From the NCBI GenBank assembly GCA_016186645.1, contig JACPLF010000007.1:75151-124650 (forward strand): a stretch of DNA of 49,500 bases, in the 5' to 3' direction. This DNA is from Candidatus Levyibacteriota bacterium. Lineage in GTDB: Bacteria; Patescibacteriota; Microgenomatia; Levybacterales; UBA12049. The notes under the pieces were generated by a model, which was not told the origin of the DNA, did no database searches, and was given only the letters and a program-made list of their open reading frames with translations. The position numbers and the translations under genes are program-made. Shown one piece after another: positions 1 through 49,500 of the stretch; the stretch's first letter is position 1, and every line of letters starts with the position of its first letter.

Positions 1-1746
1 TGGTACTGCCTGACATTGCATGTGAGTGCCCATGAGAGCTCTGTTGGTTTCATCATGAGAAACAAAAGGAATGAGAGATGCTGAAGTTCCGACAACCTGT
101 CTTGGAACTACGTCAACAAAATCGACTTTTTCTTTTTCAACTTCCATAAATCCACCCTGATATCTGACTGGAACTCTGTCTTGCACCAAAACATCATTTT
201 CCAAAGCGCCTGCATGAGTAATGTAATATTGTCTTTCGTCATCTGCGGCAAGGTAAATAACTTCATCTGTTGCTTTTACGATGCCTCTTTTTGATTTATC
301 AACTTTTCTGTATGGAGTTTCCAAGAATCCATGATCATTTACCTTGGAATACAAAGCCAAATAGGTAACCAAACCAATATTAGGTCCCTCAGGGCTTCTG
401 ATCGGGCAAATTCTTCCATACTGAGAGCTGTTGATGTCTCGGATTGAGAAGGCTGCACGCTCTCTTGAAATTCCGCCAGTTCCCATGACAGTCAAACGAT
501 TAAGGTTGTCAATTTCAGAAAGAGGATTTGTCTGATCCAATATGGTTGAAAGCTGAGATGTTCTGAAGAACTCATTAATTGAGGCCATAATTGGCCTTGC
601 ATTAATAAGTGCTCCGATAGATGGAGGGACATCAGGCTGAATAAGGCTCATTCTTTCCTTTATGCTTCTTTCAAGTCTTAATACTCCAACCCTGAATGCT
701 GTTGTAGCAACTAATTCCCCAACACGTCTTACTCTTCTATTTGCAAGGCTGTCAATATCATCAACACTCTCATATCCCTGAACAAGTCTAATAAGATAGC
801 TTATTGTCCCCAGAATATCTTCTCTTGTCAGAATATGAACGTCAGACTCTGTAAATCCAGTCATGTTTTTGAGTTTTTTATTAATTTTGTATCTTCCGAC
901 TCGTCCCAAGTCATAACGACGGGAATTAAAGAATAAACCATCAAAATTCTCTTTTACTTTTTCGAAAACAACCGGCTCTCCGGGGTGCATTTTTTTGAAT
1001 ATTTCTATGATTGCATCCTTGGATGTACCTGTTTCATCTTTTTGCAGAGTATTTTCTATGAAAGCAGTAACTTGCCCTGAGCGCGCCGAAGGGTCTGCTT
1101 CCAACTTCTTAAAAGATTCTTTTATGTCATCGTTCGAAGAAAATCCGATTGCTCTAAGGAATGTTGAGGCCAAGAATTTCCTTCTTCTGTCTATTTTGAC
1201 TGTTATTGTTTCGTGTCTGGTTGTGGCAAACTCAAGCCATGAACCATGAATTGGTCTTATTTCGGCTGTGTAGAGTTTTTTACCCGTAACATTGTCAAGT
1301 ACTGCTGTAAAAAATACCCCAGGAGATCTAACCAGCTGATTGACAACAGTTCTTTCTACTCCATTAATAATGAACGTTCCTCTGTCTGTCATCTGGGGAA
1401 TATCTCCCAAGAAGACTTCTTGTTCTATGGTGGCATTTGTTTTTTTGTTTGTGAGTGTGGTTTCTACGTAAAGTGGGGCATCGTACATGAGTCCTTTTGA
1501 TAAAGCGATTTCAGGGGAATTTGCAGGTTTGCCTATTCTGTATTTTTTGAATTCAAGTCTCCAGTTTTTTTCTGTAAAATCATCAATAGGAGAAATTTCT
1601 TTAATAATCTCACCAATTCCAACGTCTAGAAACCATTTGTAAGAGCTCTTCTGAACATCTAGAAGGTCTAGTTTTGGCAAGAAAGAGTATTCTTTTCCCC
1701 AGTTTTGTCGAGCAGTAGTATTAATTTTTTTATCGAGTTTAGCCAT
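1..1746 (-). CDS. rpoB: DNA-directed RNA polymerase beta subunit, 5' part (runs off the left window edge)
   Basis: Not in the ORF track; manual minus-strand translation from ATG at 1746 gives MAKLDKK...LLDVQKSSY...EVFLGDIPQMTDRGTFIINGVERTVVNQLVRSPG...DDIDSLANRRVRRVGE...LDQTNPLSEIDNLNR...GRICPIRSPEGPNIGLV...RALMGTHMQCQAVP, all RpoB motifs. Confidence 0.97.
   Translation of the reverse strand, partial: MAKLDKKINTTARQNWGKEYSFLPKLDLLDVQKSSYKWFLDVGIGEIIKEISPIDDFTEKNWRLEFKKYRIGKPANSPEIALSKGLMYDAPLYVETTLTNKKTNATIEQEVFLGDIPQMTDRGTFIINGVERTVVNQLVRSPGVFFTAVLDNVTGKKLYTAEIRPIHGSWLEFATTRHETITVKIDRRRKFLASTFLRAIGFSSNDDIKESFKKLEADPSARSGQVTAFIENTLQKDETGTSKDAIIEIFKKMHPGEPVVFEKVKENFDGLFFNSRRYDLGRVGRYKINKKLKNMTGFTESDVHILTREDILGTISYLIRLVQGYESVDDIDSLANRRVRRVGELVATTAFRVGVLRLERSIKERMSLIQPDVPPSIGALINARPIMASINEFFRTSQLSTILDQTNPLSEIDNLNRLTVMGTGGISRERAAFSIRDINSSQYGRICPIRSPEGPNIGLVTYLALYSKVNDHGFLETPYRKVDKSKRGIVKATDEVIYLAADDERQYYITHAGALENDVLVQDRVPVRYQGGFMEVEKEKVDFVDVVPRQVVGTSASLIPFVSHDETNRALMGTHMQCQAVP
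1071..1093. repeat. Palindromic repeat family A, in frame in rpoB (PSARSGQ)
   Basis: CTTGCCCTGAGCGCGCCGAAGGG; near-identical to 25668-25690. Confidence 0.85.
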
Positions 1747-1753
1747 CACCAAC

Positions 1754-1775
1754 AAAAAAAACGCACAGAGTGCAT
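1754..1775 (-). terminator. Terminator-like hairpin plus U-tract in the rpoB 5' leader (possible attenuator)
   Basis: Minus strand AUGCAC-UCU-GUGCGU followed by UUUUUUU, 7 nt before the ATG. Confidence 0.45.
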
Positions 1776-1809
1776 CACCCTAACAGGTTTTCGTTTATAG
1801 AGTAATAAA

Positions 1810-1839
1810 TTTATAACACACTTCTCTACCAAAAGTCAA
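1810..1839 (-). promoter_or_regulatory. Putative sigma70 promoter of rpoB
   Basis: TTGACT-N18-TATAAA with TG extended -10 on the minus strand. Confidence 0.55.
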
Positions 1840-1875
1840 GGGGTATTTGTAACTGTTATAATAGTTATAATTTTT

Positions 1876-2517
1876 ATGGATGCCCAACAAAAAGCCTTAA
1901 AAATCCTAATGACCCTAAAAGACTTATTTCCTACATCTAAAACAATATTAAATTATGTTACTCCTTTTGAGCTTTTGGTGGCCGTTATTTTATCTGCCAG
2001 AAATACGGATAAAAAAGTGAATGAGATTACGAGTAAACTTTTTAAAAAATATAAAACAATAAAGGATTACGCAAATGCAGATCTAAATGAGTTGGAAAAA
2101 GATTTGAATAAACTTGGACTATTCCGACAAAAAGCGAAGTTTATCAAAAATACTGCAAAAATAATTGATGAAAAGTATGGTGGTCAAATTCCAAAAACTA
2201 TGACTGAATTAATAGAACTTCCGGGAGTCGGACGCAAAACAGCAAATATTATTTTGGGAAATATTTATGGAATTGTAGAAGGGATTGCAGTCGACACCCA
2301 TGTCACAAGACTTGCCCGACTTTTCGGATTAACAAATAATAAAACTCCTGAAAAAATTGAACAAGACCTGATGAAACTTTTACCCAAAGAGGAATGGTTC
2401 AACTTCACAAACCGCATGATCGCCTATGGCCGCGCTTACTGCCCCGCCCACTGCAAACACCAAAATTGCCCATTGAAATTTTACATCACCATTAAAACTA
2501 CCCTTCATACTCTGTAG
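1876..2517 (+). CDS. nth: Endonuclease III (HhH-GPD DNA glycosylase/AP lyase)
   Basis: PFELLVAVILSA, HhH motif LPGVGRKTAN, IAVDTHV, C-terminal Cys cluster. Confidence 0.93.
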   Translation: MDAQQKALKILMTLKDLFPTSKTILNYVTPFELLVAVILSARNTDKKVNEITSKLFKKYKTIKDYANADLNELEKDLNKLGLFRQKAKFIKNTAKIIDEKYGGQIPKTMTELIELPGVGRKTANIILGNIYGIVEGIAVDTHVTRLARLFGLTNNKTPEKIEQDLMKLLPKEEWFNFTNRMIAYGRAYCPAHCKHQNCPLKFYITIKTTLHTL

Positions 2518-2525
2518 TATGGATT

Positions 2526-2549
2526 GTTCCGTTGTCTAGACAACGGAAC
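2526..2549. repeat. Perfect 24 bp palindrome between convergent genes
   Basis: GTTCCGTTGTCTAGACAACGGAAC is its own reverse complement. Confidence 0.9.
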
Positions 2550-2572
2550 TAAATAACAATCAACAAAACTCG

Positions 2573-2845
2573 CTAAGATTTTTCTTTTGCGGCGTTTTGA
2601 AAGAGGATGCTGTACATGAGCGCATCTTCGGCTAGTTTTTTATGGTCATCTTGCATTAAAACTTCATCCATTTTCAAAAGTAGATTTCGAAGATAAGGCT
2701 TAAGGCTTATGTTTTTCAACTCTTCTTTTCTTGCTTTTGCTTCCTCCGCAAACCGAGCAGCCATTGCTTCGGATCCCCGATAATACCCCTGCGCAACCCG
2801 CCGTAAGTCTAGAGCCAATGAACCAAGTGTCTGATTAACATTCAT
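2573..2845 (-). CDS. Small helical hypothetical protein coupled to the DUF5674 gene
   Basis: 90 aa ORF with an ATGA start/stop overlap with the upstream gene at 2842-2845. Confidence 0.7.
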   Translation of the reverse strand: MNVNQTLGSLALDLRRVAQGYYRGSEAMAARFAEEAKARKEELKNISLKPYLRNLLLKMDEVLMQDDHKKLAEDALMYSILFQNAAKEKS

Positions 2846-3177
2846 AATACTTCTGCAAAAAAATATTTAGTTAATTCTTCATATTTTTTCCTTATCGCTG
2901 GATCCTGAATTTCATTGCTCAAATTTTCGTTTGGTCTAATATTAATAAATGAATTATAATCAACCTGTTTTGTCTCGATGTCAATTCCACCACCCCAAAC
3001 ATCTGATTGGGATGAGCCTTGATTTAACAGAATTTTCTCTCCTTCAAAATGCCGATCCATCCCTGCAGAGCAAATTTTCTTTTCTACATCAATAACTGTT
3101 TTTATATAGACATCAAAAACTTCTTTTAATTTCTCTATTTCTTTTTTTGTATAGGGTTCTTTTTTCGTAATAATCAT
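2842..3177 (-). CDS. DUF5674-like family protein
   Basis: IKTVIDVEK...H.E.E..LL.QGS.Q.DVWGG...YNSFINIRP...EIQD pattern recognised from memory. Confidence 0.75.
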   Translation of the reverse strand: MIITKKEPYTKKEIEKLKEVFDVYIKTVIDVEKKICSAGMDRHFEGEKILLNQGSSQSDVWGGGIDIETKQVDYNSFINIRPNENLSNEIQDPAIRKKYEELTKYFFAEVL

Positions 3178-3225
3178 ACGACCATTCTACCATATGATTT
3201 TAGTCTGAGCCTTGTGTGATATAAT

Positions 3226-5067
3226 TTGAATACAATGACAGCACGGGATATTGTTGAAAAATATATTGCGTTTTTTGAGAAAAAGGGGCACAGGAGAATT
3301 CCTAATGCTCCTTTGGTTCCCCAGAATGATCCGACTACCTTATTTACAAGCTCTGGAATGCAGCCTTTGGTTCCCTATCTCTTGGGAGAAGAACACCCAA
3401 TGGGAAAAAAATTGGTAAACGTACAAAATTGTTTCCGGGCACAAGACATTGACGAAGTCGGAGATAACCGCCACACCACTTTTTTTAGAATGTTGGGAAA
3501 TTGGAGTCTTGGGGCTTATTTTAAGGAAGAACAACTGCATTTTTTCTGGGAGTTTTTAACTAAGGAGTTGGGACTATCAAAAGAAAGATTATATGTCAGT
3601 ATTTTCAATGGCTATAAGGGAGTTCCAAAAGATGTAGGCTCTCATAAGGTTTGGAAAGATTTAGGGCTACAAGAAGATCACATCTTTTTTTACGGAGCGG
3701 ACAAGAATTGGTGGTCTCGGGCGGGCACTCCAGAACAAATGCCGATTGGTGAAATTGGCGGCCCTGACAGTGAGGTTTTTTATGATTTTGGCGTACTTCT
3801 TCATGATCTTAGATATGGAAAGGAAAAAGAATGCGATCCTAATTGCGACTGTGGTAGATTTTTAGAAATTGGGAACTCTGTTTTTATGCAGTACCAAAAA
3901 CAGGAGGATGGATCCTTAAAAGAACTTTCTCAAAGAAATGTAGATTTTGGCGGAGGAGTTGAGCGTTTGATCGCAGCTACTGAAGATCAACAAGACATAT
4001 TTCAAACAGACCTCTTTGGTTCAATGGCTCAAACCATTGAACTGTTAACAAACAAAAAATATGAAGGAAATAAAAAAGAAATGAGGATTATAACTGATCA
4101 TTTTATCGCTTCTGTGTTTATAATTTCCCAGGGAATAATTCCATCCAACAAAGAACAAGGATATATTTTGCGAAGACTTATTCGCCGGGGCCTTGATCAT
4201 TTTGACAAACTTGGAGGAGCAGACCTTACTCCTATCCTTGAGAAAATTGTTGAACAATATAAAGATACCGATAAAGTTTTGACTGATAAATTCGAAGAAA
4301 TTAAAAATACAATTTTAGAAGAACAACAAAGATACAATCAAACTTTACAAACAGCTAAGCATTTTATTTTCAAAAAATACTCGCCTCGCGGCGAAGCGGG
4401 TAAAGTTGGAGACGAACTAAAGGGAGTAACTGAAATTTCAGCTGATGACGCATTTATTCTTTATACAACTCATGGTCTTTCTCCAACTCAAATAAAAAGT
4501 TTGGGTTTTGTTTTTAACAATCAGGAGTTTGCCGAGAAAATGAAAGCCCATCAAAATATTTCAAGAGCTGGGGCAAAGAAAAAATTTGCAGGAGGATTAG
4601 CGGATCATTCAGAAAAAACAATCATGGGACATACCGCGACTCATCTTCTGCATCAAGCATTAAGAGACGTTTTGGGAAACCACGTATTTCAAACTGGAAG
4701 CAATATCACATCGGAGCGAATCCGCTTTGATTTTAATTATGAAAAAGCCTTAACTCCAGATGAAATAAAAAAAGTAGAAAATATTGTTAATGAAAAAATT
4801 CTAGAAAATTTGCCTGTACATTTCGAAATGCTGCCACTCAAAAAAGCAAAAGAAATTGGAGCGATTGGACTTTTTGATGGAAAATATGAAGAAAAAGTTA
4901 AAATATATTTCATAGGTCCTTCGACTAGCTCAGGACGGCCGTACTCGGCCGAATTCTGCGGAGGCCCTCATGTTTCATTTACATCAGAGATAAAAAGTTT
5001 TAGAATAATTAAGCAGGAGAATATCGGAAAAGGGGTTAGAAGAATATATTCGAAAGTTGGAGAATAG
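3226..5067 (+). CDS. alaS: Alanine--tRNA ligase, short form lacking C-Ala (start probably ATG 3235)
   Basis: DPTTLFTSSGMQP, RHTTFFRMLGNWS, GYILRRLIRR; editing motifs HTATH and EFCGGPH. Confidence 0.96.
   Translation: MNTMTARDIVEKYIAFFEKKGHRRIPNAPLVPQNDPTTLFTSSGMQPLVPYLLGEEHPMGKKLVNVQNCFRAQDIDEVGDNRHTTFFRMLGNWSLGAYFKEEQLHFFWEFLTKELGLSKERLYVSIFNGYKGVPKDVGSHKVWKDLGLQEDHIFFYGADKNWWSRAGTPEQMPIGEIGGPDSEVFYDFGVLLHDLRYGKEKECDPNCDCGRFLEIGNSVFMQYQKQEDGSLKELSQRNVDFGGGVERLIAATEDQQDIFQTDLFGSMAQTIELLTNKKYEGNKKEMRIITDHFIASVFIISQGIIPSNKEQGYILRRLIRRGLDHFDKLGGADLTPILEKIVEQYKDTDKVLTDKFEEIKNTILEEQQRYNQTLQTAKHFIFKKYSPRGEAGKVGDELKGVTEISADDAFILYTTHGLSPTQIKSLGFVFNNQEFAEKMKAHQNISRAGAKKKFAGGLADHSEKTIMGHTATHLLHQALRDVLGNHVFQTGSNITSERIRFDFNYEKALTPDEIKKVENIVNEKILENLPVHFEMLPLKKAKEIGAIGLFDGKYEEKVKIYFIGPSTSSGRPYSAEFCGGPHVSFTSEIKSFRIIKQENIGKGVRRIYSKVGE
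4378..4402. repeat. GC-rich palindromic insert in alaS (YSPRGEAG)
   Basis: TACTCGC-CTCGCGGCGAA-GCGGGTA imperfect hairpin in an AT-rich context. Confidence 0.6.
4916..4936. repeat. Palindromic repeat family A, in frame in alaS (PSTSSGR)
   Basis: GTCCTTCGACTAGCTCAGGAC, placed just before the EFCGG editing motif. Confidence 0.8.
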
Positions 5068-5080
5068 ATTGCACAAAAAA

Positions 5081-5108
5081 CAATATAGCAATTTAGCAAT
5101 CGAGCAAT
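5081..5108. repeat. Intergenic 8-mer periodic repeat (nnAGCAAT)
   Basis: CAATATAGCAATTTAGCAATCGAGCAAT; same unit as 21928-21957. Confidence 0.7.
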
Positions 5109-5117
5109 GATTAAATT

Positions 5118-7379
5118 ATGAATCTGCCATTTATTAAAAATTTTAATAAAAAAGTTTTACCTTCTTATTTTTTGGTTTTGGTTTTAAGAGACGAAAAAGT
5201 AAGCGCTGTAATTTTTGAAGAAGAAGCAGGAATTGTTAAAATAGTAGGCCAAAAAGCGGAATATTTTTCTTCCTCAATTGATGAAGTTTCGGAAGAGGAA
5301 TTCTTGGACATTTTGGACAAAGCAATATCGCAGGCAGAGTCCGCACTTGCGGAAAATATTCAAACCCAAAAAACAATTTTTGGAGTTAAAGAGAGTTGGA
5401 CAGATCGGGATCAAATAAAAAAAGAGCACCTCGCAAAACTTAAAAAGGCAAGTGAAGAATTAGGACTAACCCCAATAGGATTTTTGGTAATCTCCCAAGC
5501 AATTGCCCATCTCTTAGCAAAAGAGGAAGGCGCTCCAATTTCAGCAGTTCTGACCGAAGTAAATAAAAAGTCCGTGACTGTTACTTTAGTTCGGGCCGGA
5601 AAAAGCATAGAGACAAAAAGTTCCGGAATTCACGATTCCATTCCTTTTACCGTAGACACTCTTTTGAAACATTTTAATGTTCCGGAGATTTTACCATCCA
5701 GAATTATAATATTTAACGGTAAAGAAGATTTAAGTCAGGAATTTATTTCACACACTTGGAGCAAAAGTCTTCCCTTTCTTCACCTTCCGCAAATAACAAA
5801 TTTGCCTCATGGCTTTGATGCAAAGGCAGTACTTTTCGGCGCAGCAATTCAAATGGGGTTTGAAGTTTTAAACACAGAGCACACAGAGGAGTCCACCGAA
5901 AACACGGAAGTGATAAGGCAACACAAGGACTCTTTGGGCTCTGTGGGCTCAATGGACAATTCAGTGCCTTCTGTGATGAAGGATTTTGGATTTGCTAAGG
6001 ATATGGACGTTGCAAGTATGCCTATTCCCCAACAGGAAGAATCTCAAGAAGAGTTAGAACCTATTAAAATCGGGACAATGGAAGAAAATTTACCTGTAAG
6101 AAAAACCTCAGGATCTACTAATATTCCAGCGTTAGCAAAAAGTATTTTAATTGTAATTTTAAGTTTGGTATTTGCGCTTCTTAGAAAAGTGAATGTCAAA
6201 AGTGCTTCATCAATATTTTCAAAAGTGCCAAAAGGCAAAGCAACATTCTTACTGTCCGCAGTTGCAATATTAATAATTGCTCTTATTGCATCTTATTTAT
6301 TATTTATAAAAGCAACAATTGCACTAACCATAGATCCTAAAATAACAGAACAAAATAAAGATATTTTGTTCTCAACTATCAATAGAACTGATCCGGAACA
6401 AAATACTATAAAAGGTAAGTTCGTGACTATATCTCAAAACGGAACAGTGTCAACTTCAACTACAGGGAAAAAAGATGTTGGCACAAATTCAAAAGGAGCA
6501 GTTACGATATTCAATACCCTACAGCAAAGTAAAACTTTTTCTGAAGGAACAATAATAACATCTTCCAACGGACTTAAATTCACCTTTGATTCTCAAGTGA
6601 CAGTGAAAGCTGTTGCTTCACGTTCTGCAGATGAACCACCACCTCCTTCTCAAACAGCTACTGTAAACGTAACTGCAAGTCAATTAGGTAAAGAGTCTAA
6701 CCTTCCATCCGGAACTAGATTTACTATTCCCAACTTTGACATAAGTGAAATAGTAGCCAAAAATGACAATCCTTTTAGTGGTGGAACAAAAAAAGAAGTG
6801 ACTGTTGTATCAAAGGCAGATTCAGACAAATTGGAAACTGAGCTTCCGAAGCAATTAGAAAATAAGGCAAAGGAGGCTTTGGAAAAACAAATAGGCAAAG
6901 ATAAAGTTCTGCTTCCTGTTTTCATTTCAAAATCAATAAGCAAAAAATCATTGAACGTTAAAGTTGGAGACGAAACAAATCAGTTGACTTTAACAGGAAC
7001 TGTAGAATTCAAAGGAATTTCTTATGACAAAAACCATCTAATAGCATTTAGCAAATCTCTTTTGGAAAAAGATGTTCCAGAGAATCAAAGAATAGACTAT
7101 AACAATATCAAAACCGCTGTATTGGATATAGAGGAGAAAAGCGATGAGGAAGTCGAAGCAAATCTAAATATCAAGGCTCTCCTTGTTCCAAAAATTGATG
7201 AAGCAAAATTAGCAAAAGAAGTGAGTGGAAAATCTTTTAAAGCAGCAGAAGATTTACTTTATAAATTACCTCAAATTTCCGATGTAGATATTTTCCTAAC
7301 TCCCAAGATTCCTTTTTTGCCAAAAAATTTACCAATAAGAGAAAAGAACATAAAAATTTTAATCAATATCGATGGTTAA
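5118..7379 (+). CDS. Membrane protein: N-terminal FtsA/PilM-like region, TM segment, C-terminal baseplate J/gp47-like region
   Basis: TM ~aa 375-397; C-terminal 'TGKKDVGTNSKGAVTIFN...GLKF...VTASQLGKESNLPSGT.F...FSGGT' pattern resembles baseplate-J-like CPR proteins; fold calls by eye only. Confidence 0.6.
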   Translation: MNLPFIKNFNKKVLPSYFLVLVLRDEKVSAVIFEEEAGIVKIVGQKAEYFSSSIDEVSEEEFLDILDKAISQAESALAENIQTQKTIFGVKESWTDRDQIKKEHLAKLKKASEELGLTPIGFLVISQAIAHLLAKEEGAPISAVLTEVNKKSVTVTLVRAGKSIETKSSGIHDSIPFTVDTLLKHFNVPEILPSRIIIFNGKEDLSQEFISHTWSKSLPFLHLPQITNLPHGFDAKAVLFGAAIQMGFEVLNTEHTEESTENTEVIRQHKDSLGSVGSMDNSVPSVMKDFGFAKDMDVASMPIPQQEESQEELEPIKIGTMEENLPVRKTSGSTNIPALAKSILIVILSLVFALLRKVNVKSASSIFSKVPKGKATFLLSAVAILIIALIASYLLFIKATIALTIDPKITEQNKDILFSTINRTDPEQNTIKGKFVTISQNGTVSTSTTGKKDVGTNSKGAVTIFNTLQQSKTFSEGTIITSSNGLKFTFDSQVTVKAVASRSADEPPPPSQTATVNVTASQLGKESNLPSGTRFTIPNFDISEIVAKNDNPFSGGTKKEVTVVSKADSDKLETELPKQLENKAKEALEKQIGKDKVLLPVFISKSISKKSLNVKVGDETNQLTLTGTVEFKGISYDKNHLIAFSKSLLEKDVPENQRIDYNNIKTAVLDIEEKSDEEVEANLNIKALLVPKIDEAKLAKEVSGKSFKAAEDLLYKLPQISDVDIFLTPKIPFLPKNLPIREKNIKILINIDG
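5871..5976. repeat. 9-mer periodic repeat with inverted arms, in frame in the 753 aa gene
   Basis: AACACAGAG CACACAGAG..TCCACCGAA AACACGGAA ... CTCTTTGGG CTCTGTGGG..TTCAGTGCC TTCTGTG; encodes NTEHTEESTENTE...SLGSVGS...SVPSV. Confidence 0.65.
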
Positions 7380-8082
7380 ATATTACTATTCTAAAAATGG
7401 AGATAAATTAAAAAGAAATCTTCGCCTGTTAAGCATTCTTTTTGTAGTAATCGGCGTTCTTATTATATCTTACGTTTTGTTCCCTATCATTTCTTGGCAG
7501 ATATATTTTCATCCGGCTTTCGCATCTCAAAATATAACTCCATCAATTCCCCGGGCAAATATTGTAGTAGCCAGTCTTATATCTCAAGCCGTAGATGGGA
7601 CCGACTACACTAGAGCAGAGAATTGGTTTCCTGAATTTAACCCAGACAATAAACAAATTCAAAATGATACTCCTTTTTATACTATTTCCATTCCGAAAAT
7701 AAATATAGAAGAAGCAATTGTCTCAACTGTTGATACTGACTTAACCAAACATTTAGTAAACTTCCGAGGAACAGGTATCCCCCCCCAAAATGGCAATGCT
7801 GTTATCTTTGGCCACTCTACTTTACCCCAGTTGTTTAATGTAAAAGACTATAAAACAATTTTTGCCAATGCTTATAAACTTAAAAACGGAGATAATATTT
7901 ATGCTTCTATAAAAGGAGTGAAATATTCATATAAAATATTTAAGATCGTAATTGTAGATCCTTCTGATAGTTCGGCTCTGGTTCAAGACTACGATAATTC
8001 CTATTTGACTCTTGTGACATGTACTCCGCCCGGAACTATCTGGAAGCGCCTAATCGTAAAATCAAGATTAGAAAAAATATAA
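7372..8082 (+). CDS. Sortase (class D/E-like)
   Basis: N-terminal TM, GNAVIFGHS, LTLVTCTPPG and downstream Arg (His-Cys-Arg triad). Confidence 0.9.
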   Translation: MVKYYYSKNGDKLKRNLRLLSILFVVIGVLIISYVLFPIISWQIYFHPAFASQNITPSIPRANIVVASLISQAVDGTDYTRAENWFPEFNPDNKQIQNDTPFYTISIPKINIEEAIVSTVDTDLTKHLVNFRGTGIPPQNGNAVIFGHSTLPQLFNVKDYKTIFANAYKLKNGDNIYASIKGVKYSYKIFKIVIVDPSDSSALVQDYDNSYLTLVTCTPPGTIWKRLIVKSRLEKI

Positions 8083-8196
8083 ACATGGAAAAGAATCATC
8101 CTGTCATTTATAGATTTATTAACAACTTACTTTATTTTATTCTGTCTTCATTTAAAAGCGCTGTCTCGTTGATATTCAAACAAATAAAACAATAAT

Positions 8197-9495
8197 ATGA
8201 TTAAAGTAAAAGGATTTGAAAAACAGATTAGTCAACAAAATGCTCTTTCTGCCATCAGGAAAAAACTTGTTGGAAAGACTCTTAATTATAAAGAAATTTT
8301 CAGCATAATGGACCAAATTGCCAAACAAAGATTGGGAGAAGTGCTAACAACATATTTTGCTGCATCCGGATATACGCAGGGATTTACAAATCAAGAACTT
8401 TATTTCCTCACAAAAGCCATGATCGAAACAGGAGAGAAATTACATTTCAAAGGAATTGTCGCAGACAAACATTCAATAGGCGGAGTTCCCGGTAATCGTA
8501 CGACTCTTATTGTAGTACCAATTATTGCAGCAGCCGGATTTTTGATTCCGAAAAGTTCCAGTCGTGCAATAACAACTAGCGGCACTGCAGATGACATGGA
8601 AATCTTGGCTCCAGTTATCCTCCCAAAAGAAAAAATACTCAAAATTGTAAAGAAAATAAAAGCTTGCATTGTTTGGGGAGGAAATTTTAATATTGCTCCT
8701 GCTGATGATTTGATCATTAATGTTGAAAAGGAATTAATGTTCGAAAGTTTCGACAAAATTATCCTTTCTATAATGGCAAAAAAAGTTGCTTTTGGCGCAA
8801 ATCACGTAGTGATAGACCTGCCTTATGGACAAACTTTAAAAGTGACGCACCTCAAAGACGCAGAAATTTTAAAAAATAAATTTGAGTATATTGCAAAAAA
8901 ATTTAATATAAAAATCCGAGTTCTGATTCATAGGACAGATGAACCTGTTGGGCGTGGCATTGGCCCTATCCTTGAGACAAAAGATGCCCTGAAAGTTTTG
9001 GAACAGACACCGGATAAACCTCTTGATCTTGAAATTAGAAGTTTAACTCTTGCAGGAAATCTTTTAGAGCTTTGTTTAAAAGACTCTGGGCAAAAATTAC
9101 AAGGGTCTGTCCGAGAAAATTTTGGCGATTGCATAGGTTGGGCGACAAAAATCTTACAAGATGGCTCTGCTTTGAAAAAAATGAAGGAGATAATTTTTGA
9201 ACAGGGAGGAAACCCAAATATTAATAGTAACAAATTAATACCAGGTGAATTTACTTATAAATTTAATGCAGAAAAAAATTGCGTAATTAAAGATATAGAC
9301 AGTAAAAATCTTACTCTTCTTGTGAAAGCGCTAGGTGCTCCATTACAAAAAGGTTCGGGAGTTTTCTTGGACAAAAAAGAGGGCGAGAAAGTGGAAAAAG
9401 GCGAGACGCTCTGTACACTTTACAGCGAAAACGTGTATAATCTGAGAAACGGAAAGAAGACAATCCAGGAATTTCCGATATTCAGTTTTTACTAA
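8197..9495 (+). CDS. AMP phosphorylase / thymidine phosphorylase family (archaeal type), lacking the N-terminal domain
   Basis: DKHSIGGVPGNRTT, SSRAIT..GTAD, APADD, SIMAKK, PVGRGIGPILE. Confidence 0.9.
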   Translation: MIKVKGFEKQISQQNALSAIRKKLVGKTLNYKEIFSIMDQIAKQRLGEVLTTYFAASGYTQGFTNQELYFLTKAMIETGEKLHFKGIVADKHSIGGVPGNRTTLIVVPIIAAAGFLIPKSSSRAITTSGTADDMEILAPVILPKEKILKIVKKIKACIVWGGNFNIAPADDLIINVEKELMFESFDKIILSIMAKKVAFGANHVVIDLPYGQTLKVTHLKDAEILKNKFEYIAKKFNIKIRVLIHRTDEPVGRGIGPILETKDALKVLEQTPDKPLDLEIRSLTLAGNLLELCLKDSGQKLQGSVRENFGDCIGWATKILQDGSALKKMKEIIFEQGGNPNINSNKLIPGEFTYKFNAEKNCVIKDIDSKNLTLLVKALGAPLQKGSGVFLDKKEGEKVEKGETLCTLYSENVYNLRNGKKTIQEFPIFSFY

Positions 9496-10452
9496 ATGAT
9501 AAGATTAACGGCTGTCTTAATATTGCTAGTAGTCTCTATTGTGGGAGGAGTTCTATGGTGGAAAAATGGCGTATCTGCAGTTGACCCAAAAAGTAAAGAT
9601 TCGGTTATCTTCGTCGTTACAAAAGGAATGGGAGTTAAAGAGATATCCAACGGCCTTAAGGAGAAAGGACTAGTAAAAAGTAGTGTTGTTTTCTTCCTTC
9701 TTGTAAAACAGTTGGGAATTGATAAGAGAATAGAAGCGGGAGATTTTAGATTATCCCCATCAATGACAGCTCAGGAAATTGCCGAAAATTTAACCCATGG
9801 AACTTTGGATATTTGGATTACCGTTCCAGAGGGAAAAAGAGCAGCAGAAATTGCACAAACTCTTAAGGATAAAATACCTACATATGATTCGTCTTGGCCA
9901 AATACCCTTGAATCTGAGGAGGGCTATCTTTTTCCAGATACTTACCTTATACCCAAAGACGCTGATATTGGAATGATTGTCAATCAGATGCGGGGAAATT
10001 TTGATGTGAAATATGCAACTCTGGATACTACCAATACAAATTTTACTCAGGAAGAAATTGTTATTCTTGCCTCACTGATTGAACGGGAGGCAATAACTGA
10101 TGCTGAAAAACCAATTATCGCGGGGGTATTACTAAACAGACTGAATGCAGGAATGGCACTTCAGGTTGATGCCACCATACAGTATGCAAAAGGACAAAAT
10201 ACTACAAACAAAAAATGGTGGGAACCTGTACTGATTGAGGAATACAAAACGGTTAAGTCGGATTACAATACTTATTTATTTGCCGGATTACCACCGCTCC
10301 CAATATCAAATCCCGGTCTAGTTGCTCTTAGTGCAGCAGCCAATCCTTCAGACACAGATTATTTATATTATATTCATGACAAAGATAGAAAAATACGGTA
10401 TGCAAAAACACTTGCCGAACACAACGCTAATATAGAAAAATTTGGATTGTAG
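9496..10452 (+). CDS. mltG: Endolytic transglycosylase MltG (YceG family)
   Basis: TVPEG, EGYLFPDTY, LASLIEREA, LQVDAT, YNTY..GLPP.PISNPG. Confidence 0.93.
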   Translation: MIRLTAVLILLVVSIVGGVLWWKNGVSAVDPKSKDSVIFVVTKGMGVKEISNGLKEKGLVKSSVVFFLLVKQLGIDKRIEAGDFRLSPSMTAQEIAENLTHGTLDIWITVPEGKRAAEIAQTLKDKIPTYDSSWPNTLESEEGYLFPDTYLIPKDADIGMIVNQMRGNFDVKYATLDTTNTNFTQEEIVILASLIEREAITDAEKPIIAGVLLNRLNAGMALQVDATIQYAKGQNTTNKKWWEPVLIEEYKTVKSDYNTYLFAGLPPLPISNPGLVALSAAANPSDTDYLYYIHDKDRKIRYAKTLAEHNANIEKFGL

Positions 10453-10460
10453 ATTTGAGG

Positions 10461-10784
10461 CTAATTAACTCGCCTTGAGATTCCCCTAAAAAATCTCCTA
10501 ACTTTTGGTTTTTCTTCTATTTCTATCTCTTTTATAGCAAATTCTCTTTTTCGCACAAATTCTTTTCTTGGTTTTTCCGCAATTACAACTTCGTCTAGCT
10601 CTTCAGTTTTTTCTCCTTTTTCAAGGAGATTGGAAATGTTATCTATTCCGTCTTCTGAAATTGCTTTTAAGAGTTTTTTTCCTCTTTTTGTTGCTAGCAA
10701 AAATACAACTGCAGCACCAATAAGAAGACCTATTAAAAATCCGCTGAAAAATTTTCCGTCTCCCTGGTTATTGTTATTATCCAT
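10461..10784 (-). CDS. YtxH-like membrane-anchored protein (start likely ATG 10784)
   Basis: FFSGFLIGLLIGAAVVFLLATKRGKK motif. Confidence 0.7.
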   Translation of the reverse strand: MDNNNNQGDGKFFSGFLIGLLIGAAVVFLLATKRGKKLLKAISEDGIDNISNLLEKGEKTEELDEVVIAEKPRKEFVRKREFAIKEIEIEEKPKVRRFFRGISRRVN

Positions 10785-11070
10785 TTTTATTCTCCTTCTT
10801 TTTCTTTTTGCCATCATCGCCTGAGATAATTTTCTTGAAAAGATTGATAAAAGTAGCTCCTGTTTTTATGCCCGTTGCAATTCCGGACAAAGAAGATATT
10901 GGAGCAGAAACGCTCTGTGTTATAACATTGGTATTGTCTAAAACTTTATTTGCTTTGGAAACTGTTTTACGAAATTCACGAAGAATGAAAAATACCTGAA
11001 CGCCAAGTGCAAAAAGCAAAACTGATAGTAAAATTATAACTACAATAAGAATAATTTGTGCAGAATCCAT
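10777..11070 (-). CDS. DUF948/YoxC-like membrane protein
   Basis: N-terminal TM then amphipathic helix; sits upstream of the YtxH-like gene. Confidence 0.6.
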   Translation of the reverse strand: MDSAQIILIVVIILLSVLLFALGVQVFFILREFRKTVSKANKVLDNTNVITQSVSAPISSLSGIATGIKTGATFINLFKKIISGDDGKKKKKENKNG

Positions 11071-11123
11071 ATTAATTTACGATACCATTATACGTTTTTC
11101 CTGTCAATTGTAACAAAGAGCAT

Positions 11124-11762
11124 CTAATTGGACTTAACCTCAATATATCTATCCACCGTTGTAGTTTTGCTAAAATTATTAACTGCTTTTATTGTTATTC
11201 TTGCCTTTCCCGGAAAGACATTAACTTTTTTTGTAAAATTACCGTCTTTATCCAAAGATGCTGTTTCATTATTGATAAAAACAGTTGAATTCAGATCTGT
11301 TTTGCCCATTACTGTAATTTCTTGTGTCTTAATAATTTCTCCGTCTTTTGGTTTTGAAACACTAAGCGAGGGATTAAAAATCGCAGCCCTATACTGAAAA
11401 ATTATGTAGGCAGCAAGGACAATAAGAATTAAAATGATAACTTTAAGAGTATGCGCAAACTTAATTCTTTTGAGTGGAAAATCATCTTTCCTGGCAAATC
11501 CATCCGGAAGAACTTTTACAAATTTATCTTCATCATATTCTCTTTTAAAAAGAGCCAGGAGCTCGTGTTCGGGAAGTCCCAAAAACTTAGCATAATTCCT
11601 GACGAATCCATGAGCATATGTACCCAATGGTAATTTTTTATATTCCCCTTTTTCAATATATGTAAGGAACGAAAGTCTAATTTTTGTTGCTTTTGAAACA
11701 TCCTCCAGAGTCAATCCTTTTTTGATTCGCTCTTCAGAAAGTCTTTCTCCTGCATGTACCAT
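11124..11762 (-). CDS. RodZ-like HTH membrane protein with C-terminal Ig-like domain
   Basis: GERLSEERIKKGLTLEDVSKATKIR...GFVRNYAKFLGL (HTH_25), TM, beta-rich tail; follows ftsK. Confidence 0.8.
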   Translation of the reverse strand: MVHAGERLSEERIKKGLTLEDVSKATKIRLSFLTYIEKGEYKKLPLGTYAHGFVRNYAKFLGLPEHELLALFKREYDEDKFVKVLPDGFARKDDFPLKRIKFAHTLKVIILILIVLAAYIIFQYRAAIFNPSLSVSKPKDGEIIKTQEITVMGKTDLNSTVFINNETASLDKDGNFTKKVNVFPGKARITIKAVNNFSKTTTVDRYIEVKSN

Positions 11763-11767
11763 AGCGG

Positions 11768-13876
11768 TTATCCTTGGTGTAGGGCGTTGATAATCTCTTC
11801 AGCATTTTTTACCAATACGTCTCTTGGTTTTGATCCCTCGGCATGGCCTACAACTCCCGCTGCTTCTAACTGATCCAGAATTCGCGCAGCTCTGGAATAC
11901 CCTATTGAAAGACGTCTTTGAAGAAGTGATGCCGAAGCCCGATCATACTGACAGACTGCTCTGATAGCTTCCTCAAATAGAGCATCTTTTCCGTCATTTC
12001 CCATTGATCCGGTTTTCTTCAAAACCAATGGGGTTGTAATAACCTCCTCAGTATATTCAACAGGAGGATTTTTGGTTTTGAGAAATTCTACAAGTCTTCT
12101 TACTTCCTTATCCGAAACGAATGCTCCTTGGATACGAGTCGGTTTTGCCTGATCAGGCGGAATATACAGCATGTCTCCGCGTCCCAAAAGTTTTTCTGCA
12201 CCTGGGGTATCAAGTATAACTCGGGAGTCAATCATTGAAGAAACATTAAATGCAATTCGGCATGGAACATTTGCTTTTATAAGACCTGTTATAACATCAA
12301 CTGACGGACGCTGAGTTGAGATAATCAAATGTATCCCTGTCGCTCTTGCCATCTGCGCTAGTCTTGCAATTGCATCTTCTACTTCAACCGGAGCAAATGC
12401 CATCAAATCTGCAAGTTCATCTATCAAAATAACTATATATGGAAGAGATTGGAAACCTGCTAATTCATTATAAGAATCGATATTCCTTACTCCTCTTTCG
12501 GCAAAAGTTTTGTATCTTCTCTCCATTTCGTCCATCGCCCATTTTAAAGATGCCAGAATTTTCTCAACTTCAACAATAACAGGAGTCATCAAATGCGGTA
12601 TGCCGTTATAACCTGTTAATTCCACTCTTTTAGGATCTATCAGAATAAGTTTTACCTCGGAAGGCGAGGCCCTAAATAAAAGTGAGGCAATAAAGGAATT
12701 GATAAGAACGGATTTTCCCGAGCCAGTTGTTCCGGCAATTAAAACATGCGGCATCTTTGCGATATTTGCGACAACTGGATTACCGCTTACATCCAATCCC
12801 AATGACACGATGAGTTTGGATTTGCTTTTATTCATAATGTTTGATTCAAGCATTGTTTTTAAAGTAACTACTTCCAGACTTCTATTGGGAATTTCTATTC
12901 CAACTAAATTTCTGCCCGGAATTGGCGCTTCAATTCTAATTTGTCCAGTCGGGGCTTCTGTTGCCAAAGCAAGATCATTAGAAAGACTGGTGATTTTGGA
13001 GATTTTCGTTCCTTGAGCAATCTCCATGGCATATTGAGTAACAGCCGGACCAAGATTAACCTCAACAACTTTTGCTTTTATAGAAAAACTTTGTAAGGTT
13101 TGCTCTATGGTCGTAGCGACTTTTTTTACATCTCCTCTGTCAGCCTTTTGCGGCGTTGCATCAGACAGAAGAGAGAAAGGAGGATATTCCCAAATACCTG
13201 CTTTTGTTAAAGAGTTGCTAACTAATTGATCTGCCAAAAGAGGAGGTTCTCTCTTGATTGCAGAAGAATTAATAATGGGAGCGCTGCTGGATAAGTTGGG
13301 AAGCGTTTTCCCTCCCTTTATTTTCATTGGCTTATCGTTAAAGGATGTATTGCTTTTATTCTTAAAAAAACCAATAAGTTTGCCGGGTAAAAGTCTATGA
13401 AGATTTTTAAATATAAGTGACACAAAATCTACAATTTGATCAACTGATGTATTGAAAAATACAATTAAACCAACAAGAACGCCGGCAAAATAAACAATGC
13501 TTGCGCCTATATTTGTTAAAATATCTGACAGAATTCCAAAAAGCTCTCTTCCAACCAATCCTCCGCGAGTTATGGCATCAAGCGATAAGAAGAAAAGCAA
13601 AAATCCAATCGAAACATTTATTCCGGATAAGAATAACTTGAGTTTTAAAAATAAAAATCCAAAGAATATTAAGACAAATGGAAAAAGAAATGAAACGGAT
13701 CCAAAATATCTATCTAGAAGATTATTTATGAAAACAAAAGAAGTTCCATTTTTGGTAAAAGATAAAAGAAGAATTATTCCGGCAACTATAAATCCAAAGG
13801 CAAAAATAGAATAAATAGTTCCTTTTTTGAGCTTTAGCTTTAATCTATTTCTTCTGTATCGCTTTCTTCTAGGCAT
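11768..13876 (-). CDS. ftsK: DNA translocase FtsK/SpoIIIE (start likely ATG 13876)
   Basis: 4TM N-terminus, MPHVLIAGTTGSGKS, IDELAD, STQRPSVDV, gamma domain SASLLQRRLSIGYSRAAR. Confidence 0.96.
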   Translation of the reverse strand: MPRRKRYRRNRLKLKLKKGTIYSIFAFGFIVAGIILLLSFTKNGTSFVFINNLLDRYFGSVSFLFPFVLIFFGFLFLKLKLFLSGINVSIGFLLFFLSLDAITRGGLVGRELFGILSDILTNIGASIVYFAGVLVGLIVFFNTSVDQIVDFVSLIFKNLHRLLPGKLIGFFKNKSNTSFNDKPMKIKGGKTLPNLSSSAPIINSSAIKREPPLLADQLVSNSLTKAGIWEYPPFSLLSDATPQKADRGDVKKVATTIEQTLQSFSIKAKVVEVNLGPAVTQYAMEIAQGTKISKITSLSNDLALATEAPTGQIRIEAPIPGRNLVGIEIPNRSLEVVTLKTMLESNIMNKSKSKLIVSLGLDVSGNPVVANIAKMPHVLIAGTTGSGKSVLINSFIASLLFRASPSEVKLILIDPKRVELTGYNGIPHLMTPVIVEVEKILASLKWAMDEMERRYKTFAERGVRNIDSYNELAGFQSLPYIVILIDELADLMAFAPVEVEDAIARLAQMARATGIHLIISTQRPSVDVITGLIKANVPCRIAFNVSSMIDSRVILDTPGAEKLLGRGDMLYIPPDQAKPTRIQGAFVSDKEVRRLVEFLKTKNPPVEYTEEVITTPLVLKKTGSMGNDGKDALFEEAIRAVCQYDRASASLLQRRLSIGYSRAARILDQLEAAGVVGHAEGSKPRDVLVKNAEEIINALHQG

Positions 13877-13938
13877 AGGTATATCAACTATTATAACACC
13901 CAAAAGATGGGGCACAAGTTGAATTATAAAAGAGATTC

Positions 13939-14238
13939 CTATAATAATCTATAAAGATCGTGCTTTCCTGCTCTTAAGAGCAGCACTCGTTTGTTTTTTC
14001 TATCTACATCGTAGTATATCCTGTCCCCTTTAGATACACGAATTGTATACTCACCTAAATTATGCTCATTTATTTTCTCTATTCCTTTTACAGTATAGTC
14101 AGTGGGATTATTCCTTAATTTACTTAAAGCCTTCTCTACTTGTCTTTTTCTTCTACGATGAAGTAATTCTAATTCTCTTTTTCCTTTTCCCGAAGATGGT
14201 AATACAATCTCAAACTCATCTTTTCTTCTTTGATTCAT
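13939..14238 (-). CDS. RelE/ParE-family toxin
   Basis: Basic 99 aa protein with EYTIRVSKGDRIYYDV...VLLLRAGKHD. Confidence 0.75.
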   Translation of the reverse strand: MNQRRKDEFEIVLPSSGKGKRELELLHRRRKRQVEKALSKLRNNPTDYTVKGIEKINEHNLGEYTIRVSKGDRIYYDVDRKNKRVLLLRAGKHDLYRLL

Positions 14239-14461
14239 TAGCTTTTATAAACTGTTCCCAAGTTGATATTCTACCTTTCGAAATCAACTCTCTGGATTCA
14301 GCTACAATCTCCATGTGCTCTGCTAATATTTTTGCGTTTTCATAATTTTCACTTGTCTTTTCTAAGGGCACGATAATAAATTGAACACTGTAATCGTTAG
14401 GAGCAACTAAAGACTTAACTATTGGAATTTTTGTTTGTGGTTGATAGTTTATTATATTCAT
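14216..14461 (-). CDS. Putative antitoxin
   Basis: Small ORF overlapping the toxin gene; C-terminal 'ESRELISKGRISTWEQF' resembles antitoxin tails. Confidence 0.55.
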   Translation of the reverse strand: MNIINYQPQTKIPIVKSLVAPNDYSVQFIIVPLEKTSENYENAKILAEHMEIVAESRELISKGRISTWEQFIKANESKKKR

Positions 14462-14463
14462 AT

Positions 14464-14730
14464 TTATTCTGATTTAATCTTTCCTAAGTGACTATTCAAG
14501 ATCGCAAGCAAGTCTTTTGCAACTGGTAGAGATAAAACTACCCGTGACACCAAGGTTCCAAACTGATTTCCATCTTTACTAATATCCTGAGGATGAATAA
14601 ATACAAAATCAATTATTACCTCTCCTGTTCTTGAAGATGTGCTCACTCGAATAATATTGGCATTAACAGGTGCTCTTAAATGCTCAGGAATGTTAACTTG
14701 TAATGATTTTGGTTTTCCTGATTCATCCAT
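14464..14730 (-). CDS. DUF3467-like protein
   Basis: PV.AN...V......EVIIDF...LVSRVVLS...AK.L..IL pattern. Confidence 0.65.
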   Translation of the reverse strand: MDESGKPKSLQVNIPEHLRAPVNANIIRVSTSSRTGEVIIDFVFIHPQDISKDGNQFGTLVSRVVLSLPVAKDLLAILNSHLGKIKSE

Positions 14731-14769
14731 AATAATATGATTATACCATATTTTCGATAATAGAAGATC

Positions 14770-14827
14770 TCAGACCTCGATCACAACCGGGAGAACGAGG
14801 GGGTGGCGGCGGAGGTCTTTGAAAATT
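14770..14827 (-). repeat. Second copy of the rnj 3' end (att-like island boundary)
   Basis: Encodes IFKDLRRHPLVLPVVIEV* versus IFKDLRRRPLVLPVVIEV* at 20211-20267; 23 bp identical core. Confidence 0.93.
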
Positions 14828-16673
14828 AGTGGATTTTTAAGGAGCCTTTTGTGATTGGAGTTATTGGATCTGCATTTTCTGGGTCACCTGCTTGATTATC
14901 ATAAAATAAGTTATTTGAAGAATCGATTATCTTTATTCTAATTCTATCTGTTCCAACTTTTTTATCTTCGTCAATTACTGATATAAAAATTGCATAGCTT
15001 CCTGAACCATTAATCGTTCCTATGCCCTTAAGTACGGCTTTATTGCCATTTATTACCAGCCATTGCAAAGAAGTTGAATCAAAACTAAAGTTTCCTCCTT
15101 TGAAATCTAAATTTATTTTTCCCGCAGGCACTGTATTATTTCCATTATATTTAGCCTGTATATTAAATTTTAATTGTCCAGTTACAGTAGGATTTTGAAT
15201 ATATGCTCCTAATTGTGAATTAAATGAGCCGGAACCTGTGACAAAACCTGCGCTTGGATCATAAATAACAACGGAACTATAACTTGCAGTACCTGAAGCA
15301 CCATGGTTGTCCGTAACCGTTACGCTTACCGTATAAACTCCTGCTGCAGTGTAAGTATGAGTTCCGCTTACTGACCCTGATCCGTTATTCTCTATAACAG
15401 AACCTGCTGATGCCGTATTGTCTCCCCAATTCCACACCGCTGTATGAGTACCACCAGTGTCAGAATCTGTAAATGTTGCGCCCACTGAAATAGAAGTGTT
15501 TACAGACACTGAATCCGCAGGCGCTGTAATTGCATCAACCACCGGAGAAACATTGTCAGAATAAAGTTCAGCAATAAGAGTGTCTCCAGCACCGAGTGTA
15601 CCTCCCCCCACAACAAGCACCTTACCGTTAGGCAAAATGGTCGCTGTATGATTATTGCGAGCATAGGTCATATTTCCAGTTGAGGAAAATGTGCCAATGA
15701 CCGGATCATATAGCTCTGCAGAGGAGAGTTTATGAACACCCCCATCACTATATCCGCCAGTGATGAGCACATTGCCGTTGGATAATAATGTTGCAGTATT
15801 CGTCCAACGCCCCTGAAGCATATCCCCCGTAGTTACAGCTATGCCAGCAACAGGATCATAAAGTTCTGCTGAGTCAAGAGGAAATACATAATTGTTATAG
15901 CCACCCGCAGTTAATAATTTACCGTTTAGTAAAACTGTAGCAGTGTGATCAATGCGGGGATAAACTGAATTTCCTGCCAAAGAAAAAGTTCCATGGTTTG
16001 GATCATATATCTCCAAATTGGTACCCGGATCAGGATCAAAAACGGTTGGCCTGTTGCCGCCTATGACCAATACTTTACCATTGCTCAATAATGTAGCTGT
16101 ATGGCCATAGCGAGCATACGTTATATCTCCAGTTAGTGTAAAACTACCTGTGGCAGGATCGTAAATTTCTGTATGTCGGGTGCTGCCAATTCCGTCTGTT
16201 GATCCTCCCACAATAAGTATCTTACCGTTAGAGAGTAAAGTAGCAGTGTGTCCATTGCGACCGTAAGCCATACTGCCAGTCGGAGTGAATATGCCAGTCG
16301 CAGGATCGTATAATTCTGCCTCACCTGAAGTATGATATGCCACTATACCTCCAGCAATCAATACTTTTCCATTAGGTAATAACGTCGCTGTATTGCCATA
16401 TTGACGGGATGCAAGGAGATTGCCAGTCTGAGAAAATGTACCAACTCCTGTATCATAAAGCTCCGCTGTTGGTATACTACCATTACCACCAACAATCAAT
16501 ACTTTACCGCTAGGAAGTAGAGTAGCTGAGTGACCGCTCCGTCCATAATTCAAGCTACCAGTTGCAGTGAAGATTCCCGAAGCGTAACTAGGTATAGCTG
16601 TACCAAATAATCCAGCTATACCAATGAGACAAATCAATATTGAAACTAGAATGTTTTTAAACTTAAAAACCAT
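14826..16673 (-). CDS. Secreted Kelch-repeat (7-blade) protein with a PKD domain
   Basis: Signal peptide, seven R..HTATLL.NGKVL..GG repeats, PKD motif WNWGD...HTYTAAGVYTVSVTVTD. Confidence 0.9.
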   Translation of the reverse strand: MVFKFKNILVSILICLIGIAGLFGTAIPSYASGIFTATGSLNYGRSGHSATLLPSGKVLIVGGNGSIPTAELYDTGVGTFSQTGNLLASRQYGNTATLLPNGKVLIAGGIVAYHTSGEAELYDPATGIFTPTGSMAYGRNGHTATLLSNGKILIVGGSTDGIGSTRHTEIYDPATGSFTLTGDITYARYGHTATLLSNGKVLVIGGNRPTVFDPDPGTNLEIYDPNHGTFSLAGNSVYPRIDHTATVLLNGKLLTAGGYNNYVFPLDSAELYDPVAGIAVTTGDMLQGRWTNTATLLSNGNVLITGGYSDGGVHKLSSAELYDPVIGTFSSTGNMTYARNNHTATILPNGKVLVVGGGTLGAGDTLIAELYSDNVSPVVDAITAPADSVSVNTSISVGATFTDSDTGGTHTAVWNWGDNTASAGSVIENNGSGSVSGTHTYTAAGVYTVSVTVTDNHGASGTASYSSVVIYDPSAGFVTGSGSFNSQLGAYIQNPTVTGQLKFNIQAKYNGNNTVPAGKINLDFKGGNFSFDSTSLQWLVINGNKAVLKGIGTINGSGSYAIFISVIDEDKKVGTDRIRIKIIDSSNNLFYDNQAGDPENADPITPITKGSLKIH

Positions 16674-16717
16674 ACACTATTCGTATCAAAGTTTACTTTA
16701 CGTGTCAATGTTCAATT

Positions 16718-18472
16718 TTAAAAATCGTCAATGGGTTGATTTTTTACAATCCGATCCTGCACCTCTTTTGTATAGGCTGTAGGAAGAAGATTATAAGCAT
16801 GCGTTATTGCCTGAATTGCGTTTTGCTTATGCCCCACTTTATATTCTGCCAATGCCAATAGTATCCAAAGTTGATCATTGTTAGGAAATATTTTTAATGC
16901 CTGTTGAGCAGCTTCTAGAGATCTTTGAGAGTTATTTGCTTTTAGTAGTATGTATATTCTATTGTGATATGCCGGATAATAATGGCTGTCCATTTGAATA
17001 GCTTTACCTAAATATTTTTCAGCTTGAGATAAATTTCCTTCTCGCATAAAAACTAGACCCATACTAGAAAAGGCGGAAGCAGTCGGGAGCAAATCAATAG
17101 ATTGCTGAAAATGGTCCTTTGCTCGTTTATTGTCTCCTAAAAGATATAATTCGATGCCAAGTTTATTTTGCAAATAAAAATTGTCCCTGTTAACTAGTGC
17201 ATCGCGAGAAAACAAACTATAACTACTATTCCAATCTGTATTTCGCACTATTGATCTTAGGCAAAAAATTATGAAACAAGTAATAATAAGTATGTACATT
17301 ATTATTTTTATATTTGTATTTTTAATAGTAATTGCATTAGCACTTACTCCTATTATTCCAAGCAATCCAACCATCGGGAAATAAAACCATCGATCAGCTA
17401 CTGTCATATCCAAAGGGAAAATCTGCAAATGAAGACCCAAGCCTATTAAAAACCAAAACACGAAAAAAAGATATGTTGGAAAGTGTAATTTTTTCTTCCA
17501 AATAAACACACCAAATGCCAATAGTACTAGAAAAAAGACACCTACAATTATCAACGGTATAAAAAAATCTTTCGCGTTAAAATTCTTGACAAGCCACATT
17601 TGACCAACCGATAGGTTAACGGGAATGAAAAAAGTATAGACATAGAATAAAATAATTTTAGGAATAGTGATCAACCGCTCTAGCATTGAAGCTGTGGCAA
17701 TTGGATCAACGTGTATTGAGCTGAAATAAATTTTCCCAACAAAAAAACGTAATCCAAGATATGTTCCTATCGATAACAGTGACGTTGCAAAATACTGCTT
17801 AAACCTTTTTACATGAAATAAAAATATATAAGTGGTAACTATCACTACAAATAGTATTCCAGTTTCCTTAGACAACAAAGACGACAATAATAAAAGAGGG
17901 GTTGCAATTAAAGAGAAAAATCCTGACTGTTTTTCAGATTGATTTGCTTTAAAAACAATAAGTATTGCCAACATCCCGAAAAAGAAAAACAACACTTCTT
18001 GAACGGCGGAAATATATACTGCTGATTCAACGTTTATGGGATGGGCAAGAAATATCAAAGACAAAAAAAGAGAAAGTTTTTTGGAGAAAAAATGAGAAAA
18101 AAGAATAAAGACTAATGTTGTGTTTATAATATGAAACGCTATCTGGAAAAAATGGAAATAAAAAGCATTTTGGCCAAACACAGTGTAAATTGAAGAGAAA
18201 AAAATCGTCATAAAAGGCTTGTAATATGTACCAGCTAATTGGTCTACGTTATTGCCTGGATCAAAAGTCCCACCTGCAAAAAAGCCAACAATATTCTGTA
18301 TTGAATGAGCTTTTGTGTTATTTATAATTTGTCCTACGTCGTCCCAGACAAAGCCATTGAAAAGAGAATTGAAAAAAACGATAAATCCGAGAATAATAAT
18401 GATATAAATTGCTTTGGGTATAGTTAAGGGATTAAAAAAATTAAGGAAGGGCTCTTGCTCCTTTTCATTCAT
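16718..18472 (-). CDS. TMTC-like (DUF1736) GT-C protein O-glycosyltransferase with C-terminal TPRs
   Basis: NGFVWDD, Y(K)P, HPINVESAVYIS, ADRWFYFP, RNTDW, TPR helices. Confidence 0.85.
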   Translation of the reverse strand: MNEKEQEPFLNFFNPLTIPKAIYIIIILGFIVFFNSLFNGFVWDDVGQIINNTKAHSIQNIVGFFAGGTFDPGNNVDQLAGTYYKPFMTIFFSSIYTVFGQNAFYFHFFQIAFHIINTTLVFILFSHFFSKKLSLFLSLIFLAHPINVESAVYISAVQEVLFFFFGMLAILIVFKANQSEKQSGFFSLIATPLLLLSSLLSKETGILFVVIVTTYIFLFHVKRFKQYFATSLLSIGTYLGLRFFVGKIYFSSIHVDPIATASMLERLITIPKIILFYVYTFFIPVNLSVGQMWLVKNFNAKDFFIPLIIVGVFFLVLLAFGVFIWKKKLHFPTYLFFVFWFLIGLGLHLQIFPLDMTVADRWFYFPMVGLLGIIGVSANAITIKNTNIKIIMYILIITCFIIFCLRSIVRNTDWNSSYSLFSRDALVNRDNFYLQNKLGIELYLLGDNKRAKDHFQQSIDLLPTASAFSSMGLVFMREGNLSQAEKYLGKAIQMDSHYYPAYHNRIYILLKANNSQRSLEAAQQALKIFPNNDQLWILLALAEYKVGHKQNAIQAITHAYNLLPTAYTKEVQDRIVKNQPIDDF

Positions 18473-18522
18473 GATCTTATGCTACTACTATAAAGTACGC
18501 GTTTCAACATCGGAATTAGTTG

Positions 18523-20156
18523 TTATTTTCTTTTGAAAACTACAACCCGTGAATTATTAGTTATTAATTCATATTTTTTATTATTACTTAAAGATTCTAA
18601 ATTTTCATCGATAGCCTTAACATTAGTTAAAACTGGTGGCATAAGCAAATTAACAACAACGTAGTCAGAGGTTTCATTTTCAACTGGAATTGATTTAACT
18701 TTTCCAAAAGATCTATAAATATGGGGAACAATCTGATATTGTGTTGATACTGATGCATCTTTGGGTATTTGGTTTATAACATCATTCAATACTAATAAGT
18801 TTTCATCAGGCAGAGTTTTTTGTCGTCCGATGTCATAAATAGAATACGCATGATAACCGTTAATTGTGTTTGCAGCAAAAGCTACATAAAAAATTAAAAT
18901 TCCAAAAAAAATGTTCCAATGGGGAATAATTCGTTGAACATAATTTTTTTTAGAAATAGACATTAAAGATTCTATAGTTGCAACAACGATAACACCAGTT
19001 AGCGCTGCGCTATAATGTGTCCCGCTAATTCCTGCAAGGTTAGAACTTAACAGTTTTATTAATAAAGAAGGTATAACGATAATTAATGCCGGTGGATACA
19101 AAAATGACAAAAAAGAAAAAGATCCAAACGAAAGAAAAATAGTATCAACTTTGTAGCTTGGGTTTACCAATGTATTAAAGAAGATATATGGCTGAAAAAC
19201 TAATAACTTGATAATCCCCATAAGTCCAGTTCCTTCTGCTGATCCATATTGCCCCCAATGCCCAAAACCTCCATCTGAGAAACGAGGGAATATTAGTTGG
19301 AAACACAAAAAATACCAGAGTAATGACGCTAAGAATGTTCCAATGCCTATGGCCTTTTCTTTCTTAAATAGTACAAGGTAAAAGCTCCAAAACAATAGAA
19401 TGAATGCTACCTCCTCTTTTACGAATAGGCACAATAACACAAAAAGAAAATATAATTTTATTTTTTTCTTCGTATAAAAATAGTACATCCAGAAAAGTAA
19501 CGTAGGCAGAAACATTATTGGATGAAAACCGTATTCAGTGCCATACTGTAACCCTCCGAAGGCAATATAAGAAAAAGCTATTGCCAGGCCGATCAACCTT
19601 GATTTCAGCCTATCATTTACAATAAGATAAAGAGGAATTATCCCTGATATTACAATTCCCGCCTGGATTATCATCAAAAGTCCTGCAGATTTTATAAACC
19701 AATAAATTGGCGCTATAAAAAGAATAATTGGCTCAAAATGGTCTCCCCACACAAATCTTTGGGTATATCCCAAATACGAGGAGTCTGAAATTCCGAAAGT
19801 TGCCAAATGGCAGAATGATAATATGTAAGATCAACTACTTCAGACACGAACGAAACATATCTGGAATATGTAACAACCAGTAAAAATAAAGCATAAATCA
19901 CCAAGCCTATTTTTAACAATAGTAAGATAATTTCCTTTTTATGTGTGTCCATGACTCTGGCAAAAGAGCTAATGGAAAATAAAGCTACTATTAATCCAAC
20001 GACAACAAATAAGATGTAATTTAATTCGACATTTCTAACTATGGTATCAGGGAATTTACGTACCAGATGAAGATAGGAAGGTGGAAGTAAAATAAAAAAA
20101 GAGGTAATAAAAAATATTATTGTATTTTTAAAATTGAAAAGACCCTCTTTTTTCAT
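18523..20156 (-). pseudogene. DUF2079-like GT-C membrane protein split by a frameshift near 19760
   Basis: ORF 19713-20156 (DL.YYHSAIW) continues one base out of frame into ORF 18523-19806 (GDHFEP, FHP, KEE). Confidence 0.7.
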
Positions 20157-20162
20157 AACAAA

Positions 20163-20191
20163 AGTATTTCAGAAGCAAGGAGACATGTCAA
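20163..20191 (-). promoter_or_regulatory. Putative leaderless sigma70 promoter of the first island gene
   Basis: TTGACA-N17-AATACT-N6-ATG. Confidence 0.5.
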
Positions 20192-20210
20192 CATATGCCT
20201 TATTGCTTAT

Positions 20211-21890
20211 TTACACCTCAATCACAACCGGAAGAACCAGAGGACGGCGGCGGAGGTCTTTGAAAATTCTTCTTTCGGCTACTTCTCCAATTAATTTTCT
20301 TATATAAATCCAATTTGTAACTCTTGCTTTGTGAGGGTTAAGCGCTTTATGAAAATCGTGCATCAGCCTTGAATTCAATCTCTTTGAATCGTACGCAGAT
20401 GGAGCAAGTCCTCTGATAATAACATCAGGATTTCCAACCAGCTGCCCGTTATTACTATCCACCTCTGCAAGAATTATAATTATTCCTGCTTCTGAAAGTT
20501 TTTGTCTGTCTCGCAAAACAAAACTCTCTAATTCTTCTCCTGACATTTCATCAACATAGACATTCTTAACCTGTATTGTTCTGCCAAGCTTAACATCTCC
20601 ATTTCCAAACAGGAGTTCCTGCCCGTCTTCCAGCAAAAGAACATCATTTTTTTTATATCCTAATTTTTCAGCCATTTTTTTATATGCAAACATGTGTCTG
20701 AATTGTCCTCCGATTGGAATAAGTTTTTTAGGTTTAACTAAATTTATTAATTGTTCTAACTCATCCAATGATCCGTGCCCTGATACATGAAAATCCCGAT
20801 TAACCGGCGAATAAATAACTTTTACCCCTCTTCGAGTCAATGTATCTACTAACTCATAAACGGAAGTTTCATTACCGGGAATTGGGTCCGAGGAAAATAT
20901 AATTACGTCTTCTTCTCTTAACTTAACATCTCTGTGCTCACCATTGGCAATTCTAGTTAATGCAGAATTTTCCTGTCCCTGGCTTCCTGCAACAATTAAT
21001 GTTAATTTATTGTCCGGATAATTTCTTGATGCATCTATTTCTACTTCTATATCTTTTTTCAAATTAAGATATCCCAAATTTCTTGCCACTTCTGTATTTT
21101 TGACAAGAGAACGGCCTACAAAACAAACTCTCCGTCCGTTTTTACTTGATGCGTCAATTATTTGATTCAGTCTTGAAATATTAGAGGAGTAAGTGGTTAC
21201 AATAAATTTTCCGCGACAATCTCTCATTTCCCGATCAAAATGTTCTGTTAAACCAATTTCCGAGGGCGTTCTTCCTTCTCTTTCTGCTCCCAAACAATCA
21301 GACAGCAAGCACATCGTACCTGTTAGGCCTGCTTTTTCAATTTTCCCATAATCAGTTAATTTTTTATCGTAGGGGGTCTCATCAAATTTAAAATCCGATC
21401 CGTGATAAAAATTACCAACTGGAGTTTTTATAAAAATGTGTGAAGTGTCAGGGATGGAATGCGTTACAGGAATAAAAGAAAAACTAAAGCTCCCAACACT
21501 TTTTTCTGGTTCGTTAAAATTAACAACTTGTACTGTTTTTTTAGTATTAAATTCTTTTAATTTTTCGTTTGCAAATCCGGCTGCCAATGGAGTTGCAAAT
21601 ATTGGAAAGTCGGAAAGCTGGGGCAAAAGAAACGGAAGGGCTCCGATATGATCTTCGTGACCATGAGTTAAGAGCATTCCAGCAATTCGCTTTTTTGCCT
21701 TGCCTGCCGGCAGGCAGGTTTTCAATAAATATGAAATGTCCGGCAATAGCAAATCGACTCCGAGCATCGATTCATCGGCAAAACCCAACCCACAATCAAC
21801 GATTAATATCTGATCGTTGTATTCATACAAATACATATTTTTTGTGACATCTCCGATTCCGCCTAGAGGAATAAAAGATAAGGTATTCAT
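20211..21890 (-). CDS. rnj: Ribonuclease J
   Basis: PLGGIGDVTKNM, THGHEDHIG, GSQGQ, HVSGH, RRPLVLPVVIEV. Confidence 0.96.
   Translation of the reverse strand: MNTLSFIPLGGIGDVTKNMYLYEYNDQILIVDCGLGFADESMLGVDLLLPDISYLLKTCLPAGKAKKRIAGMLLTHGHEDHIGALPFLLPQLSDFPIFATPLAAGFANEKLKEFNTKKTVQVVNFNEPEKSVGSFSFSFIPVTHSIPDTSHIFIKTPVGNFYHGSDFKFDETPYDKKLTDYGKIEKAGLTGTMCLLSDCLGAEREGRTPSEIGLTEHFDREMRDCRGKFIVTTYSSNISRLNQIIDASSKNGRRVCFVGRSLVKNTEVARNLGYLNLKKDIEVEIDASRNYPDNKLTLIVAGSQGQENSALTRIANGEHRDVKLREEDVIIFSSDPIPGNETSVYELVDTLTRRGVKVIYSPVNRDFHVSGHGSLDELEQLINLVKPKKLIPIGGQFRHMFAYKKMAEKLGYKKNDVLLLEDGQELLFGNGDVKLGRTIQVKNVYVDEMSGEELESFVLRDRQKLSEAGIIIILAEVDSNNGQLVGNPDVIIRGLAPSAYDSKRLNSRLMHDFHKALNPHKARVTNWIYIRKLIGEVAERRIFKDLRRRPLVLPVVIEV
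21698..21718. repeat. Palindrome (family C), in frame in rnj (TCLPAGKA)
   Basis: Perfect 16 bp TGCCTGCCGGCAGGCA at 21701-21716. Confidence 0.8.
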
Positions 21891-21958
21891 TGTTATATTG
21901 TTAAATGATTAAATTGTTAAACTATTCAGCAATTTAGCAATATAGCAATTTAACAATT
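21890..21958. repeat. Intergenic 8-mer periodic repeat with inverted arms
   Basis: TTGTTATA TTGTTAAA TGATTAAA TTGTTAAA ... CAGCAATT TAGCAATA TAGCAATT TAACAATT. Confidence 0.8.
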
Positions 21959-21961
21959 TTT

Positions 21962-23008
21962 CTAGGTTGTTAGAAATTCCTTTACATTTTCATTATTAAC
22001 TGTTACCGACTGAGCCTTTCCTTCAACTATCATGCGTGCAGCTTTTCGGCATACTCCCTCAATCGAGCGCTCAAGACTTCTTATTCCCGAATCAAATCCC
22101 AAAGGCCTTATGATAGTTGGCCAGACTGAGTCATTAATGGCTAATTGACTTGTCGTAAGTCCGGTTTGTGTTAAAATTTTTGGAAATAAATATTTTTTGG
22201 CAATAGCTGTTTTTTCTTCGTCTGTGTAGGAAGGCATTTGAATAATCTGGAGTCTGTCCAAAACAGCAGTTGCAATACTTGTAGTATTATTTGCCGTTGC
22301 TATAAGCAAAACTTTGGACATATCAAAAGGATAATCAACGTAATGGTCTGTAAAGGCTTTGTTTTGTTCCGGATCCAAAAGCTCAACCAGAACTCCCATT
22401 ATGTCTTTCCGAAAACTGTCGGTTATTCTGTCCAGCTCATCCAAAAGGATTACGCAATTTTTACTTTGCGCATGAATTAAACTTTTAATTACAAGTCCCG
22501 GTTCTGCATCTACAACTCCGCGGGATTTTCCGCGAAGATCACTTGCGTCTCCCATTCCGCCCAGTGGTATTCTTTCAAACTTACGACCTAAACTTTCTGC
22601 AATGGAAGAGGCAAGAGTAGTTTTTCCAGTTCCGACAAGTCCAACCAAACAAATTATTGGAGAGCGCGAAATGCCCTGATTATTGATATTTAAAATCAAA
22701 GATGACAAATATTCTAAAATTAAGTTTTTAACAGAGGACAACCCGTAATGATTTTTATCCAAAACTTCTTTTGCAGAAGTTAAATCCAATACATCTTTTG
22801 TTTCTTTATTAAACGGCAAAGACAAAATACAATTTACATAATTGGAAAAATTCTCAAAATTAATAAAAGCTCCTTCTGATCTAAGACTTGCCCCTAAAAC
22901 GCTAATTTCCTCTTCCAGTTTTTCGGCAAGATCCGCAGGAAGCTTAGCTGCTTTTATTTTTTCCTCGAGCTCTTTTATCTTACTTTCCAAAGGGGTATTC
23001 GAATCCAT
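21962..23008 (-). CDS. Lon-type AAA+ ATPase without the protease or N-terminal domains
   Basis: LDKNHYGL, GLVGTGKT, LLDELD, LLDPEQN.AF.DHY, SGIRSLER; ends before the Ser-Lys protease domain. Confidence 0.88.
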   Translation of the reverse strand: MDSNTPLESKIKELEEKIKAAKLPADLAEKLEEEISVLGASLRSEGAFINFENFSNYVNCILSLPFNKETKDVLDLTSAKEVLDKNHYGLSSVKNLILEYLSSLILNINNQGISRSPIICLVGLVGTGKTTLASSIAESLGRKFERIPLGGMGDASDLRGKSRGVVDAEPGLVIKSLIHAQSKNCVILLDELDRITDSFRKDIMGVLVELLDPEQNKAFTDHYVDYPFDMSKVLLIATANNTTSIATAVLDRLQIIQMPSYTDEEKTAIAKKYLFPKILTQTGLTTSQLAINDSVWPTIIRPLGFDSGIRSLERSIEGVCRKAARMIVEGKAQSVTVNNENVKEFLTT

Positions 23009-23175
23009 ACTTTATATGGTACTACAAAATCTGACAAATTACACAATGTCAGGACTTTACTTGAAGCAATTTCACCAAACTCATCTCTGAAAATCATAGC
23101 AAATTATTATAGAAAGATTTTGCGGGGTTTTTAGAAACGCTATTTAATTTTCGGAGATTTGGAGATGGGAAGCTT

Positions 23176-23508
23176 TTATATAATAAATAGTGCGCAGATA
23201 TTTTTTAAAACCGCATTTTTAGTTTTTGTAGTTAATTGACCGACGGTCTTTTTTATAATACTCGTGTCTGCTGTAAACAATTTATCCGGTCGAACGTAAC
23301 TGATAACTGGTAAGCCGCCTGTTACAAAATCAGCCGGCTTAAGACAGATTGATATTTTGCTTGTATACGGTTTTGAAGTAATTTGACACAGAATAAGGTT
23401 ATTAAATTCAACGTTCGCCAAAACAAGAGCCGGGCGTACTTTCTGACCTTTTAAATTAGAGAATGGAAACGTAACGAGGACAACACTGCCTATTGTAAAC
23501 TTGCCCAT
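23176..23508 (-). CDS. PemK/MazF-family toxin
   Basis: GSVVLVTFPFSNL..QKVRPALV...CQITS. Confidence 0.9.
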   Translation of the reverse strand: MGKFTIGSVVLVTFPFSNLKGQKVRPALVLANVEFNNLILCQITSKPYTSKISICLKPADFVTGGLPVISYVRPDKLFTADTSIIKKTVGQLTTKTKNAVLKNICALFII

Positions 23509-23729
23509 GCTTTGTCCTCCTCCGGCCGATTCCAGTCACGACCGAGTATTTTCTCTGATAACAATAGCGTATCAGCCACAGATTTATCTTTCGTGGGCGC
23601 TGCAATAATTCGTATCTCACCCTTTTTTACCCGTAATTCAACTTTATCTTCAAGGCCGCTTTCGCTAATCAACGGCTTAGGTATGCGTATCCCGCGAGAG
23701 TTTCCTATCGGAATTAATGTTGTTATCAT
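23490..23729 (-). CDS. AbrB/MazE-family antitoxin (79 aa, ATG 23729)
   Basis: IGNSRGIRIPK; C-terminal DWNRPEEDKAW; overlaps the toxin start. Confidence 0.88.
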   Translation of the reverse strand: MITTLIPIGNSRGIRIPKPLISESGLEDKVELRVKKGEIRIIAAPTKDKSVADTLLLSEKILGRDWNRPEEDKAWASLQ

Positions 23730-23738
23730 AGTAATTAC

Positions 23739-23767
23739 ATTGTATATACCAATAATGGCTTTGTCAA
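23739..23767 (-). promoter_or_regulatory. sigma70 promoter of the mazEF-like module
   Basis: TTGACA-N17-TACAAT directly after the pnp stop. Confidence 0.75.
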
Positions 23768-23769
23768 GT

Positions 23770-26178
23770 TTAATAGTGGGGTTTGCGGAAGCGGGAGCCT
23801 CCCGGACGAGATCCCAAAGCAGCACCCCCCGGAGTTCTTCTGTCTCTCCAGTTGCCCCCGGTTCTGGTCGGTCCTTGGGAAAAACGCTCTCTTCTGAATT
23901 GTCTGGACAAAGGGTGCTCGGAGGGAGTCGTGGGAACAGGGCCTTGTTCTCCTGTTGGCTGAGATAACACATTCCAGGTCCCACGCCTGTCTTCACTTTC
24001 GCTTCGCAGGCGAGCTCGGTCGCCGCCTTCGGCTCCCTGCGCTCCAAATAACATTGATAAGTTAGTTCTTCCCTGTTCGTCGATTTCTACAACTTTAACT
24101 TTAACTTTCTGTCCGATCTGTACCACATCTGTTGGATTGCGGACAAATCCCTCTTTCATTTTGGATACATGAACCATTCCTTCTTTTCCTGGAAGATATT
24201 CAACAAATGCTCCAAAAGGAAGTATTCTTTTTACCTCAGCGTCTTCAAAAATTTCTCCAACCTTTACTTCTCGGGTAATGCCCTTGACCCACTCAACTGC
24301 TTTCGCAACTGCGTTTTCATCTGTTCCTGAAATAGTTACCACTCCTGAATCTTCAACATCTACAGCTGCGCCAGTTGTTGCAATTATATTTTTGATAACT
24401 CGTCCGCCCGGCCCGATAACTTCGCCGATTTTATCAACTGGAATTTGAACTTGTTCTATTTTTGGAGCATACTCTGAAATACCTTTTCTGGTAGTTCCAA
24501 CAACTGCAATCATTTTCTCAAGAATAAATAATCTTGCCTTTTTTGCTTTCTCAAAAACTTCTTTGATTTGTTCTATTGTAAGTCCTAAAATTTTTACATC
24601 CAGCTGAATTGCTGTAATTCCACTATCTGTCCCTGCAACTTTAAAATCCATATCTCCTGAAAAATCTTCAAGTCCCAAAATATCTGTCAATATAACATAT
24701 TTTGCCCCATCCGAAATCATTCCCATTGCAATCCCGGCAACTGGTTTTTTGATTGGAACTCCCGCATCCATAAGAGCCAGTGTTGATCCGCAAGCTGCTG
24801 CCATTGACGTTGAACCATTGGAAGAAAGAATTTCTGAAACAACTCTAATTGTATAAGGAAATTCTGTTTGTGTTGGGATAACAGCCATTATTGCTCTCTC
24901 ACCCAAAGCTCCATGTCCTATTTCCCGTCGCGATGTAAACCCAAATCTCCCGGCCTCTCCAACTGAATATGGAGGCATATTATAGTGATGGATGTATTTT
25001 TTGGATTCTTCTCCTTCTGCAGATTCTATTAATTGTTCCAAACGGGGAGAACCCAAAGTCACAATTGTCAAAGCCTGAGTATCTCCCCTATTAAATATTG
25101 CTGATCCGTGAGTTCTTGGGAGAACCGCAACTTGACATGAGATTGGCCTTATTTCGGAAGCCGTTCTTCCATCAGGTCTCACTCCTTTAACCAAAGTTGT
25201 CTCTCTGAGGTTTTTGAACATTACATATTCAACAGCTTTTGCAATTAATTTTTTATCAAATTCGAAATCTGGAGCCTGTCCTGAGCCTGCCGAACGGGTT
25301 TTTTCTTGTTCAATAATTTTATCTATAAAGTCTTCGGCATCTCCACTTGATTCTTTATTAACTCTGTTTTTAATCATTCCAACGATTTCATCTTTGTATG
25401 ATTTTTCCAAAAGTGCAATTAATTCCTGATATTCTGTGTTTGGCTTAACTTCTTCTTTCTTTGCTCCATTTTTCTTGGCGAAATCTTCAATGAAATTGAT
25501 AATTTTATCGTTTTCGTTTTGTGCTTTTTTAATTGCATCAAGTGCTATATCTTCTGAGACTTGCAAAGCTCCTGCTTCAAGCATCAAAGTTTTACTCCTC
25601 AAACTGGTGACAATTAAATCCAATTCTGAAAGTTCGGATTCTGCAACTCCGGGATTAACAATAAATCCTTGCCCTGAGCCCGCCGAAGGGTCTTTTTCTT
25701 TAACATATCCAATTCTGACTGCTCCAACCGGACCCTTCCAGGGAATTGGGGAAATTGCCAGTGCTGCTGAAGTAGCAACAACCGCTAAAACATCAGGAGA
25801 ATTGTCTCCATCTACTGATAAAATTGTGGCAATTATCTGTACTTCTTTTTTGAATTCTTTTGGAAAAAGGGGTCTGACAGATCGATCTATGAGACGAGCT
25901 GATAAAATCGCGTCATCTGTTGGTCTTCCTTCTCTTTTTACCCATCTACTTCCTTTGATTCTTCCTCCCGCATACAGTCTTTCGACATATTCAACAGTGA
26001 GCGGGAAATAATCAATATCTGATCTTTCTTTTCCCATGACAACAGTTACCAAAACCATGGTATCTCCAAGACGGGCTAGAACAGAAGAAGTTGCGAGTTT
26101 CGCAAGATTTCCTATTTCTAATGTTAAGGTTTTTCCGCCAATCTCTAGGGTTGCTGTAATCTTTTTATTTGTAATCAT
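23770..26178 (-). CDS. pnp: Polyribonucleotide nucleotidyltransferase with a ~90 aa Arg/Gly-rich C-terminal tail
   Basis: FPLTVEY, RTHGSA, RREIGHG, SNGSTSMA, GDMDFKVAGT, KH and S1 domains. Confidence 0.97.
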   Translation of the reverse strand: MITNKKITATLEIGGKTLTLEIGNLAKLATSSVLARLGDTMVLVTVVMGKERSDIDYFPLTVEYVERLYAGGRIKGSRWVKREGRPTDDAILSARLIDRSVRPLFPKEFKKEVQIIATILSVDGDNSPDVLAVVATSAALAISPIPWKGPVGAVRIGYVKEKDPSAGSGQGFIVNPGVAESELSELDLIVTSLRSKTLMLEAGALQVSEDIALDAIKKAQNENDKIINFIEDFAKKNGAKKEEVKPNTEYQELIALLEKSYKDEIVGMIKNRVNKESSGDAEDFIDKIIEQEKTRSAGSGQAPDFEFDKKLIAKAVEYVMFKNLRETTLVKGVRPDGRTASEIRPISCQVAVLPRTHGSAIFNRGDTQALTIVTLGSPRLEQLIESAEGEESKKYIHHYNMPPYSVGEAGRFGFTSRREIGHGALGERAIMAVIPTQTEFPYTIRVVSEILSSNGSTSMAAACGSTLALMDAGVPIKKPVAGIAMGMISDGAKYVILTDILGLEDFSGDMDFKVAGTDSGITAIQLDVKILGLTIEQIKEVFEKAKKARLFILEKMIAVVGTTRKGISEYAPKIEQVQIPVDKIGEVIGPGGRVIKNIIATTGAAVDVEDSGVVTISGTDENAVAKAVEWVKGITREVKVGEIFEDAEVKRILPFGAFVEYLPGKEGMVHVSKMKEGFVRNPTDVVQIGQKVKVKVVEIDEQGRTNLSMLFGAQGAEGGDRARLRSESEDRRGTWNVLSQPTGEQGPVPTTPSEHPLSRQFRRERFSQGPTRTGGNWRDRRTPGGAALGSRPGGSRFRKPHY
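23984..24044. repeat. Two adjacent GC-rich hairpins forming the start of the PNPase tail
   Basis: CGCCTG...CAGGCG and GAGC..GG...GCCTTCGGC..CC..GCTC. Confidence 0.5.
25275..25298. repeat. Palindromic repeat family A, in frame in pnp (RSAGSGQ)
   Basis: CCTGTCCTGAGCCTGCCGAACGGG. Confidence 0.8.
25668..25690. repeat. Palindromic repeat family A, in frame in pnp (PSAGSGQ)
   Basis: CTTGCCCTGAGCCCGCCGAAGGG. Confidence 0.85.
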
Positions 26179-26194
26179 TATTTTTTAGTCACTT

Positions 26195-26229
26195 GCCCCT
26201 CGAAGTTCGCTGAGGCGAACGAAGTGGGG
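26195..26229. repeat. Intergenic palindromic element (family B-like)
   Basis: CCCC-TCGAA-GTTCGC-TGAG-GCGAAC-GAAGT-GGGG. Confidence 0.7.
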
Positions 26230-26232
26230 TTA

Positions 26233-26577
26233 TTATTTCTTTTTCGTTACTTTCCCGAACTTTGTTGCCTTTTTAACTTTTTCCGCTTTCTCAACTTTTT
26301 TGAGAGGCTCTTTATCAAAACCGATTTTCTTTTCAATTTCTGACGACCTTTTTTTATCAACTTTCGTTAAAAAGTTAAGAAGTCTTCTTCTTTTTGCAAT
26401 CATTGATAAAAGTCCGCGTCTTGAGTGAGTATCGTGAATATGATGCTTCAAATGCTCAGTTAAGCGGTCGACTCTGGTCGTCAAAAGCGCAATTTGGACT
26501 TCAGGACTTCCTGTATCTCCCTCTGTCGTCTGAAATTCTTTGATAACCTTTTTCTTTTGTGTTGTGCTAAGCGGCAT
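26233..26577 (-). CDS. rpsO: 30S ribosomal protein S15 with a Lys-rich tail
   Basis: [20 protein letters not shown]. Confidence 0.97.
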
Positions 26578-26580
26578 ATT

Positions 26581-26696
26581 TTACAAATTAAAAATTAAAA
26601 GTGACAAATTAAAAATTACCGATTAGGGTCAGAAGTTTTCTAATTTTAAGCTTCAACTTTGAACTTTGAACTTTGCACTTTGAACTTTTAACTTGT
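26581..26696. repeat. Heptamer periodic repeat block in the rpsO leader
   Basis: (AAATTAA-like)n arm plus AACTTTG AACTTTG AACTTTG CACTTTG AACTTTT arm. Confidence 0.85.
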
Positions 26697-26700
26697 TTCT

Positions 26701-26729
26701 ATTATATCAGTTTCCCCAAACATTCTCAA
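26701..26729 (-). promoter_or_regulatory. sigma70 promoter of rpsO
   Basis: TTGAGA-N17-TATAAT with TG extended -10. Confidence 0.7.
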
Positions 26730-26741
26730 GCGCTGATTTTC

Positions 26742-27743
26742 TTAAATGTTCGTTGCGCCTTTGTAGATTTTTGGTGCGAGCCAATCATCCGGCGGATTGT
26801 TTTCATCCCTTGGCGGGCCGAAGCCTTCCTTGGCGAAGGCGGCCTTTTTTTCTCCTGTACCGACTGCCTTGTACGCCGACTCGGCCTTCGTAGCCACTCC
26901 GGCGAAGGAGGCAGCATTTGCGAAGGTGGATGCTTTAGATAAAGAGGGGATTGTGGGTTGAGACTTGGGTTCGAAGAATGAATCTTTAACAACATCTCTC
27001 TTTAAATCTTTTACCTCTCTAACTGCTCCTTTTTTCAGAAGTGTCGCTATCGTTTCAAACGCCAAAGGAGAAGTTGTTGGAAGCTGAAAATTATCTGTCG
27101 CTGCTATGATTCCAGCCATCAGATTGGAAGCGATATCGCGATCTATATTAAAACCCAAGGACGAAATAAGGCTTGCAACCAATTCGCAGACTGAAGATGC
27201 ATTTCTTCCAAGAAGAGGCATGTCGCCAAAACCCTGATTTTCCGGCTTATAATCTATATTAATTACTTTTGAATCTTTTAAAGTCTCCATGTCAAAAGCT
27301 GTTCCCAAATCCGATAATCTTGGTGTTCCAACGACAAAAACAAGACCTGGGGCTGCTCCGTCTCTTCTAAATTCAACTTCTTTTTCATTGAAAGAAAGGC
27401 CATTTTCGCCTGCTTTAACCAGAATATTTAATTCTCCTTCTTCAAGAGTATAGGAAATTTTCTCAATTTCTCCCTCTTTGTATGGAAAAGATACTGTCAG
27501 GTCTCCCATCGAACCTCCATCAAAGGATTTCTGTACTTTATTTATTCCAACCAATGAGGAAACTTCTACAATCGGTTCTGTAGGGCAAATAACAGTGACC
27601 TTCTTACCCGCTTCCGAAAGCGCCAGCTGTAAAGATAAAGCAGCAGCCATTTCATCAGTACCGGGGTTTTTGCCTACAGCAATACCAACATTTTCGTTTT
27701 TAGCTAGGAAATCTTTGACTTTCTCAAGCATTAAATTATCCAT
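26742..27743 (-). CDS. Degenerate DHH/NrnA-like phosphoesterase-fold protein (start likely ATG 27743)
   Basis: NPGTDEMAA, INIDYK, ASSVCEL, GIIAATDNF; ends PPDDWLAPKIYKG. Confidence 0.75.
   Translation of the reverse strand: MDNLMLEKVKDFLAKNENVGIAVGKNPGTDEMAAALSLQLALSEAGKKVTVICPTEPIVEVSSLVGINKVQKSFDGGSMGDLTVSFPYKEGEIEKISYTLEEGELNILVKAGENGLSFNEKEVEFRRDGAAPGLVFVVGTPRLSDLGTAFDMETLKDSKVINIDYKPENQGFGDMPLLGRNASSVCELVASLISSLGFNIDRDIASNLMAGIIAATDNFQLPTTSPLAFETIATLLKKGAVREVKDLKRDVVKDSFFEPKSQPTIPSLSKASTFANAASFAGVATKAESAYKAVGTGEKKAAFAKEGFGPPRDENNPPDDWLAPKIYKGATNI
26812..26912. repeat. Two family-B palindromes, in frame in the DHH protein tail
   Basis: GGCCGAAGCCTTCCTTGGCGAAGGCGG and GCCTTCGTAGCCACTCCGGCGAAGGAGGC. 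Confidence 0.7.
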
Positions 27744-27759
27744 AGTCGCTTTGCTCCAG

Positions 27760-27822
27760 TTCAAAATTAAAAATTAAAAGTTCAAAATTAACTTTGAACT
27801 TTGCACTTTGAACTTTAAACTT
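27760..27822. repeat. Heptamer periodic repeat block
   Basis: Shares 27 bp AACTTTGAACTTTGCACTTTGAACTTT (27790-27816) with 26662-26688. Confidence 0.85.
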
Positions 27823-29337
27823 CTACCCGTGGCATATTAACATATCGCCTATAGTAAAGTCAAGAAAGGGAAAAATGATAACGCCGCCCTCCTGACCTTC
27901 CTCTATTTTTGAAACCACATTTTTTCCAGTTCGGACAGAATTAATTGTACTTTCTCCAATAATTTTTTCTTTTCTAATTAGTCTTACTTTGTCACCACGA
28001 GCGACTCTGCCTTCCAATACTTTTATTCCCAAAACTTTTGTCTTTTCAAACGGAAAACTAGCTAGGATTTTTGCTCTTCCATAAATCTCTTCAACAAGTG
28101 CCAATTGTTTTCCTTCTAACACATCTTTTATTTCTGTTATTAGTTCGTAGATAATCTTATAGTTTCTTGCTAAAACTTTTTCCTGCAGGGCAAATTTGAC
28201 AATTTCCGGCTTTATTCTTACGTTAAAACCCAATACAATTGCGTTGATTGATTTGGCTAACAAGATGTCTGTTGTTGTAATGTCTCCTGTTTTCTTAAGA
28301 GCAATATTTATTTCCGGGGGAAGGGACCTGACAATTGCTTCCAAAGATCCTTCGTTGTCTGCACATAAAACTATAGAAAGGGTCGGAACTTCTACTTCAT
28401 TTAGAAAATCCTCCGGCATCGGCATCGCTTCCTGCCCGGAATGAAAAGGTATTGCAGGAGCAATAGAAGGAGAAGAATTCTTCGCCAATTCTGAATTCTG
28501 AATTCTGAATTCTGAATTCTGAACTATTCCTCCGACCATTGGTACTTTTTCAAATCCCAGAACCTCAATAGCTTCCCCAACGCCTGCTTTATCCAAATGC
28601 TTACCCTTGTCATTTATTATTGTTCTCACTCTTGCCTTTATTCCTTCACATTCAATTTCGTCTTTGACTTTTAGTTCTCCGGATTTTATAATTACTGTTG
28701 CTCTTGGTCCGGATTTTTGATCAAGTTGGGACTCAATAACAATTCCTTTTAATTTGTTGTCCAAAACCGGCTTTTGCTTCATTTCAAAAACAAGAGAGAT
28801 TAATTCCAATAATTCTTTTATATTCGTATTTGTCTTTGCTGAAACAGAAATTACAGGAATATCTCCACCATATCCTTCTAACAAAACTTCTTCTTTTACC
28901 AATTGTCCCTTAACTTTTTCTTCATTTTTATCAGGGGCGTCTGATTTGGTTACAACAACAATAAAAGGAATTTGCGCTTTTTTCAGAATCTCAATGCTTT
29001 CCTTTGTTTGAGGCATGACTCCATCAACAGAAGAGACTACTAACAAGCCAATATCGGCAGCTTGTGTTCCGCGTCCTCTCATGTGAGCAAAAGCTTCATG
29101 TCCGGGGGTATCTATAAATGTTATACGCTTCTTAACTCCCTCAACCACCAATTCTATGCTGGATGCTCCGATTCCCTGAGTAATTCCGCCATGTTCACGT
29201 GAAGCCACATTTGTTTTTCTGATTGCATCCAAAAGTGAAGTTTTTCCATGATCAACATGACCCAAAACAGTAACAACGGGAGGATAATTTATTTGAGATT
29301 TATCTGAAGATTGTACATTAATATTTTTTTTGACCAT
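27823..29337 (-). CDS. infB: Translation initiation factor IF-2 (N-terminally short form)
   Basis: PPVVTVLGHVDHGKT, GGITQ, FIDTPGHEAF, GVMPQT. Confidence 0.96.
   Translation of the reverse strand: MVKKNINVQSSDKSQINYPPVVTVLGHVDHGKTSLLDAIRKTNVASREHGGITQGIGASSIELVVEGVKKRITFIDTPGHEAFAHMRGRGTQAADIGLLVVSSVDGVMPQTKESIEILKKAQIPFIVVVTKSDAPDKNEEKVKGQLVKEEVLLEGYGGDIPVISVSAKTNTNIKELLELISLVFEMKQKPVLDNKLKGIVIESQLDQKSGPRATVIIKSGELKVKDEIECEGIKARVRTIINDKGKHLDKAGVGEAIEVLGFEKVPMVGGIVQNSEFRIQNSELAKNSSPSIAPAIPFHSGQEAMPMPEDFLNEVEVPTLSIVLCADNEGSLEAIVRSLPPEINIALKKTGDITTTDILLAKSINAIVLGFNVRIKPEIVKFALQEKVLARNYKIIYELITEIKDVLEGKQLALVEEIYGRAKILASFPFEKTKVLGIKVLEGRVARGDKVRLIRKEKIIGESTINSVRTGKNVVSKIEEGQEGGVIIFPFLDFTIGDMLICHG
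28487..28523. repeat. (AATTCTG)x5 perfect heptamer tandem repeat inside infB
   Basis: Encodes QNSEFRIQNSEL. Confidence 0.95.
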
Positions 29338-29345
29338 AACATATT

Positions 29346-29427
29346 AAATTTCTAATTACTAATTTCTAATTAACCTAATCAAGTCCCAAGTTCCAACTTA
29401 GAAATTAGAGTAATTAGGTTAATTAGG
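29346..29427. repeat. Intergenic periodic repeat with inverted arms
   Basis: CTAAT-based units; perfect 14 bp inverted repeat 29366-29379 / 29413-29426. Confidence 0.75.
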
Positions 29428-30498
29428 TCAATTTGTTTTCTTCTCTTTCTTAGGTTCTTCTTTCTTTTCTTCTGTCTCCTTGGTCTCCTTTGGCTCTTCT
29501 GAAACTTTTTTAATTGTCTTATCCTCCTCTATTTCAATTCTATAATCTGTTAATTTAGAAGCAAGACGAACATTCTGTCCGTCCCGGCCGATTGCTAGAG
29601 ATAGCTCTTCAACTGGAACAAATACATGAGCAATTTTCTCCTCTTGCCCTTCCGAAGCTTTAGCGGAGGAGGGTTTCTTATCCAGCTCAACTCTCACGTT
29701 TTTTGCAGGAGACAAGGCCTGCGCAATATAATCCTTTGCATTTTCCTGCCACTGAATAATGTCGATTTTCTCAACCCCCGAAAATTCCTGAATAATAGCC
29801 TGAACTCTAACTCCCCTTTGTCCAACGCAGCTTCCGACAGGATCAATTCCCTGCTGATTTGAATAAACAGCAACCTTGCTTCTTGCTCCCGGCTCTCTTG
29901 CGATATTTTTTATAACCACACTTCCTTTAGCAACTTCAGGAACTTCTCTTTTAAAAAGTCCTTCCAAAAGTCCATTACTTGCTCTTGAAACAATAATTTC
30001 GTCGCCTTTTAATCCAGCTCTTATTTCAGAAATGTAAACAGCAAGCCTCTGATTCAAATGATATTTTTCATTGGGAATTTGCTCCGGGATCGGCATCAAA
30101 GCCTCTGTCTTTCCGACATCAACTATTATATTCGGGCCTGCGAATCGTAAAATCATTCCATTTACAATGGTTCCGACTCTTAATTTGTAGTCTGCGATTA
30201 TCGCTTCCTTTTCTTTTTCTCTGATTTTTTGCAGAATTACCTGTCTTGCTGTCTGGGCTGCAATTCTTCCGAATCCCGGAGGTGTAACATCTTTATTTTT
30301 ATGTAAAACTGTGGCTTCTCCTGTGTTTTTGTCTAAAGTTGCTGTGTATTCTTCAAGCTCAGCATCAGCGTGATCTTTTTTGTAAGCAGCCAAAATTGCA
30401 TTCTTGACTGTGTCTAGTACAACTTCGACGTCAACGCCTCTTTCGTTGGCGACCTGATTAAGCGCTAATAAAAATTCCGATCTTTGAACTGCCGGCAT
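29428..30498 (-). CDS. nusA: Transcription factor NusA (start likely ATG 30498)
   Basis: FGRIAAQTARQVI, AREPGARSK, DPVGSCVG, LAIGRDGQNVRLA. Confidence 0.96.
   Translation of the reverse strand: MPAVQRSEFLLALNQVANERGVDVEVVLDTVKNAILAAYKKDHADAELEEYTATLDKNTGEATVLHKNKDVTPPGFGRIAAQTARQVILQKIREKEKEAIIADYKLRVGTIVNGMILRFAGPNIIVDVGKTEALMPIPEQIPNEKYHLNQRLAVYISEIRAGLKGDEIIVSRASNGLLEGLFKREVPEVAKGSVVIKNIAREPGARSKVAVYSNQQGIDPVGSCVGQRGVRVQAIIQEFSGVEKIDIIQWQENAKDYIAQALSPAKNVRVELDKKPSSAKASEGQEEKIAHVFVPVEELSLAIGRDGQNVRLASKLTDYRIEIEEDKTIKKVSEEPKETKETEEKKEEPKKEKKTN
29644..29673. repeat. Family-B palindrome, in frame in nusA KH2 (PSSAKASEGQ)
   Basis: TTGCCCTTCCGAAGCTTTAGCGGAGGAGGG. Confidence 0.75.
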
Positions 30499-30564
30499 AA
30501 TAGTTGGTAGTATACCAGATTCAGGATCACCTATCAACAGCTTAAAGTAGAAATTGGACCTATC

Positions 30565-30816
30565 TTATCCGTGTTTAAGCTTGAGGAATAAGATGCTTAG
30601 ATTAAAAGCCTGAAATATAATATTTGGAATCAATATTGCGACTTGATTGGTAATCAAACCATAAACTACCCATAAAAATGTACCTATATTTAAAAGTATG
30701 TACATTTGGAGTGAAATATCGCTGGTTTTTTTACTTGTGATAATTTTTATAATCTGGGGCAAAGAAGCAATAACTACAAATCCTCCCGCGACCAATCCTA
30801 AAACGGTTATAAACAT
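30565..30816 (-). CDS. SemiSWEET / PQ-loop transporter
   Basis: 83 aa, 3 TM, LPQIIK...DIS...LWVVYG...N. Confidence 0.9.
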   Translation of the reverse strand: MFITVLGLVAGGFVVIASLPQIIKIITSKKTSDISLQMYILLNIGTFLWVVYGLITNQVAILIPNIIFQAFNLSILFLKLKHG

Positions 30817-30862
30817 AAAATATATTTATTATAATAATGTATATTTAATTACCTGTCAATTG

Positions 30863-33247
30863 TTAATTGACTAATTGTAAATTATTTGAAGAATCTACGG
30901 AAATGTTAATTTTATCGCCTCTTTTTATTTCGTCTTTAAGTATTTTCTGAGCAATTAGATTTTCAATGTTGTTTTGGATAAACCGGCTAAGAGGACGGGC
31001 GCCGAATTCCTGATCAAACCCCTCTGTTGCAATTTTTTCAATTACTTTTTCGTCAAAACTAACAGTTATATCTTTTTCCAAAAGCTTCTTCTCTAAATCG
31101 GTGAGTAAGAGCTTAACGATTTGGGAAACCTCTTGACCTTCCAATGGCTTAAACACAATAATTCCATCAAACCTATTCAAAAGTTCCGGACGGAAAATCC
31201 CTTTTGTTTGCAAAACTTCAAGAAGCTTCTTCTTAAAATTGCTATCTATGCTAGTTCCCTTTGCGACTTCCTCTCTTATGTATTCAGACGCTGCATTTGA
31301 GGTTGCAATAATTATCGCATCTGCAAATGAGACTGTTTTACCTACATTATTCGTAAGTCTTCCGTCGTCAAAAACTTGTAAAAAAAGGTCTATAGTTTTG
31401 GGGTTTGCTTTTTCGAATTCGTCAAGCAAAACTAGAGAGAAAGGACGCTCATGCACCTCATCTGTAAACCCTTTAGATCCAATTGTTCCTCCCAAAAGAC
31501 GAGTAACTCCTTCTTCCGTTGAGTATTCGCTCATATCCGCCCTTATCATTTTATTCTCACCAAAATATATATTGGACAGTGTTTTTGCAACCAGTGTTTT
31601 CCCAACTCCTGTTGGGCCTAAAAATAGAAATGATATTGGCTTTACTTTATTATTTAATCCTGCTCTAAGTCTTCTTAAAGCTTGAGAAATTTCAGAAATA
31701 GCATCTTTTTGTCCGATTATATATTTTGATAATTCATTATCCAAACGCAATAATAGATTGGCTTCATCTTCTTTCGGCGTTCCCACCGCAATTTTAGTTT
31801 TAACTCCAACTTTATCCAATACATCTTGCTCTTCAACGATTTTGCGGCCTGTTGTTGCAACAGCTGTTGCCGAATCTTCAAGAAGACTGACTCCTGATCC
31901 GGGCATTACCCTGTCAGGCAGATATTTCTTTGCATATTCGCAAACAGAAACAACAGCCTTATAAGAAATTGAAACTTTACTTTTCTTTTCAACTTCCGCG
32001 GTTTTTTGTAAAAGCATCCGAAGGAATGAGTCTTTATCGGGTTCTTCAAATTTTACAATCTCAAAAACGCTTTCCAAGGTATGCTTTGGTTCAACAAATT
32101 TACTAAAAGATGTGGGTGTAATACTGGCAATTATTTTTATGCTACCCTTTTGTAAATATGGGATGAGCACTCCGGACAGGTCGGTATTGAAAGTAGGGGA
32201 TCCTAAAACATTTTCGAAATTGGGGATATAAACAATAATATTTCCGGAATGAGTAAGCTCTGATATGACATTATTCAAACGTTCTTCCAATTGTCCTTGA
32301 CTCTGAATCCCTGCCAATAAACTATCAACTGAGATTTGAAAAAATCTTTGGTGATACAAGTTTCCTTTTATGTCTCCGACAAAACTTTCAAAAGCTAAAG
32401 AATTTACAAGAGAACTTTTCCCGCTCCCTGGCTCTCCAACCAACATAACGCTTTTATTTTTACTAAGGGTCTCAACGACCTCACGAAATTGCTCTTCTCT
32501 CCCTAAAAGCAAAGGCTTGAAAGTCAAAGCATCTTTTGTTATATCAACTACATATTTATTTGTTTCCACTGTCCATCCGCTAACCCACCCTTCTCCTATG
32601 CCTTCCCCCCAAAACTTTATTTTAAATGGTTCTCTGTTTTCTTCTTTCTGATAAGTATTTTTGACCCAATAAAGAATATGCAATAGCTCTTCTTTTTTGA
32701 GTTCTTTTTTAAATAAAATTTTTGTCTCATCCTCGGTCATCAATAAATAGGCTGCAAAAATATCCATAGTTGTCACATATTTTCCTTTCATGTTTTTGCT
32801 ATTTTCAAAAGCTAATTTGGCCAATGTTTCTTTGGTGATATCTATAAAAGAGACTTCTTTTTCCTGAATATTTCCTTTTCGCAGAAGAAATTTGATCTGG
32901 GGCTTTCCAAGAAGTATTTTCACTATATCTTTCGTACTGAAAGGGCTAAAAGTGCTCAACGCTTCTATGGTAAAAGAACTATAGACATCAACTTGCCCCG
33001 AACCAGCCGAAGGGTTGTCTTTAACTTCAAGAGCAGGAGGGATTCTTGAAATTTTGAAGTGGAAAAATATCTCCCACATTAAAAAAATTGACAAAATGAA
33101 AATTGGAACTTCAGACGCCGTTGTCAGAGAAAAATTAAAAGATAGACTTAGATAAACAAGCCAGAGTAACCATGCAAAAATTATTATTCTTAATAATTTT
33201 GCTGACAGCCTATTGTAAATAGAATAAATTTTGGCGAAGTGTTTCAT
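30863..33247 (-). CDS. Membrane-anchored ClpA/B-like AAA+ ATPase
   Basis: Two N-terminal TM segments, GEPGSGKS, GPTGVGKT, LLDEFEKA, FRPELLNR, FGARPL. Confidence 0.88.
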   Translation of the reverse strand: MKHFAKIYSIYNRLSAKLLRIIIFAWLLWLVYLSLSFNFSLTTASEVPIFILSIFLMWEIFFHFKISRIPPALEVKDNPSAGSGQVDVYSSFTIEALSTFSPFSTKDIVKILLGKPQIKFLLRKGNIQEKEVSFIDITKETLAKLAFENSKNMKGKYVTTMDIFAAYLLMTEDETKILFKKELKKEELLHILYWVKNTYQKEENREPFKIKFWGEGIGEGWVSGWTVETNKYVVDITKDALTFKPLLLGREEQFREVVETLSKNKSVMLVGEPGSGKSSLVNSLAFESFVGDIKGNLYHQRFFQISVDSLLAGIQSQGQLEERLNNVISELTHSGNIIVYIPNFENVLGSPTFNTDLSGVLIPYLQKGSIKIIASITPTSFSKFVEPKHTLESVFEIVKFEEPDKDSFLRMLLQKTAEVEKKSKVSISYKAVVSVCEYAKKYLPDRVMPGSGVSLLEDSATAVATTGRKIVEEQDVLDKVGVKTKIAVGTPKEDEANLLLRLDNELSKYIIGQKDAISEISQALRRLRAGLNNKVKPISFLFLGPTGVGKTLVAKTLSNIYFGENKMIRADMSEYSTEEGVTRLLGGTIGSKGFTDEVHERPFSLVLLDEFEKANPKTIDLFLQVFDDGRLTNNVGKTVSFADAIIIATSNAASEYIREEVAKGTSIDSNFKKKLLEVLQTKGIFRPELLNRFDGIIVFKPLEGQEVSQIVKLLLTDLEKKLLEKDITVSFDEKVIEKIATEGFDQEFGARPLSRFIQNNIENLIAQKILKDEIKRGDKINISVDSSNNLQLVN
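32992..33014. repeat. Palindromic repeat family A, in frame in the Clp ATPase (PSAGSGQ)
   Basis: CTTGCCCCGAACCAGCCGAAGGG. Confidence 0.8.
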
Positions 33248-33250
33248 AAT

Positions 33251-33580
33251 TTATCCCAAAAAAAGTAAAACAGTTATTATAATTGGCCAAGTAATAAAGC
33301 TAACCGTAAAAATAGCTTCAAATATTAATAAAGCGGCGAACAAAAGAAGGTCAGCAATGATAACAAATGTTTTTATAGACATTCCCATTGCTATAGAAAA
33401 TACAACCAGACCTTTTCTGTATTCATTTTTCCAGGGCTTAAAATAAGTTCGAATTAAAAGGGGAAGAGAAAACAATTGCATAAAAGCACTATTTAAAGAA
33501 GCAAAAAAGCTAAGTAAACTTTTGGGAGATTCTACAAACCAAAATTTTAGAAATATTAAGGGAAGATTAAAATAAAACAT
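33251..33580 (-). CDS. Small membrane protein upstream of the Clp-like ATPase
   Basis: Hydrophobic 109 aa with FS...L.RT.F.PWK motif; 3 bp from the ATPase start. Confidence 0.7.
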   Translation of the reverse strand: MFYFNLPLIFLKFWFVESPKSLLSFFASLNSAFMQLFSLPLLIRTYFKPWKNEYRKGLVVFSIAMGMSIKTFVIIADLLLFAALLIFEAIFTVSFITWPIIITVLLFLG

Positions 33581-33631
33581 GACTCAATCTAGTATAGAAA
33601 CTCTGCGCTAAAATTACAAATGAATTATTCG

Positions 33632-33657
33632 TGCGTCAACCCAGGGGTCGGAAGCTA
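33632..33657. repeat. Direct repeat, left of the TA cassette
   Basis: TGCGTCAAC-CCAGGGGTCGGAAGCTA. Confidence 0.85.
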
Positions 33658-33675
33658 GGAATTTTTAATCTTTTT

Positions 33676-33933
33676 CTATCCATAAATAGCATGCGTACCC
33701 ACTGAATGAAACCAAACGGTGTCTTTCCCGACAAATTCAAAGATGATTCTGTAATGATAATCTATGGAAAATGAGTGATAATTTTTAAGTTTTCCTGAAA
33801 GCCTGTGTGTTTTGAGCCCCGGATCAAATGGATTTGCGCGGAAGATCTTTTCTCTTTTTTCTGCAGCAGTCTTAACTTTTTTAGGCAAACGCTTATACTC
33901 TTTAGCAAATTTGCTTGAGTAATAAATTTTCAT
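33676..33933 (-). CDS. RelE/YafQ-family mRNA interferase toxin
   Basis: YSSKFAKEYK, LKTHRLSGKL, YRIIF, VGTH. Confidence 0.9.
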   Translation of the reverse strand: MKIYYSSKFAKEYKRLPKKVKTAAEKREKIFRANPFDPGLKTHRLSGKLKNYHSFSIDYHYRIIFEFVGKDTVWFHSVGTHAIYG

Positions 33934-33936
33934 CAG

Positions 33937-34152
33937 TTAGCGAAGACTTGAAAGAGATTTCAACAGAGTTCCTTTTCCTGCTTTCAATTCTTTTCTGCTT
34001 TTTTCCAGCTCTCCTGCCAGTCTTCCTTCTAACCAAAGCCTTAACAGACTTCTAAAAAATTCACTCTTACTAGTATAACGCCCTGTTCTAACTTCTTTTT
34101 CCACAACAGAATTAAGCTGAATAGGTAGGGATATATTTACAATCGCTCTCAT
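33937..34152 (-). CDS. Ribbon-helix-helix (ParD-like) antitoxin
   Basis: VNISLP...GRYTSKSEFFRSLLR. Confidence 0.85.
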   Translation of the reverse strand: MRAIVNISLPIQLNSVVEKEVRTGRYTSKSEFFRSLLRLWLEGRLAGELEKSRKELKAGKGTLLKSLSSLR

Positions 34153-34159
34153 GTAACAA

Positions 34160-34188
34160 ATTGTATTACAAATTTATTTGTTTGTCAA
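34160..34188 (-). promoter_or_regulatory. Leaderless-type sigma70 promoter of the TA module
   Basis: TTGACA-N17-TACAAT-N7-ATG. Confidence 0.75.
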
Positions 34189-34201
34189 CAACTAAATTTC
34201 C

Positions 34202-34228
34202 TGCGTCAACACCAGGGGTCGAAAGCTA
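34202..34228. repeat. Direct repeat, right of the TA cassette
   Basis: TGCGTCAACACCAGGGGTCGAAAGCTA. Confidence 0.85.
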
Positions 34229-34263
34229 TAACCTTCAACAACAAATACGAATTTCCGATGAAA

Positions 34264-34782
34264 TTAAGTTAGTTTGGAAGTAGGTGTTCGGGGACTTTCT
34301 ATTCGCACAGGAACATTTTCCAATTTGTATGGAGGCTCTGTTACCGTACCCTTGTCTATGCTTCTTTGAGCCCAATCAACAAAAGCTAGCATTACTTGCT
34401 CCTCATCTTTTGCTTCAGGTTTTATATCAATAAAATGGGCTCTGGATACAGCAGTAAAGTCACCCACGCTCATTCGTACATTAGGAAGTGCTAGCTGAAC
34501 ATAACTTTCTCCATCGAAAAATATTGCACACGTAACGCTTCTTCCTTCCCTATTGTCTACGATAGAAATTTCAACACGCTTATGTGGGCTATAGCGATCG
34601 GTTGCTATTCTAATCCAACCGTTATCTAAATTTACAGTTTTCCCTTCTAGCGTAAGACCAACAAATCTTGGTTCAATATTAATTAGTTTTTTGCATTCCC
34701 ATAATTCACGTACTTTTTGAAGAACTGTTTTTGTAGGAGCGATTTCTGGAGTTTTCCCCGGATTTAAAACTTCTTGTGTCAT
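34264..34782 (-). CDS. Hypothetical protein
   Basis: 172 aa ORF filling the gap, with TTGACA upstream; no motif recognised. Confidence 0.6.
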   Translation of the reverse strand: MTQEVLNPGKTPEIAPTKTVLQKVRELWECKKLINIEPRFVGLTLEGKTVNLDNGWIRIATDRYSPHKRVEISIVDNREGRSVTCAIFFDGESYVQLALPNVRMSVGDFTAVSRAHFIDIKPEAKDEEQVMLAFVDWAQRSIDKGTVTEPPYKLENVPVRIESPRTPTSKLT

Positions 34783-34842
34783 AAATCAAGTACATTATTA
34801 AACAAAAGGCTTAGATTGTCAATACGAGAAAAAGTTGGGGAT

Positions 34843-35733
34843 TTAGAACCAGGATTTTTTATTACCTTCTCCCTGAAATTCTTCGAGGAGTTCTTTTTGT
34901 TTTCCGGTTAAGTGTCTGGGGACTGTAACTTTTATTCTGACATAATGATCTCCGCGGCCTGATCCATGAAGATGAGGCACGCCTTTTCCTCTAAGTCTAA
35001 TCGCAGTACCCGGCTGGGTTCCGGAAGGAATTCTAAGTTTCAAATTTCCGTCAACTGTCTCAATATTTACTTCTCCTCCAAGTGCAGCTTGAACAAAAGA
35101 AATTTCTTTGACTCCGATAATATCATAACCTTCTCTTTGAAATCTTTTATCCTGATCAACTGAAACAACAATATCATAATCTCCGAAACGGATTCTTGAA
35201 CCTTCATCTACTCCTGCCGGAATTTTTATTGTTTGAGATTTGCCGTCAATATTAACTTTTTTTGTAGTGCCGTGGACTGCTTCAGGAAAATCCAAAGTTA
35301 GCGAGTAAGCTTGCCTTCTTTGTCTTCCAAATGGTGAGGCGCCGCCAAAAAACTGTTCGAATATTTCAAACGGGTCATTAAACCCTCCGAAATCAAAACC
35401 CGCTCCTCCATCTCCGCCTGTTGTATAAGTATAAGAAAAAGGCCCGCCCTGAGCGCCGCCAAAAGGTCCTCCTTGCCCTGGGCCGCCGAAGCCTCCGGCG
35501 GAGGCGCCTTCAAAAGCCGCATGACCATATTGATCGTAAGTTTGCTTTTTTTGCGGATCAGACAAAATTTCGTAGGCTTCAGTAACTTCCTTGAATTTGC
35601 CCTCAGCATCTTTGCCTTTATTTCGATCAGGATGATATTGCAAAGCAAGCTTTCTGTAAGCTTTTTTTATCTCATCCGCAGTTGCGGATTTCGTAACTCC
35701 CAATGTTTGATAGTAATCTTTCGTATCTGCCAT
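34843..35733 (-). CDS. dnaJ: DnaJ-family chaperone lacking the zinc finger (class B)
   Basis: J domain with HPD, G/F region, C-terminal domain; no CxxCxGxG. Confidence 0.9.
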
Positions 35734-35735
35734 AA

Positions 35736-36593
35736 TTATAAAATCACATTTATATTTGGCGAAATCAAATTATTCATAATCCAATTTCTTAACTTATTTT
35801 TTCTTTCTATTAAAACGCGTGCTGACGCGAGTGCCAACTCATGATACTGTTTTCTTCTAATTGGAATTTGTTCCTCTAATAAACGCGCTATGGATTTTGC
35901 TTCTAGATAAATCCTAGAATCTTTTATCGACTCTATCTTATCAATAAAACCTAATCCTTTCTTAATGTGTTTAAAGAAAATTTCATATCCGAAAAAATTA
36001 CGCTCACTACCACCAATAGTAAAAGTATTAGAAAGTTTTCCAATACTTACTTCGTCAAAATTTCCTGCTGGACAAAAAATAGTATTCCCAAAATCTATTC
36101 CATAGGCATCAACAAAGGCGCCTGAAGAACTCATGGTAATTGCGTAACTATTACCATAATTGTTTACTCCCCAATCATTATTTGCAAGCCATATATTAAA
36201 AACAAACTGCTCAGCAACAAAAGAATTATCTTCCCATCGAATAAATTCATTGTATAACACAGGACTAAGCATGCCTGTTGAAGTATCTACTGACCCTATG
36301 CCTACTTTTCCATCAAATACAACTGCAGCTGTAGGCGTAACATGCAATCCTAAGGAAGAAGCAATTCTATTATAAAGTAATTCTAAAAAGAGCTCGTTGG
36401 GTCCATCCTCAGGCTTCCATTGGATATCCACATGTCCATCATTCAGTATATGATGGCCTTTTGAAGACCTCGTGGGATGCTCTTTCGCTTTCCAACTTGA
36501 TACTTCTTGCTTATAAATGTGATGCGAGGATTCACTATCCCAATGTTCTTTTTGATAATAAGGCTGTGAAGACCATTTCTCTATATTTTCCAT
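35736..36593 (-). CDS. HipA-like / PI3-4-kinase-fold protein kinase
   Basis: Lys (WKP), [19 protein letters not shown]....GN, IDFG. Confidence 0.7.
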
Positions 36594-36613
36594 AAAACCA
36601 ATTAGGCATATTT

Positions 36614-37045
36614 CTAGTTCTTAGAAGGGTTCGCCTGATTAATTTCTCTTTTCAATGCTGCAAATTTTGTTTCACCTATTTTCCTATCACTTTCATATAA
36701 AGACAGTTTATATTCTCCCGTTTGCTTGATAGGAAGATTAAAAAATCTATGTATAAGATTTCCCCTTCCATCATTGCTAAGCACTATATTTATCGGCGGA
36801 GCGTTCCCAATGATCTCTTCTCCTGACGGACCTATAATTTTAAGCTTAATGGTGTGCTGAGAGCTTCTTTGACCTAAAAATCCAACAACTAAAAACATTT
36901 CTGGATGGCTAGTGGGAAATTCACGAGCAAAAATAGTCTCAAATTTACCTACCAAGGAAAGTTTTCCACCCTCTGAAGTATAAGCATAATCACAAATCAT
37001 TAAAAATTCAGCTATTAAGCTTTCATTATTTTTATTGGATGGCAT
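36614..37045 (-). CDS. DUF6941-like beta-rich protein
   Basis: ICDYA....GKLSLVG.F.......FP pattern; start overlaps the dnaK stop (TAATG). Confidence 0.65.
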   Translation of the reverse strand: MPSNKNNESLIAEFLMICDYAYTSEGGKLSLVGKFETIFAREFPTSHPEMFLVVGFLGQRSSQHTIKLKIIGPSGEEIIGNAPPINIVLSNDGRGNLIHRFFNLPIKQTGEYKLSLYESDRKIGETKFAALKREINQANPSKN

Positions 37046-38967
37046 TAATTAACAACCTCACCTTCAACTGGTTCTTCCTTGTCTGATTTTTTGTCTTCAG
37101 GTTTTTCTTCAGCTTTCTGCTCATCATCTCCAGTTGTTTGTTGTGAGTTACCAGTTGTCTGTTGTCCAGCTGAGCTGGACTGTGACATTGCCTGTCCTAC
37201 TTTTTGCAAAGAGTCAGAAAGATCTTTTGTTTTTGCTTCCAAATCTTCCTTTGTTCCAGAATCCAAAATTGCTTTAAGATCTTTTATTTTTTCTTCAACT
37301 TCTTTTTTAAGATCTGGAGCAACTTTGTCTCCTGCATCTTTTAAGCTTTTCTCAGATGTAAAGATTAGGGAATCTGCCATGTTTCTTGACTCTATTTTTT
37401 CTTTCTTTTCAGAATCTTCCTTTGCATGTATTTCTGCTTCTTTTGTCATCCTTTCAATCTCATCTTTAGACAAACCTGTTGATCCTGTAATCTTAATGCC
37501 TTGCTCTTTCCCGCTTGCCTTGTCTTTGGCTTTAACATTTAGGATTCCGCTTGCATCAATATCAAAAGTAACCTCAACTTGCGGAACACCGCGGGGTGCA
37601 GGAGGAATCCCATCAAGAATAAACCGACCCAAACTTTTGTTGTCCATTGCCATTGGCCTTTCACCTTGAAGAACATTTATTTCAACTTGTGTTTGGTTAT
37701 CAGCAGCTGTAGAAAATACTTGAGATTTGGAACTTGGAATTGTTGTATTTTTAGATATCAAAGGAGTGGAAACTGCGCCTAATGTTTCAATTCCCAATGT
37801 AAGCGGAGTGACATCTAAAAGCAAAACGTCTTTGACTTCTCCGCCCAAAACTCCGCCCTGAACAGCAGCTCCAACTGCAACTACTTCGTCCGGATTAACT
37901 GATTTGTTAGGTTCTTTACCAAAGAATTTTGTAACAATTTCTATAATCTTTGGCATTCTGGTCATTCCTCCGACCAAAACTACCTCGTCAATATCAGATA
38001 CTTTTACTTTTGCATCTTTCAAAGCCTGTTCTACAGGCCCAAGCGTTTTCTGCACTAAAGAATCAACTATTTGCTCCATTTTTGCCCGAGTTAGGGACAT
38101 TGTTAAGTGCAAAGGACCGTTTTTGCCTTGAGTGATAAACGGCTGGTTAATTTCAGCTGAAGTTGAACTGGATAATTCGATTTTTGCTTTTTCTGCTGCT
38201 TCCCTAAGTCTTTGCAGAGCCTGAGAGTCTTTCCTCAAATCAACGTCCTGATCTTTTTGAAATTCTGTTGCAATATGGTCAATGATTAGTTGGTCGAAAT
38301 CGTCTCCTCCCAAATGCGTATCTCCATTTGTAGATTTAACTTCGTAAACTCCTTCTCCTAACTCCAGAACTGAAATATCAAAAGTTCCTCCGCCCAAATC
38401 ATAAATTGCAATTGTGTGGGCATTTTTCTTATCAAGTCCATAAGCCAATGCCGCAGCCGTTGGTTCATTTATAATTCTCAAAACTTCAAGTCCGGCAATT
38501 TCTCCAGCTTGTTTTGTTGCCTGTCTTTGGGAATCATCAAAATATGCGGGAACTGTAATGACTGCTTGTGTAACTTTTCCGCCCAAATAATTTTCTGCAT
38601 CAGCTTTTATTTTTTGCAGAATTTGAGCAGATATTTCCTGCGGAGTGAATGTTCGGCCTTCAACTTCAATAACTGCCATTCCATCGCGGCCTGATTTAAT
38701 AGCATATGGCAGCCATTTCATGTCAAACTGTACCGATTTATCGGTAAATTTGCGTCCCATTAATCTTTTTATGGAGAAAATAGTTTTCTTTGGCTTTAGA
38801 ACAATTTGGCGTTTTGCAACGTCTCCCACGACATGACTAATCGGATCAACAACCGATGGAATAACATTGCGTCCCTCTGCAGAATGAATTACTTTGGGAC
38901 TTCCTCCCTCCATTACTGCGACGCATGAATTTGTTGTACCTAAATCTATTCCAATTATCTTTCCCAT
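37045..38967 (-). CDS. dnaK: Chaperone DnaK (Hsp70)
   Basis: [30 protein letters not shown]. Confidence 0.98.
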
Positions 38968-38969
38968 AA

Positions 38970-39419
38970 TTATTTTCCTCCCCCGACTTTAACCTGAGCA
39001 GGTCTTAAAACTTTGTCGTATAACATATAGCCTGCTCGTGTTTCTTCAATCACTTTTCCATCTTCCCCTTCAACAGTTGCTATTCCCTCCATTAGATTTG
39101 GGTCAAAATCTGCACCCATTGTTTCAATTCCTACAACCCCTTCTTTTTTAAGTATATCTAAAAATTGCTGTATGCCAAGATCCGAACTTTGATCTTTCCT
39201 ATGTTTAGCAGTAAGCATTAGTGTATCTAAAACAGGTAAAATATTCAAGAGGAGTTGCTTGTTTGCTTTAAGTATCCATTCTCCTCTTTCCTGGCCTACT
39301 CTATTTTCTAAATTCCTATAATCTGCCAACGTGCGCTTGACCTGATTCTCCAATTCCTCTATTTTTTCTTTTAAAAGTACTCTTTCATCTTTTTTGACTT
39401 TTTTATCGTTCTTATCCAT
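38970..39419 (-). CDS. grpE: Nucleotide exchange factor GrpE
   Basis: [20 protein letters not shown]. Confidence 0.93.
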
Positions 39420-39462
39420 ATTATCTAGCTTCTATCATCTATTTTCTATCTTCCGCGCCTAA

Positions 39463-40191
39463 TTACCATCCTTTTGCTATTTCTTCAATCAGGTCTCCAA
39501 AGTATCTGACTGTTGGAACAATCTGCGTATAATTAAGTCTTGATGGCCCCAAAACCCCAACTTCACCAGTTAATTGCATTGGAGTTTTGTAATGAGTGAA
39601 AACAAATCCATAAGGACCTTGCATATTTGGGCCTAATTCATCACCCAAAAGTACTTGAACATCTTCCGAAACTAAACTAGCAAAAAACTTACGGCAATCT
39701 TCAAATTCATCCATAGTTGAAAGCAAATTTTTCATAACATCAATGTCAAAAAATTCCGGCATGTCCAAAATATTTGCATATCCCGCACAATAAATATCTC
39801 CATCTGCAGTTGTAGCAATAGCGAGGGCTTTGGTTTTATTAGCCAAAGATTTTGTCAATGCTCTCAAAAACTTATCCTCTTTTTCTCGGTAATCCCAGAG
39901 ACTTTCTTTCACTGCTGTTTCTTCTGTAACTGAAAGATCTTTTTCCTTCATGAGCTGTTTTACATAAAATTTCATTCCAGAGGGAGTTGGCATGCGGCCC
40001 GCAGATGTATGGATTTTTTTAAGATACCCAAGTTTCGTGAGAGCTACCATTTCATTTCGGATAGTTGCAGGAGAAGCACTTAGGCTGTATTTTTTCTCCA
40101 AAGTTTCAGAGCCAACAGGCTCAGCTGTTTCAATATATTCTTCAATTAAAGCTTTCAAAATTTCAACTTGTCTTTGAGTTAAATCATGCAT
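39463..40191 (-). CDS. hrcA: Heat-inducible repressor HrcA, short form (start likely ATG 40191)
   Basis: LTQRQ..IL..LIEEY, PVGS, SPATIRNEM, HTSAGR.PT, GVLGP.RLNY. Confidence 0.93.
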   Translation of the reverse strand: MHDLTQRQVEILKALIEEYIETAEPVGSETLEKKYSLSASPATIRNEMVALTKLGYLKKIHTSAGRMPTPSGMKFYVKQLMKEKDLSVTEETAVKESLWDYREKEDKFLRALTKSLANKTKALAIATTADGDIYCAGYANILDMPEFFDIDVMKNLLSTMDEFEDCRKFFASLVSEDVQVLLGDELGPNMQGPYGFVFTHYKTPMQLTGEVGVLGPSRLNYTQIVPTVRYFGDLIEEIAKGW

Positions 40192-40274
40192 AGATTTTTT
40201 AAGACTTGCCACGTATATTCGCCCTTGCGACGCGAGGACGTAGACCTCGGGAGCAAGTAAGAGATTTATCGTGG

Positions 40275-40312
40275 TTAGCACTTAATATATCACGACTGCT
40301 AAAAGATGTCAA
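40275..40312 (-). promoter_or_regulatory. CIRCE-like operator overlapping the hrcA sigma70 promoter
   Basis: Minus strand TTAGCAGTC-N10-AAGTGCTAA (40275-40302); TTGACA-N17-TATATT (40312-40284). Confidence 0.75.
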
Positions 40313-40416
40313 GGGGTAACTGATTGCTGAAGTTACCCCGCAGATCCCGTCGAAGCCGCTCCGTGAGCCGTGTATGAATAATACTGAAAAGGCGAACGGT
40401 AAGGCTATACGGGATC
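40313..40416. other. GC-rich structured intergenic element (nested palindromes or ncRNA)
   Basis: GGGGTAAC/GTTACCCC hairpin, then nested stems GATCCCGT/ACGGGATC, AGCC/GGCT, CCGT/ACGG, GCC/GGC. Confidence 0.6.
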
Positions 40417-40443
40417 AAGAGGTAATTGTGCTAAACTTGAAAT

Positions 40444-40779
40444 ATGAACCGAAGAAAACGGCCATTTTGGCTCTTGGTCATTAGCCTTTTGTCTTTAGCC
40501 GGACTTTTATATCTAATTTTTTTTCTCTCTCCGTCTCACGAATTACAAATTACAAATTACCAATTACCAATTACCATCCCATTCTTTTTTATTCTCTTTT
40601 TCTTTCTTTTTTCTCTTATTTCTTATTTTCTGCGAAATGCTCGGCGGGCAGCGCTGATTGGGCTATTAATAATAACTTATTTTATCTTCCGCATACTACA
40701 TTTAAGCAGTCCTTATTTTCTTTTTCTTCTCATCGCTCTTTTCATAAGCCTCGAACTATTCTTCAAAAAACGCGCTTAG
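40444..40779 (+). CDS. Hypothetical 4-TM membrane protein containing a heptamer repeat
   Basis: Hydrophobic ORF; AATTAC(A/C) x5 at 40541-40575 encodes LQITNYQLPIT. Confidence 0.7.
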   Translation: MNRRKRPFWLLVISLLSLAGLLYLIFFLSPSHELQITNYQLPITIPFFFILFFFLFSLISYFLRNARRAALIGLLIITYFIFRILHLSSPYFLFLLIALFISLELFFKKRA

Positions 40780-40781
40780 CC

Positions 40782-40815
40782 TTCCCACCTTCCATGTGGG
40801 AACCGTAGGTGGGAA
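40782..40815. repeat. Inverted repeat downstream of the membrane protein gene
   Basis: TTCCCACCT ... AGGTGGGAA with an internal second GTGGGAA. Confidence 0.6.
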
Positions 40816-41052
40816 CTAGGTAAGAACTCAAGCCAATGCAAAACTTTTTTGAAACAAAACTACTTAAAACCATTTAAAACCATTTAGCGCAAACCTGAGC
40901 AAAAGATCACATTTAGACCCTCACAATTTGAGCAATTGCTAAATTTGTGATGATTTAGAACTTCACTTGAGCCTATCTATATGTTTATAAAACATTGAAG
41001 CTAACCTTTCCGCAAACTTGTTCGAATTCACGCTCTCTGATAGAATCAAAAC

Positions 41053-42489
41053 GTGAGCAAATTTTATATTACTACAGCCATTGATTACGTTAACGATACA
41101 ATTCATCTGGGCCATGCTTTTCAAAAAATAGCAACAGATGTTTTGGCCCGTTATTATCGAATAAGTCTTGGCAAAGATAATGTTTTTTTCTTAACAGGAA
41201 CTGATGAGTACGGACAAAAAGCGGAAAAAGCTGCTAAGCAACAAAATATTGCGACAAATGAATTTGTCAAAAAGATTTCAGATTCTGATCAAAAAGAGCA
41301 AGACTCTCTTAATATTTCTTACGATAGATTTATTAGAACAACAGACTCTGATCACGCAGAAGTTGTAAAAGAAATCTGGAACAAAGTAGAGAAAAATGGA
41401 GATGTATATTCCGGAGAATATGAGGGGTCATATTGTGAAGGATGCGAAGCTTATTACACAAAGGAGGATTTGATCAACAAAAAATGCCCTATTCATCCAA
41501 CCTTAACAATAAAAATAATTAAAGAAAAAAATTATTTTTTTAAATGGTCTAAATATAAAGATTTTTTAATTAATTATATTAGAAATAACCAAGATTTTAT
41601 TTTTCCAACACACCGAGCAAAAGAAATGCTCGAGTTTGCCAAGAATATTAAAGATATTCCGATTTCCCGAAGCAATTTCACCTGGGGAATTCCTGTTCCT
41701 AATGACCCAAAACAGGTTATTTATGTTTGGTTTGATGCTTTGGTTAATTATTTGACCGGTGTCGGATTTTTGAAAGATAAGAAATTATTTAACAAATTCT
41801 GGCCGGCAGATGTACATATTTTGGGTAAAGATAATCTTCGCTGGCACGCGCTTCTCTGGCCTGCAATGCTTAAGTCGGCAAATATTGAACTCCCAAAAAC
41901 AATTCTGGTTAATGGATTTCTAAATATAAACGGGCAAAAAATAAGTAAATCAGTTGGCAATGTTATTCGCCCAAGTGAATGGGTCAAAAAATACGGGGCA
42001 GACGCTGTTAGATATTATCTTTTGAGATACACAAACATAACTGAAGACAGCGATATATCTGAAGAAAAATTATTGCAAGCATATAATGCCGATTTAGCAA
42101 ACGGTCTGGGAAATCTCGTCTCCCGTGTTGCAAAACTTTGTGAAAATAGTAATTACGTGCAGATGGGATCTGAGGAAAGAACTTCGTCGCATCTCATAGA
42201 CATAGAGGAATATTCGAGTGCCTTTGCATCATTTAAATTTAATGACGCACTGTCTTTTATCTGGGGAAATATTACTGAATTGGATAAATTAATAAACGAA
42301 GAAAAACCTTGGGAACTTGCCAAACAGAATTCTCCAAAACTTAGGACTATTTTGGCTCATGCTGTTGATCAAATTCAAGAAATAGCAGTTCTACTTGAGC
42401 CTTTTCTTCCCAAAACAGCAGAGAAAATTGAAGAACAATTCCGCGGACCAAAAATCACCTCCCAAAAACCTCTTTTCCCACGAATATAA
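41053..42489 (+). CDS. metG: Methionine--tRNA ligase (short form)
   Basis: HLGH, TGTDEYG, YVWFDAL, GKD, KISKS. Confidence 0.96.
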   Translation: MSKFYITTAIDYVNDTIHLGHAFQKIATDVLARYYRISLGKDNVFFLTGTDEYGQKAEKAAKQQNIATNEFVKKISDSDQKEQDSLNISYDRFIRTTDSDHAEVVKEIWNKVEKNGDVYSGEYEGSYCEGCEAYYTKEDLINKKCPIHPTLTIKIIKEKNYFFKWSKYKDFLINYIRNNQDFIFPTHRAKEMLEFAKNIKDIPISRSNFTWGIPVPNDPKQVIYVWFDALVNYLTGVGFLKDKKLFNKFWPADVHILGKDNLRWHALLWPAMLKSANIELPKTILVNGFLNINGQKISKSVGNVIRPSEWVKKYGADAVRYYLLRYTNITEDSDISEEKLLQAYNADLANGLGNLVSRVAKLCENSNYVQMGSEERTSSHLIDIEEYSSAFASFKFNDALSFIWGNITELDKLINEEKPWELAKQNSPKLRTILAHAVDQIQEIAVLLEPFLPKTAEKIEEQFRGPKITSQKPLFPRI

Positions 42490-42493
42490 AATC

Positions 42494-42546
42494 AGTATTG
42501 ATGTTTATTGGTAGTATTTGTAGTATTGGTATTATTGGTAGTATTT
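42494..42546. repeat. Intergenic 9-mer tandem repeat (AGTATTGGT-like, about 6 copies)
   Basis: AGTATTGAT GTTTATTGGT AGTATTTGT AGTATTGGT ATTATTGGT AGTATT. Confidence 0.8.
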
Positions 42547-42550
42547 CTGT

Positions 42551-43426
42551 ATGATTGATGTGCATTGTCATTTGAATTTTCATGCTTTTGAAAAAGATTA
42601 TGATGAAGTTATTAAAAGTGCGTTGGAAGCTGGGGTTACGAAAATTATCAATGTTGGAACCAAAATTGATTCAAGCGAAAAAGCTATAGAGCTTGCAAAA
42701 AAATACGATAATTTGTATGCAATCGTAGGAGTTCATCCGCATCATGCAGATAAAATCCAAAACGAGAACGTCATTCTGGGGACTCAGAGCGAAGCGTGGA
42801 GGACTCCAGAATCTGATTCTGGACAAGCCAGAATGACAGCTACCAATTGGCTCAAACAATTAGAACAGGTAGCTAAAAAACCCAAAGTTGTGGCGATTGG
42901 TGAAATAGGAATGGATTATTTCTCCTACAGATCTAATGATATTGTTGATCCCAGACTCCAAAAAGACGTCTTTATTAAACAAATCGAGCTCGCACATAAA
43001 TTAAAACTTCCGCTTCAAATTCACAACCGTCAGGCTGGAAAAGATATAATTGATATACTCTTAAATCATAAATCTCATCTCTTAAATCCCCCCGGCATGT
43101 TCCACTGCTTCGCAGGATCTATTGATATATTGAAATCTGCTTTGCAGATGGGATTTTATGTAGGATTCGATGGGAATATAACCTATAATGGTTTGGCTCC
43201 GGGAGAAGATACAGACCTAAAAACGCTTGCAAAATACACACCTATAGATAGAATTCTTGTTGAGACAGATAGTCCTTTTTTGACCCCAGAACCCATGCGG
43301 GGTAGCAGAAACGTACCTTCATATGTTATAATTACGGGCAAGTTTATAGCAAGCCTAAAGGGGCTGACTTTTGCGGATTTTGAGGCTAAAACAACAGCAA
43401 ACGCAGTTAAGCTTTTTTCCCTATGA
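42551..43426 (+). CDS. tatD: TatD-family deoxyribonuclease
   Basis: IDVHCHL, GVHP, AIGEIGMD, HCF, ETDSPFL. Confidence 0.93.
   Translation: MIDVHCHLNFHAFEKDYDEVIKSALEAGVTKIINVGTKIDSSEKAIELAKKYDNLYAIVGVHPHHADKIQNENVILGTQSEAWRTPESDSGQARMTATNWLKQLEQVAKKPKVVAIGEIGMDYFSYRSNDIVDPRLQKDVFIKQIELAHKLKLPLQIHNRQAGKDIIDILLNHKSHLLNPPGMFHCFAGSIDILKSALQMGFYVGFDGNITYNGLAPGEDTDLKTLAKYTPIDRILVETDSPFLTPEPMRGSRNVPSYVIITGKFIASLKGLTFADFEAKTTANAVKLFSL
42770..42837. repeat. 68 bp MITE/REP-like element, in frame in tatD
   Basis: Terminal inverted repeats GTCATTCTGG/CCAGAATGAC; internal TCCAGAATC-T-GATTCTGGA. Confidence 0.88.
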
Positions 43427-44916
43427 CAGCTTTTTTTCAAAAAATATTTAAACGTTATCCAATAAAAACCAGACGCGGCCTAGAATTTCTTCCAGGCATG
43501 GTATCTTGGACATTAATTCTTTTCCCTATATGGGGTTCAATTTTGATACCCTATATTGTTGCGTATTTTATCCTATTTTTTGACGTTTATTGGTTTTATA
43601 AATCGTTCTCTCTTGCTATAAATGCGTATAGGGCTTCACAGAAGATCAAAAAAGCAGAACAGGAGAATTGGCTGAAAAAATTAGAAAAGTTAAAAGATTA
43701 CAAAAAAGTCAAACATGTCTTAATAATCCCCAACTACAAAGAAAATCTAAGTAAGTTAAGGCGAACCATTCAATCTATTGCCTCCCAGACTCTACCTATA
43801 AAGCAAATTTTCATTGTCTTGGGAATGGAAAAAAGAGAAACAGATGGGATGGAAAAAGCAAAAACTCTTATAAAAGAGTTCAAAAACAAATTTGGAGATA
43901 TTTTTGCGACTTATCATCCCGATATTGATGGTGAGGTCAAAGGAAAGTCATCCAATGAATCCTATGCTTCAAAAAAAGCTTACCGTAAACTTATACAGAC
44001 GGAGATCATAGATATCAATTTTGCAACTGTTTCGTCTGTTGATGCAGATTCTGTTTTTGACAAACAATATTTTTCCTATCTATCCTACAAATTCTTAACT
44101 GACAACTTAAGATACAATAAATTCTGGCAGTCAGCGAATGTAAATCATAATAATTTCTGGACTGTTCCGGCCCCAATTAGAATAATCGCATTTTTTGGAA
44201 GTCTTTGGAGAACAGCTCTCCTTGTTCAAAAAGATCGCCTGATTTCTAATTCAACATATTCCCTATCCTTTTCTCTTCTTAAAAAAATCGGATTTTGGGA
44301 TACAGATGTTATCCCTGAAGATTACAGAATATTCTTTAAAGCTTTCTACCGCCTTCAAGGCAGAGTCTGGATAGATCCGATATTTTTGAAAACTTCTATG
44401 GACGCTCCTCTTTCTACAAGTTATGTAAAAAGTCTTAAAAATAAATATCAGCAGGAAAGACGCTGGTCTTGGGGCGCTTCTGATGATCATTTGTATATAA
44501 AGTGGTGGCTTACAGTTCCAAATGTTCCATTCTTAAGAAAAACAATTATGCTGTATAACGTCCTTTTGGATCATTTCTTGTGGCCAGTTAACTGGTTCGT
44601 AATAACTATTGCAGCAAATATTATTCCATTCACTAATCCTGCATTTCAAAGGACAACGCTTGGATATAGCTTGCCAAACCTAGCTGGATTGATATTAACA
44701 TCATGCCTAGCAGCTCTTCTTGCAATGGTAATAATTGATTTTAGAAATAGGCCAAAAAATCCCTCTGTTTCCAAATTTAGAGAACTTCTTTTCCCAATGC
44801 AGCTTATTCTAATTCCAGTTGTTGGATTCTTTCTCTCAACTCTGCCTGCCTTAATTTCCCATACTCAATTAATAAGAGGGAGAAGGCTTGAGTATAAGGT
44901 CACCGAAAAGTTATGA
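43423..44916 (+). CDS. Membrane GT2-family glycosyltransferase
   Basis: IPNYKE, GKSSN, DADS, IPED, QERRW (QxxRW). Confidence 0.88.
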   Translation: MTAFFQKIFKRYPIKTRRGLEFLPGMVSWTLILFPIWGSILIPYIVAYFILFFDVYWFYKSFSLAINAYRASQKIKKAEQENWLKKLEKLKDYKKVKHVLIIPNYKENLSKLRRTIQSIASQTLPIKQIFIVLGMEKRETDGMEKAKTLIKEFKNKFGDIFATYHPDIDGEVKGKSSNESYASKKAYRKLIQTEIIDINFATVSSVDADSVFDKQYFSYLSYKFLTDNLRYNKFWQSANVNHNNFWTVPAPIRIIAFFGSLWRTALLVQKDRLISNSTYSLSFSLLKKIGFWDTDVIPEDYRIFFKAFYRLQGRVWIDPIFLKTSMDAPLSTSYVKSLKNKYQQERRWSWGASDDHLYIKWWLTVPNVPFLRKTIMLYNVLLDHFLWPVNWFVITIAANIIPFTNPAFQRTTLGYSLPNLAGLILTSCLAALLAMVIIDFRNRPKNPSVSKFRELLFPMQLILIPVVGFFLSTLPALISHTQLIRGRRLEYKVTEKL

Positions 44917-46343
44917 AGGTACTAAAAAGACTTGAGAGAAGCCGGGCATTTTGGTTTGTCATATTAACCTCATGTCTATTTTTCTTATTAAGACTCCCCT
45001 CACTTTTTGAACCAATTTGGTACGGAGATGAAGGAATATATCAGGTAATCGGAAACTCTCTTAATAATGGTAGACTATTATATTCAGAAATATTTGACAA
45101 CAAGCCTCCTCTTTTATATTGGCTATATGCAATTCTGAATTCTGATCAATTTACAGTTAGACTTGCATCTTTGATTTTTGGCTTGCTCTCGGTAATATTT
45201 TTCTTCTTCTTATCTAAAAAGCTTTTCGCAAACAAAAATAGAATACACTTTATGACAACTTTTATCTTCGCGATTTTATTCGGGCTGCCTATTCTTGAAG
45301 GAAATATTGCTAATGCAGAAAATTTTATGTTGCTGCCTATTCTAATTGCAGCTTTTCTTGTTGTAAGTCAAAAAAAATATTTTCTAGCAGGACTACTCTT
45401 GGGAATAGCTTTTCTTTTTAAGATTGTTGCTATTTTCGATATGAGTGCATTTCTAATCTTCTATTTTATTGTAAATTTTGGTTCTTTAAAAAAAACTATT
45501 AAGTTTCCTTCCATAATTGCAGGATTTTTTCTACCTACAATTGCAGTCTCTATCTACTTTTTGCTGAATAATACATTTATTGATTTTGTAAAAGCGGCTT
45601 TTCTTGCAAATATTTCTTATGTGAGTTACGGAAATAAAATTGGCGGAATTCCGATTCTTCTTTTCATAAAACTTGCAGTATTGGGACTTTTTACTTTATA
45701 TCTTTTTGTAAAGAGAAAAGCTTTTACCAACACCTTTCTTTTTATACTTTTGTGGTTTGCTTTTTCCAGCTTCAATGCATTGTTTTCTCAAAGACCATAT
45801 ACTCATTATCTTTTGGTTTTAATTCCTAGCTTGTCCCTAATGATAGGTTTAATTTTGTTTGATAAAAAATATCAAAAAACAATTGCTATAGTTTTTATTA
45901 TTGCTTTATTGACAATACTTAAAACTTTTGGGATACCCAATTTTAGTAAAAGTATTAGCTATTATCAAAACTTTATCTCCTATGTGAATGGTGAAAAAAC
46001 TATGGTTTCCTATCAGGGATTTTTTGATAGAAATACTCCATTTGACTATGAAGTTGCGCGCTTTATTAAACCTAAGTTAAATAGAAACGAAACTATCTTT
46101 GTTTGGGGCAATAATGCTCAAATTTATGAGTTAGTTGGTGTCATTGCTCCTACAAAATATGTTGTTGCTTATCATATATCCAATTACAAAGATGGTGCCA
46201 CAAATACAAAAAATGCAATTGAAAAAACAAAACCAAAATTTATTGTTGTGATGACAAATAGTAATCCAATTCCATTTCCGTTGATTGGTTATTCAAAAAA
46301 AATAAATATTAATAAGGCTGCTGTCTATGAAAGAATTTTTTAA
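44913..46343 (+). CDS. GT-C fold glycosyltransferase (ArnT/PMT-like)
   Basis: YGDEGIY, FDNKPP, multi-TM. Confidence 0.8.
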   Translation: MKVLKRLERSRAFWFVILTSCLFFLLRLPSLFEPIWYGDEGIYQVIGNSLNNGRLLYSEIFDNKPPLLYWLYAILNSDQFTVRLASLIFGLLSVIFFFFLSKKLFANKNRIHFMTTFIFAILFGLPILEGNIANAENFMLLPILIAAFLVVSQKKYFLAGLLLGIAFLFKIVAIFDMSAFLIFYFIVNFGSLKKTIKFPSIIAGFFLPTIAVSIYFLLNNTFIDFVKAAFLANISYVSYGNKIGGIPILLFIKLAVLGLFTLYLFVKRKAFTNTFLFILLWFAFSSFNALFSQRPYTHYLLVLIPSLSLMIGLILFDKKYQKTIAIVFIIALLTILKTFGIPNFSKSISYYQNFISYVNGEKTMVSYQGFFDRNTPFDYEVARFIKPKLNRNETIFVWGNNAQIYELVGVIAPTKYVVAYHISNYKDGATNTKNAIEKTKPKFIVVMTNSNPIPFPLIGYSKKININKAAVYERIF

Positions 46344-46680
46344 AGATATCTCTCACGACAAAACTATTGTCCCAGCATTTTTCATAAATGGATTTTTTAT
46401 AATTGTCTCTATTATTTTTATCTTGTTCTCTTATTCGAAACTCCCTCCATTTATTCCGATTTTTAATCAGCTTCCTTGGGGAGAGCAAAGACTTGGATCG
46501 ACTCTTAGCATATTTATTCCGGTTTTAGCGGTACTTTTGATTCTTATTATAAATATATTTACTAGCGCCTTAATTTATAAAAAGACACCTCTTGTTGCTC
46601 GTATGCTTGCAGCTGTCAGTCTTCTTTCCTCAGTTCTAACTTGTCTTTTTATTATAAAAACCGTCACATTAATGGTCTGA
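46327..46680 (+). CDS. Small 3-TM membrane protein (DUF1648-like)
   Basis: LPP.IP.F...PWG..L motif. Confidence 0.6.
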   Translation: MKEFFKDISHDKTIVPAFFINGFFIIVSIIFILFSYSKLPPFIPIFNQLPWGEQRLGSTLSIFIPVLAVLLILIINIFTSALIYKKTPLVARMLAAVSLLSSVLTCLFIIKTVTLMV

Positions 46681-46682
46681 AA

Positions 46683-47741
46683 ATGATAATATTTTATCCA
46701 TTCATCATTGCTTTTATTATAACCGCTGTCATAACCCCCTTGTCTTTGATAATCATAAAAAAAATGGGTCTTGTTGATGACCCAAAACGTCATAAGCATC
46801 CGGGAATGATACATAAAAAACCTACTCCGCGAGGCGGAGGAATTCCTCTTTTCTTAGGGATTGTCATCGCAGGAATATTCTTTCTGCCTCTTACGAAAGC
46901 TGTGATTGCGCTTTTTGCTGCCGGCTCTATTGCTCTTTTTACAGGAATAGTCGATGATAAATACGATATCTCTCCTTACCTGCGTTTCATCGTAAACATT
47001 GCAGTTGCATTAATTGTTGTTACAGCGGGAATCACTGTTCCTTTTATAACAAATCCGTTTGGAGGGATACTTTTTCTCAATTCAATATCTTTCCATTTTG
47101 GATTTTTTACAATTATCCTTTCTGATGTTATTGCGATACTTTGGATTATTTGGGTAATGAACATGTTGAATTGGAGTAAAGGTGTTGATGGTCAAATGCC
47201 AGGAATTGTTGCAATAAGTGCCTTAACAATTGGGATTCTTAGTCTCCGATTTGGAATCTCTGATCCATCTAGTCAAATAGCTGCCAATTTATCGTTCATA
47301 ATAGCAGGAGCATCTTTGGGATTTTTGATATTTAATTTTCATCCGGCAAGGATATTCCCAGGATATGGAGCAACCGCAGTTTATTTACTTCTTAGTGCTG
47401 TATCAATTTTATCAGGAGCAAAATTGGCAACAGCGATTCTTGTTATGGGAGTACCGATGATAGATGGAATTTTTACAATAATGCGCCGTGTTCTTTCAGG
47501 ACGCTCCCCTTTCTGGCATGACAAGAAACATCTCCATCACCTGCTTTTAAGCTTTGGCATAGGACAAAGATATATCGCATTGTTTTATTGGATAATCTCT
47601 GCTATATTAGGGACGCTTGCACTGGTTTTATCAAGTCAGGCAAAACTTTTTGCAATTATAATGTTACTAATCGTAGTAGGCGGATCATTACTTTTTCTGC
47701 ATCGTATTCTAAAAAACACATATGATGAAGATCGCCTATAA
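46683..47741 (+). CDS. WecA/TagO-like polyprenyl-phosphate sugar-1-phosphate transferase (MraY family)
   Basis: PRGGG, GIVDD, KGVDG, FNFHPARIF, HLHH; start likely ATG 46683. Confidence 0.88.
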   Translation: MIIFYPFIIAFIITAVITPLSLIIIKKMGLVDDPKRHKHPGMIHKKPTPRGGGIPLFLGIVIAGIFFLPLTKAVIALFAAGSIALFTGIVDDKYDISPYLRFIVNIAVALIVVTAGITVPFITNPFGGILFLNSISFHFGFFTIILSDVIAILWIIWVMNMLNWSKGVDGQMPGIVAISALTIGILSLRFGISDPSSQIAANLSFIIAGASLGFLIFNFHPARIFPGYGATAVYLLLSAVSILSGAKLATAILVMGVPMIDGIFTIMRRVLSGRSPFWHDKKHLHHLLLSFGIGQRYIALFYWIISAILGTLALVLSSQAKLFAIIMLLIVVGGSLLFLHRILKNTYDEDRL

Positions 47742-48666
47742 CACTTTAAGATTACTTAGACCCCGACAGTGGATAAAAAATACTGCAATTTTTGCCGCAA
47801 TAACATTTTCCGGAGATCTGTTTGATGCGTTAATTTTAGAGAAAGTATTTCTTGCTTTTCTTGTATTTTGCAGTCTTTCTTCTGCAAGCTACATTATTAA
47901 TGACATCTTTGATATAAAAAAAGACAGGCTCCATCCATTCAAAAGATTCAGACCCCTTGCGAATAAAGACTTAACAAAAAGTTACGCACTAACTGTTGCA
48001 ATCATCTTGGTTATAGCCTCTTTTATCTTGGGAGCAATGGTTACTCCGGCATTTTTTATACTGCAAATTATATATTTGCTCGTTCAGTTCCTATACTCAA
48101 CTAGTCTAAAAACAATTGCCATTGTAGATATTTTGGCGATAGCATTCGGATACATATTGAGAGTATATGCGGGAGAATTGGCTGGCGGAGTTCATATTTC
48201 TGTCTGGCTTTTGCTAACAACGATTTCCCTCTCACTATTCTTGGCTATTGGAAAAAGAAGATCGGAATTAACTCTTGTTTCTCAAAGCAAATCAGTGAAT
48301 ATAGCAGATATCAGAAAAGCTTTGTCTCACTACTCTGAAAGACTTTTGGATGTATATGCGTCTATTTTCGCAACTTCAACATTTGTTTCCTACACTCTTT
48401 TTACTTTTTTGGAAAATCCTCGCGGATTTAATTTGGGACTAAGTATTTTTCTGCCGGATTTTCTACCGGCGTTCTTCCAAAGGAAATGGCTCATGATAAC
48501 AATAATTCCTGTTGTCTATGGACTCATGAGATACCTGCAGGATATTTATGAAAAGCACGAGGGGGAAAGTCCGGAAAGAGTGCTTACATCTGATAAACCA
48601 TTACTTCTAACAGTAATCATTTGGACTGCTTTGGTTATTGCTATAATTTACGTAATAGGCCCCTAA
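47722..48666 (+). CDS. UbiA-family decaprenyl-phosphate phosphoribosyltransferase-like protein
   Basis: LLRPRQWIKN, YIINDIFD...DRLHP.KR.RPLA, LAIGKRRSE. Confidence 0.85.
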   Translation: MMKIAYNTLRLLRPRQWIKNTAIFAAITFSGDLFDALILEKVFLAFLVFCSLSSASYIINDIFDIKKDRLHPFKRFRPLANKDLTKSYALTVAIILVIASFILGAMVTPAFFILQIIYLLVQFLYSTSLKTIAIVDILAIAFGYILRVYAGELAGGVHISVWLLLTTISLSLFLAIGKRRSELTLVSQSKSVNIADIRKALSHYSERLLDVYASIFATSTFVSYTLFTFLENPRGFNLGLSIFLPDFLPAFFQRKWLMITIIPVVYGLMRYLQDIYEKHEGESPERVLTSDKPLLLTVIIWTALVIAIIYVIGP

Positions 48667-49500
48667 TTATTCTTTGACTGCATAAGCGGAATTTACCCAC
48701 CCTGTTTTTCCAGTATTAAGTTTTATTTCAAACCAATTCTCTTTTTCAGAAACTAATTCATAAGTTTCCCCTGGAGTAACTCTAGCTATTTCTGCAGATG
48801 CGATTGAGCTATCTTCTCTGACTCTTAAAAATCCTGTTGGAGTATTCAAGATAAGAACTTTAGAAACCTTATTCTCCGGAGAAATTGAGGCCTGAGATGA
48901 CGCTACAGGTGTTGGAGATAAATCAACTTTCACTCCCAAAAAAAGCAGAGCATTCAGCTTAAACCCCAATGCAGTTTTAATTTTTATAGATTTATCTTTA
49001 TAACCATCCTGAGTTATTCTTAGATCGTGATCGGATTCGCTGACTTGCTTTAGAAGTAAAGGCGTAACACCAACAGGATTATTGTCTAAAAAAACATTTG
49101 CTCTATCAGGCAAAGAAATTACCAGAACTTCTATGTCTTTTTTATCATTTAATGGAGACAAACTGATAATGCTCCCATCACTTTCTCCGCTATCTGCGAA
49201 TGTCCTGTCTACAACAGTTAGGGTTCCTTTATTTATAGTAATTTTATTTTCAAATGGTCTAAAATTTTCCTGAACTGGAACAAGTTTAACCGTATGATCC
49301 CCAATGTCTAACATTTGCTCTAGTTCACAAGCACACAAAGGGGTTGTTCCTAATAATTTATTTTCTAAATAAACTTTGCTTTGCGGAACTGAAGTAACTT
49401 GAAGCGCTCCTTTTCCGCCTTTTCTATCCAGAAAAAATAAGATTCCGAAAAAAATTGCAATTGCAATTAAAAGCGGCGCCAAAAACAACAAAACCTTTTT
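48667..49500 (-). CDS. Membrane-anchored PEGA x2 plus SH3b protein (start lies beyond the right edge)
   Basis: LQVTSVP...GTTP and ISLPD...GVTP PEGA motifs; TGFLRVR...W..I...GWV SH3b; frame open to 49500. Confidence 0.85.
   Translation of the reverse strand, partial: KKVLLFLAPLLIAIAIFFGILFFLDRKGGKGALQVTSVPQSKVYLENKLLGTTPLCACELEQMLDIGDHTVKLVPVQENFRPFENKITINKGTLTVVDRTFADSGESDGSIISLSPLNDKKDIEVLVISLPDRANVFLDNNPVGVTPLLLKQVSESDHDLRITQDGYKDKSIKIKTALGFKLNALLFLGVKVDLSPTPVASSQASISPENKVSKVLILNTPTGFLRVREDSSIASAEIARVTPGETYELVSEKENWFEIKLNTGKTGWVNSAYAVKE

Follow-up and report, generated by a model that had tools for sequence, protein, structure and literature searches.

The window analysed here, a stretch of 49,500 nucleotides, carries a short GC-rich imperfect palindrome (the cassette) at five sites within four genes whose products were identified through Pfam as RpoB, AlaRS, PNPase and a ClpB-like AAA+ protein. 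The rpoB gene is represented by its 5' part on the minus strand (1..1755; the complete ORF in the genome has 1136 aa), and its cassette at 1069..1093 (motif 1071-1093, minus strand, CCCTTCGGCGCGCTCAGGGCAAG) is read as D-PSARSGQV-T within Rpb2 domain 2. The alaS gene (3226..5067, plus strand, 613 aa) contains a diverged cassette at 4917..4939 of the same strand (TCCTTCGACTAGCTCAGGACGGC), read as G-PSTSSGR-P where the tRNA_SAD domain begins. Two copies are found in pnp (23770..26178, minus strand, 802 aa): copy 1 at 25668..25690 (minus strand, CCCTTCGGCGGGCTCAGGGCAAG) is read as D-PSAGSGQ-G and falls within the first RNase PH module, in the loop of a beta-hairpin, and copy 2 at 25275..25297 (minus strand, CCGTTCGGCAGGCTCAGGACAGG) is read as T-RSAGSGQAP-D at a helix end and the next loop of the all-alpha domain. 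The fifth cassette, at 32992..33014 (minus strand, CCCTTCGGCTGGTTCGGGGCAAG), is read as N-PSAGSGQ-V in the N-terminal region of the ClpB-like ATPase (30863..33247, minus strand, 794 aa). All five copies lie on the sense strand in one common frame and encode peptides of the form PS(A/T)xSG(Q/R), namely PSARSGQ in RpoB, PSTSSGR in AlaRS, RSAGSGQ and PSAGSGQ in PNPase, and PSAGSGQ in the Clp protein.

A motif search allowing up to 3 mismatches recovered four of the five window copies, compared to 0.00 expected from 100 dinucleotide shuffles of the window, and the five palindromes in four core proteins reported in an earlier note on this DNA are confirmed at their sites. The alaS copy, with 5 mismatches to the search consensus, retains both TTCG and CTCA, and its TCC/GGA stem pairs throughout; the earlier note was right about its presence and placed it at 4916-4936 rather than 4917-4939. 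The clpB-like copy differs from the consensus at three positions, each a synonymous third position (GCT, GGT, TCG), so that the DNA motif is broken and the peptide is kept, as had been described. This copy and pnp copy 2 are each spanned by contigs of two runs with 0 differences. The window stretch is present in contigs from four runs of one study, two of which (X1 and X4) were aligned, and no empty-site allele is listed among the contigs aligned to the window.

The host genome is tiny and gene-dense, with 36% G+C, and contains about 24 confident copies (score ≥ 17) compared to 0 in the reversed-genome control, a density of ~1 per 37 kb (24 in 880 kb). The description of a very short, non-autonomous, dispersed element is supported. 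Genes harbor 19 of the 24 copies, with hosts including UvrD, DnaG, RecA, aaRS genes and PNPase, and some copies are intergenic. All 19 in-gene copies are on the sense strand, and the strong bias in genes is likewise seen in 5' leaders. In another genome with 23 copies (G014), 13 of 14 clear copies are sense and none is antisense; one antisense in-gene copy was seen, in pheT of G008. Stop codons alone are insufficient to explain the near-absolute sense orientation; of the antisense frames, two out of three are open. Orientation tracks the gene rather than the replichore: 4 kb separate the copies in rpoB and alaS, which point in opposite directions, each matching its own gene. The common frame noted earlier holds for all five window copies and fails genome-wide, as the 19 in-gene copies use three sense frames and yield 16 PSxxSGQ, 2 LRxAQxK and 1 PFGKLRA peptides.

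The unit is ~24 nt or 8 codons long and reads NNN-TTCG-RCRRG-CTCA-N'N'N'-CARG-(TY) on the sense strand, where the letters TTCG, CTCA and CARG are invariant across phyla. The 3-bp stem varies through compensating pairs, and the structure is constrained: among the 68 copies whose core and loop are exact, 44 have all three pairs, in 8 different complementary stem types, compared to 0 of 68 when the partner is shifted. The hairpin with tandem G.A mismatches proposed in the earlier note is visible in the sequence; its predicted energy as RNA (−3.5 to −3.9 kcal/mol) is no better than that of shuffles for either strand, and support for the stem comes instead from the compensating changes. No Rfam family matches the motif. 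The copies also keep codons that are rare in this genome (TCG, 8.2% of Ser codons; CGG, 6% of Arg; GGG and GGC, 14% and 16.8% of Gly), which places the likeness at the level of DNA and not of the peptide.

Comparisons with orthologues indicate that the copies are derived rather than ancestral. Three of the five window copies are unique to this genome, and the loops that hold the other two are variable within the genus. The rpoB copy, unique among 19 orthologues, turns GGG AAA into 24 nt (net +18 nt); the clpB-like copy, also unique among 19, turns GAT GGG into 21 nt (net +15 nt); and pnp copy 2, unique among 30, turns 9 nt into 27 nt. Within the genus, pnp copy 1 is present or decayed in L002, L003, L006 and L007 and absent from L004 and L005, and in L007 a second copy is nested within the loop of the first. 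The alaS loop is an old hot spot, with no insert in 4 of 16 orthologues and decayed or double inserts of differing lengths in others. In L19 the insertion is a clean 24 nt with no bases lost (GAC|AAA to GAC-24 nt-AAA), whereas in pheS and yebC 24 nt replace 24 nt without a change in length. Overall, 0, 6, 9, 18 or 24 nt of target DNA are replaced per event, net length always changes by a multiple of three, no stop is introduced, and the compared insertion sites show no target-site duplication. A clean insertion of the 7–8 aa kind raised in the earlier note is found in L19, while most events replace target nucleotides; the alternative of an ancestral peptide is contradicted by the orthologues.

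Decay after insertion is seen in the L19 and clp copies and in the relatives of the alaS and pnp-1 copies, and orthologous copies in other assemblies bear substitutions. Two genomes of one genus each have a copy in the S2 loop; the two are independent and differ in frame. Nested copies have the inner copy immediately 5' of a CARG of the outer one, and tandem arrays have a period of 24 nt. The presence patterns are at odds with the species tree. As a separate observation, per-gene identities are heterogeneous, and homologous recombination between strains could likewise shuffle filled and empty alleles.

The copies occupy loops or variable segments, in keeping with the flexible loops suggested earlier. 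In the AF2 model, pnp copy 1 falls in the loop between E152-159 and E171-174 (block pLDDT 53), and copy 2 where H280-298 ends and in the loop that follows, 299-308 (block pLDDT 72 and 65); both are thus predicted to lie between secondary-structure elements, at lowered pLDDT.

The motif family spans many phyla and is not peculiar to this lineage. It is present in 31 of 41 related genomes and absent from 10, with 1 match in total for the reversed pattern. The exact 22-mer occurs in at least 120 stretches from many phyla and is a dispersed repeat in at least 15 bacterial groups; five genomes have 127, 118, 70, 18 and 14 copies (control 0–1). Pfam-confirmed hosts of in-gene copies in other phyla include GyrB, PolX, LeuRS and MutL, among others; complete chromosomes of other phyla use both strands about equally. 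Thirty-four viral contigs also contain the motif. We found no published description of the repeat.

The reading that we prefer, with a probability of roughly 0.55, is that the sites are copies of a selfish, non-autonomous mini-element, best understood as an intragenic repeat of the REP/RPE type, and that selection filters them to permissive loops. It builds on the derived state of the copies, a likeness that lies in the DNA, the number of copies, the compensating stem changes, the location in loops, the decay after insertion, the wide spread and the independence from Y1/RAYT and reverse transcriptase, and also on behavior like that of a mobile repeat, seen in the nested copies, the tandem arrays, the independent S2 copies and the conflict with the species tree. 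New copies would be made at the DNA level, with existing ones as templates, and written into the chromosome without target-site duplication, often displacing 0–24 nt of target. Survivors would be insertions in sense orientation and in frame at sites of housekeeping proteins that form permissive loops or variable segments; most would then be translated as PS(A/T)xSGQ, with the DNA motif free to decay once inserted. For the copying route we favor a single-stranded hairpin intermediate, or templated fill-in at a break or fork with another copy as donor, and the sense-strand bias could reflect either how accessible the non-template strand is or selection acting on peptide or mRNA. The points that speak against this reading are that no trans-acting enzyme was found, that target-site duplications are absent and target loss is variable, that the hairpin energy is unremarkable, that the sense orientation is near-absolute, that no empty-site allele is listed among the contigs aligned to the window, and that recombination between strains could shuffle alleles. 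Given the results on RAYT, frame, target replacement and occurrence across phyla, the earlier interpretation is supported only in part, although the observation behind it is confirmed.

It is possible, if rather unlikely, that repair without any mobilizer produced the copies, a break or stalled fork in a gene being fixed with another copy as the template for a short stretch of synthesis or as the donor in ectopic gene conversion. Variable resection would be followed by a ~24-nt patch, and the family would persist only because copies seed copies. The lack of target-site duplication, the variable target loss and the length-neutral replacements in pheS and yebC are unlike known transposition chemistry and better fit repair or conversion. 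A few junction letters are shared: in rpoB and clp a GGG codon of the target aligns with the motif GGG, and in uvrD GGT CAA aligns with GGA CAA; neither a transposase nor a reverse transcriptase co-occurs, and old decayed copies at the same loops (alaS, pnp-1, uvrD) could prime conversion. Repair leaves unexplained, however, the identical 22-mer as the repeated unit in distant phyla, the stem pairing maintained through compensating changes, the nesting at one defined point adjoining CARG, and the gene-following orientation; the L19 insertion, with zero bases lost, also argues against it.

A functional cis-element on the sense strand, in mRNA or non-template DNA, seems decidedly improbable. Under this reading, selection or biased conversion would maintain the motif, either as the binding or processing site of a factor conserved among bacteria or as a signal of the uptake or recombination type. 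The sense-strand bias in genes and 5' leaders is consistent with this, as are the letters that stay invariant across phyla while stems change by compensating pairs, and the length-neutral replacements are as expected of a drive towards the motif. Copy positions are nevertheless not conserved between orthologues, the inserted motif decays while peptide or frame is kept (clp, L19), 10 of 41 related genomes lack it, no Rfam family matches, the predicted hairpin is weak, and the roughly equal strand use in other phyla does not fit. Known uptake signals have densities far above ~1 per 37 kb.

The mobilization by RAYT nucleases suggested in the earlier note, under which the copies would form a classical REP/REPIN family served by a RAYT-type Y1 HUH nuclease from another part of the genome, is very improbable and largely refuted by the flanks of the Y1 genes, the missing tags and the motif-rich genomes without Y1_Tnp. 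A conserved tetranucleotide adjoins the stem of the element, itself a short imperfect palindrome, and the host genome does encode three diverged Y1_Tnp proteins (215–224 aa), for which NCBIfam gives 'REP-associated tyrosine transposase' as the best match (44–57 bits, below the cut-off of 80 bits). All three genes are on other contigs, and the window has no mobilizing enzyme, as had been stated. A small palindrome flanks each of the three, a different one in each case and not the cassette motif, and the motif lacks a GT[AG]G or CGTC tag. Among the 41 relatives, 22 have motif and Y1, 9 the motif only, 4 Y1 only and 6 neither, so that Y1 tracks the motif weakly; of 8 motif-rich genomes, 5 have no Y1_Tnp match, among them a genome with 127 copies, and RVT_1 has no match in the host genome or in G014. 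Motif presence is thus independent of Y1/RAYT and of reverse transcriptase. The Y1 protein motifs (NH[VF]H, FQ, YIHLNP and an SS tail, in about 220 aa) fit subclass 2.1, for which REPs are not known as far as the account in PMC6006769 extends. No trans-acting enzyme for the cassette was found, and no known enzyme accounts for its spread.

Convergent selection for a PSxGSGQ peptide (a linker or recognition motif), or an assembly or sequencing artefact, could draw on the one peptide common to the five window copies and on the purely synonymous changes in clp, but is refuted by identical DNA read in three frames as three unrelated peptides, by the use of the rarest codons, by copies between genes and in other phyla, by the contigs of X1 and X4 that span copies with 0 differences, and by the substitutions in orthologous copies of other assemblies.

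The selfish mini-element that we favor has partial counterparts among known systems. Fungal mitochondrial genomes, AT-rich and gene-dense, contain mobile G+C clusters and bypassed hairpin inserts, which are short GC-rich palindromes found also in coding regions. The cassette resembles both in scattering GC-rich palindromes over an AT-rich, gene-dense genome; it differs in its bacterial hosts and in a sequence common to many phyla, and it changes length by multiples of three with no stop, so that plain translation suffices. IS608 inserts 3' of a target tetranucleotide, and nested cassettes similarly adjoin one tetranucleotide, which reads CARG in sense and CYTG on the opposite strand, with the insert 3' of CYTG. 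The presence of cassettes nevertheless needs no TnpA, target bases are lost, and orientation follows the gene and not the replichore. With IS200/IS605-type elements and their non-autonomous derivatives as described in PMC6006769, the cassette shares hairpin-bearing DNA, strand specificity and the lack of target-site duplication, although it is far smaller than any known left-end plus right-end pair.

Intragenic REPs with GTAG or CGTC tags belong to palindromic repeats that are mostly extragenic dimers, a fraction of which lie inside ORFs with the frame unbroken (Di Nocera et al. 2013, PMC3733652). Like the cassette, they are palindromic repeats of 20–40 nt, dispersed in many copies, and both occur in replication, repair and tRNA-synthetase genes, at times twice per gene. 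The cassette differs in having no GTAG/CGTC tag, its conserved letters being the internal TTCG/CTCA mismatch pair and the 3' CARG, in lacking a cognate RAYT, and in being intragenic in 19 of 24 cases and single where REPs are mostly extragenic dimers (PMC3733652); REP families are also described as lineage-specific, whereas the cassette sequence recurs across phyla. Its motif strings do not occur in the main text of PMC3733652. RPEs, of about 100–150 bp and tens of residues, are described from Rickettsia only (Ogata et al. 2000, as cited in PMC10969869). Like the cassette, they are, according to the latter source, selfish palindromic DNA placed in frame in unrelated housekeeping genes of a reduced AT-rich genome, and they are translated in proteins whose fold tolerates the insert; the cassette is distinguished by its 24 nt and 8 residues, its three frames, the frequent replacement of target residues and its occurrence in many phyla. 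PARCELs, as characterized in 2010 (PMC2996958), are also coding repeats with dyad symmetry and a patchy distribution in distant microbes for which horizontal movement is suspected, but they consist of 25-residue units in long tandem tracts of surface proteins or proteins of unknown function, whereas the cassette is found as single 8-codon units inside conserved enzymes.

All five copies that the earlier note had placed in the window, in rpoB, alaS, pnp (copies 1 and 2) and a clpB-like gene (clp), were found at their sites by direct reading of the sequence, and Pfam assigns the hosts to RpoB, AlaRS, PNPase and a ClpB-like AAA+ ATPase. The repeated element, here called the cassette, has a G+C content of 74% compared with 36% for the genome. 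Its consensus CCCTTCG-N5-CTCAGGGCAAG has four matches in the window at up to three mismatches, all on the minus strand, compared with 0.00 expected from 100 dinucleotide-preserving shuffles of the window. The copy in alaS (4917–4939, plus strand) differs from the consensus by five mismatches; it retains TTCG and CTCA, and its TCC/GGA stem is fully complementary. In the order rpoB, alaS, pnp, pnp, clp, the five copies are read in a single frame on the sense strand as PSARSGQ, PSTSSGR, RSAGSGQ, PSAGSGQ and PSAGSGQ, and the clp copy departs from the consensus solely at three synonymous third positions, as had been claimed.

The genome under study (G000; 880,460 bp in 11 contigs, 94.9% complete), in which the window is C5:75151-124650, was searched with a score based on core, loop, stem pairing and tail. 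Its size at that completeness, its G+C content and its groundwater source suggest a Patescibacteria-like organism. At the score of 17 or more that we used to call a copy, there were 24 copies compared with none in the reversed genome; a score of 16 was reached by 8 candidates compared with 3 in the reversed genome. Nineteen of the 24 copies lie within long ORFs, all 19 on the sense strand. The single orientation proposed from the window thus extends to the whole genome and the single frame does not, as 16 of the genic copies are read PSxxSGQ, two LRxAQxK (yebC and pheS) and one PFGKLRA, at the N-terminus of an IMPDH-like ORF. Hosts outside the window confirmed by Pfam are UPF0102/YraN, L19, YebC, trigger factor, PheS, UvrD, DnaG, HisRS, S2, a 6-phosphogluconolactonase-family protein, a pyridine-nucleotide disulphide oxidoreductase, a class I aaRS and LeuRS; the L25, IMPDH and RecA hosts were named by eye from translations. 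The remaining five copies are intergenic or uncertain, and three of them lie directly upstream of a gene and in its direction. A match with one mismatch at G000:C5:213391-213413, in a class I aaRS gene (ORF 212661–214832, minus strand), is read WPFAALRASP and looks as if it overlaps a conserved aaRS segment, not a loop.

Because one DNA sequence is read in three frames, and because the copies retain the rarest codons, the likeness among copies, as judged from frames and codon usage, is one of DNA and not of peptide. The retained codons include TCG (8.2% of Ser codons in the genome) and CGG (6% of Arg codons), and among the Gly codons GGG and GGC account for 14% and 16.8% of genome usage, compared with 50.8% for GGA. 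The rpoB and alaS copies, 4 kb apart, point in opposite directions, in each case that of the host gene; it is therefore transcription and not replication that orientation follows. Two relatives were surveyed as well. One (G014) has 13 of its 14 clear copies in sense ORFs of at least 158 aa and none in antisense, and the other (G008) has five sense copies and one antisense copy, the sole clear antisense in-gene copy that we have seen. It lies at L280:7898 (contig G008:C50) in a PheT-like ORF (7528–8445, plus strand), where it encodes YPEPVEG ahead of the B3_4 domain. One antisense frame of the motif holds TGA and the other two are open, and stop codons alone are therefore insufficient to produce the sense bias.

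Comparison of filled and empty sites among orthologues indicates that the copies are derived. The rpoB, clp and pnp copy 2 insertions occur in the genome under study alone, among 19 RpoB, 19 Clp and 30 PNPase orthologues, with GGG AAA replaced by 24 nt, GAT GGG by 21 nt and AAA GAT GAG by 27 nt, respectively. Copy 1 of pnp is polymorphic in the genus, being present or decayed in four genomes and absent in two, and one genus member carries a second copy nested in its loop. Among 16 AlaRS orthologues, four have no insert and the rest have decayed or double inserts of varying length. Eight more hosts were set against five congeneric genomes. In L19 the cassette is a clean 24-nt insertion, common to the genome under study and one relative and already decayed in the former, and in DnaG ~24 nt were gained, in common with one relative and partially with another. 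In HisRS 9 nt and in UvrD 18 nt gave way to 24 nt, and in PheS and YebC 24 nt replaced 24 nt with no change in length. The earlier expectation of a clean indel of 7–8 residues thus describes L19, and the other sites mostly swap target nucleotides for the cassette. Two genus members have copies in different frames in the same S2 loop (L294 in the genome under study, L335 in G003), as if a single hot spot had been hit twice independently. Every net length change is a multiple of three, no target-site duplication was found at any of the sites compared, and target bases are frequently lost. These comparisons define a unit of ~24 nt, or eight codons, of the form NNN-TTCG-N5-CTCA-NNN-CAAG-TY.

A species tree built from nine proteins places the genome under study beside (G004,G006) and (G001,(G003,G005)), with one fork unresolved. 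The presence of the L19 copy in the genome under study and G005, and of the HisRS and DnaG copies in the genome under study and G001, conflicts with this tree and needs either recurrent gains and losses or alleles that were exchanged. Identity to the genome under study is uneven from gene to gene for the same genomes (pheS, clp and alaS in G001–G006); for pheS it ranges from 52% with G004 and G006 to 83% with G003. This heterogeneity suggests that genes have recombined or been replaced within the genus; between-lineage recombination is therefore likely, a caveat on the gain and loss patterns. No empty-site alleles were listed in contigs of four sequencing runs (X1, X4, X5 and X7), which were compared at 80% likeness, cannot show rare variants and match largely through other organisms; no RNA run was listed as containing the stretch. 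Contigs of two runs (X1 record 2 and X4 record 8) stop at window positions 25648–25650, ~18–20 nt before pnp copy 1. This copy is shorter than the assembly word, yet the contigs end beside it, and strain variation at this place may be the reason.

The antisense strand can form the hairpin CCC-T-GA-G / C-GA-A-GGG with the tandem G.A mismatches that the earlier note had described (U.C and C.U at the same positions of the sense strand). Its predicted energy is weak, however: whether modelled as RNA or as DNA, both strands fold no better than shuffles, which rules out hairpin stability as an explanation. The paired stem is instead supported by comparison of copies. Among 68 copies chosen solely for an exact TTCG-RCRRG-CTCA, all three stem pairs are present in 44, compared with 0 of 68 when the partner is shifted by one position, and eight complementary types occur (CCC/GGG, TCC/GGA, TGG/CCA, CTC/GAG, TGC/GCA, CAC/GTG, CAG/CTG and TAT/ATA). 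In many copies the pair adjoining TTCG is lost (CCA or CCG opposite GGG or GGA). In the same 68 copies, the 3' flank is CAAG or CAGG in 43 and the 5' flank is A in 35. An AF2 model of PNPase made from the 30-sequence alignment (mean pLDDT 78.2, pTM 0.73) places both pnp copies at predicted loops. Copy 1 falls in a loop between strands 152–159 and 171–174, with a pLDDT of 53 for the 10-residue block compared with 92 before and 85 after it; copy 2 falls at the end of helix 280–298 and in loop 299–308 (72 and 65 for the block). The model also has an Arg/Gly/Pro-rich C-terminal tail of ~90 residues (~713–802; window 23770–24040) with pLDDT below 50.

The cassette is not confined to this lineage. 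It occurs at up to two mismatches in 31 of 41 relatives of the same order, compared with one match of the reversed pattern in all of them, and when 185,579 species genomes were scanned for exact CCTTCGACAAGCTCAGGNCARG, at least 120 stretches matched. By record title, the matches listed include Acidobacteriota, Chloroflexota, Pseudomonadota, Planctomycetota, Verrucomicrobiota, Bacteroidota, Ignavibacteria, Nitrospirales, Gemmatimonadales, Chlamydiota, Omnitrophota, Eremiobacterota, Binatia, Microbacterium, Saccharibacteria and Parcubacteria, and two of those listed are isolates; a Xenophilus and a Polaromonas are among the isolate records that carry copies. The exact 22-mer is also present in 34 stretches of predicted viral contigs (IMG/VR; L341–L374). 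Five genomes taken from the listed matches contain 127, 18, 118, 70 and 14 copies at up to one mismatch, compared with 0–1 for the reversed pattern, and use both strands about equally. Many of the copies in these genomes lie between genes, are nested or form tandem repeats of 24-nt period. In other phyla copies also lie in frame in Pfam-confirmed genes for PolX, GyrB and an RNase J-like protein (Saccharibacteria), histidine kinase (Parcubacteria), Ser/Thr kinase (Vicinamibacteria), PutA (Microbacterium), LeuRS (Acidobacteriaceae) and MutL (Sphingomonas); because the search for these ORFs covered the motif strand alone, they carry no information on orientation. Tandem arrays with the same period, repeating PSTSSGQ(A/D), run inside long ORFs of other phyla (L116:196-1989, minus strand; L125:1-2706, plus strand; L075; L089).

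In nested pairs, a CARG of the outer copy follows directly on the 3' side of the inner copy, whose own end is also CARG. The nesting site is A^CAAG in the loop at five loci (L112, L037, L083, L077 and L087), G^CGGG at L007 and CT^CAGG at the Nitrospirales loci. A subset of copies sits at the apex of unrelated hairpins rich in G+C; stems of at least 7 bp flank 14% of 129 copies compared with 4.7% of shuffled flank pairs, an effect too modest for insertion into the loops of other hairpins to be the general rule. The Nitrospirales genome (L248–L250, G043:C1) also holds sister sub-families that have TTCG...CTCA in common and differ in a CTWCG or CGTTG loop or a TGAC tail, and composites in which a copy is nested in a copy that is itself within the loop of a GC-rich hairpin.

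The search for a mobiliser was negative. As the earlier note had stated, no such enzyme is encoded in the window; the three Y1_Tnp (Y1 HUH nuclease) genes of the genome are on other contigs, at G000:C10:25050-25718 (L031 1285–1953, minus strand), G000:C8:16655-17329 (L032 1330–2004, plus strand) and G000:C10:66992-67639 (L033 1312–1959, plus strand). Their products are diverged proteins of 215–224 aa that fit subclass 2.1 by their motifs and have as best NCBIfam match, below cut-off, the REP-associated tyrosine transposase model. In its passages on subclass 2.1, Quentin et al. (2018; PMC6006769) report no REPs or REP-like flanks. Each of the three genes is flanked on both sides by a short palindrome of its own (cores AACCTGGAAGGTT, ACACCCCGAGGGTGT and ACACACCAGGT) that recurs at 1–6 other places in the genome, and the cassette motif was not found beside any of them. 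In plain counts over the 41 relatives, which are not independent of one another, 22 have both motif and Y1, 9 the motif only, 4 Y1 only and 6 neither, and five of eight motif-rich genomes, including the one with 127 copies, have no Y1_Tnp match. The lack of a REP tag, the Y1 flanks and this co-occurrence largely rule out the mobilisation by RAYT that had been suggested. A reverse-transcriptase route is also rejected, as RVT_1, found in 10 of the 41 relatives, has no match in the genome under study or in G014 with its 23 copies. The ORFs beside the dense cluster L112 are ordinary housekeeping genes or belong to no family. G004, G006 and others have up to eight diverged Y1_Tnp paralogues in genomes of ~1 Mb, unusually many for this size.

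The copies behave as selfish non-autonomous DNA does: they are derived and polymorphic, disagree with the species tree, occur nested or in arrays, retain a paired stem and decay once inserted. The explanation that we favour, with a probability of roughly 0.55, is a selfish non-autonomous mini-element, its copying route left unspecified, that selection filters to permissive in-frame sites. No target-site duplication is made and the number of target bases removed varies, in the extreme to an exact swap; this is unlike known transposition and fits a patch that would be copied from another cassette during repair or replication. We advance more tentatively, as a proposition with the odds against it, that a 24-nt cassette found across bacteria, frame-neutral by length and stop-free in its three sense frames, is copied into chromosomes, and even into essential genes, without a reverse transcriptase or any transposase of a known family. 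A hairpin single strand might, for example, serve as the patch at breaks or forks, or on the exposed non-template strand of transcribed genes. The same lack of duplication and graded target loss would also favour a spread driven purely by repair, which we regard as unlikely. That the motif is a functional cis-element is less probable still. Rfam 15 gave no gathering-score match in the window and none overlapping a copy in 22 loci from other phyla, and permissive scans around copy 1 gave only chance-level matches (best weak match E = 3.3). Away from the motif, the acidobacterial locus L097 has an Acido-Lenti-1 match at 6856–6902 on the minus strand (38 bits; gathering score 37), which a second partial copy adjoins.

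A 24-nt cassette copied by such a new route would be smaller than any self-propagating DNA so far known from bacteria and would amount to a natural, ongoing peptide-insertion scan of core proteins. One 22-mer is a dispersed repeat in genomes that range from small ones, probably of Patescibacteria type, to those of Acidobacteriota, Nitrospirota and Pseudomonadota, and it is tied to no known mobilising enzyme, which points to an undiscovered trans-acting factor or to repair-based multiplication of very short DNA. The cassette marks natural sites that tolerate an insert or swap of eight residues in RpoB, PNPase, several aaRS, DnaG, UvrD, GyrB, MutL and ribosomal proteins L19 and S2, and these could be useful for tagging and engineering. 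Its peptides in three sense frames and in antisense will seed spurious ORFs and spurious "conserved motifs", which can be masked once the element is recognised, and the presence or absence of copies makes it possible to trace, on a fine scale, how strains of uncultured lineages have descended and recombined.

Among known systems, REP/REPIN-RAYT elements resemble the cassette in being short (20–40 nt) imperfect palindromes in many dispersed copies. Their hallmark is a GT[AG]G or CGTC tetranucleotide at the hairpin foot (PMC6006769; PMC3733652), whereas the cassette has a 3' CARG and mostly a 5' A, forms no REPtron with a flanked RAYT gene and does not consistently co-occur with RAYT genes across genomes. 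REPs are also mostly extragenic and often inverted doublets, whereas the cassette is single and in 19 of 24 cases intragenic in the genome under study; in the Nitrospirales genome its copies are mostly intergenic and nested. Rickettsia palindromic elements (RPEs) likewise insert in frame into unrelated ORFs at fold-compatible positions, but they measure ~100–150 bp and form families of Rickettsia, compared with 24 nt and many phyla here. MITEs have terminal inverted repeats and a target-site duplication; the cassette makes no duplication and often loses target bases. With respect to IS200/IS605, nested copies lie 5' of CARG, gene targets show no fixed tetranucleotide, and presence of the cassette is independent of TnpA (Y1) in the same genome. 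Retroelement-templated inserts of the retron, DGR or group II type would need a reverse transcriptase, and RVT_1 has no match in the genome under study. DNA uptake signals have a very high density of ~1 per kb and are lineage-specific and position-independent, whereas the cassette occurs ~1 per 37 kb with the same motif in many phyla. The cassette family therefore falls outside REP/RAYT (tag, REPtron, co-occurrence), RPE (size, lineage) and MITE (inverted repeats, duplication) by failing their defining features. Neither motif nor peptide strings had a relevant match in the literature searched, and the main-text parts of the REP, RAYT, RPE, MITE and PARCEL literature contained no description of the motif, although Additional file 3 of PMC3733652 and Table S1 of PMC6006769 may name relatives. 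RPEs are established in-frame intragenic small repeats (PMC10969869, in part), intragenic GTAG and CGTC REPs occur in repair, replication and aaRS genes according to sections of PMC3733652, in which Di Nocera et al. also mention "untagged" palindromic families still to explore, and in-frame intragenic small repeats are treated in a review by Delihas (PMC3184786, in part). Repeats of this kind are thus already known, and the surprise lies in the lack of a mobiliser together with a 22-mer common to many phyla.

Follow-up and report, generated by a model that had tools for sequence, protein, structure and literature searches.

An island bordered by two copies of the rnj 3′ end, and recurrent cassette insertion between rnj and ftsK in a groundwater CPR bacterium and its relatives

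The window analyzed here is a stretch of 49,500 nucleotides from Candidatus Levyibacteriota bacterium, a tiny, uncultivated groundwater bacterium of the candidate phyla radiation (CPR) in which rnj, the gene for RNase J, is essential. Downstream of rnj the window carries a 5.4 kb segment (14828-20210), a second copy of the rnj 3′ end, further small genes and ftsK. The features are listed below in the direction of transcription.

20211..21890, minus strand: rnj (RNase J, 559 aa), the target gene; Pfam RNase_J_b_CASP, RNase_J_C, Lactamase_B and RMMBL
20211..20268, minus strand: live rnj end (last 18 codons and stop), with the core at 20246-20268; from a repeat search and comparison with genome G006
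20163..20191, minus strand: promoter-like site (TTGACA, 17 nt, AATACT, with TG) between the rnj stop and the DUF2079 start; consensus match only
19713..20156, minus strand: DUF2079-family membrane protein, N-terminal piece (147 aa), ended by a frameshift; from homologue comparison
18523..19806, minus strand: DUF2079-family membrane protein, C-terminal piece (427 aa); Pfam DUF2079
16718..18472, minus strand: polytopic membrane protein (584 aa) whose C-terminal part has TPR repeats; Pfam TPR families
14826..16673, minus strand: protein of 615 aa with Kelch repeats, a PKD domain and a hydrophobic segment near the N-terminus; Pfam Kelch_1-6 and PKD
14770..14827, minus strand: orphan (displaced) rnj end, 18 codons and TGA, with the core at 14805-14827; from a repeat search and string comparison
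14464..14730, minus strand: DUF3467 protein (88 aa), first gene of an older distal cassette; Pfam DUF3467, E 1.4e-6
13939..14461, minus strand: two small ORFs (81 aa and 99 aa) that overlap each other and may encode an antitoxin and a RelE/YoeB-like toxin; weak NCBIfam matches for the 99-aa ORF
13877..13938, minus strand: relic of the ancestral rnj-ftsK spacer (AACTTGT ... TATAAT) before the conserved ftsK ATG at 13876
11768..13876, minus strand: ftsK, the conserved downstream neighbor; Pfam FtsK_SpoIIIE, alpha and gamma domains

The source genome (G000) has a single rnj gene, and the rnj end is found in it in just these two copies. Read on the minus strand, the sequences are IFKDLRRHPLVLPVVIEV-TGA for the orphan and IFKDLRRRPLVLPVVIEV-TAA for the live end. 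The repeat search paired 14774-14827 with 20215-20268 (54 nt, 89% identity, spacing 5441). An earlier note on this DNA described the orphan at 14770-14826 as a recoded second rnj end with 8 differences in 57 nt, a description confirmed by our own recount on the strings. Six of the differences are at third positions, with C in the orphan every time, one is at a second position (CGT to CAC, R to H) and one is in the stop. The identical 23-nt core pointed out in the same note (14805-14827 = 20246-20268) was also recovered; it occurs exactly twice in the window, and two matches were obtained in 0 of 100 dinucleotide shuffles even when up to two mismatches were allowed. The Kelch stop codon (14826-14828) does lie on the edge of the core, as had been noted, and overlaps the repeat edge by 2 nt. 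The peptide encoded by the repeat corresponds to the conserved C-terminus of RNase_J_C (Pfam). In the live copy this terminus is kept and translation continues as far as TAA, thus the substitute end brought by the insert leaves the rnj reading frame intact. The 3′ terminus of the orphan, GTC-TGA, is the same as that of the live end in the nearest relative, L075. Both repeat junctions are bridged without mismatch by independently built Logan contigs in all four public runs that hold the stretch, runs that belong to one study and are possibly the source samples themselves. The chimeric assembly at either repeat that the earlier note named as a danger to its reading was thus not seen.

The island cargo consists of membrane and repeat proteins. 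The C-terminal piece of the DUF2079 protein matches Pfam DUF2079 with an E value of 2e-49 over profile positions 43-458 of 459. The homologues are encoded by one ORF each (552-681 aa), while in the window the two ORFs overlap at 19713-19806; a variant in run X3 with one extra base behind 19761 rejoins the frames. The promoter-like site upstream of DUF2079 had the top score in a consensus scan and its TTGACA is also present in G006 and L077. The TPR membrane protein is found only in the window's version of the island and is missing between DUF2079 and Kelch in G006 and L077, but homologues adjoin DUF2079 in G129 and G136. The Kelch/PKD gene has a GC content of 0.43-0.46, compared with about 0.36 for the genome.

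Beyond the orphan lies the older distal cassette. Homologues of its DUF3467 protein were sought in the rnj-ftsK intervals of relatives and none were found. The 99-aa ORF has weak NCBIfam matches to Txe/YoeB (E 3.5e-4) and to RelE/ParE, both under the cut-offs, and a profile search with the 81-aa ORF gave no match; the two may form an antitoxin/toxin pair. The spacer relic before ftsK was recognized from its counterparts in G003, whose site is empty, and in G004, G002 and G001. The presence of an older cassette and a spacer relic beyond the orphan indicates that the array grew by successive insertions beside rnj.

The island is also held by a relative, G006, in which its DNA is about 90-92% identical to that of the window (92.5-92.7% for DUF2079, 88.7% for the 3′ 864 nt of Kelch). 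The flanking genes are far less similar, with DNA identities of 79.7% (rnj), 78.5% (ftsK), 77.3% (lon) and 76.2% (rodZ), and third-position identity is 54-62% in the flanks versus 85-87% in DUF2079. Identity to G006 climbs from about 78% to more than 90% across 20300-20200. At the other border the Kelch-orphan junction is homologous between the two genomes, the homology ends at the orphan stop codon and the DNA beyond is unrelated. An island closer than its flanks, with a switch of identity at the two repeats, indicates that the island moved between species. Judged from these sequence comparisons, 14828-20210 was acquired horizontally, as an island that entered rnj within its last ~57 nt. The incoming DNA evidently brought its own rnj end, and the resident end, displaced 5.4 kb downstream, evidently survives as the orphan; the live end at 20211-20268 was probably imported together with the island. 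Over their last 35 nt the orphans of the window and G006 differ at nine sites, nearly all synonymous or in the stop, while over their first 22 nt they differ at six sites (16/22 identical), mostly non-synonymous. The first 23 nt of the window's orphan equal the window's own live end. The proposal that the copies diverged in different genomes is borne out by the closeness of the island relative to its flanks, the switch at the repeats and the almost entirely synonymous differences in the 3′ 35 nt of the orphan.

Other relatives show a different picture. The nearest relative, L075, is without the island. L077 has DUF2079-Kelch between rnj and ftsK at a divergence like that of its flanks (82% versus 78-83%) and has no intact orphan, but it retains half a terminator hairpin at the expected orphan position (by-eye comparison), which suggests that the orphan was deleted later. 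Cargo inherited without the duplication, which the earlier note regarded as evidence against its reading, is therefore seen in L077 as far as the missing intact orphan goes, but the half hairpin points to later loss. The distal contexts in the window, G006 and L077 are wholly different.

The rnj-ftsK interval was compared across relatives, as the earlier note had proposed, and empty sites, different cargo and further rnj-end copies were all found. ftsK is located downstream of rnj in 12 of 15 regions from relatives, and rnj followed by ftsK evidently is the ancestral order. The gap is about 60-180 nt in six of these 12 relatives (the empty sites of G003, G013, G024, G020, G015 and G017); in the other six it spans 0.75-4.3 kb and its content is unrelated. 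In 46 metagenome loci with both landmarks the gap is less than 150 nt in 23, which count as empty sites too, 150-1000 nt in 10 and at least 1 kb in 13. Varied cargo and extra rnj ends are present in the gap of six of the seven genomes of the genus, with one to three displaced ends per genome, and in further metagenome loci; an intact extra end was found in 7 of 80 metagenome loci. Extra ends or remnants occur in G001, G002, G004, G005 and G006, and G172 has three copies. Arrays with two or three rnj ends were observed in G002, G005/L086 and G172, three being the maximum (G172 and G005/L086). In G004, G002 and G001 an rnj-end remnant sits directly on the ancestral spacer known from the empty site of G003. 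The cassettes range from 0.1 to 5 kb, and G001 and L104 carry them in permuted order. The duplicated unit runs past the stop in some relatives and reaches a terminator-like hairpin and a ~200-nt element. Different cargo together with displaced rnj ends in the gap indicates that cassettes stack in tandem, and the insertion process has apparently been repeated many times in the genus and also in a few other lineages of the family. The earlier note's view of rnj as an integration hotspot is supported by the conserved adjacency, the empty gaps, the varied cargo and the extra ends. Its further suggestion that cassettes accrete in tandem between rnj and ftsK agrees with the arrays of up to three ends and with the older cassette past the orphan.

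The island was described as having no integrase, and the searches agree. No recombinase family was detected in the seven window ORFs (four in the island and three distal) or in 29 ORFs from the intervals of relatives and metagenomes, 20 of which were chosen by size and position from 102 metagenome-interval ORFs of at least 100 aa. Searching for integrases beside rnj-end copies had also been advised, and a tblastn search of 80 metagenome loci with the genome's own recombinases gave no matches. No related integrative conjugative or mobilizable element (ICE/IME) with an integrase was found in the intervals of 15 genome loci or the 80 metagenome loci, and there are no phage or conjugation genes at the locus. 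No sign of excision was seen in Logan contigs, in which rare forms are invisible. The genome encodes one large serine recombinase (CcrB/XisF-like), on contig C10 away from the locus. The other genomes of the genus that bear arrays lack an orthologue of it, and the other genus genomes give only relatives with 24-29% identity, all in G003, or short fragments. No extra rnj end was found outside the rnj-downstream arrays in 194 genomes. In a set of 245 genomes the second matches examined (G143 and G213, with G148 left out) are second full rnj genes, and an IMG/VR search with the rnj end gave no matches.

How, then, could cassettes enter at one gene end so many times? The earlier note allowed for either a recombinase in trans or short-homology recombination. 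The reading preferred here, to which slightly less than even confidence is attached, is that the insertions were made by recombination anchored on rnj homology. DNA from relatives would be taken up and processed by the cell's own recombination, with the rnj gene as the long homologous anchor. A second, short arm would be supplied by the rnj terminus, which is short, GC-rich and highly conserved; located at the distal edge of the incoming DNA, it would pair with the rnj end of the recipient. The resulting order would be rnj body, donor end, cargo, an end that is either hybrid or the recipient's, and the old downstream DNA. A dedicated integrase would not be needed, and each displaced end could be used as an arm for the next transfer. 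The genome encodes a ComEC-type Competence domain (E 7.5e-49) and RecA (E 1.9e-130) in profile searches, and the MutS_V profile had no match in this 95% complete metagenome-assembled genome (MAG), a type of assembly that often misses episomes. An excerpt of PMC6382021 describes homology-facilitated illegitimate recombination (HFIR) as RecA-dependent and 40-100 fold higher without MutS above 15% divergence. The window and G006 have the expected arrangement: the rnj gene on one side, a 25-57 nt rnj-end copy on the other and unrelated DNA beyond. This single comparison suggests different joints or later conversion. Across genomes the left edges of the orphans lie 25 to 57 nt before the stop, a range that erosion could explain too; a joint of varying position suits homologous exchange. 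A duplicated unit that reaches the hairpin and the ~200-nt element resembles a piece of donor chromosome.

Several observations weigh against homologous exchange and bring in site-specific integration, which is judged somewhat less likely. In this alternative the attP of the elements mimics the rnj 3′ end, and exchange is catalyzed by a tyrosine or serine recombinase, either in trans from a gene on an unbinned phage, plasmid or helper, or formerly in cis from a gene that was then deleted; the arrays would be CIME-like remnants formed by tandem accretion. The architecture is exactly that of attL and attR after such integration: target-end direct repeats that coincide with the island borders, a 23-nt identical block on the upstream side and, after it, a gene end that replaces the original and keeps the ORF. 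The empty sites in relatives and the tandem arrays agree with it as well. By our own inspection about 8 of 14 orphans have left edges in a narrow range, 45-57 nt ahead of the stop, and the left boundary of the one dated transfer, between G000 and G006, falls within ~100 nt of the rnj stop, for which we calculate a coincidence of ~6% if exchange can occur anywhere in the 1.7-kb gene. The Leu codon in P-L-V is CTC in 4 of 7 empty-site ends, 6 of 9 orphans and 1 of 14 live ends at occupied sites (our own count, in genomes that are related and not independent), a distribution that fits native orphans and imported live ends. The short arm has a length of just 25-57 nt and an identity of 75-90%, an illegitimate or site-specific event is still needed for the first duplication, and the absence of MutS and of an integrase is read from MAGs, often without episomes. 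Precedents for site-specific integration are the accretion of CIMEs, which have lost integration and transfer genes but kept att-like sites (excerpt of PMC5704250), and e14 in icd with its icdC fragment (excerpt of PMC13626634). Site-specific integration has to contend with the lack of an integrase in the 36 ORFs scanned and the 80 loci, the lack of an off-array copy of the site in the genome sets and IMG/VR described above, and a sole large serine recombinase that the other array-bearing genomes of the genus do not share. In addition, the element-side arm is only 16/22 identical despite ~90% island identity and the window's arm equals its own rnj, a pattern that fits a fixed crossover point poorly.

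Two further explanations were considered. IMEX elements have no integrase of their own and form tandem arrays, and cassettes of this kind could use host XerC/D-like recombinases with the rnj end as a dif-like site. Two Xer-like tyrosine recombinases are encoded in the genome (best NCBIfam matches XerC/XerD, under the equivalog cut-offs) and ftsK adjoins the site. Use of Xer is nevertheless very unlikely: the repeat is coding sequence in which a two-arm palindrome was not seen by eye, and on contig C5 (244 kb) the GC skew is negative over nearly all of ~230 kb with no global switch near the locus (~90-95 kb), which indicates that the site is not at the terminus. The other explanation is that nothing moved, the cargo being old and vertical and the orphan a diverged leftover of an in-situ tandem duplication, or an assembly artefact. 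L077, with DUF2079-Kelch at flank-like divergence and without an intact orphan, would agree with this, but the explanation is scarcely credible. It is contradicted by an island far closer than its flanks between G000 and G006 and by junctions bridged by contigs in four runs. The wholly different distal contexts and the lack of the island in L075 also argue against it, and duplication in place would copy cargo and begin with identical ends.

Recombination anchored on rnj and its site-specific alternative can be set beside known systems. The CIMEs at the fda 3′ end (ICESt1/ICESt3 family, Streptococcus thermophilus) likewise have no integration or transfer genes, are bordered by repeats of a housekeeping gene end and stack in tandem. 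However, the genomes and loci searched here gave no related ICE or IME with a cognate integrase, conjugation genes are lacking, the small cassettes (0.1-5 kb) reside in a CPR bacterium and the position of the joint appears variable. Staphylococcal SCCmec and pseudo-SCC elements at the 3′ end of rlmH (orfX) form composite arrays with direct repeats, and some members rely on Ccr in trans. Like the rnj arrays they target the last codons of a housekeeping gene and include members without a recombinase, but the rnj repeats are longer, diverged coding sequence, and the CcrB/XisF-like gene of G000 lies elsewhere and has no orthologue in the other array-bearing genomes. In E. coli, e14 and phage 21 provide icd with a substitute 3′ end and displace the icdC pseudogene, with mainly synonymous differences, and excision yields a functional chimeric gene (excerpt of PMC13626634). 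The rnj island shares the substitute end, the displaced end at the far border and the synonymous differences; e14, however, has its own integrase and excises on SOS induction, whereas the rnj island has no integrase and no phage genes. HFIR likewise inserts foreign DNA by means of a long homologous anchor and a very short match and is favored by the absence of MutS (excerpt of PMC6382021), but its joints are scattered and usually delete recipient DNA. In the rnj arrays a single conserved gene end always provides the short arm, so that joints fall repeatedly at one place, the end is duplicated and the arrays are ordered. Integrons also have small promoter-proximal cassettes, mostly of 1-3 genes, with a repeated site between them and the newest next to the entry point. 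An integron was rejected here: there is no tyrosine recombinase at the locus, no IntI, attI or attC-type imperfect palindrome was found, and the repeated site is rnj coding sequence.

CPR bacteria have very small genomes, and to our knowledge their routes of gene exchange are largely unknown. The locus provides a dated, bounded cassette transfer between species whose flanking genes are just ~78% identical, and the rnj site allows many independent events to be compared at one place. If an integrase is involved, rnj would be an attachment site for which a limited literature search found no description, and a CPR mobile-element family would still be there to find. It is tentatively proposed, with confidence somewhat short of even, that Levybacteria-like CPR bacteria gain accessory genes by integrase-free cassettes, in which the conserved, GC-rich rnj terminus at the edge of every cassette would be a portable arm. 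RecA would splice in DNA from other species at one precise place, the donor's end would restore the gene and the old end would stay behind as an arm for a further exchange, giving an ordered, integron-like array. If no integrase takes part, uptake and homologous recombination at a conserved gene end would suffice to produce ordered arrays of cassettes, and this would be a simple route to accessory genes such as those for surface proteins, toxin-antitoxin pairs and defence-like ATPases in organisms where mobile-element enzymes are few.

The last 18 codons and the stop of rnj are repeated at 14770-14826 of the window, and a repeat search returned the pair as a direct repeat of 54 nt (14774-14827 and 20215-20268, 89% identity, 5441 nt apart). 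The displaced copy is called the orphan here and the functional 3' end (20211-20268) the live end; both lie on the minus strand, and the ~5.4 kb between them (14828-20210) form the island. The features around rnj, in minus-strand order, are:

rpsO, pnp, a small toxin-antitoxin-like pair and a gene for a Lon-like AAA protein (-), in this order upstream of rnj
20211-21890 (-), rnj, with Pfam domains RNase_J_b_CASP, RNase_J_C, Lactamase_B and RMMBL
20163-20191, promoter-like site between rnj and the DUF2079 gene
after the promoter-like site, DUF2079-family membrane protein, frameshifted and so present as two ORFs, of 147 aa and 427 aa
16718-18472, membrane protein with TPR repeats (584 aa), after the DUF2079 pieces
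between the TPR gene and the orphan, Kelch/PKD protein (615 aa)
14770-14827 (-), orphan rnj end, between the Kelch and DUF3467 genes
beyond the orphan, DUF3467 protein
after the DUF3467 gene, two small ORFs, the 99-aa one with weak YoeB/RelE matches below cut-offs
13877-13938, spacer relic of 62 nt, followed by ftsK and then a RodZ-like gene

The orphan and the live end differ at 8 of 57 nt. Six of the differences are at third positions, all C in the orphan, and the remaining two are a second-position change (R to H) and the stop (TAA in the live end, TGA in the orphan); 6 of the 7 sense-codon differences thus fall at third positions (binomial P ~0.007). A core of 23 nt is identical (14805-14827 and 20246-20268). 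The window contains it exactly two times, a number reached in none of 100 shuffles, and the stop codon of the Kelch ORF (14826-14828) overlaps the repeat edge. The earlier note had described a synonymously recoded duplicate of the rnj end, with this core and the Kelch stop at its edge, and sequence, repeat search and shuffles show it to be right in every detail. The genome (880 kb in 11 contigs, 95% complete) has one rnj gene and the rnj end in just two copies. Chimeric assembly at the repeats had been named as a danger; however, contigs assembled independently from four public groundwater runs, all of one study and possibly the source samples, bridge both junctions with zero mismatches. Logan contigs of the four runs contain neither a circle junction nor a joint that leaves out 14827-20268, but such contigs drop rare forms and are therefore uninformative on excision; three joints were set aside in this comparison because their sides were only 21-22 letters. 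The Kelch gene has a GC content of 0.43-0.46, compared with 0.35-0.38 for the contigs, and no Rfam family was found in the window.

Several smaller variations were observed in the window itself. The two DUF2079 ORFs overlap at 19713-19806, and a contig from run X3 (depth 5.7 of 15.2) carries one extra base behind 19761 that, read on the sequence, rejoins both frames into a gene of about homologue length; intact and frameshifted alleles therefore seem to coexist. At 19616 the window has T and the contigs of all four runs have A at full depth; the deposited assembly may have a consensus error here or carry a fixed difference. Run X4 contains a second strain at higher depth (56.7), whose Kelch gene has 40 differences and 2 indels over 14884-16141. 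Its contig diverges from the window left of 14884, and coexisting strains may therefore differ in where the island ends on its 3' side. Upstream, the PNPase ORF (pnp, 23770-26178, 802 aa) has a GC-rich (0.49-0.51) tail rich in Arg, Gly and Pro at its C-terminus (23770-24100); the peptide SAGSGQ occurs twice within the protein, and relatives align up to the ORF end.

The rnj-ftsK gap was compared across relatives. ftsK follows rnj in 12 of the 15 regions compared, the other three being a contig end (G006) and two regions, G018 and G012, whose range includes no ftsK. Six genomes (G003, G013, G024, G020, G015 and G017) have a gap of ~60-180 nt. It measures 0.75-1.1 kb in G004, G002 and G021, and 1.7, 3.9 and 4.3 kb in G014, G001 and G011, respectively; the ORFs that fill it are mutually unrelated. 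A search of metagenome contigs with the rnj protein gave 80 loci. Of the 46 with both landmarks, 23 have a gap below 150 nt, 10 one of 150-1000 nt and 13 one of at least 1 kb, sizes that are approximate because ftsK starts were extrapolated. The 102 interval ORFs of at least 100 aa from metagenome loci form 80 clusters. The cargo includes GNAT acetyltransferases, a MORC-like ATPase, a SocA/Panacea antitoxin domain, MerR and winged-helix regulators, exonucleases, a signal peptidase, a short-chain dehydrogenase (SDR), DUF3800, a Fic protein, a reprolysin-like peptidase and toxin-antitoxin-like pairs named by eye. Since small gaps are common and the fillings unrelated, the empty junction is ancestral and the gap is an insertion hotspot with varied contents. 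The proposal that rnj is such a hotspot is borne out by these regions and loci, where empty sites, differing cargo and further rnj ends are all present.

Two other observations concern variable gaps. In L072 (1375-8635; G143:C52, another genus) the rnj-ftsK gap is 7.2 kb; Pfam identifies an IS200-like Y1 transposase adjoining rnj, and by eye there are ORFs resembling a type IB topoisomerase, an exonuclease, FKBP, PEBP and a winged-helix ATPase. A second variable position is found two genes upstream of rnj, where at 23176-24047 the window has, between pnp and the Lon-like gene, a PemK/MazF-like ORF (110 aa, named by eye) with a small ORF upstream. The PemK-like gene is also in G001 (87% identity), and in G004, G003 and G006 pnp is directly followed by the Lon-like gene.

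Extra rnj ends were found in six of the seven genomes of the window's genus, the exception being G003, an empty site. There is one in the window genome (G000), one in G006 and two each in G002 and G005, together with one short remnant in G004 and several degenerate ones with indels in G001. G172, from another genus, has three copies in 2.2 kb. A 21-nt degenerate pattern of the terminus matches 93 of 194 family genomes, with two or more matches only in G000, G002, G004, G006 and G172; the reversed pattern gave 2 matches in total. With a 33-nt pattern, two matches within one array of tandem cassettes occurred only in G000, G002 and G006 among 245 genomes of the order. Second matches in G143 and G213 were rejected as orphans because they are second full-length rnj genes (G148 was left out). 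An intact extra end is present in seven of the 80 metagenome loci (L085-L087, L091, L094, L099 and L103), although genomes and loci are not independent rows, as G001 is L093 and G005 is L086, each at 100% identity. A class-level profile search with PF17770, whose counts cover rnj C-domains only since the HMM is blind to 18-codon orphans, gave one C-domain per genome in 338 of 401 genomes. Over 13 orphan/live pairs there are 5, 3 and 48 differences at codon positions 1, 2 and 3 (50 synonymous and 5 non-synonymous codons), but this set is biased, as most orphans were found by a peptide or degenerate pattern demanding conserved residues and the cut-off for homologous extent is crude, and the test is not relied on.

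In G004, G002 and G001 a remnant stands directly before a spacer, and the same spacer follows the rnj stop at the empty site of G003. The displaced copy is therefore the original end, still on its original downstream DNA. The window keeps only a relic of the spacer, and its arrangement requires at least two successive insertions, the DUF3467 cassette first and the 5.4-kb island second. Native ends have thus been displaced and arrays have grown in tandem, to as many as three rnj ends, as the earlier note had suggested might happen with cassettes between rnj and ftsK.

In several relatives live or displaced ends are followed by a terminator-like hairpin (arms ATCCTGAA / TTCAGGAT and a T run) and then by a GC-rich element of ~200 nt with long internal hairpins; the arms of the hairpins co-vary between copies. 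This arrangement was seen at L075:10645-10880, at L104:1270-1510 and about 3440-3770, in the interval of L040 (G001) and in L084, and is absent from the window. Rfam has no family for the GC-rich element (a single match, E 0.83, was ignored).

The island has moved between species. In G006 the order is rnj, DUF2079, Kelch, orphan, an unrelated AAA/DUF4143 ATPase and ftsK, without the TPR gene. DNA identity to the window is 79.7% for rnj, 78.5% for ftsK, 77.3% for lon and 76.2% for rodZ, against 92.5-92.7% for DUF2079 (over the 720 nt available) and 88.7% for Kelch (3' 864 nt). At third codon positions the four flanking genes are 54-62% identical and DUF2079 85-87%; the difference is therefore one of age and not of constraint. 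Along the sequence, identity is 72-88% within rnj (~80% on average), ~78% immediately before the repeat, 87% across the final 60 nt of rnj and 90-98% past the stop, and on the distal side homology stops at the stop codon of the orphan. The transfer is thus bounded by the repeats. The island is missing from L075, whose flanking genes are the closest to those of the window (82-83% identity). L077 is a third carrier, with an intact DUF2079 gene (555 aa) and Kelch at flank-like divergence; it has no intact orphan, and our own comparison places an apparent 3' half of the terminator hairpin there, followed by the spacer. One cassette therefore adjoins rnj in three genomes, in three distal contexts. 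Against the genome contigs, the DUF2079 protein matched one distant locus (42% identity).

The TPR gene is within the island in the window only, DUF2079 being directly followed by Kelch in G006 and L077, a difference of 1.8 kb with no repeat to mark it. The homologues of the DUF2079 and TPR genes in G129 and G136 are divergent neighbours, away from rnj.

The junction of Kelch stop and orphan is homologous in the window and G006, where the 57-nt left edge is shared and an indel of 5 nt follows the stop. Between the two orphans, 15 of the 57 positions differ. Nine differences are in the last 35 nt, in third positions or the stop except for one second position, which is the pattern to be expected if these were the native, once functional ends of two species. 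Most of the 6 differences within the first 22 nt change the amino acid (ISEIF in the G006 copy), and the first 23 nt of the window orphan equal its own live end. The contrast between the halves therefore places a recombination joint inside the repeat; either its position differs between the two lineages or later conversion overwrote it. The window orphan ends in GTC-TGA, as does the live end of L075, and the Leu codon of P-L-V is CTC in 4 of 7 empty-site ends, 6 of 9 orphans and 1 of 14 live ends at occupied sites, counts that come from related genomes. Both the GTC-TGA match and the CTC distribution suggest native orphans and, at occupied sites, imported live ends.

A recombinase was sought in the intervals and elsewhere. 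Pfam found no integrase, resolvase or recombinase domain in the seven window ORFs between rnj and ftsK or in 29 ORFs of other intervals. These 29 comprise 20 of the 102 metagenome-interval ORFs, selected for their size and position, and nine from G006, G172, G011, G001, G004 and G143. The window genome encodes two Xer-like tyrosine recombinases and, on another contig, one CcrB/XisF-like large serine recombinase, and none of these had a tblastn match in the 80 loci. The absence of an integrase noted earlier therefore holds for the window interval and, by Pfam and tblastn, for the ORFs and loci searched elsewhere. As a trans-acting enzyme the serine recombinase on C10 is a poor candidate, since other array-bearing genomes of the genus have no orthologue. 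No rnj-end copies were found outside arrays in the MAGs examined (194 family genomes, and the order set with G143 and G213 and without G148), and a viral attP was rejected, the 33-nt pattern having 0 matching stretches in IMG/VR. The serine recombinase (L155, C10:8109-9845, 579 aa) is the only large one of the window genome. Short matches to its residues ~496-530 (58-93% identity) occur in G001, G002, G003, G005 and G006, and its gene appears to read into, or sit inserted in, conserved host sequence.

How were the cassettes inserted? We tentatively propose, at a probability a little short of even, homology-anchored recombination with DNA that the cells acquired from relatives. The long homologous arm would be rnj, and the rnj-like repeat at the far edge of a cassette would be a short arm pairing with the recipient's own end; this would insert donor end and cargo and leave a hybrid or native orphan. 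Counted in its favour are the integrase found nowhere searched, the apparently variable joint, the permuted cassette order of G001 and L104, and a duplicated unit that can reach past the stop into the hairpin and ~200-nt element at ~70% identity, as donor chromosomal DNA would. The window genome (95% complete) also encodes RecA and a ComEC-type domain, and MutS was not found in it; without MutS, recombination beyond 15% divergence is raised 40-100-fold, according to PMC6382021.

The architecture is equally the textbook one for site-specific integration, in which the attP of an element mimics the rnj end and the integrase was lost, as in CIME-like remnants (cis-mobilizable elements) that grow by accretion, or acts in trans. 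The clustering of orphan left edges 45-57 nt before the stop and the left boundary of the window-G006 transfer, within ~100 nt of the rnj stop, also speak for an att site, and this explanation is rated only somewhat less probable than homology-anchored recombination. Because GC skew has no global switch near the locus, a Xer/dif mechanism acting at the rnj end is improbable. In-situ duplication or an artefact is contradicted by the junctions bridged in four runs and by the gap in identity to G006 between island and flanks. The enzyme behind the insertions is one that we infer, unlike the hotspot, the end displacement, the tandem growth and the transfer.

Islands in gene 3' ends with a substitute end, and integrase-less att-flanked tandem remnants, are of an already known kind. 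The element e14 in icd, whose attP mimics the gene end (PMC13626634), is the model for site-specific insertion, and CIMEs, integrase-less att-flanked remnants growing by accretion (PMC5704250), are the model for the variant with a lost integrase. In a limited literature search none of the papers listed mentioned rnj, let alone in connection with integration sites, and a search on genomic islands and integrases of the candidate phyla radiation found none bearing on it. What is new is rnj as the target gene, the host group and the consistent lack of an integrase across ~30 occupied sites, and there is a hint that the array is itself of a new sort, homology-driven and integron-like.
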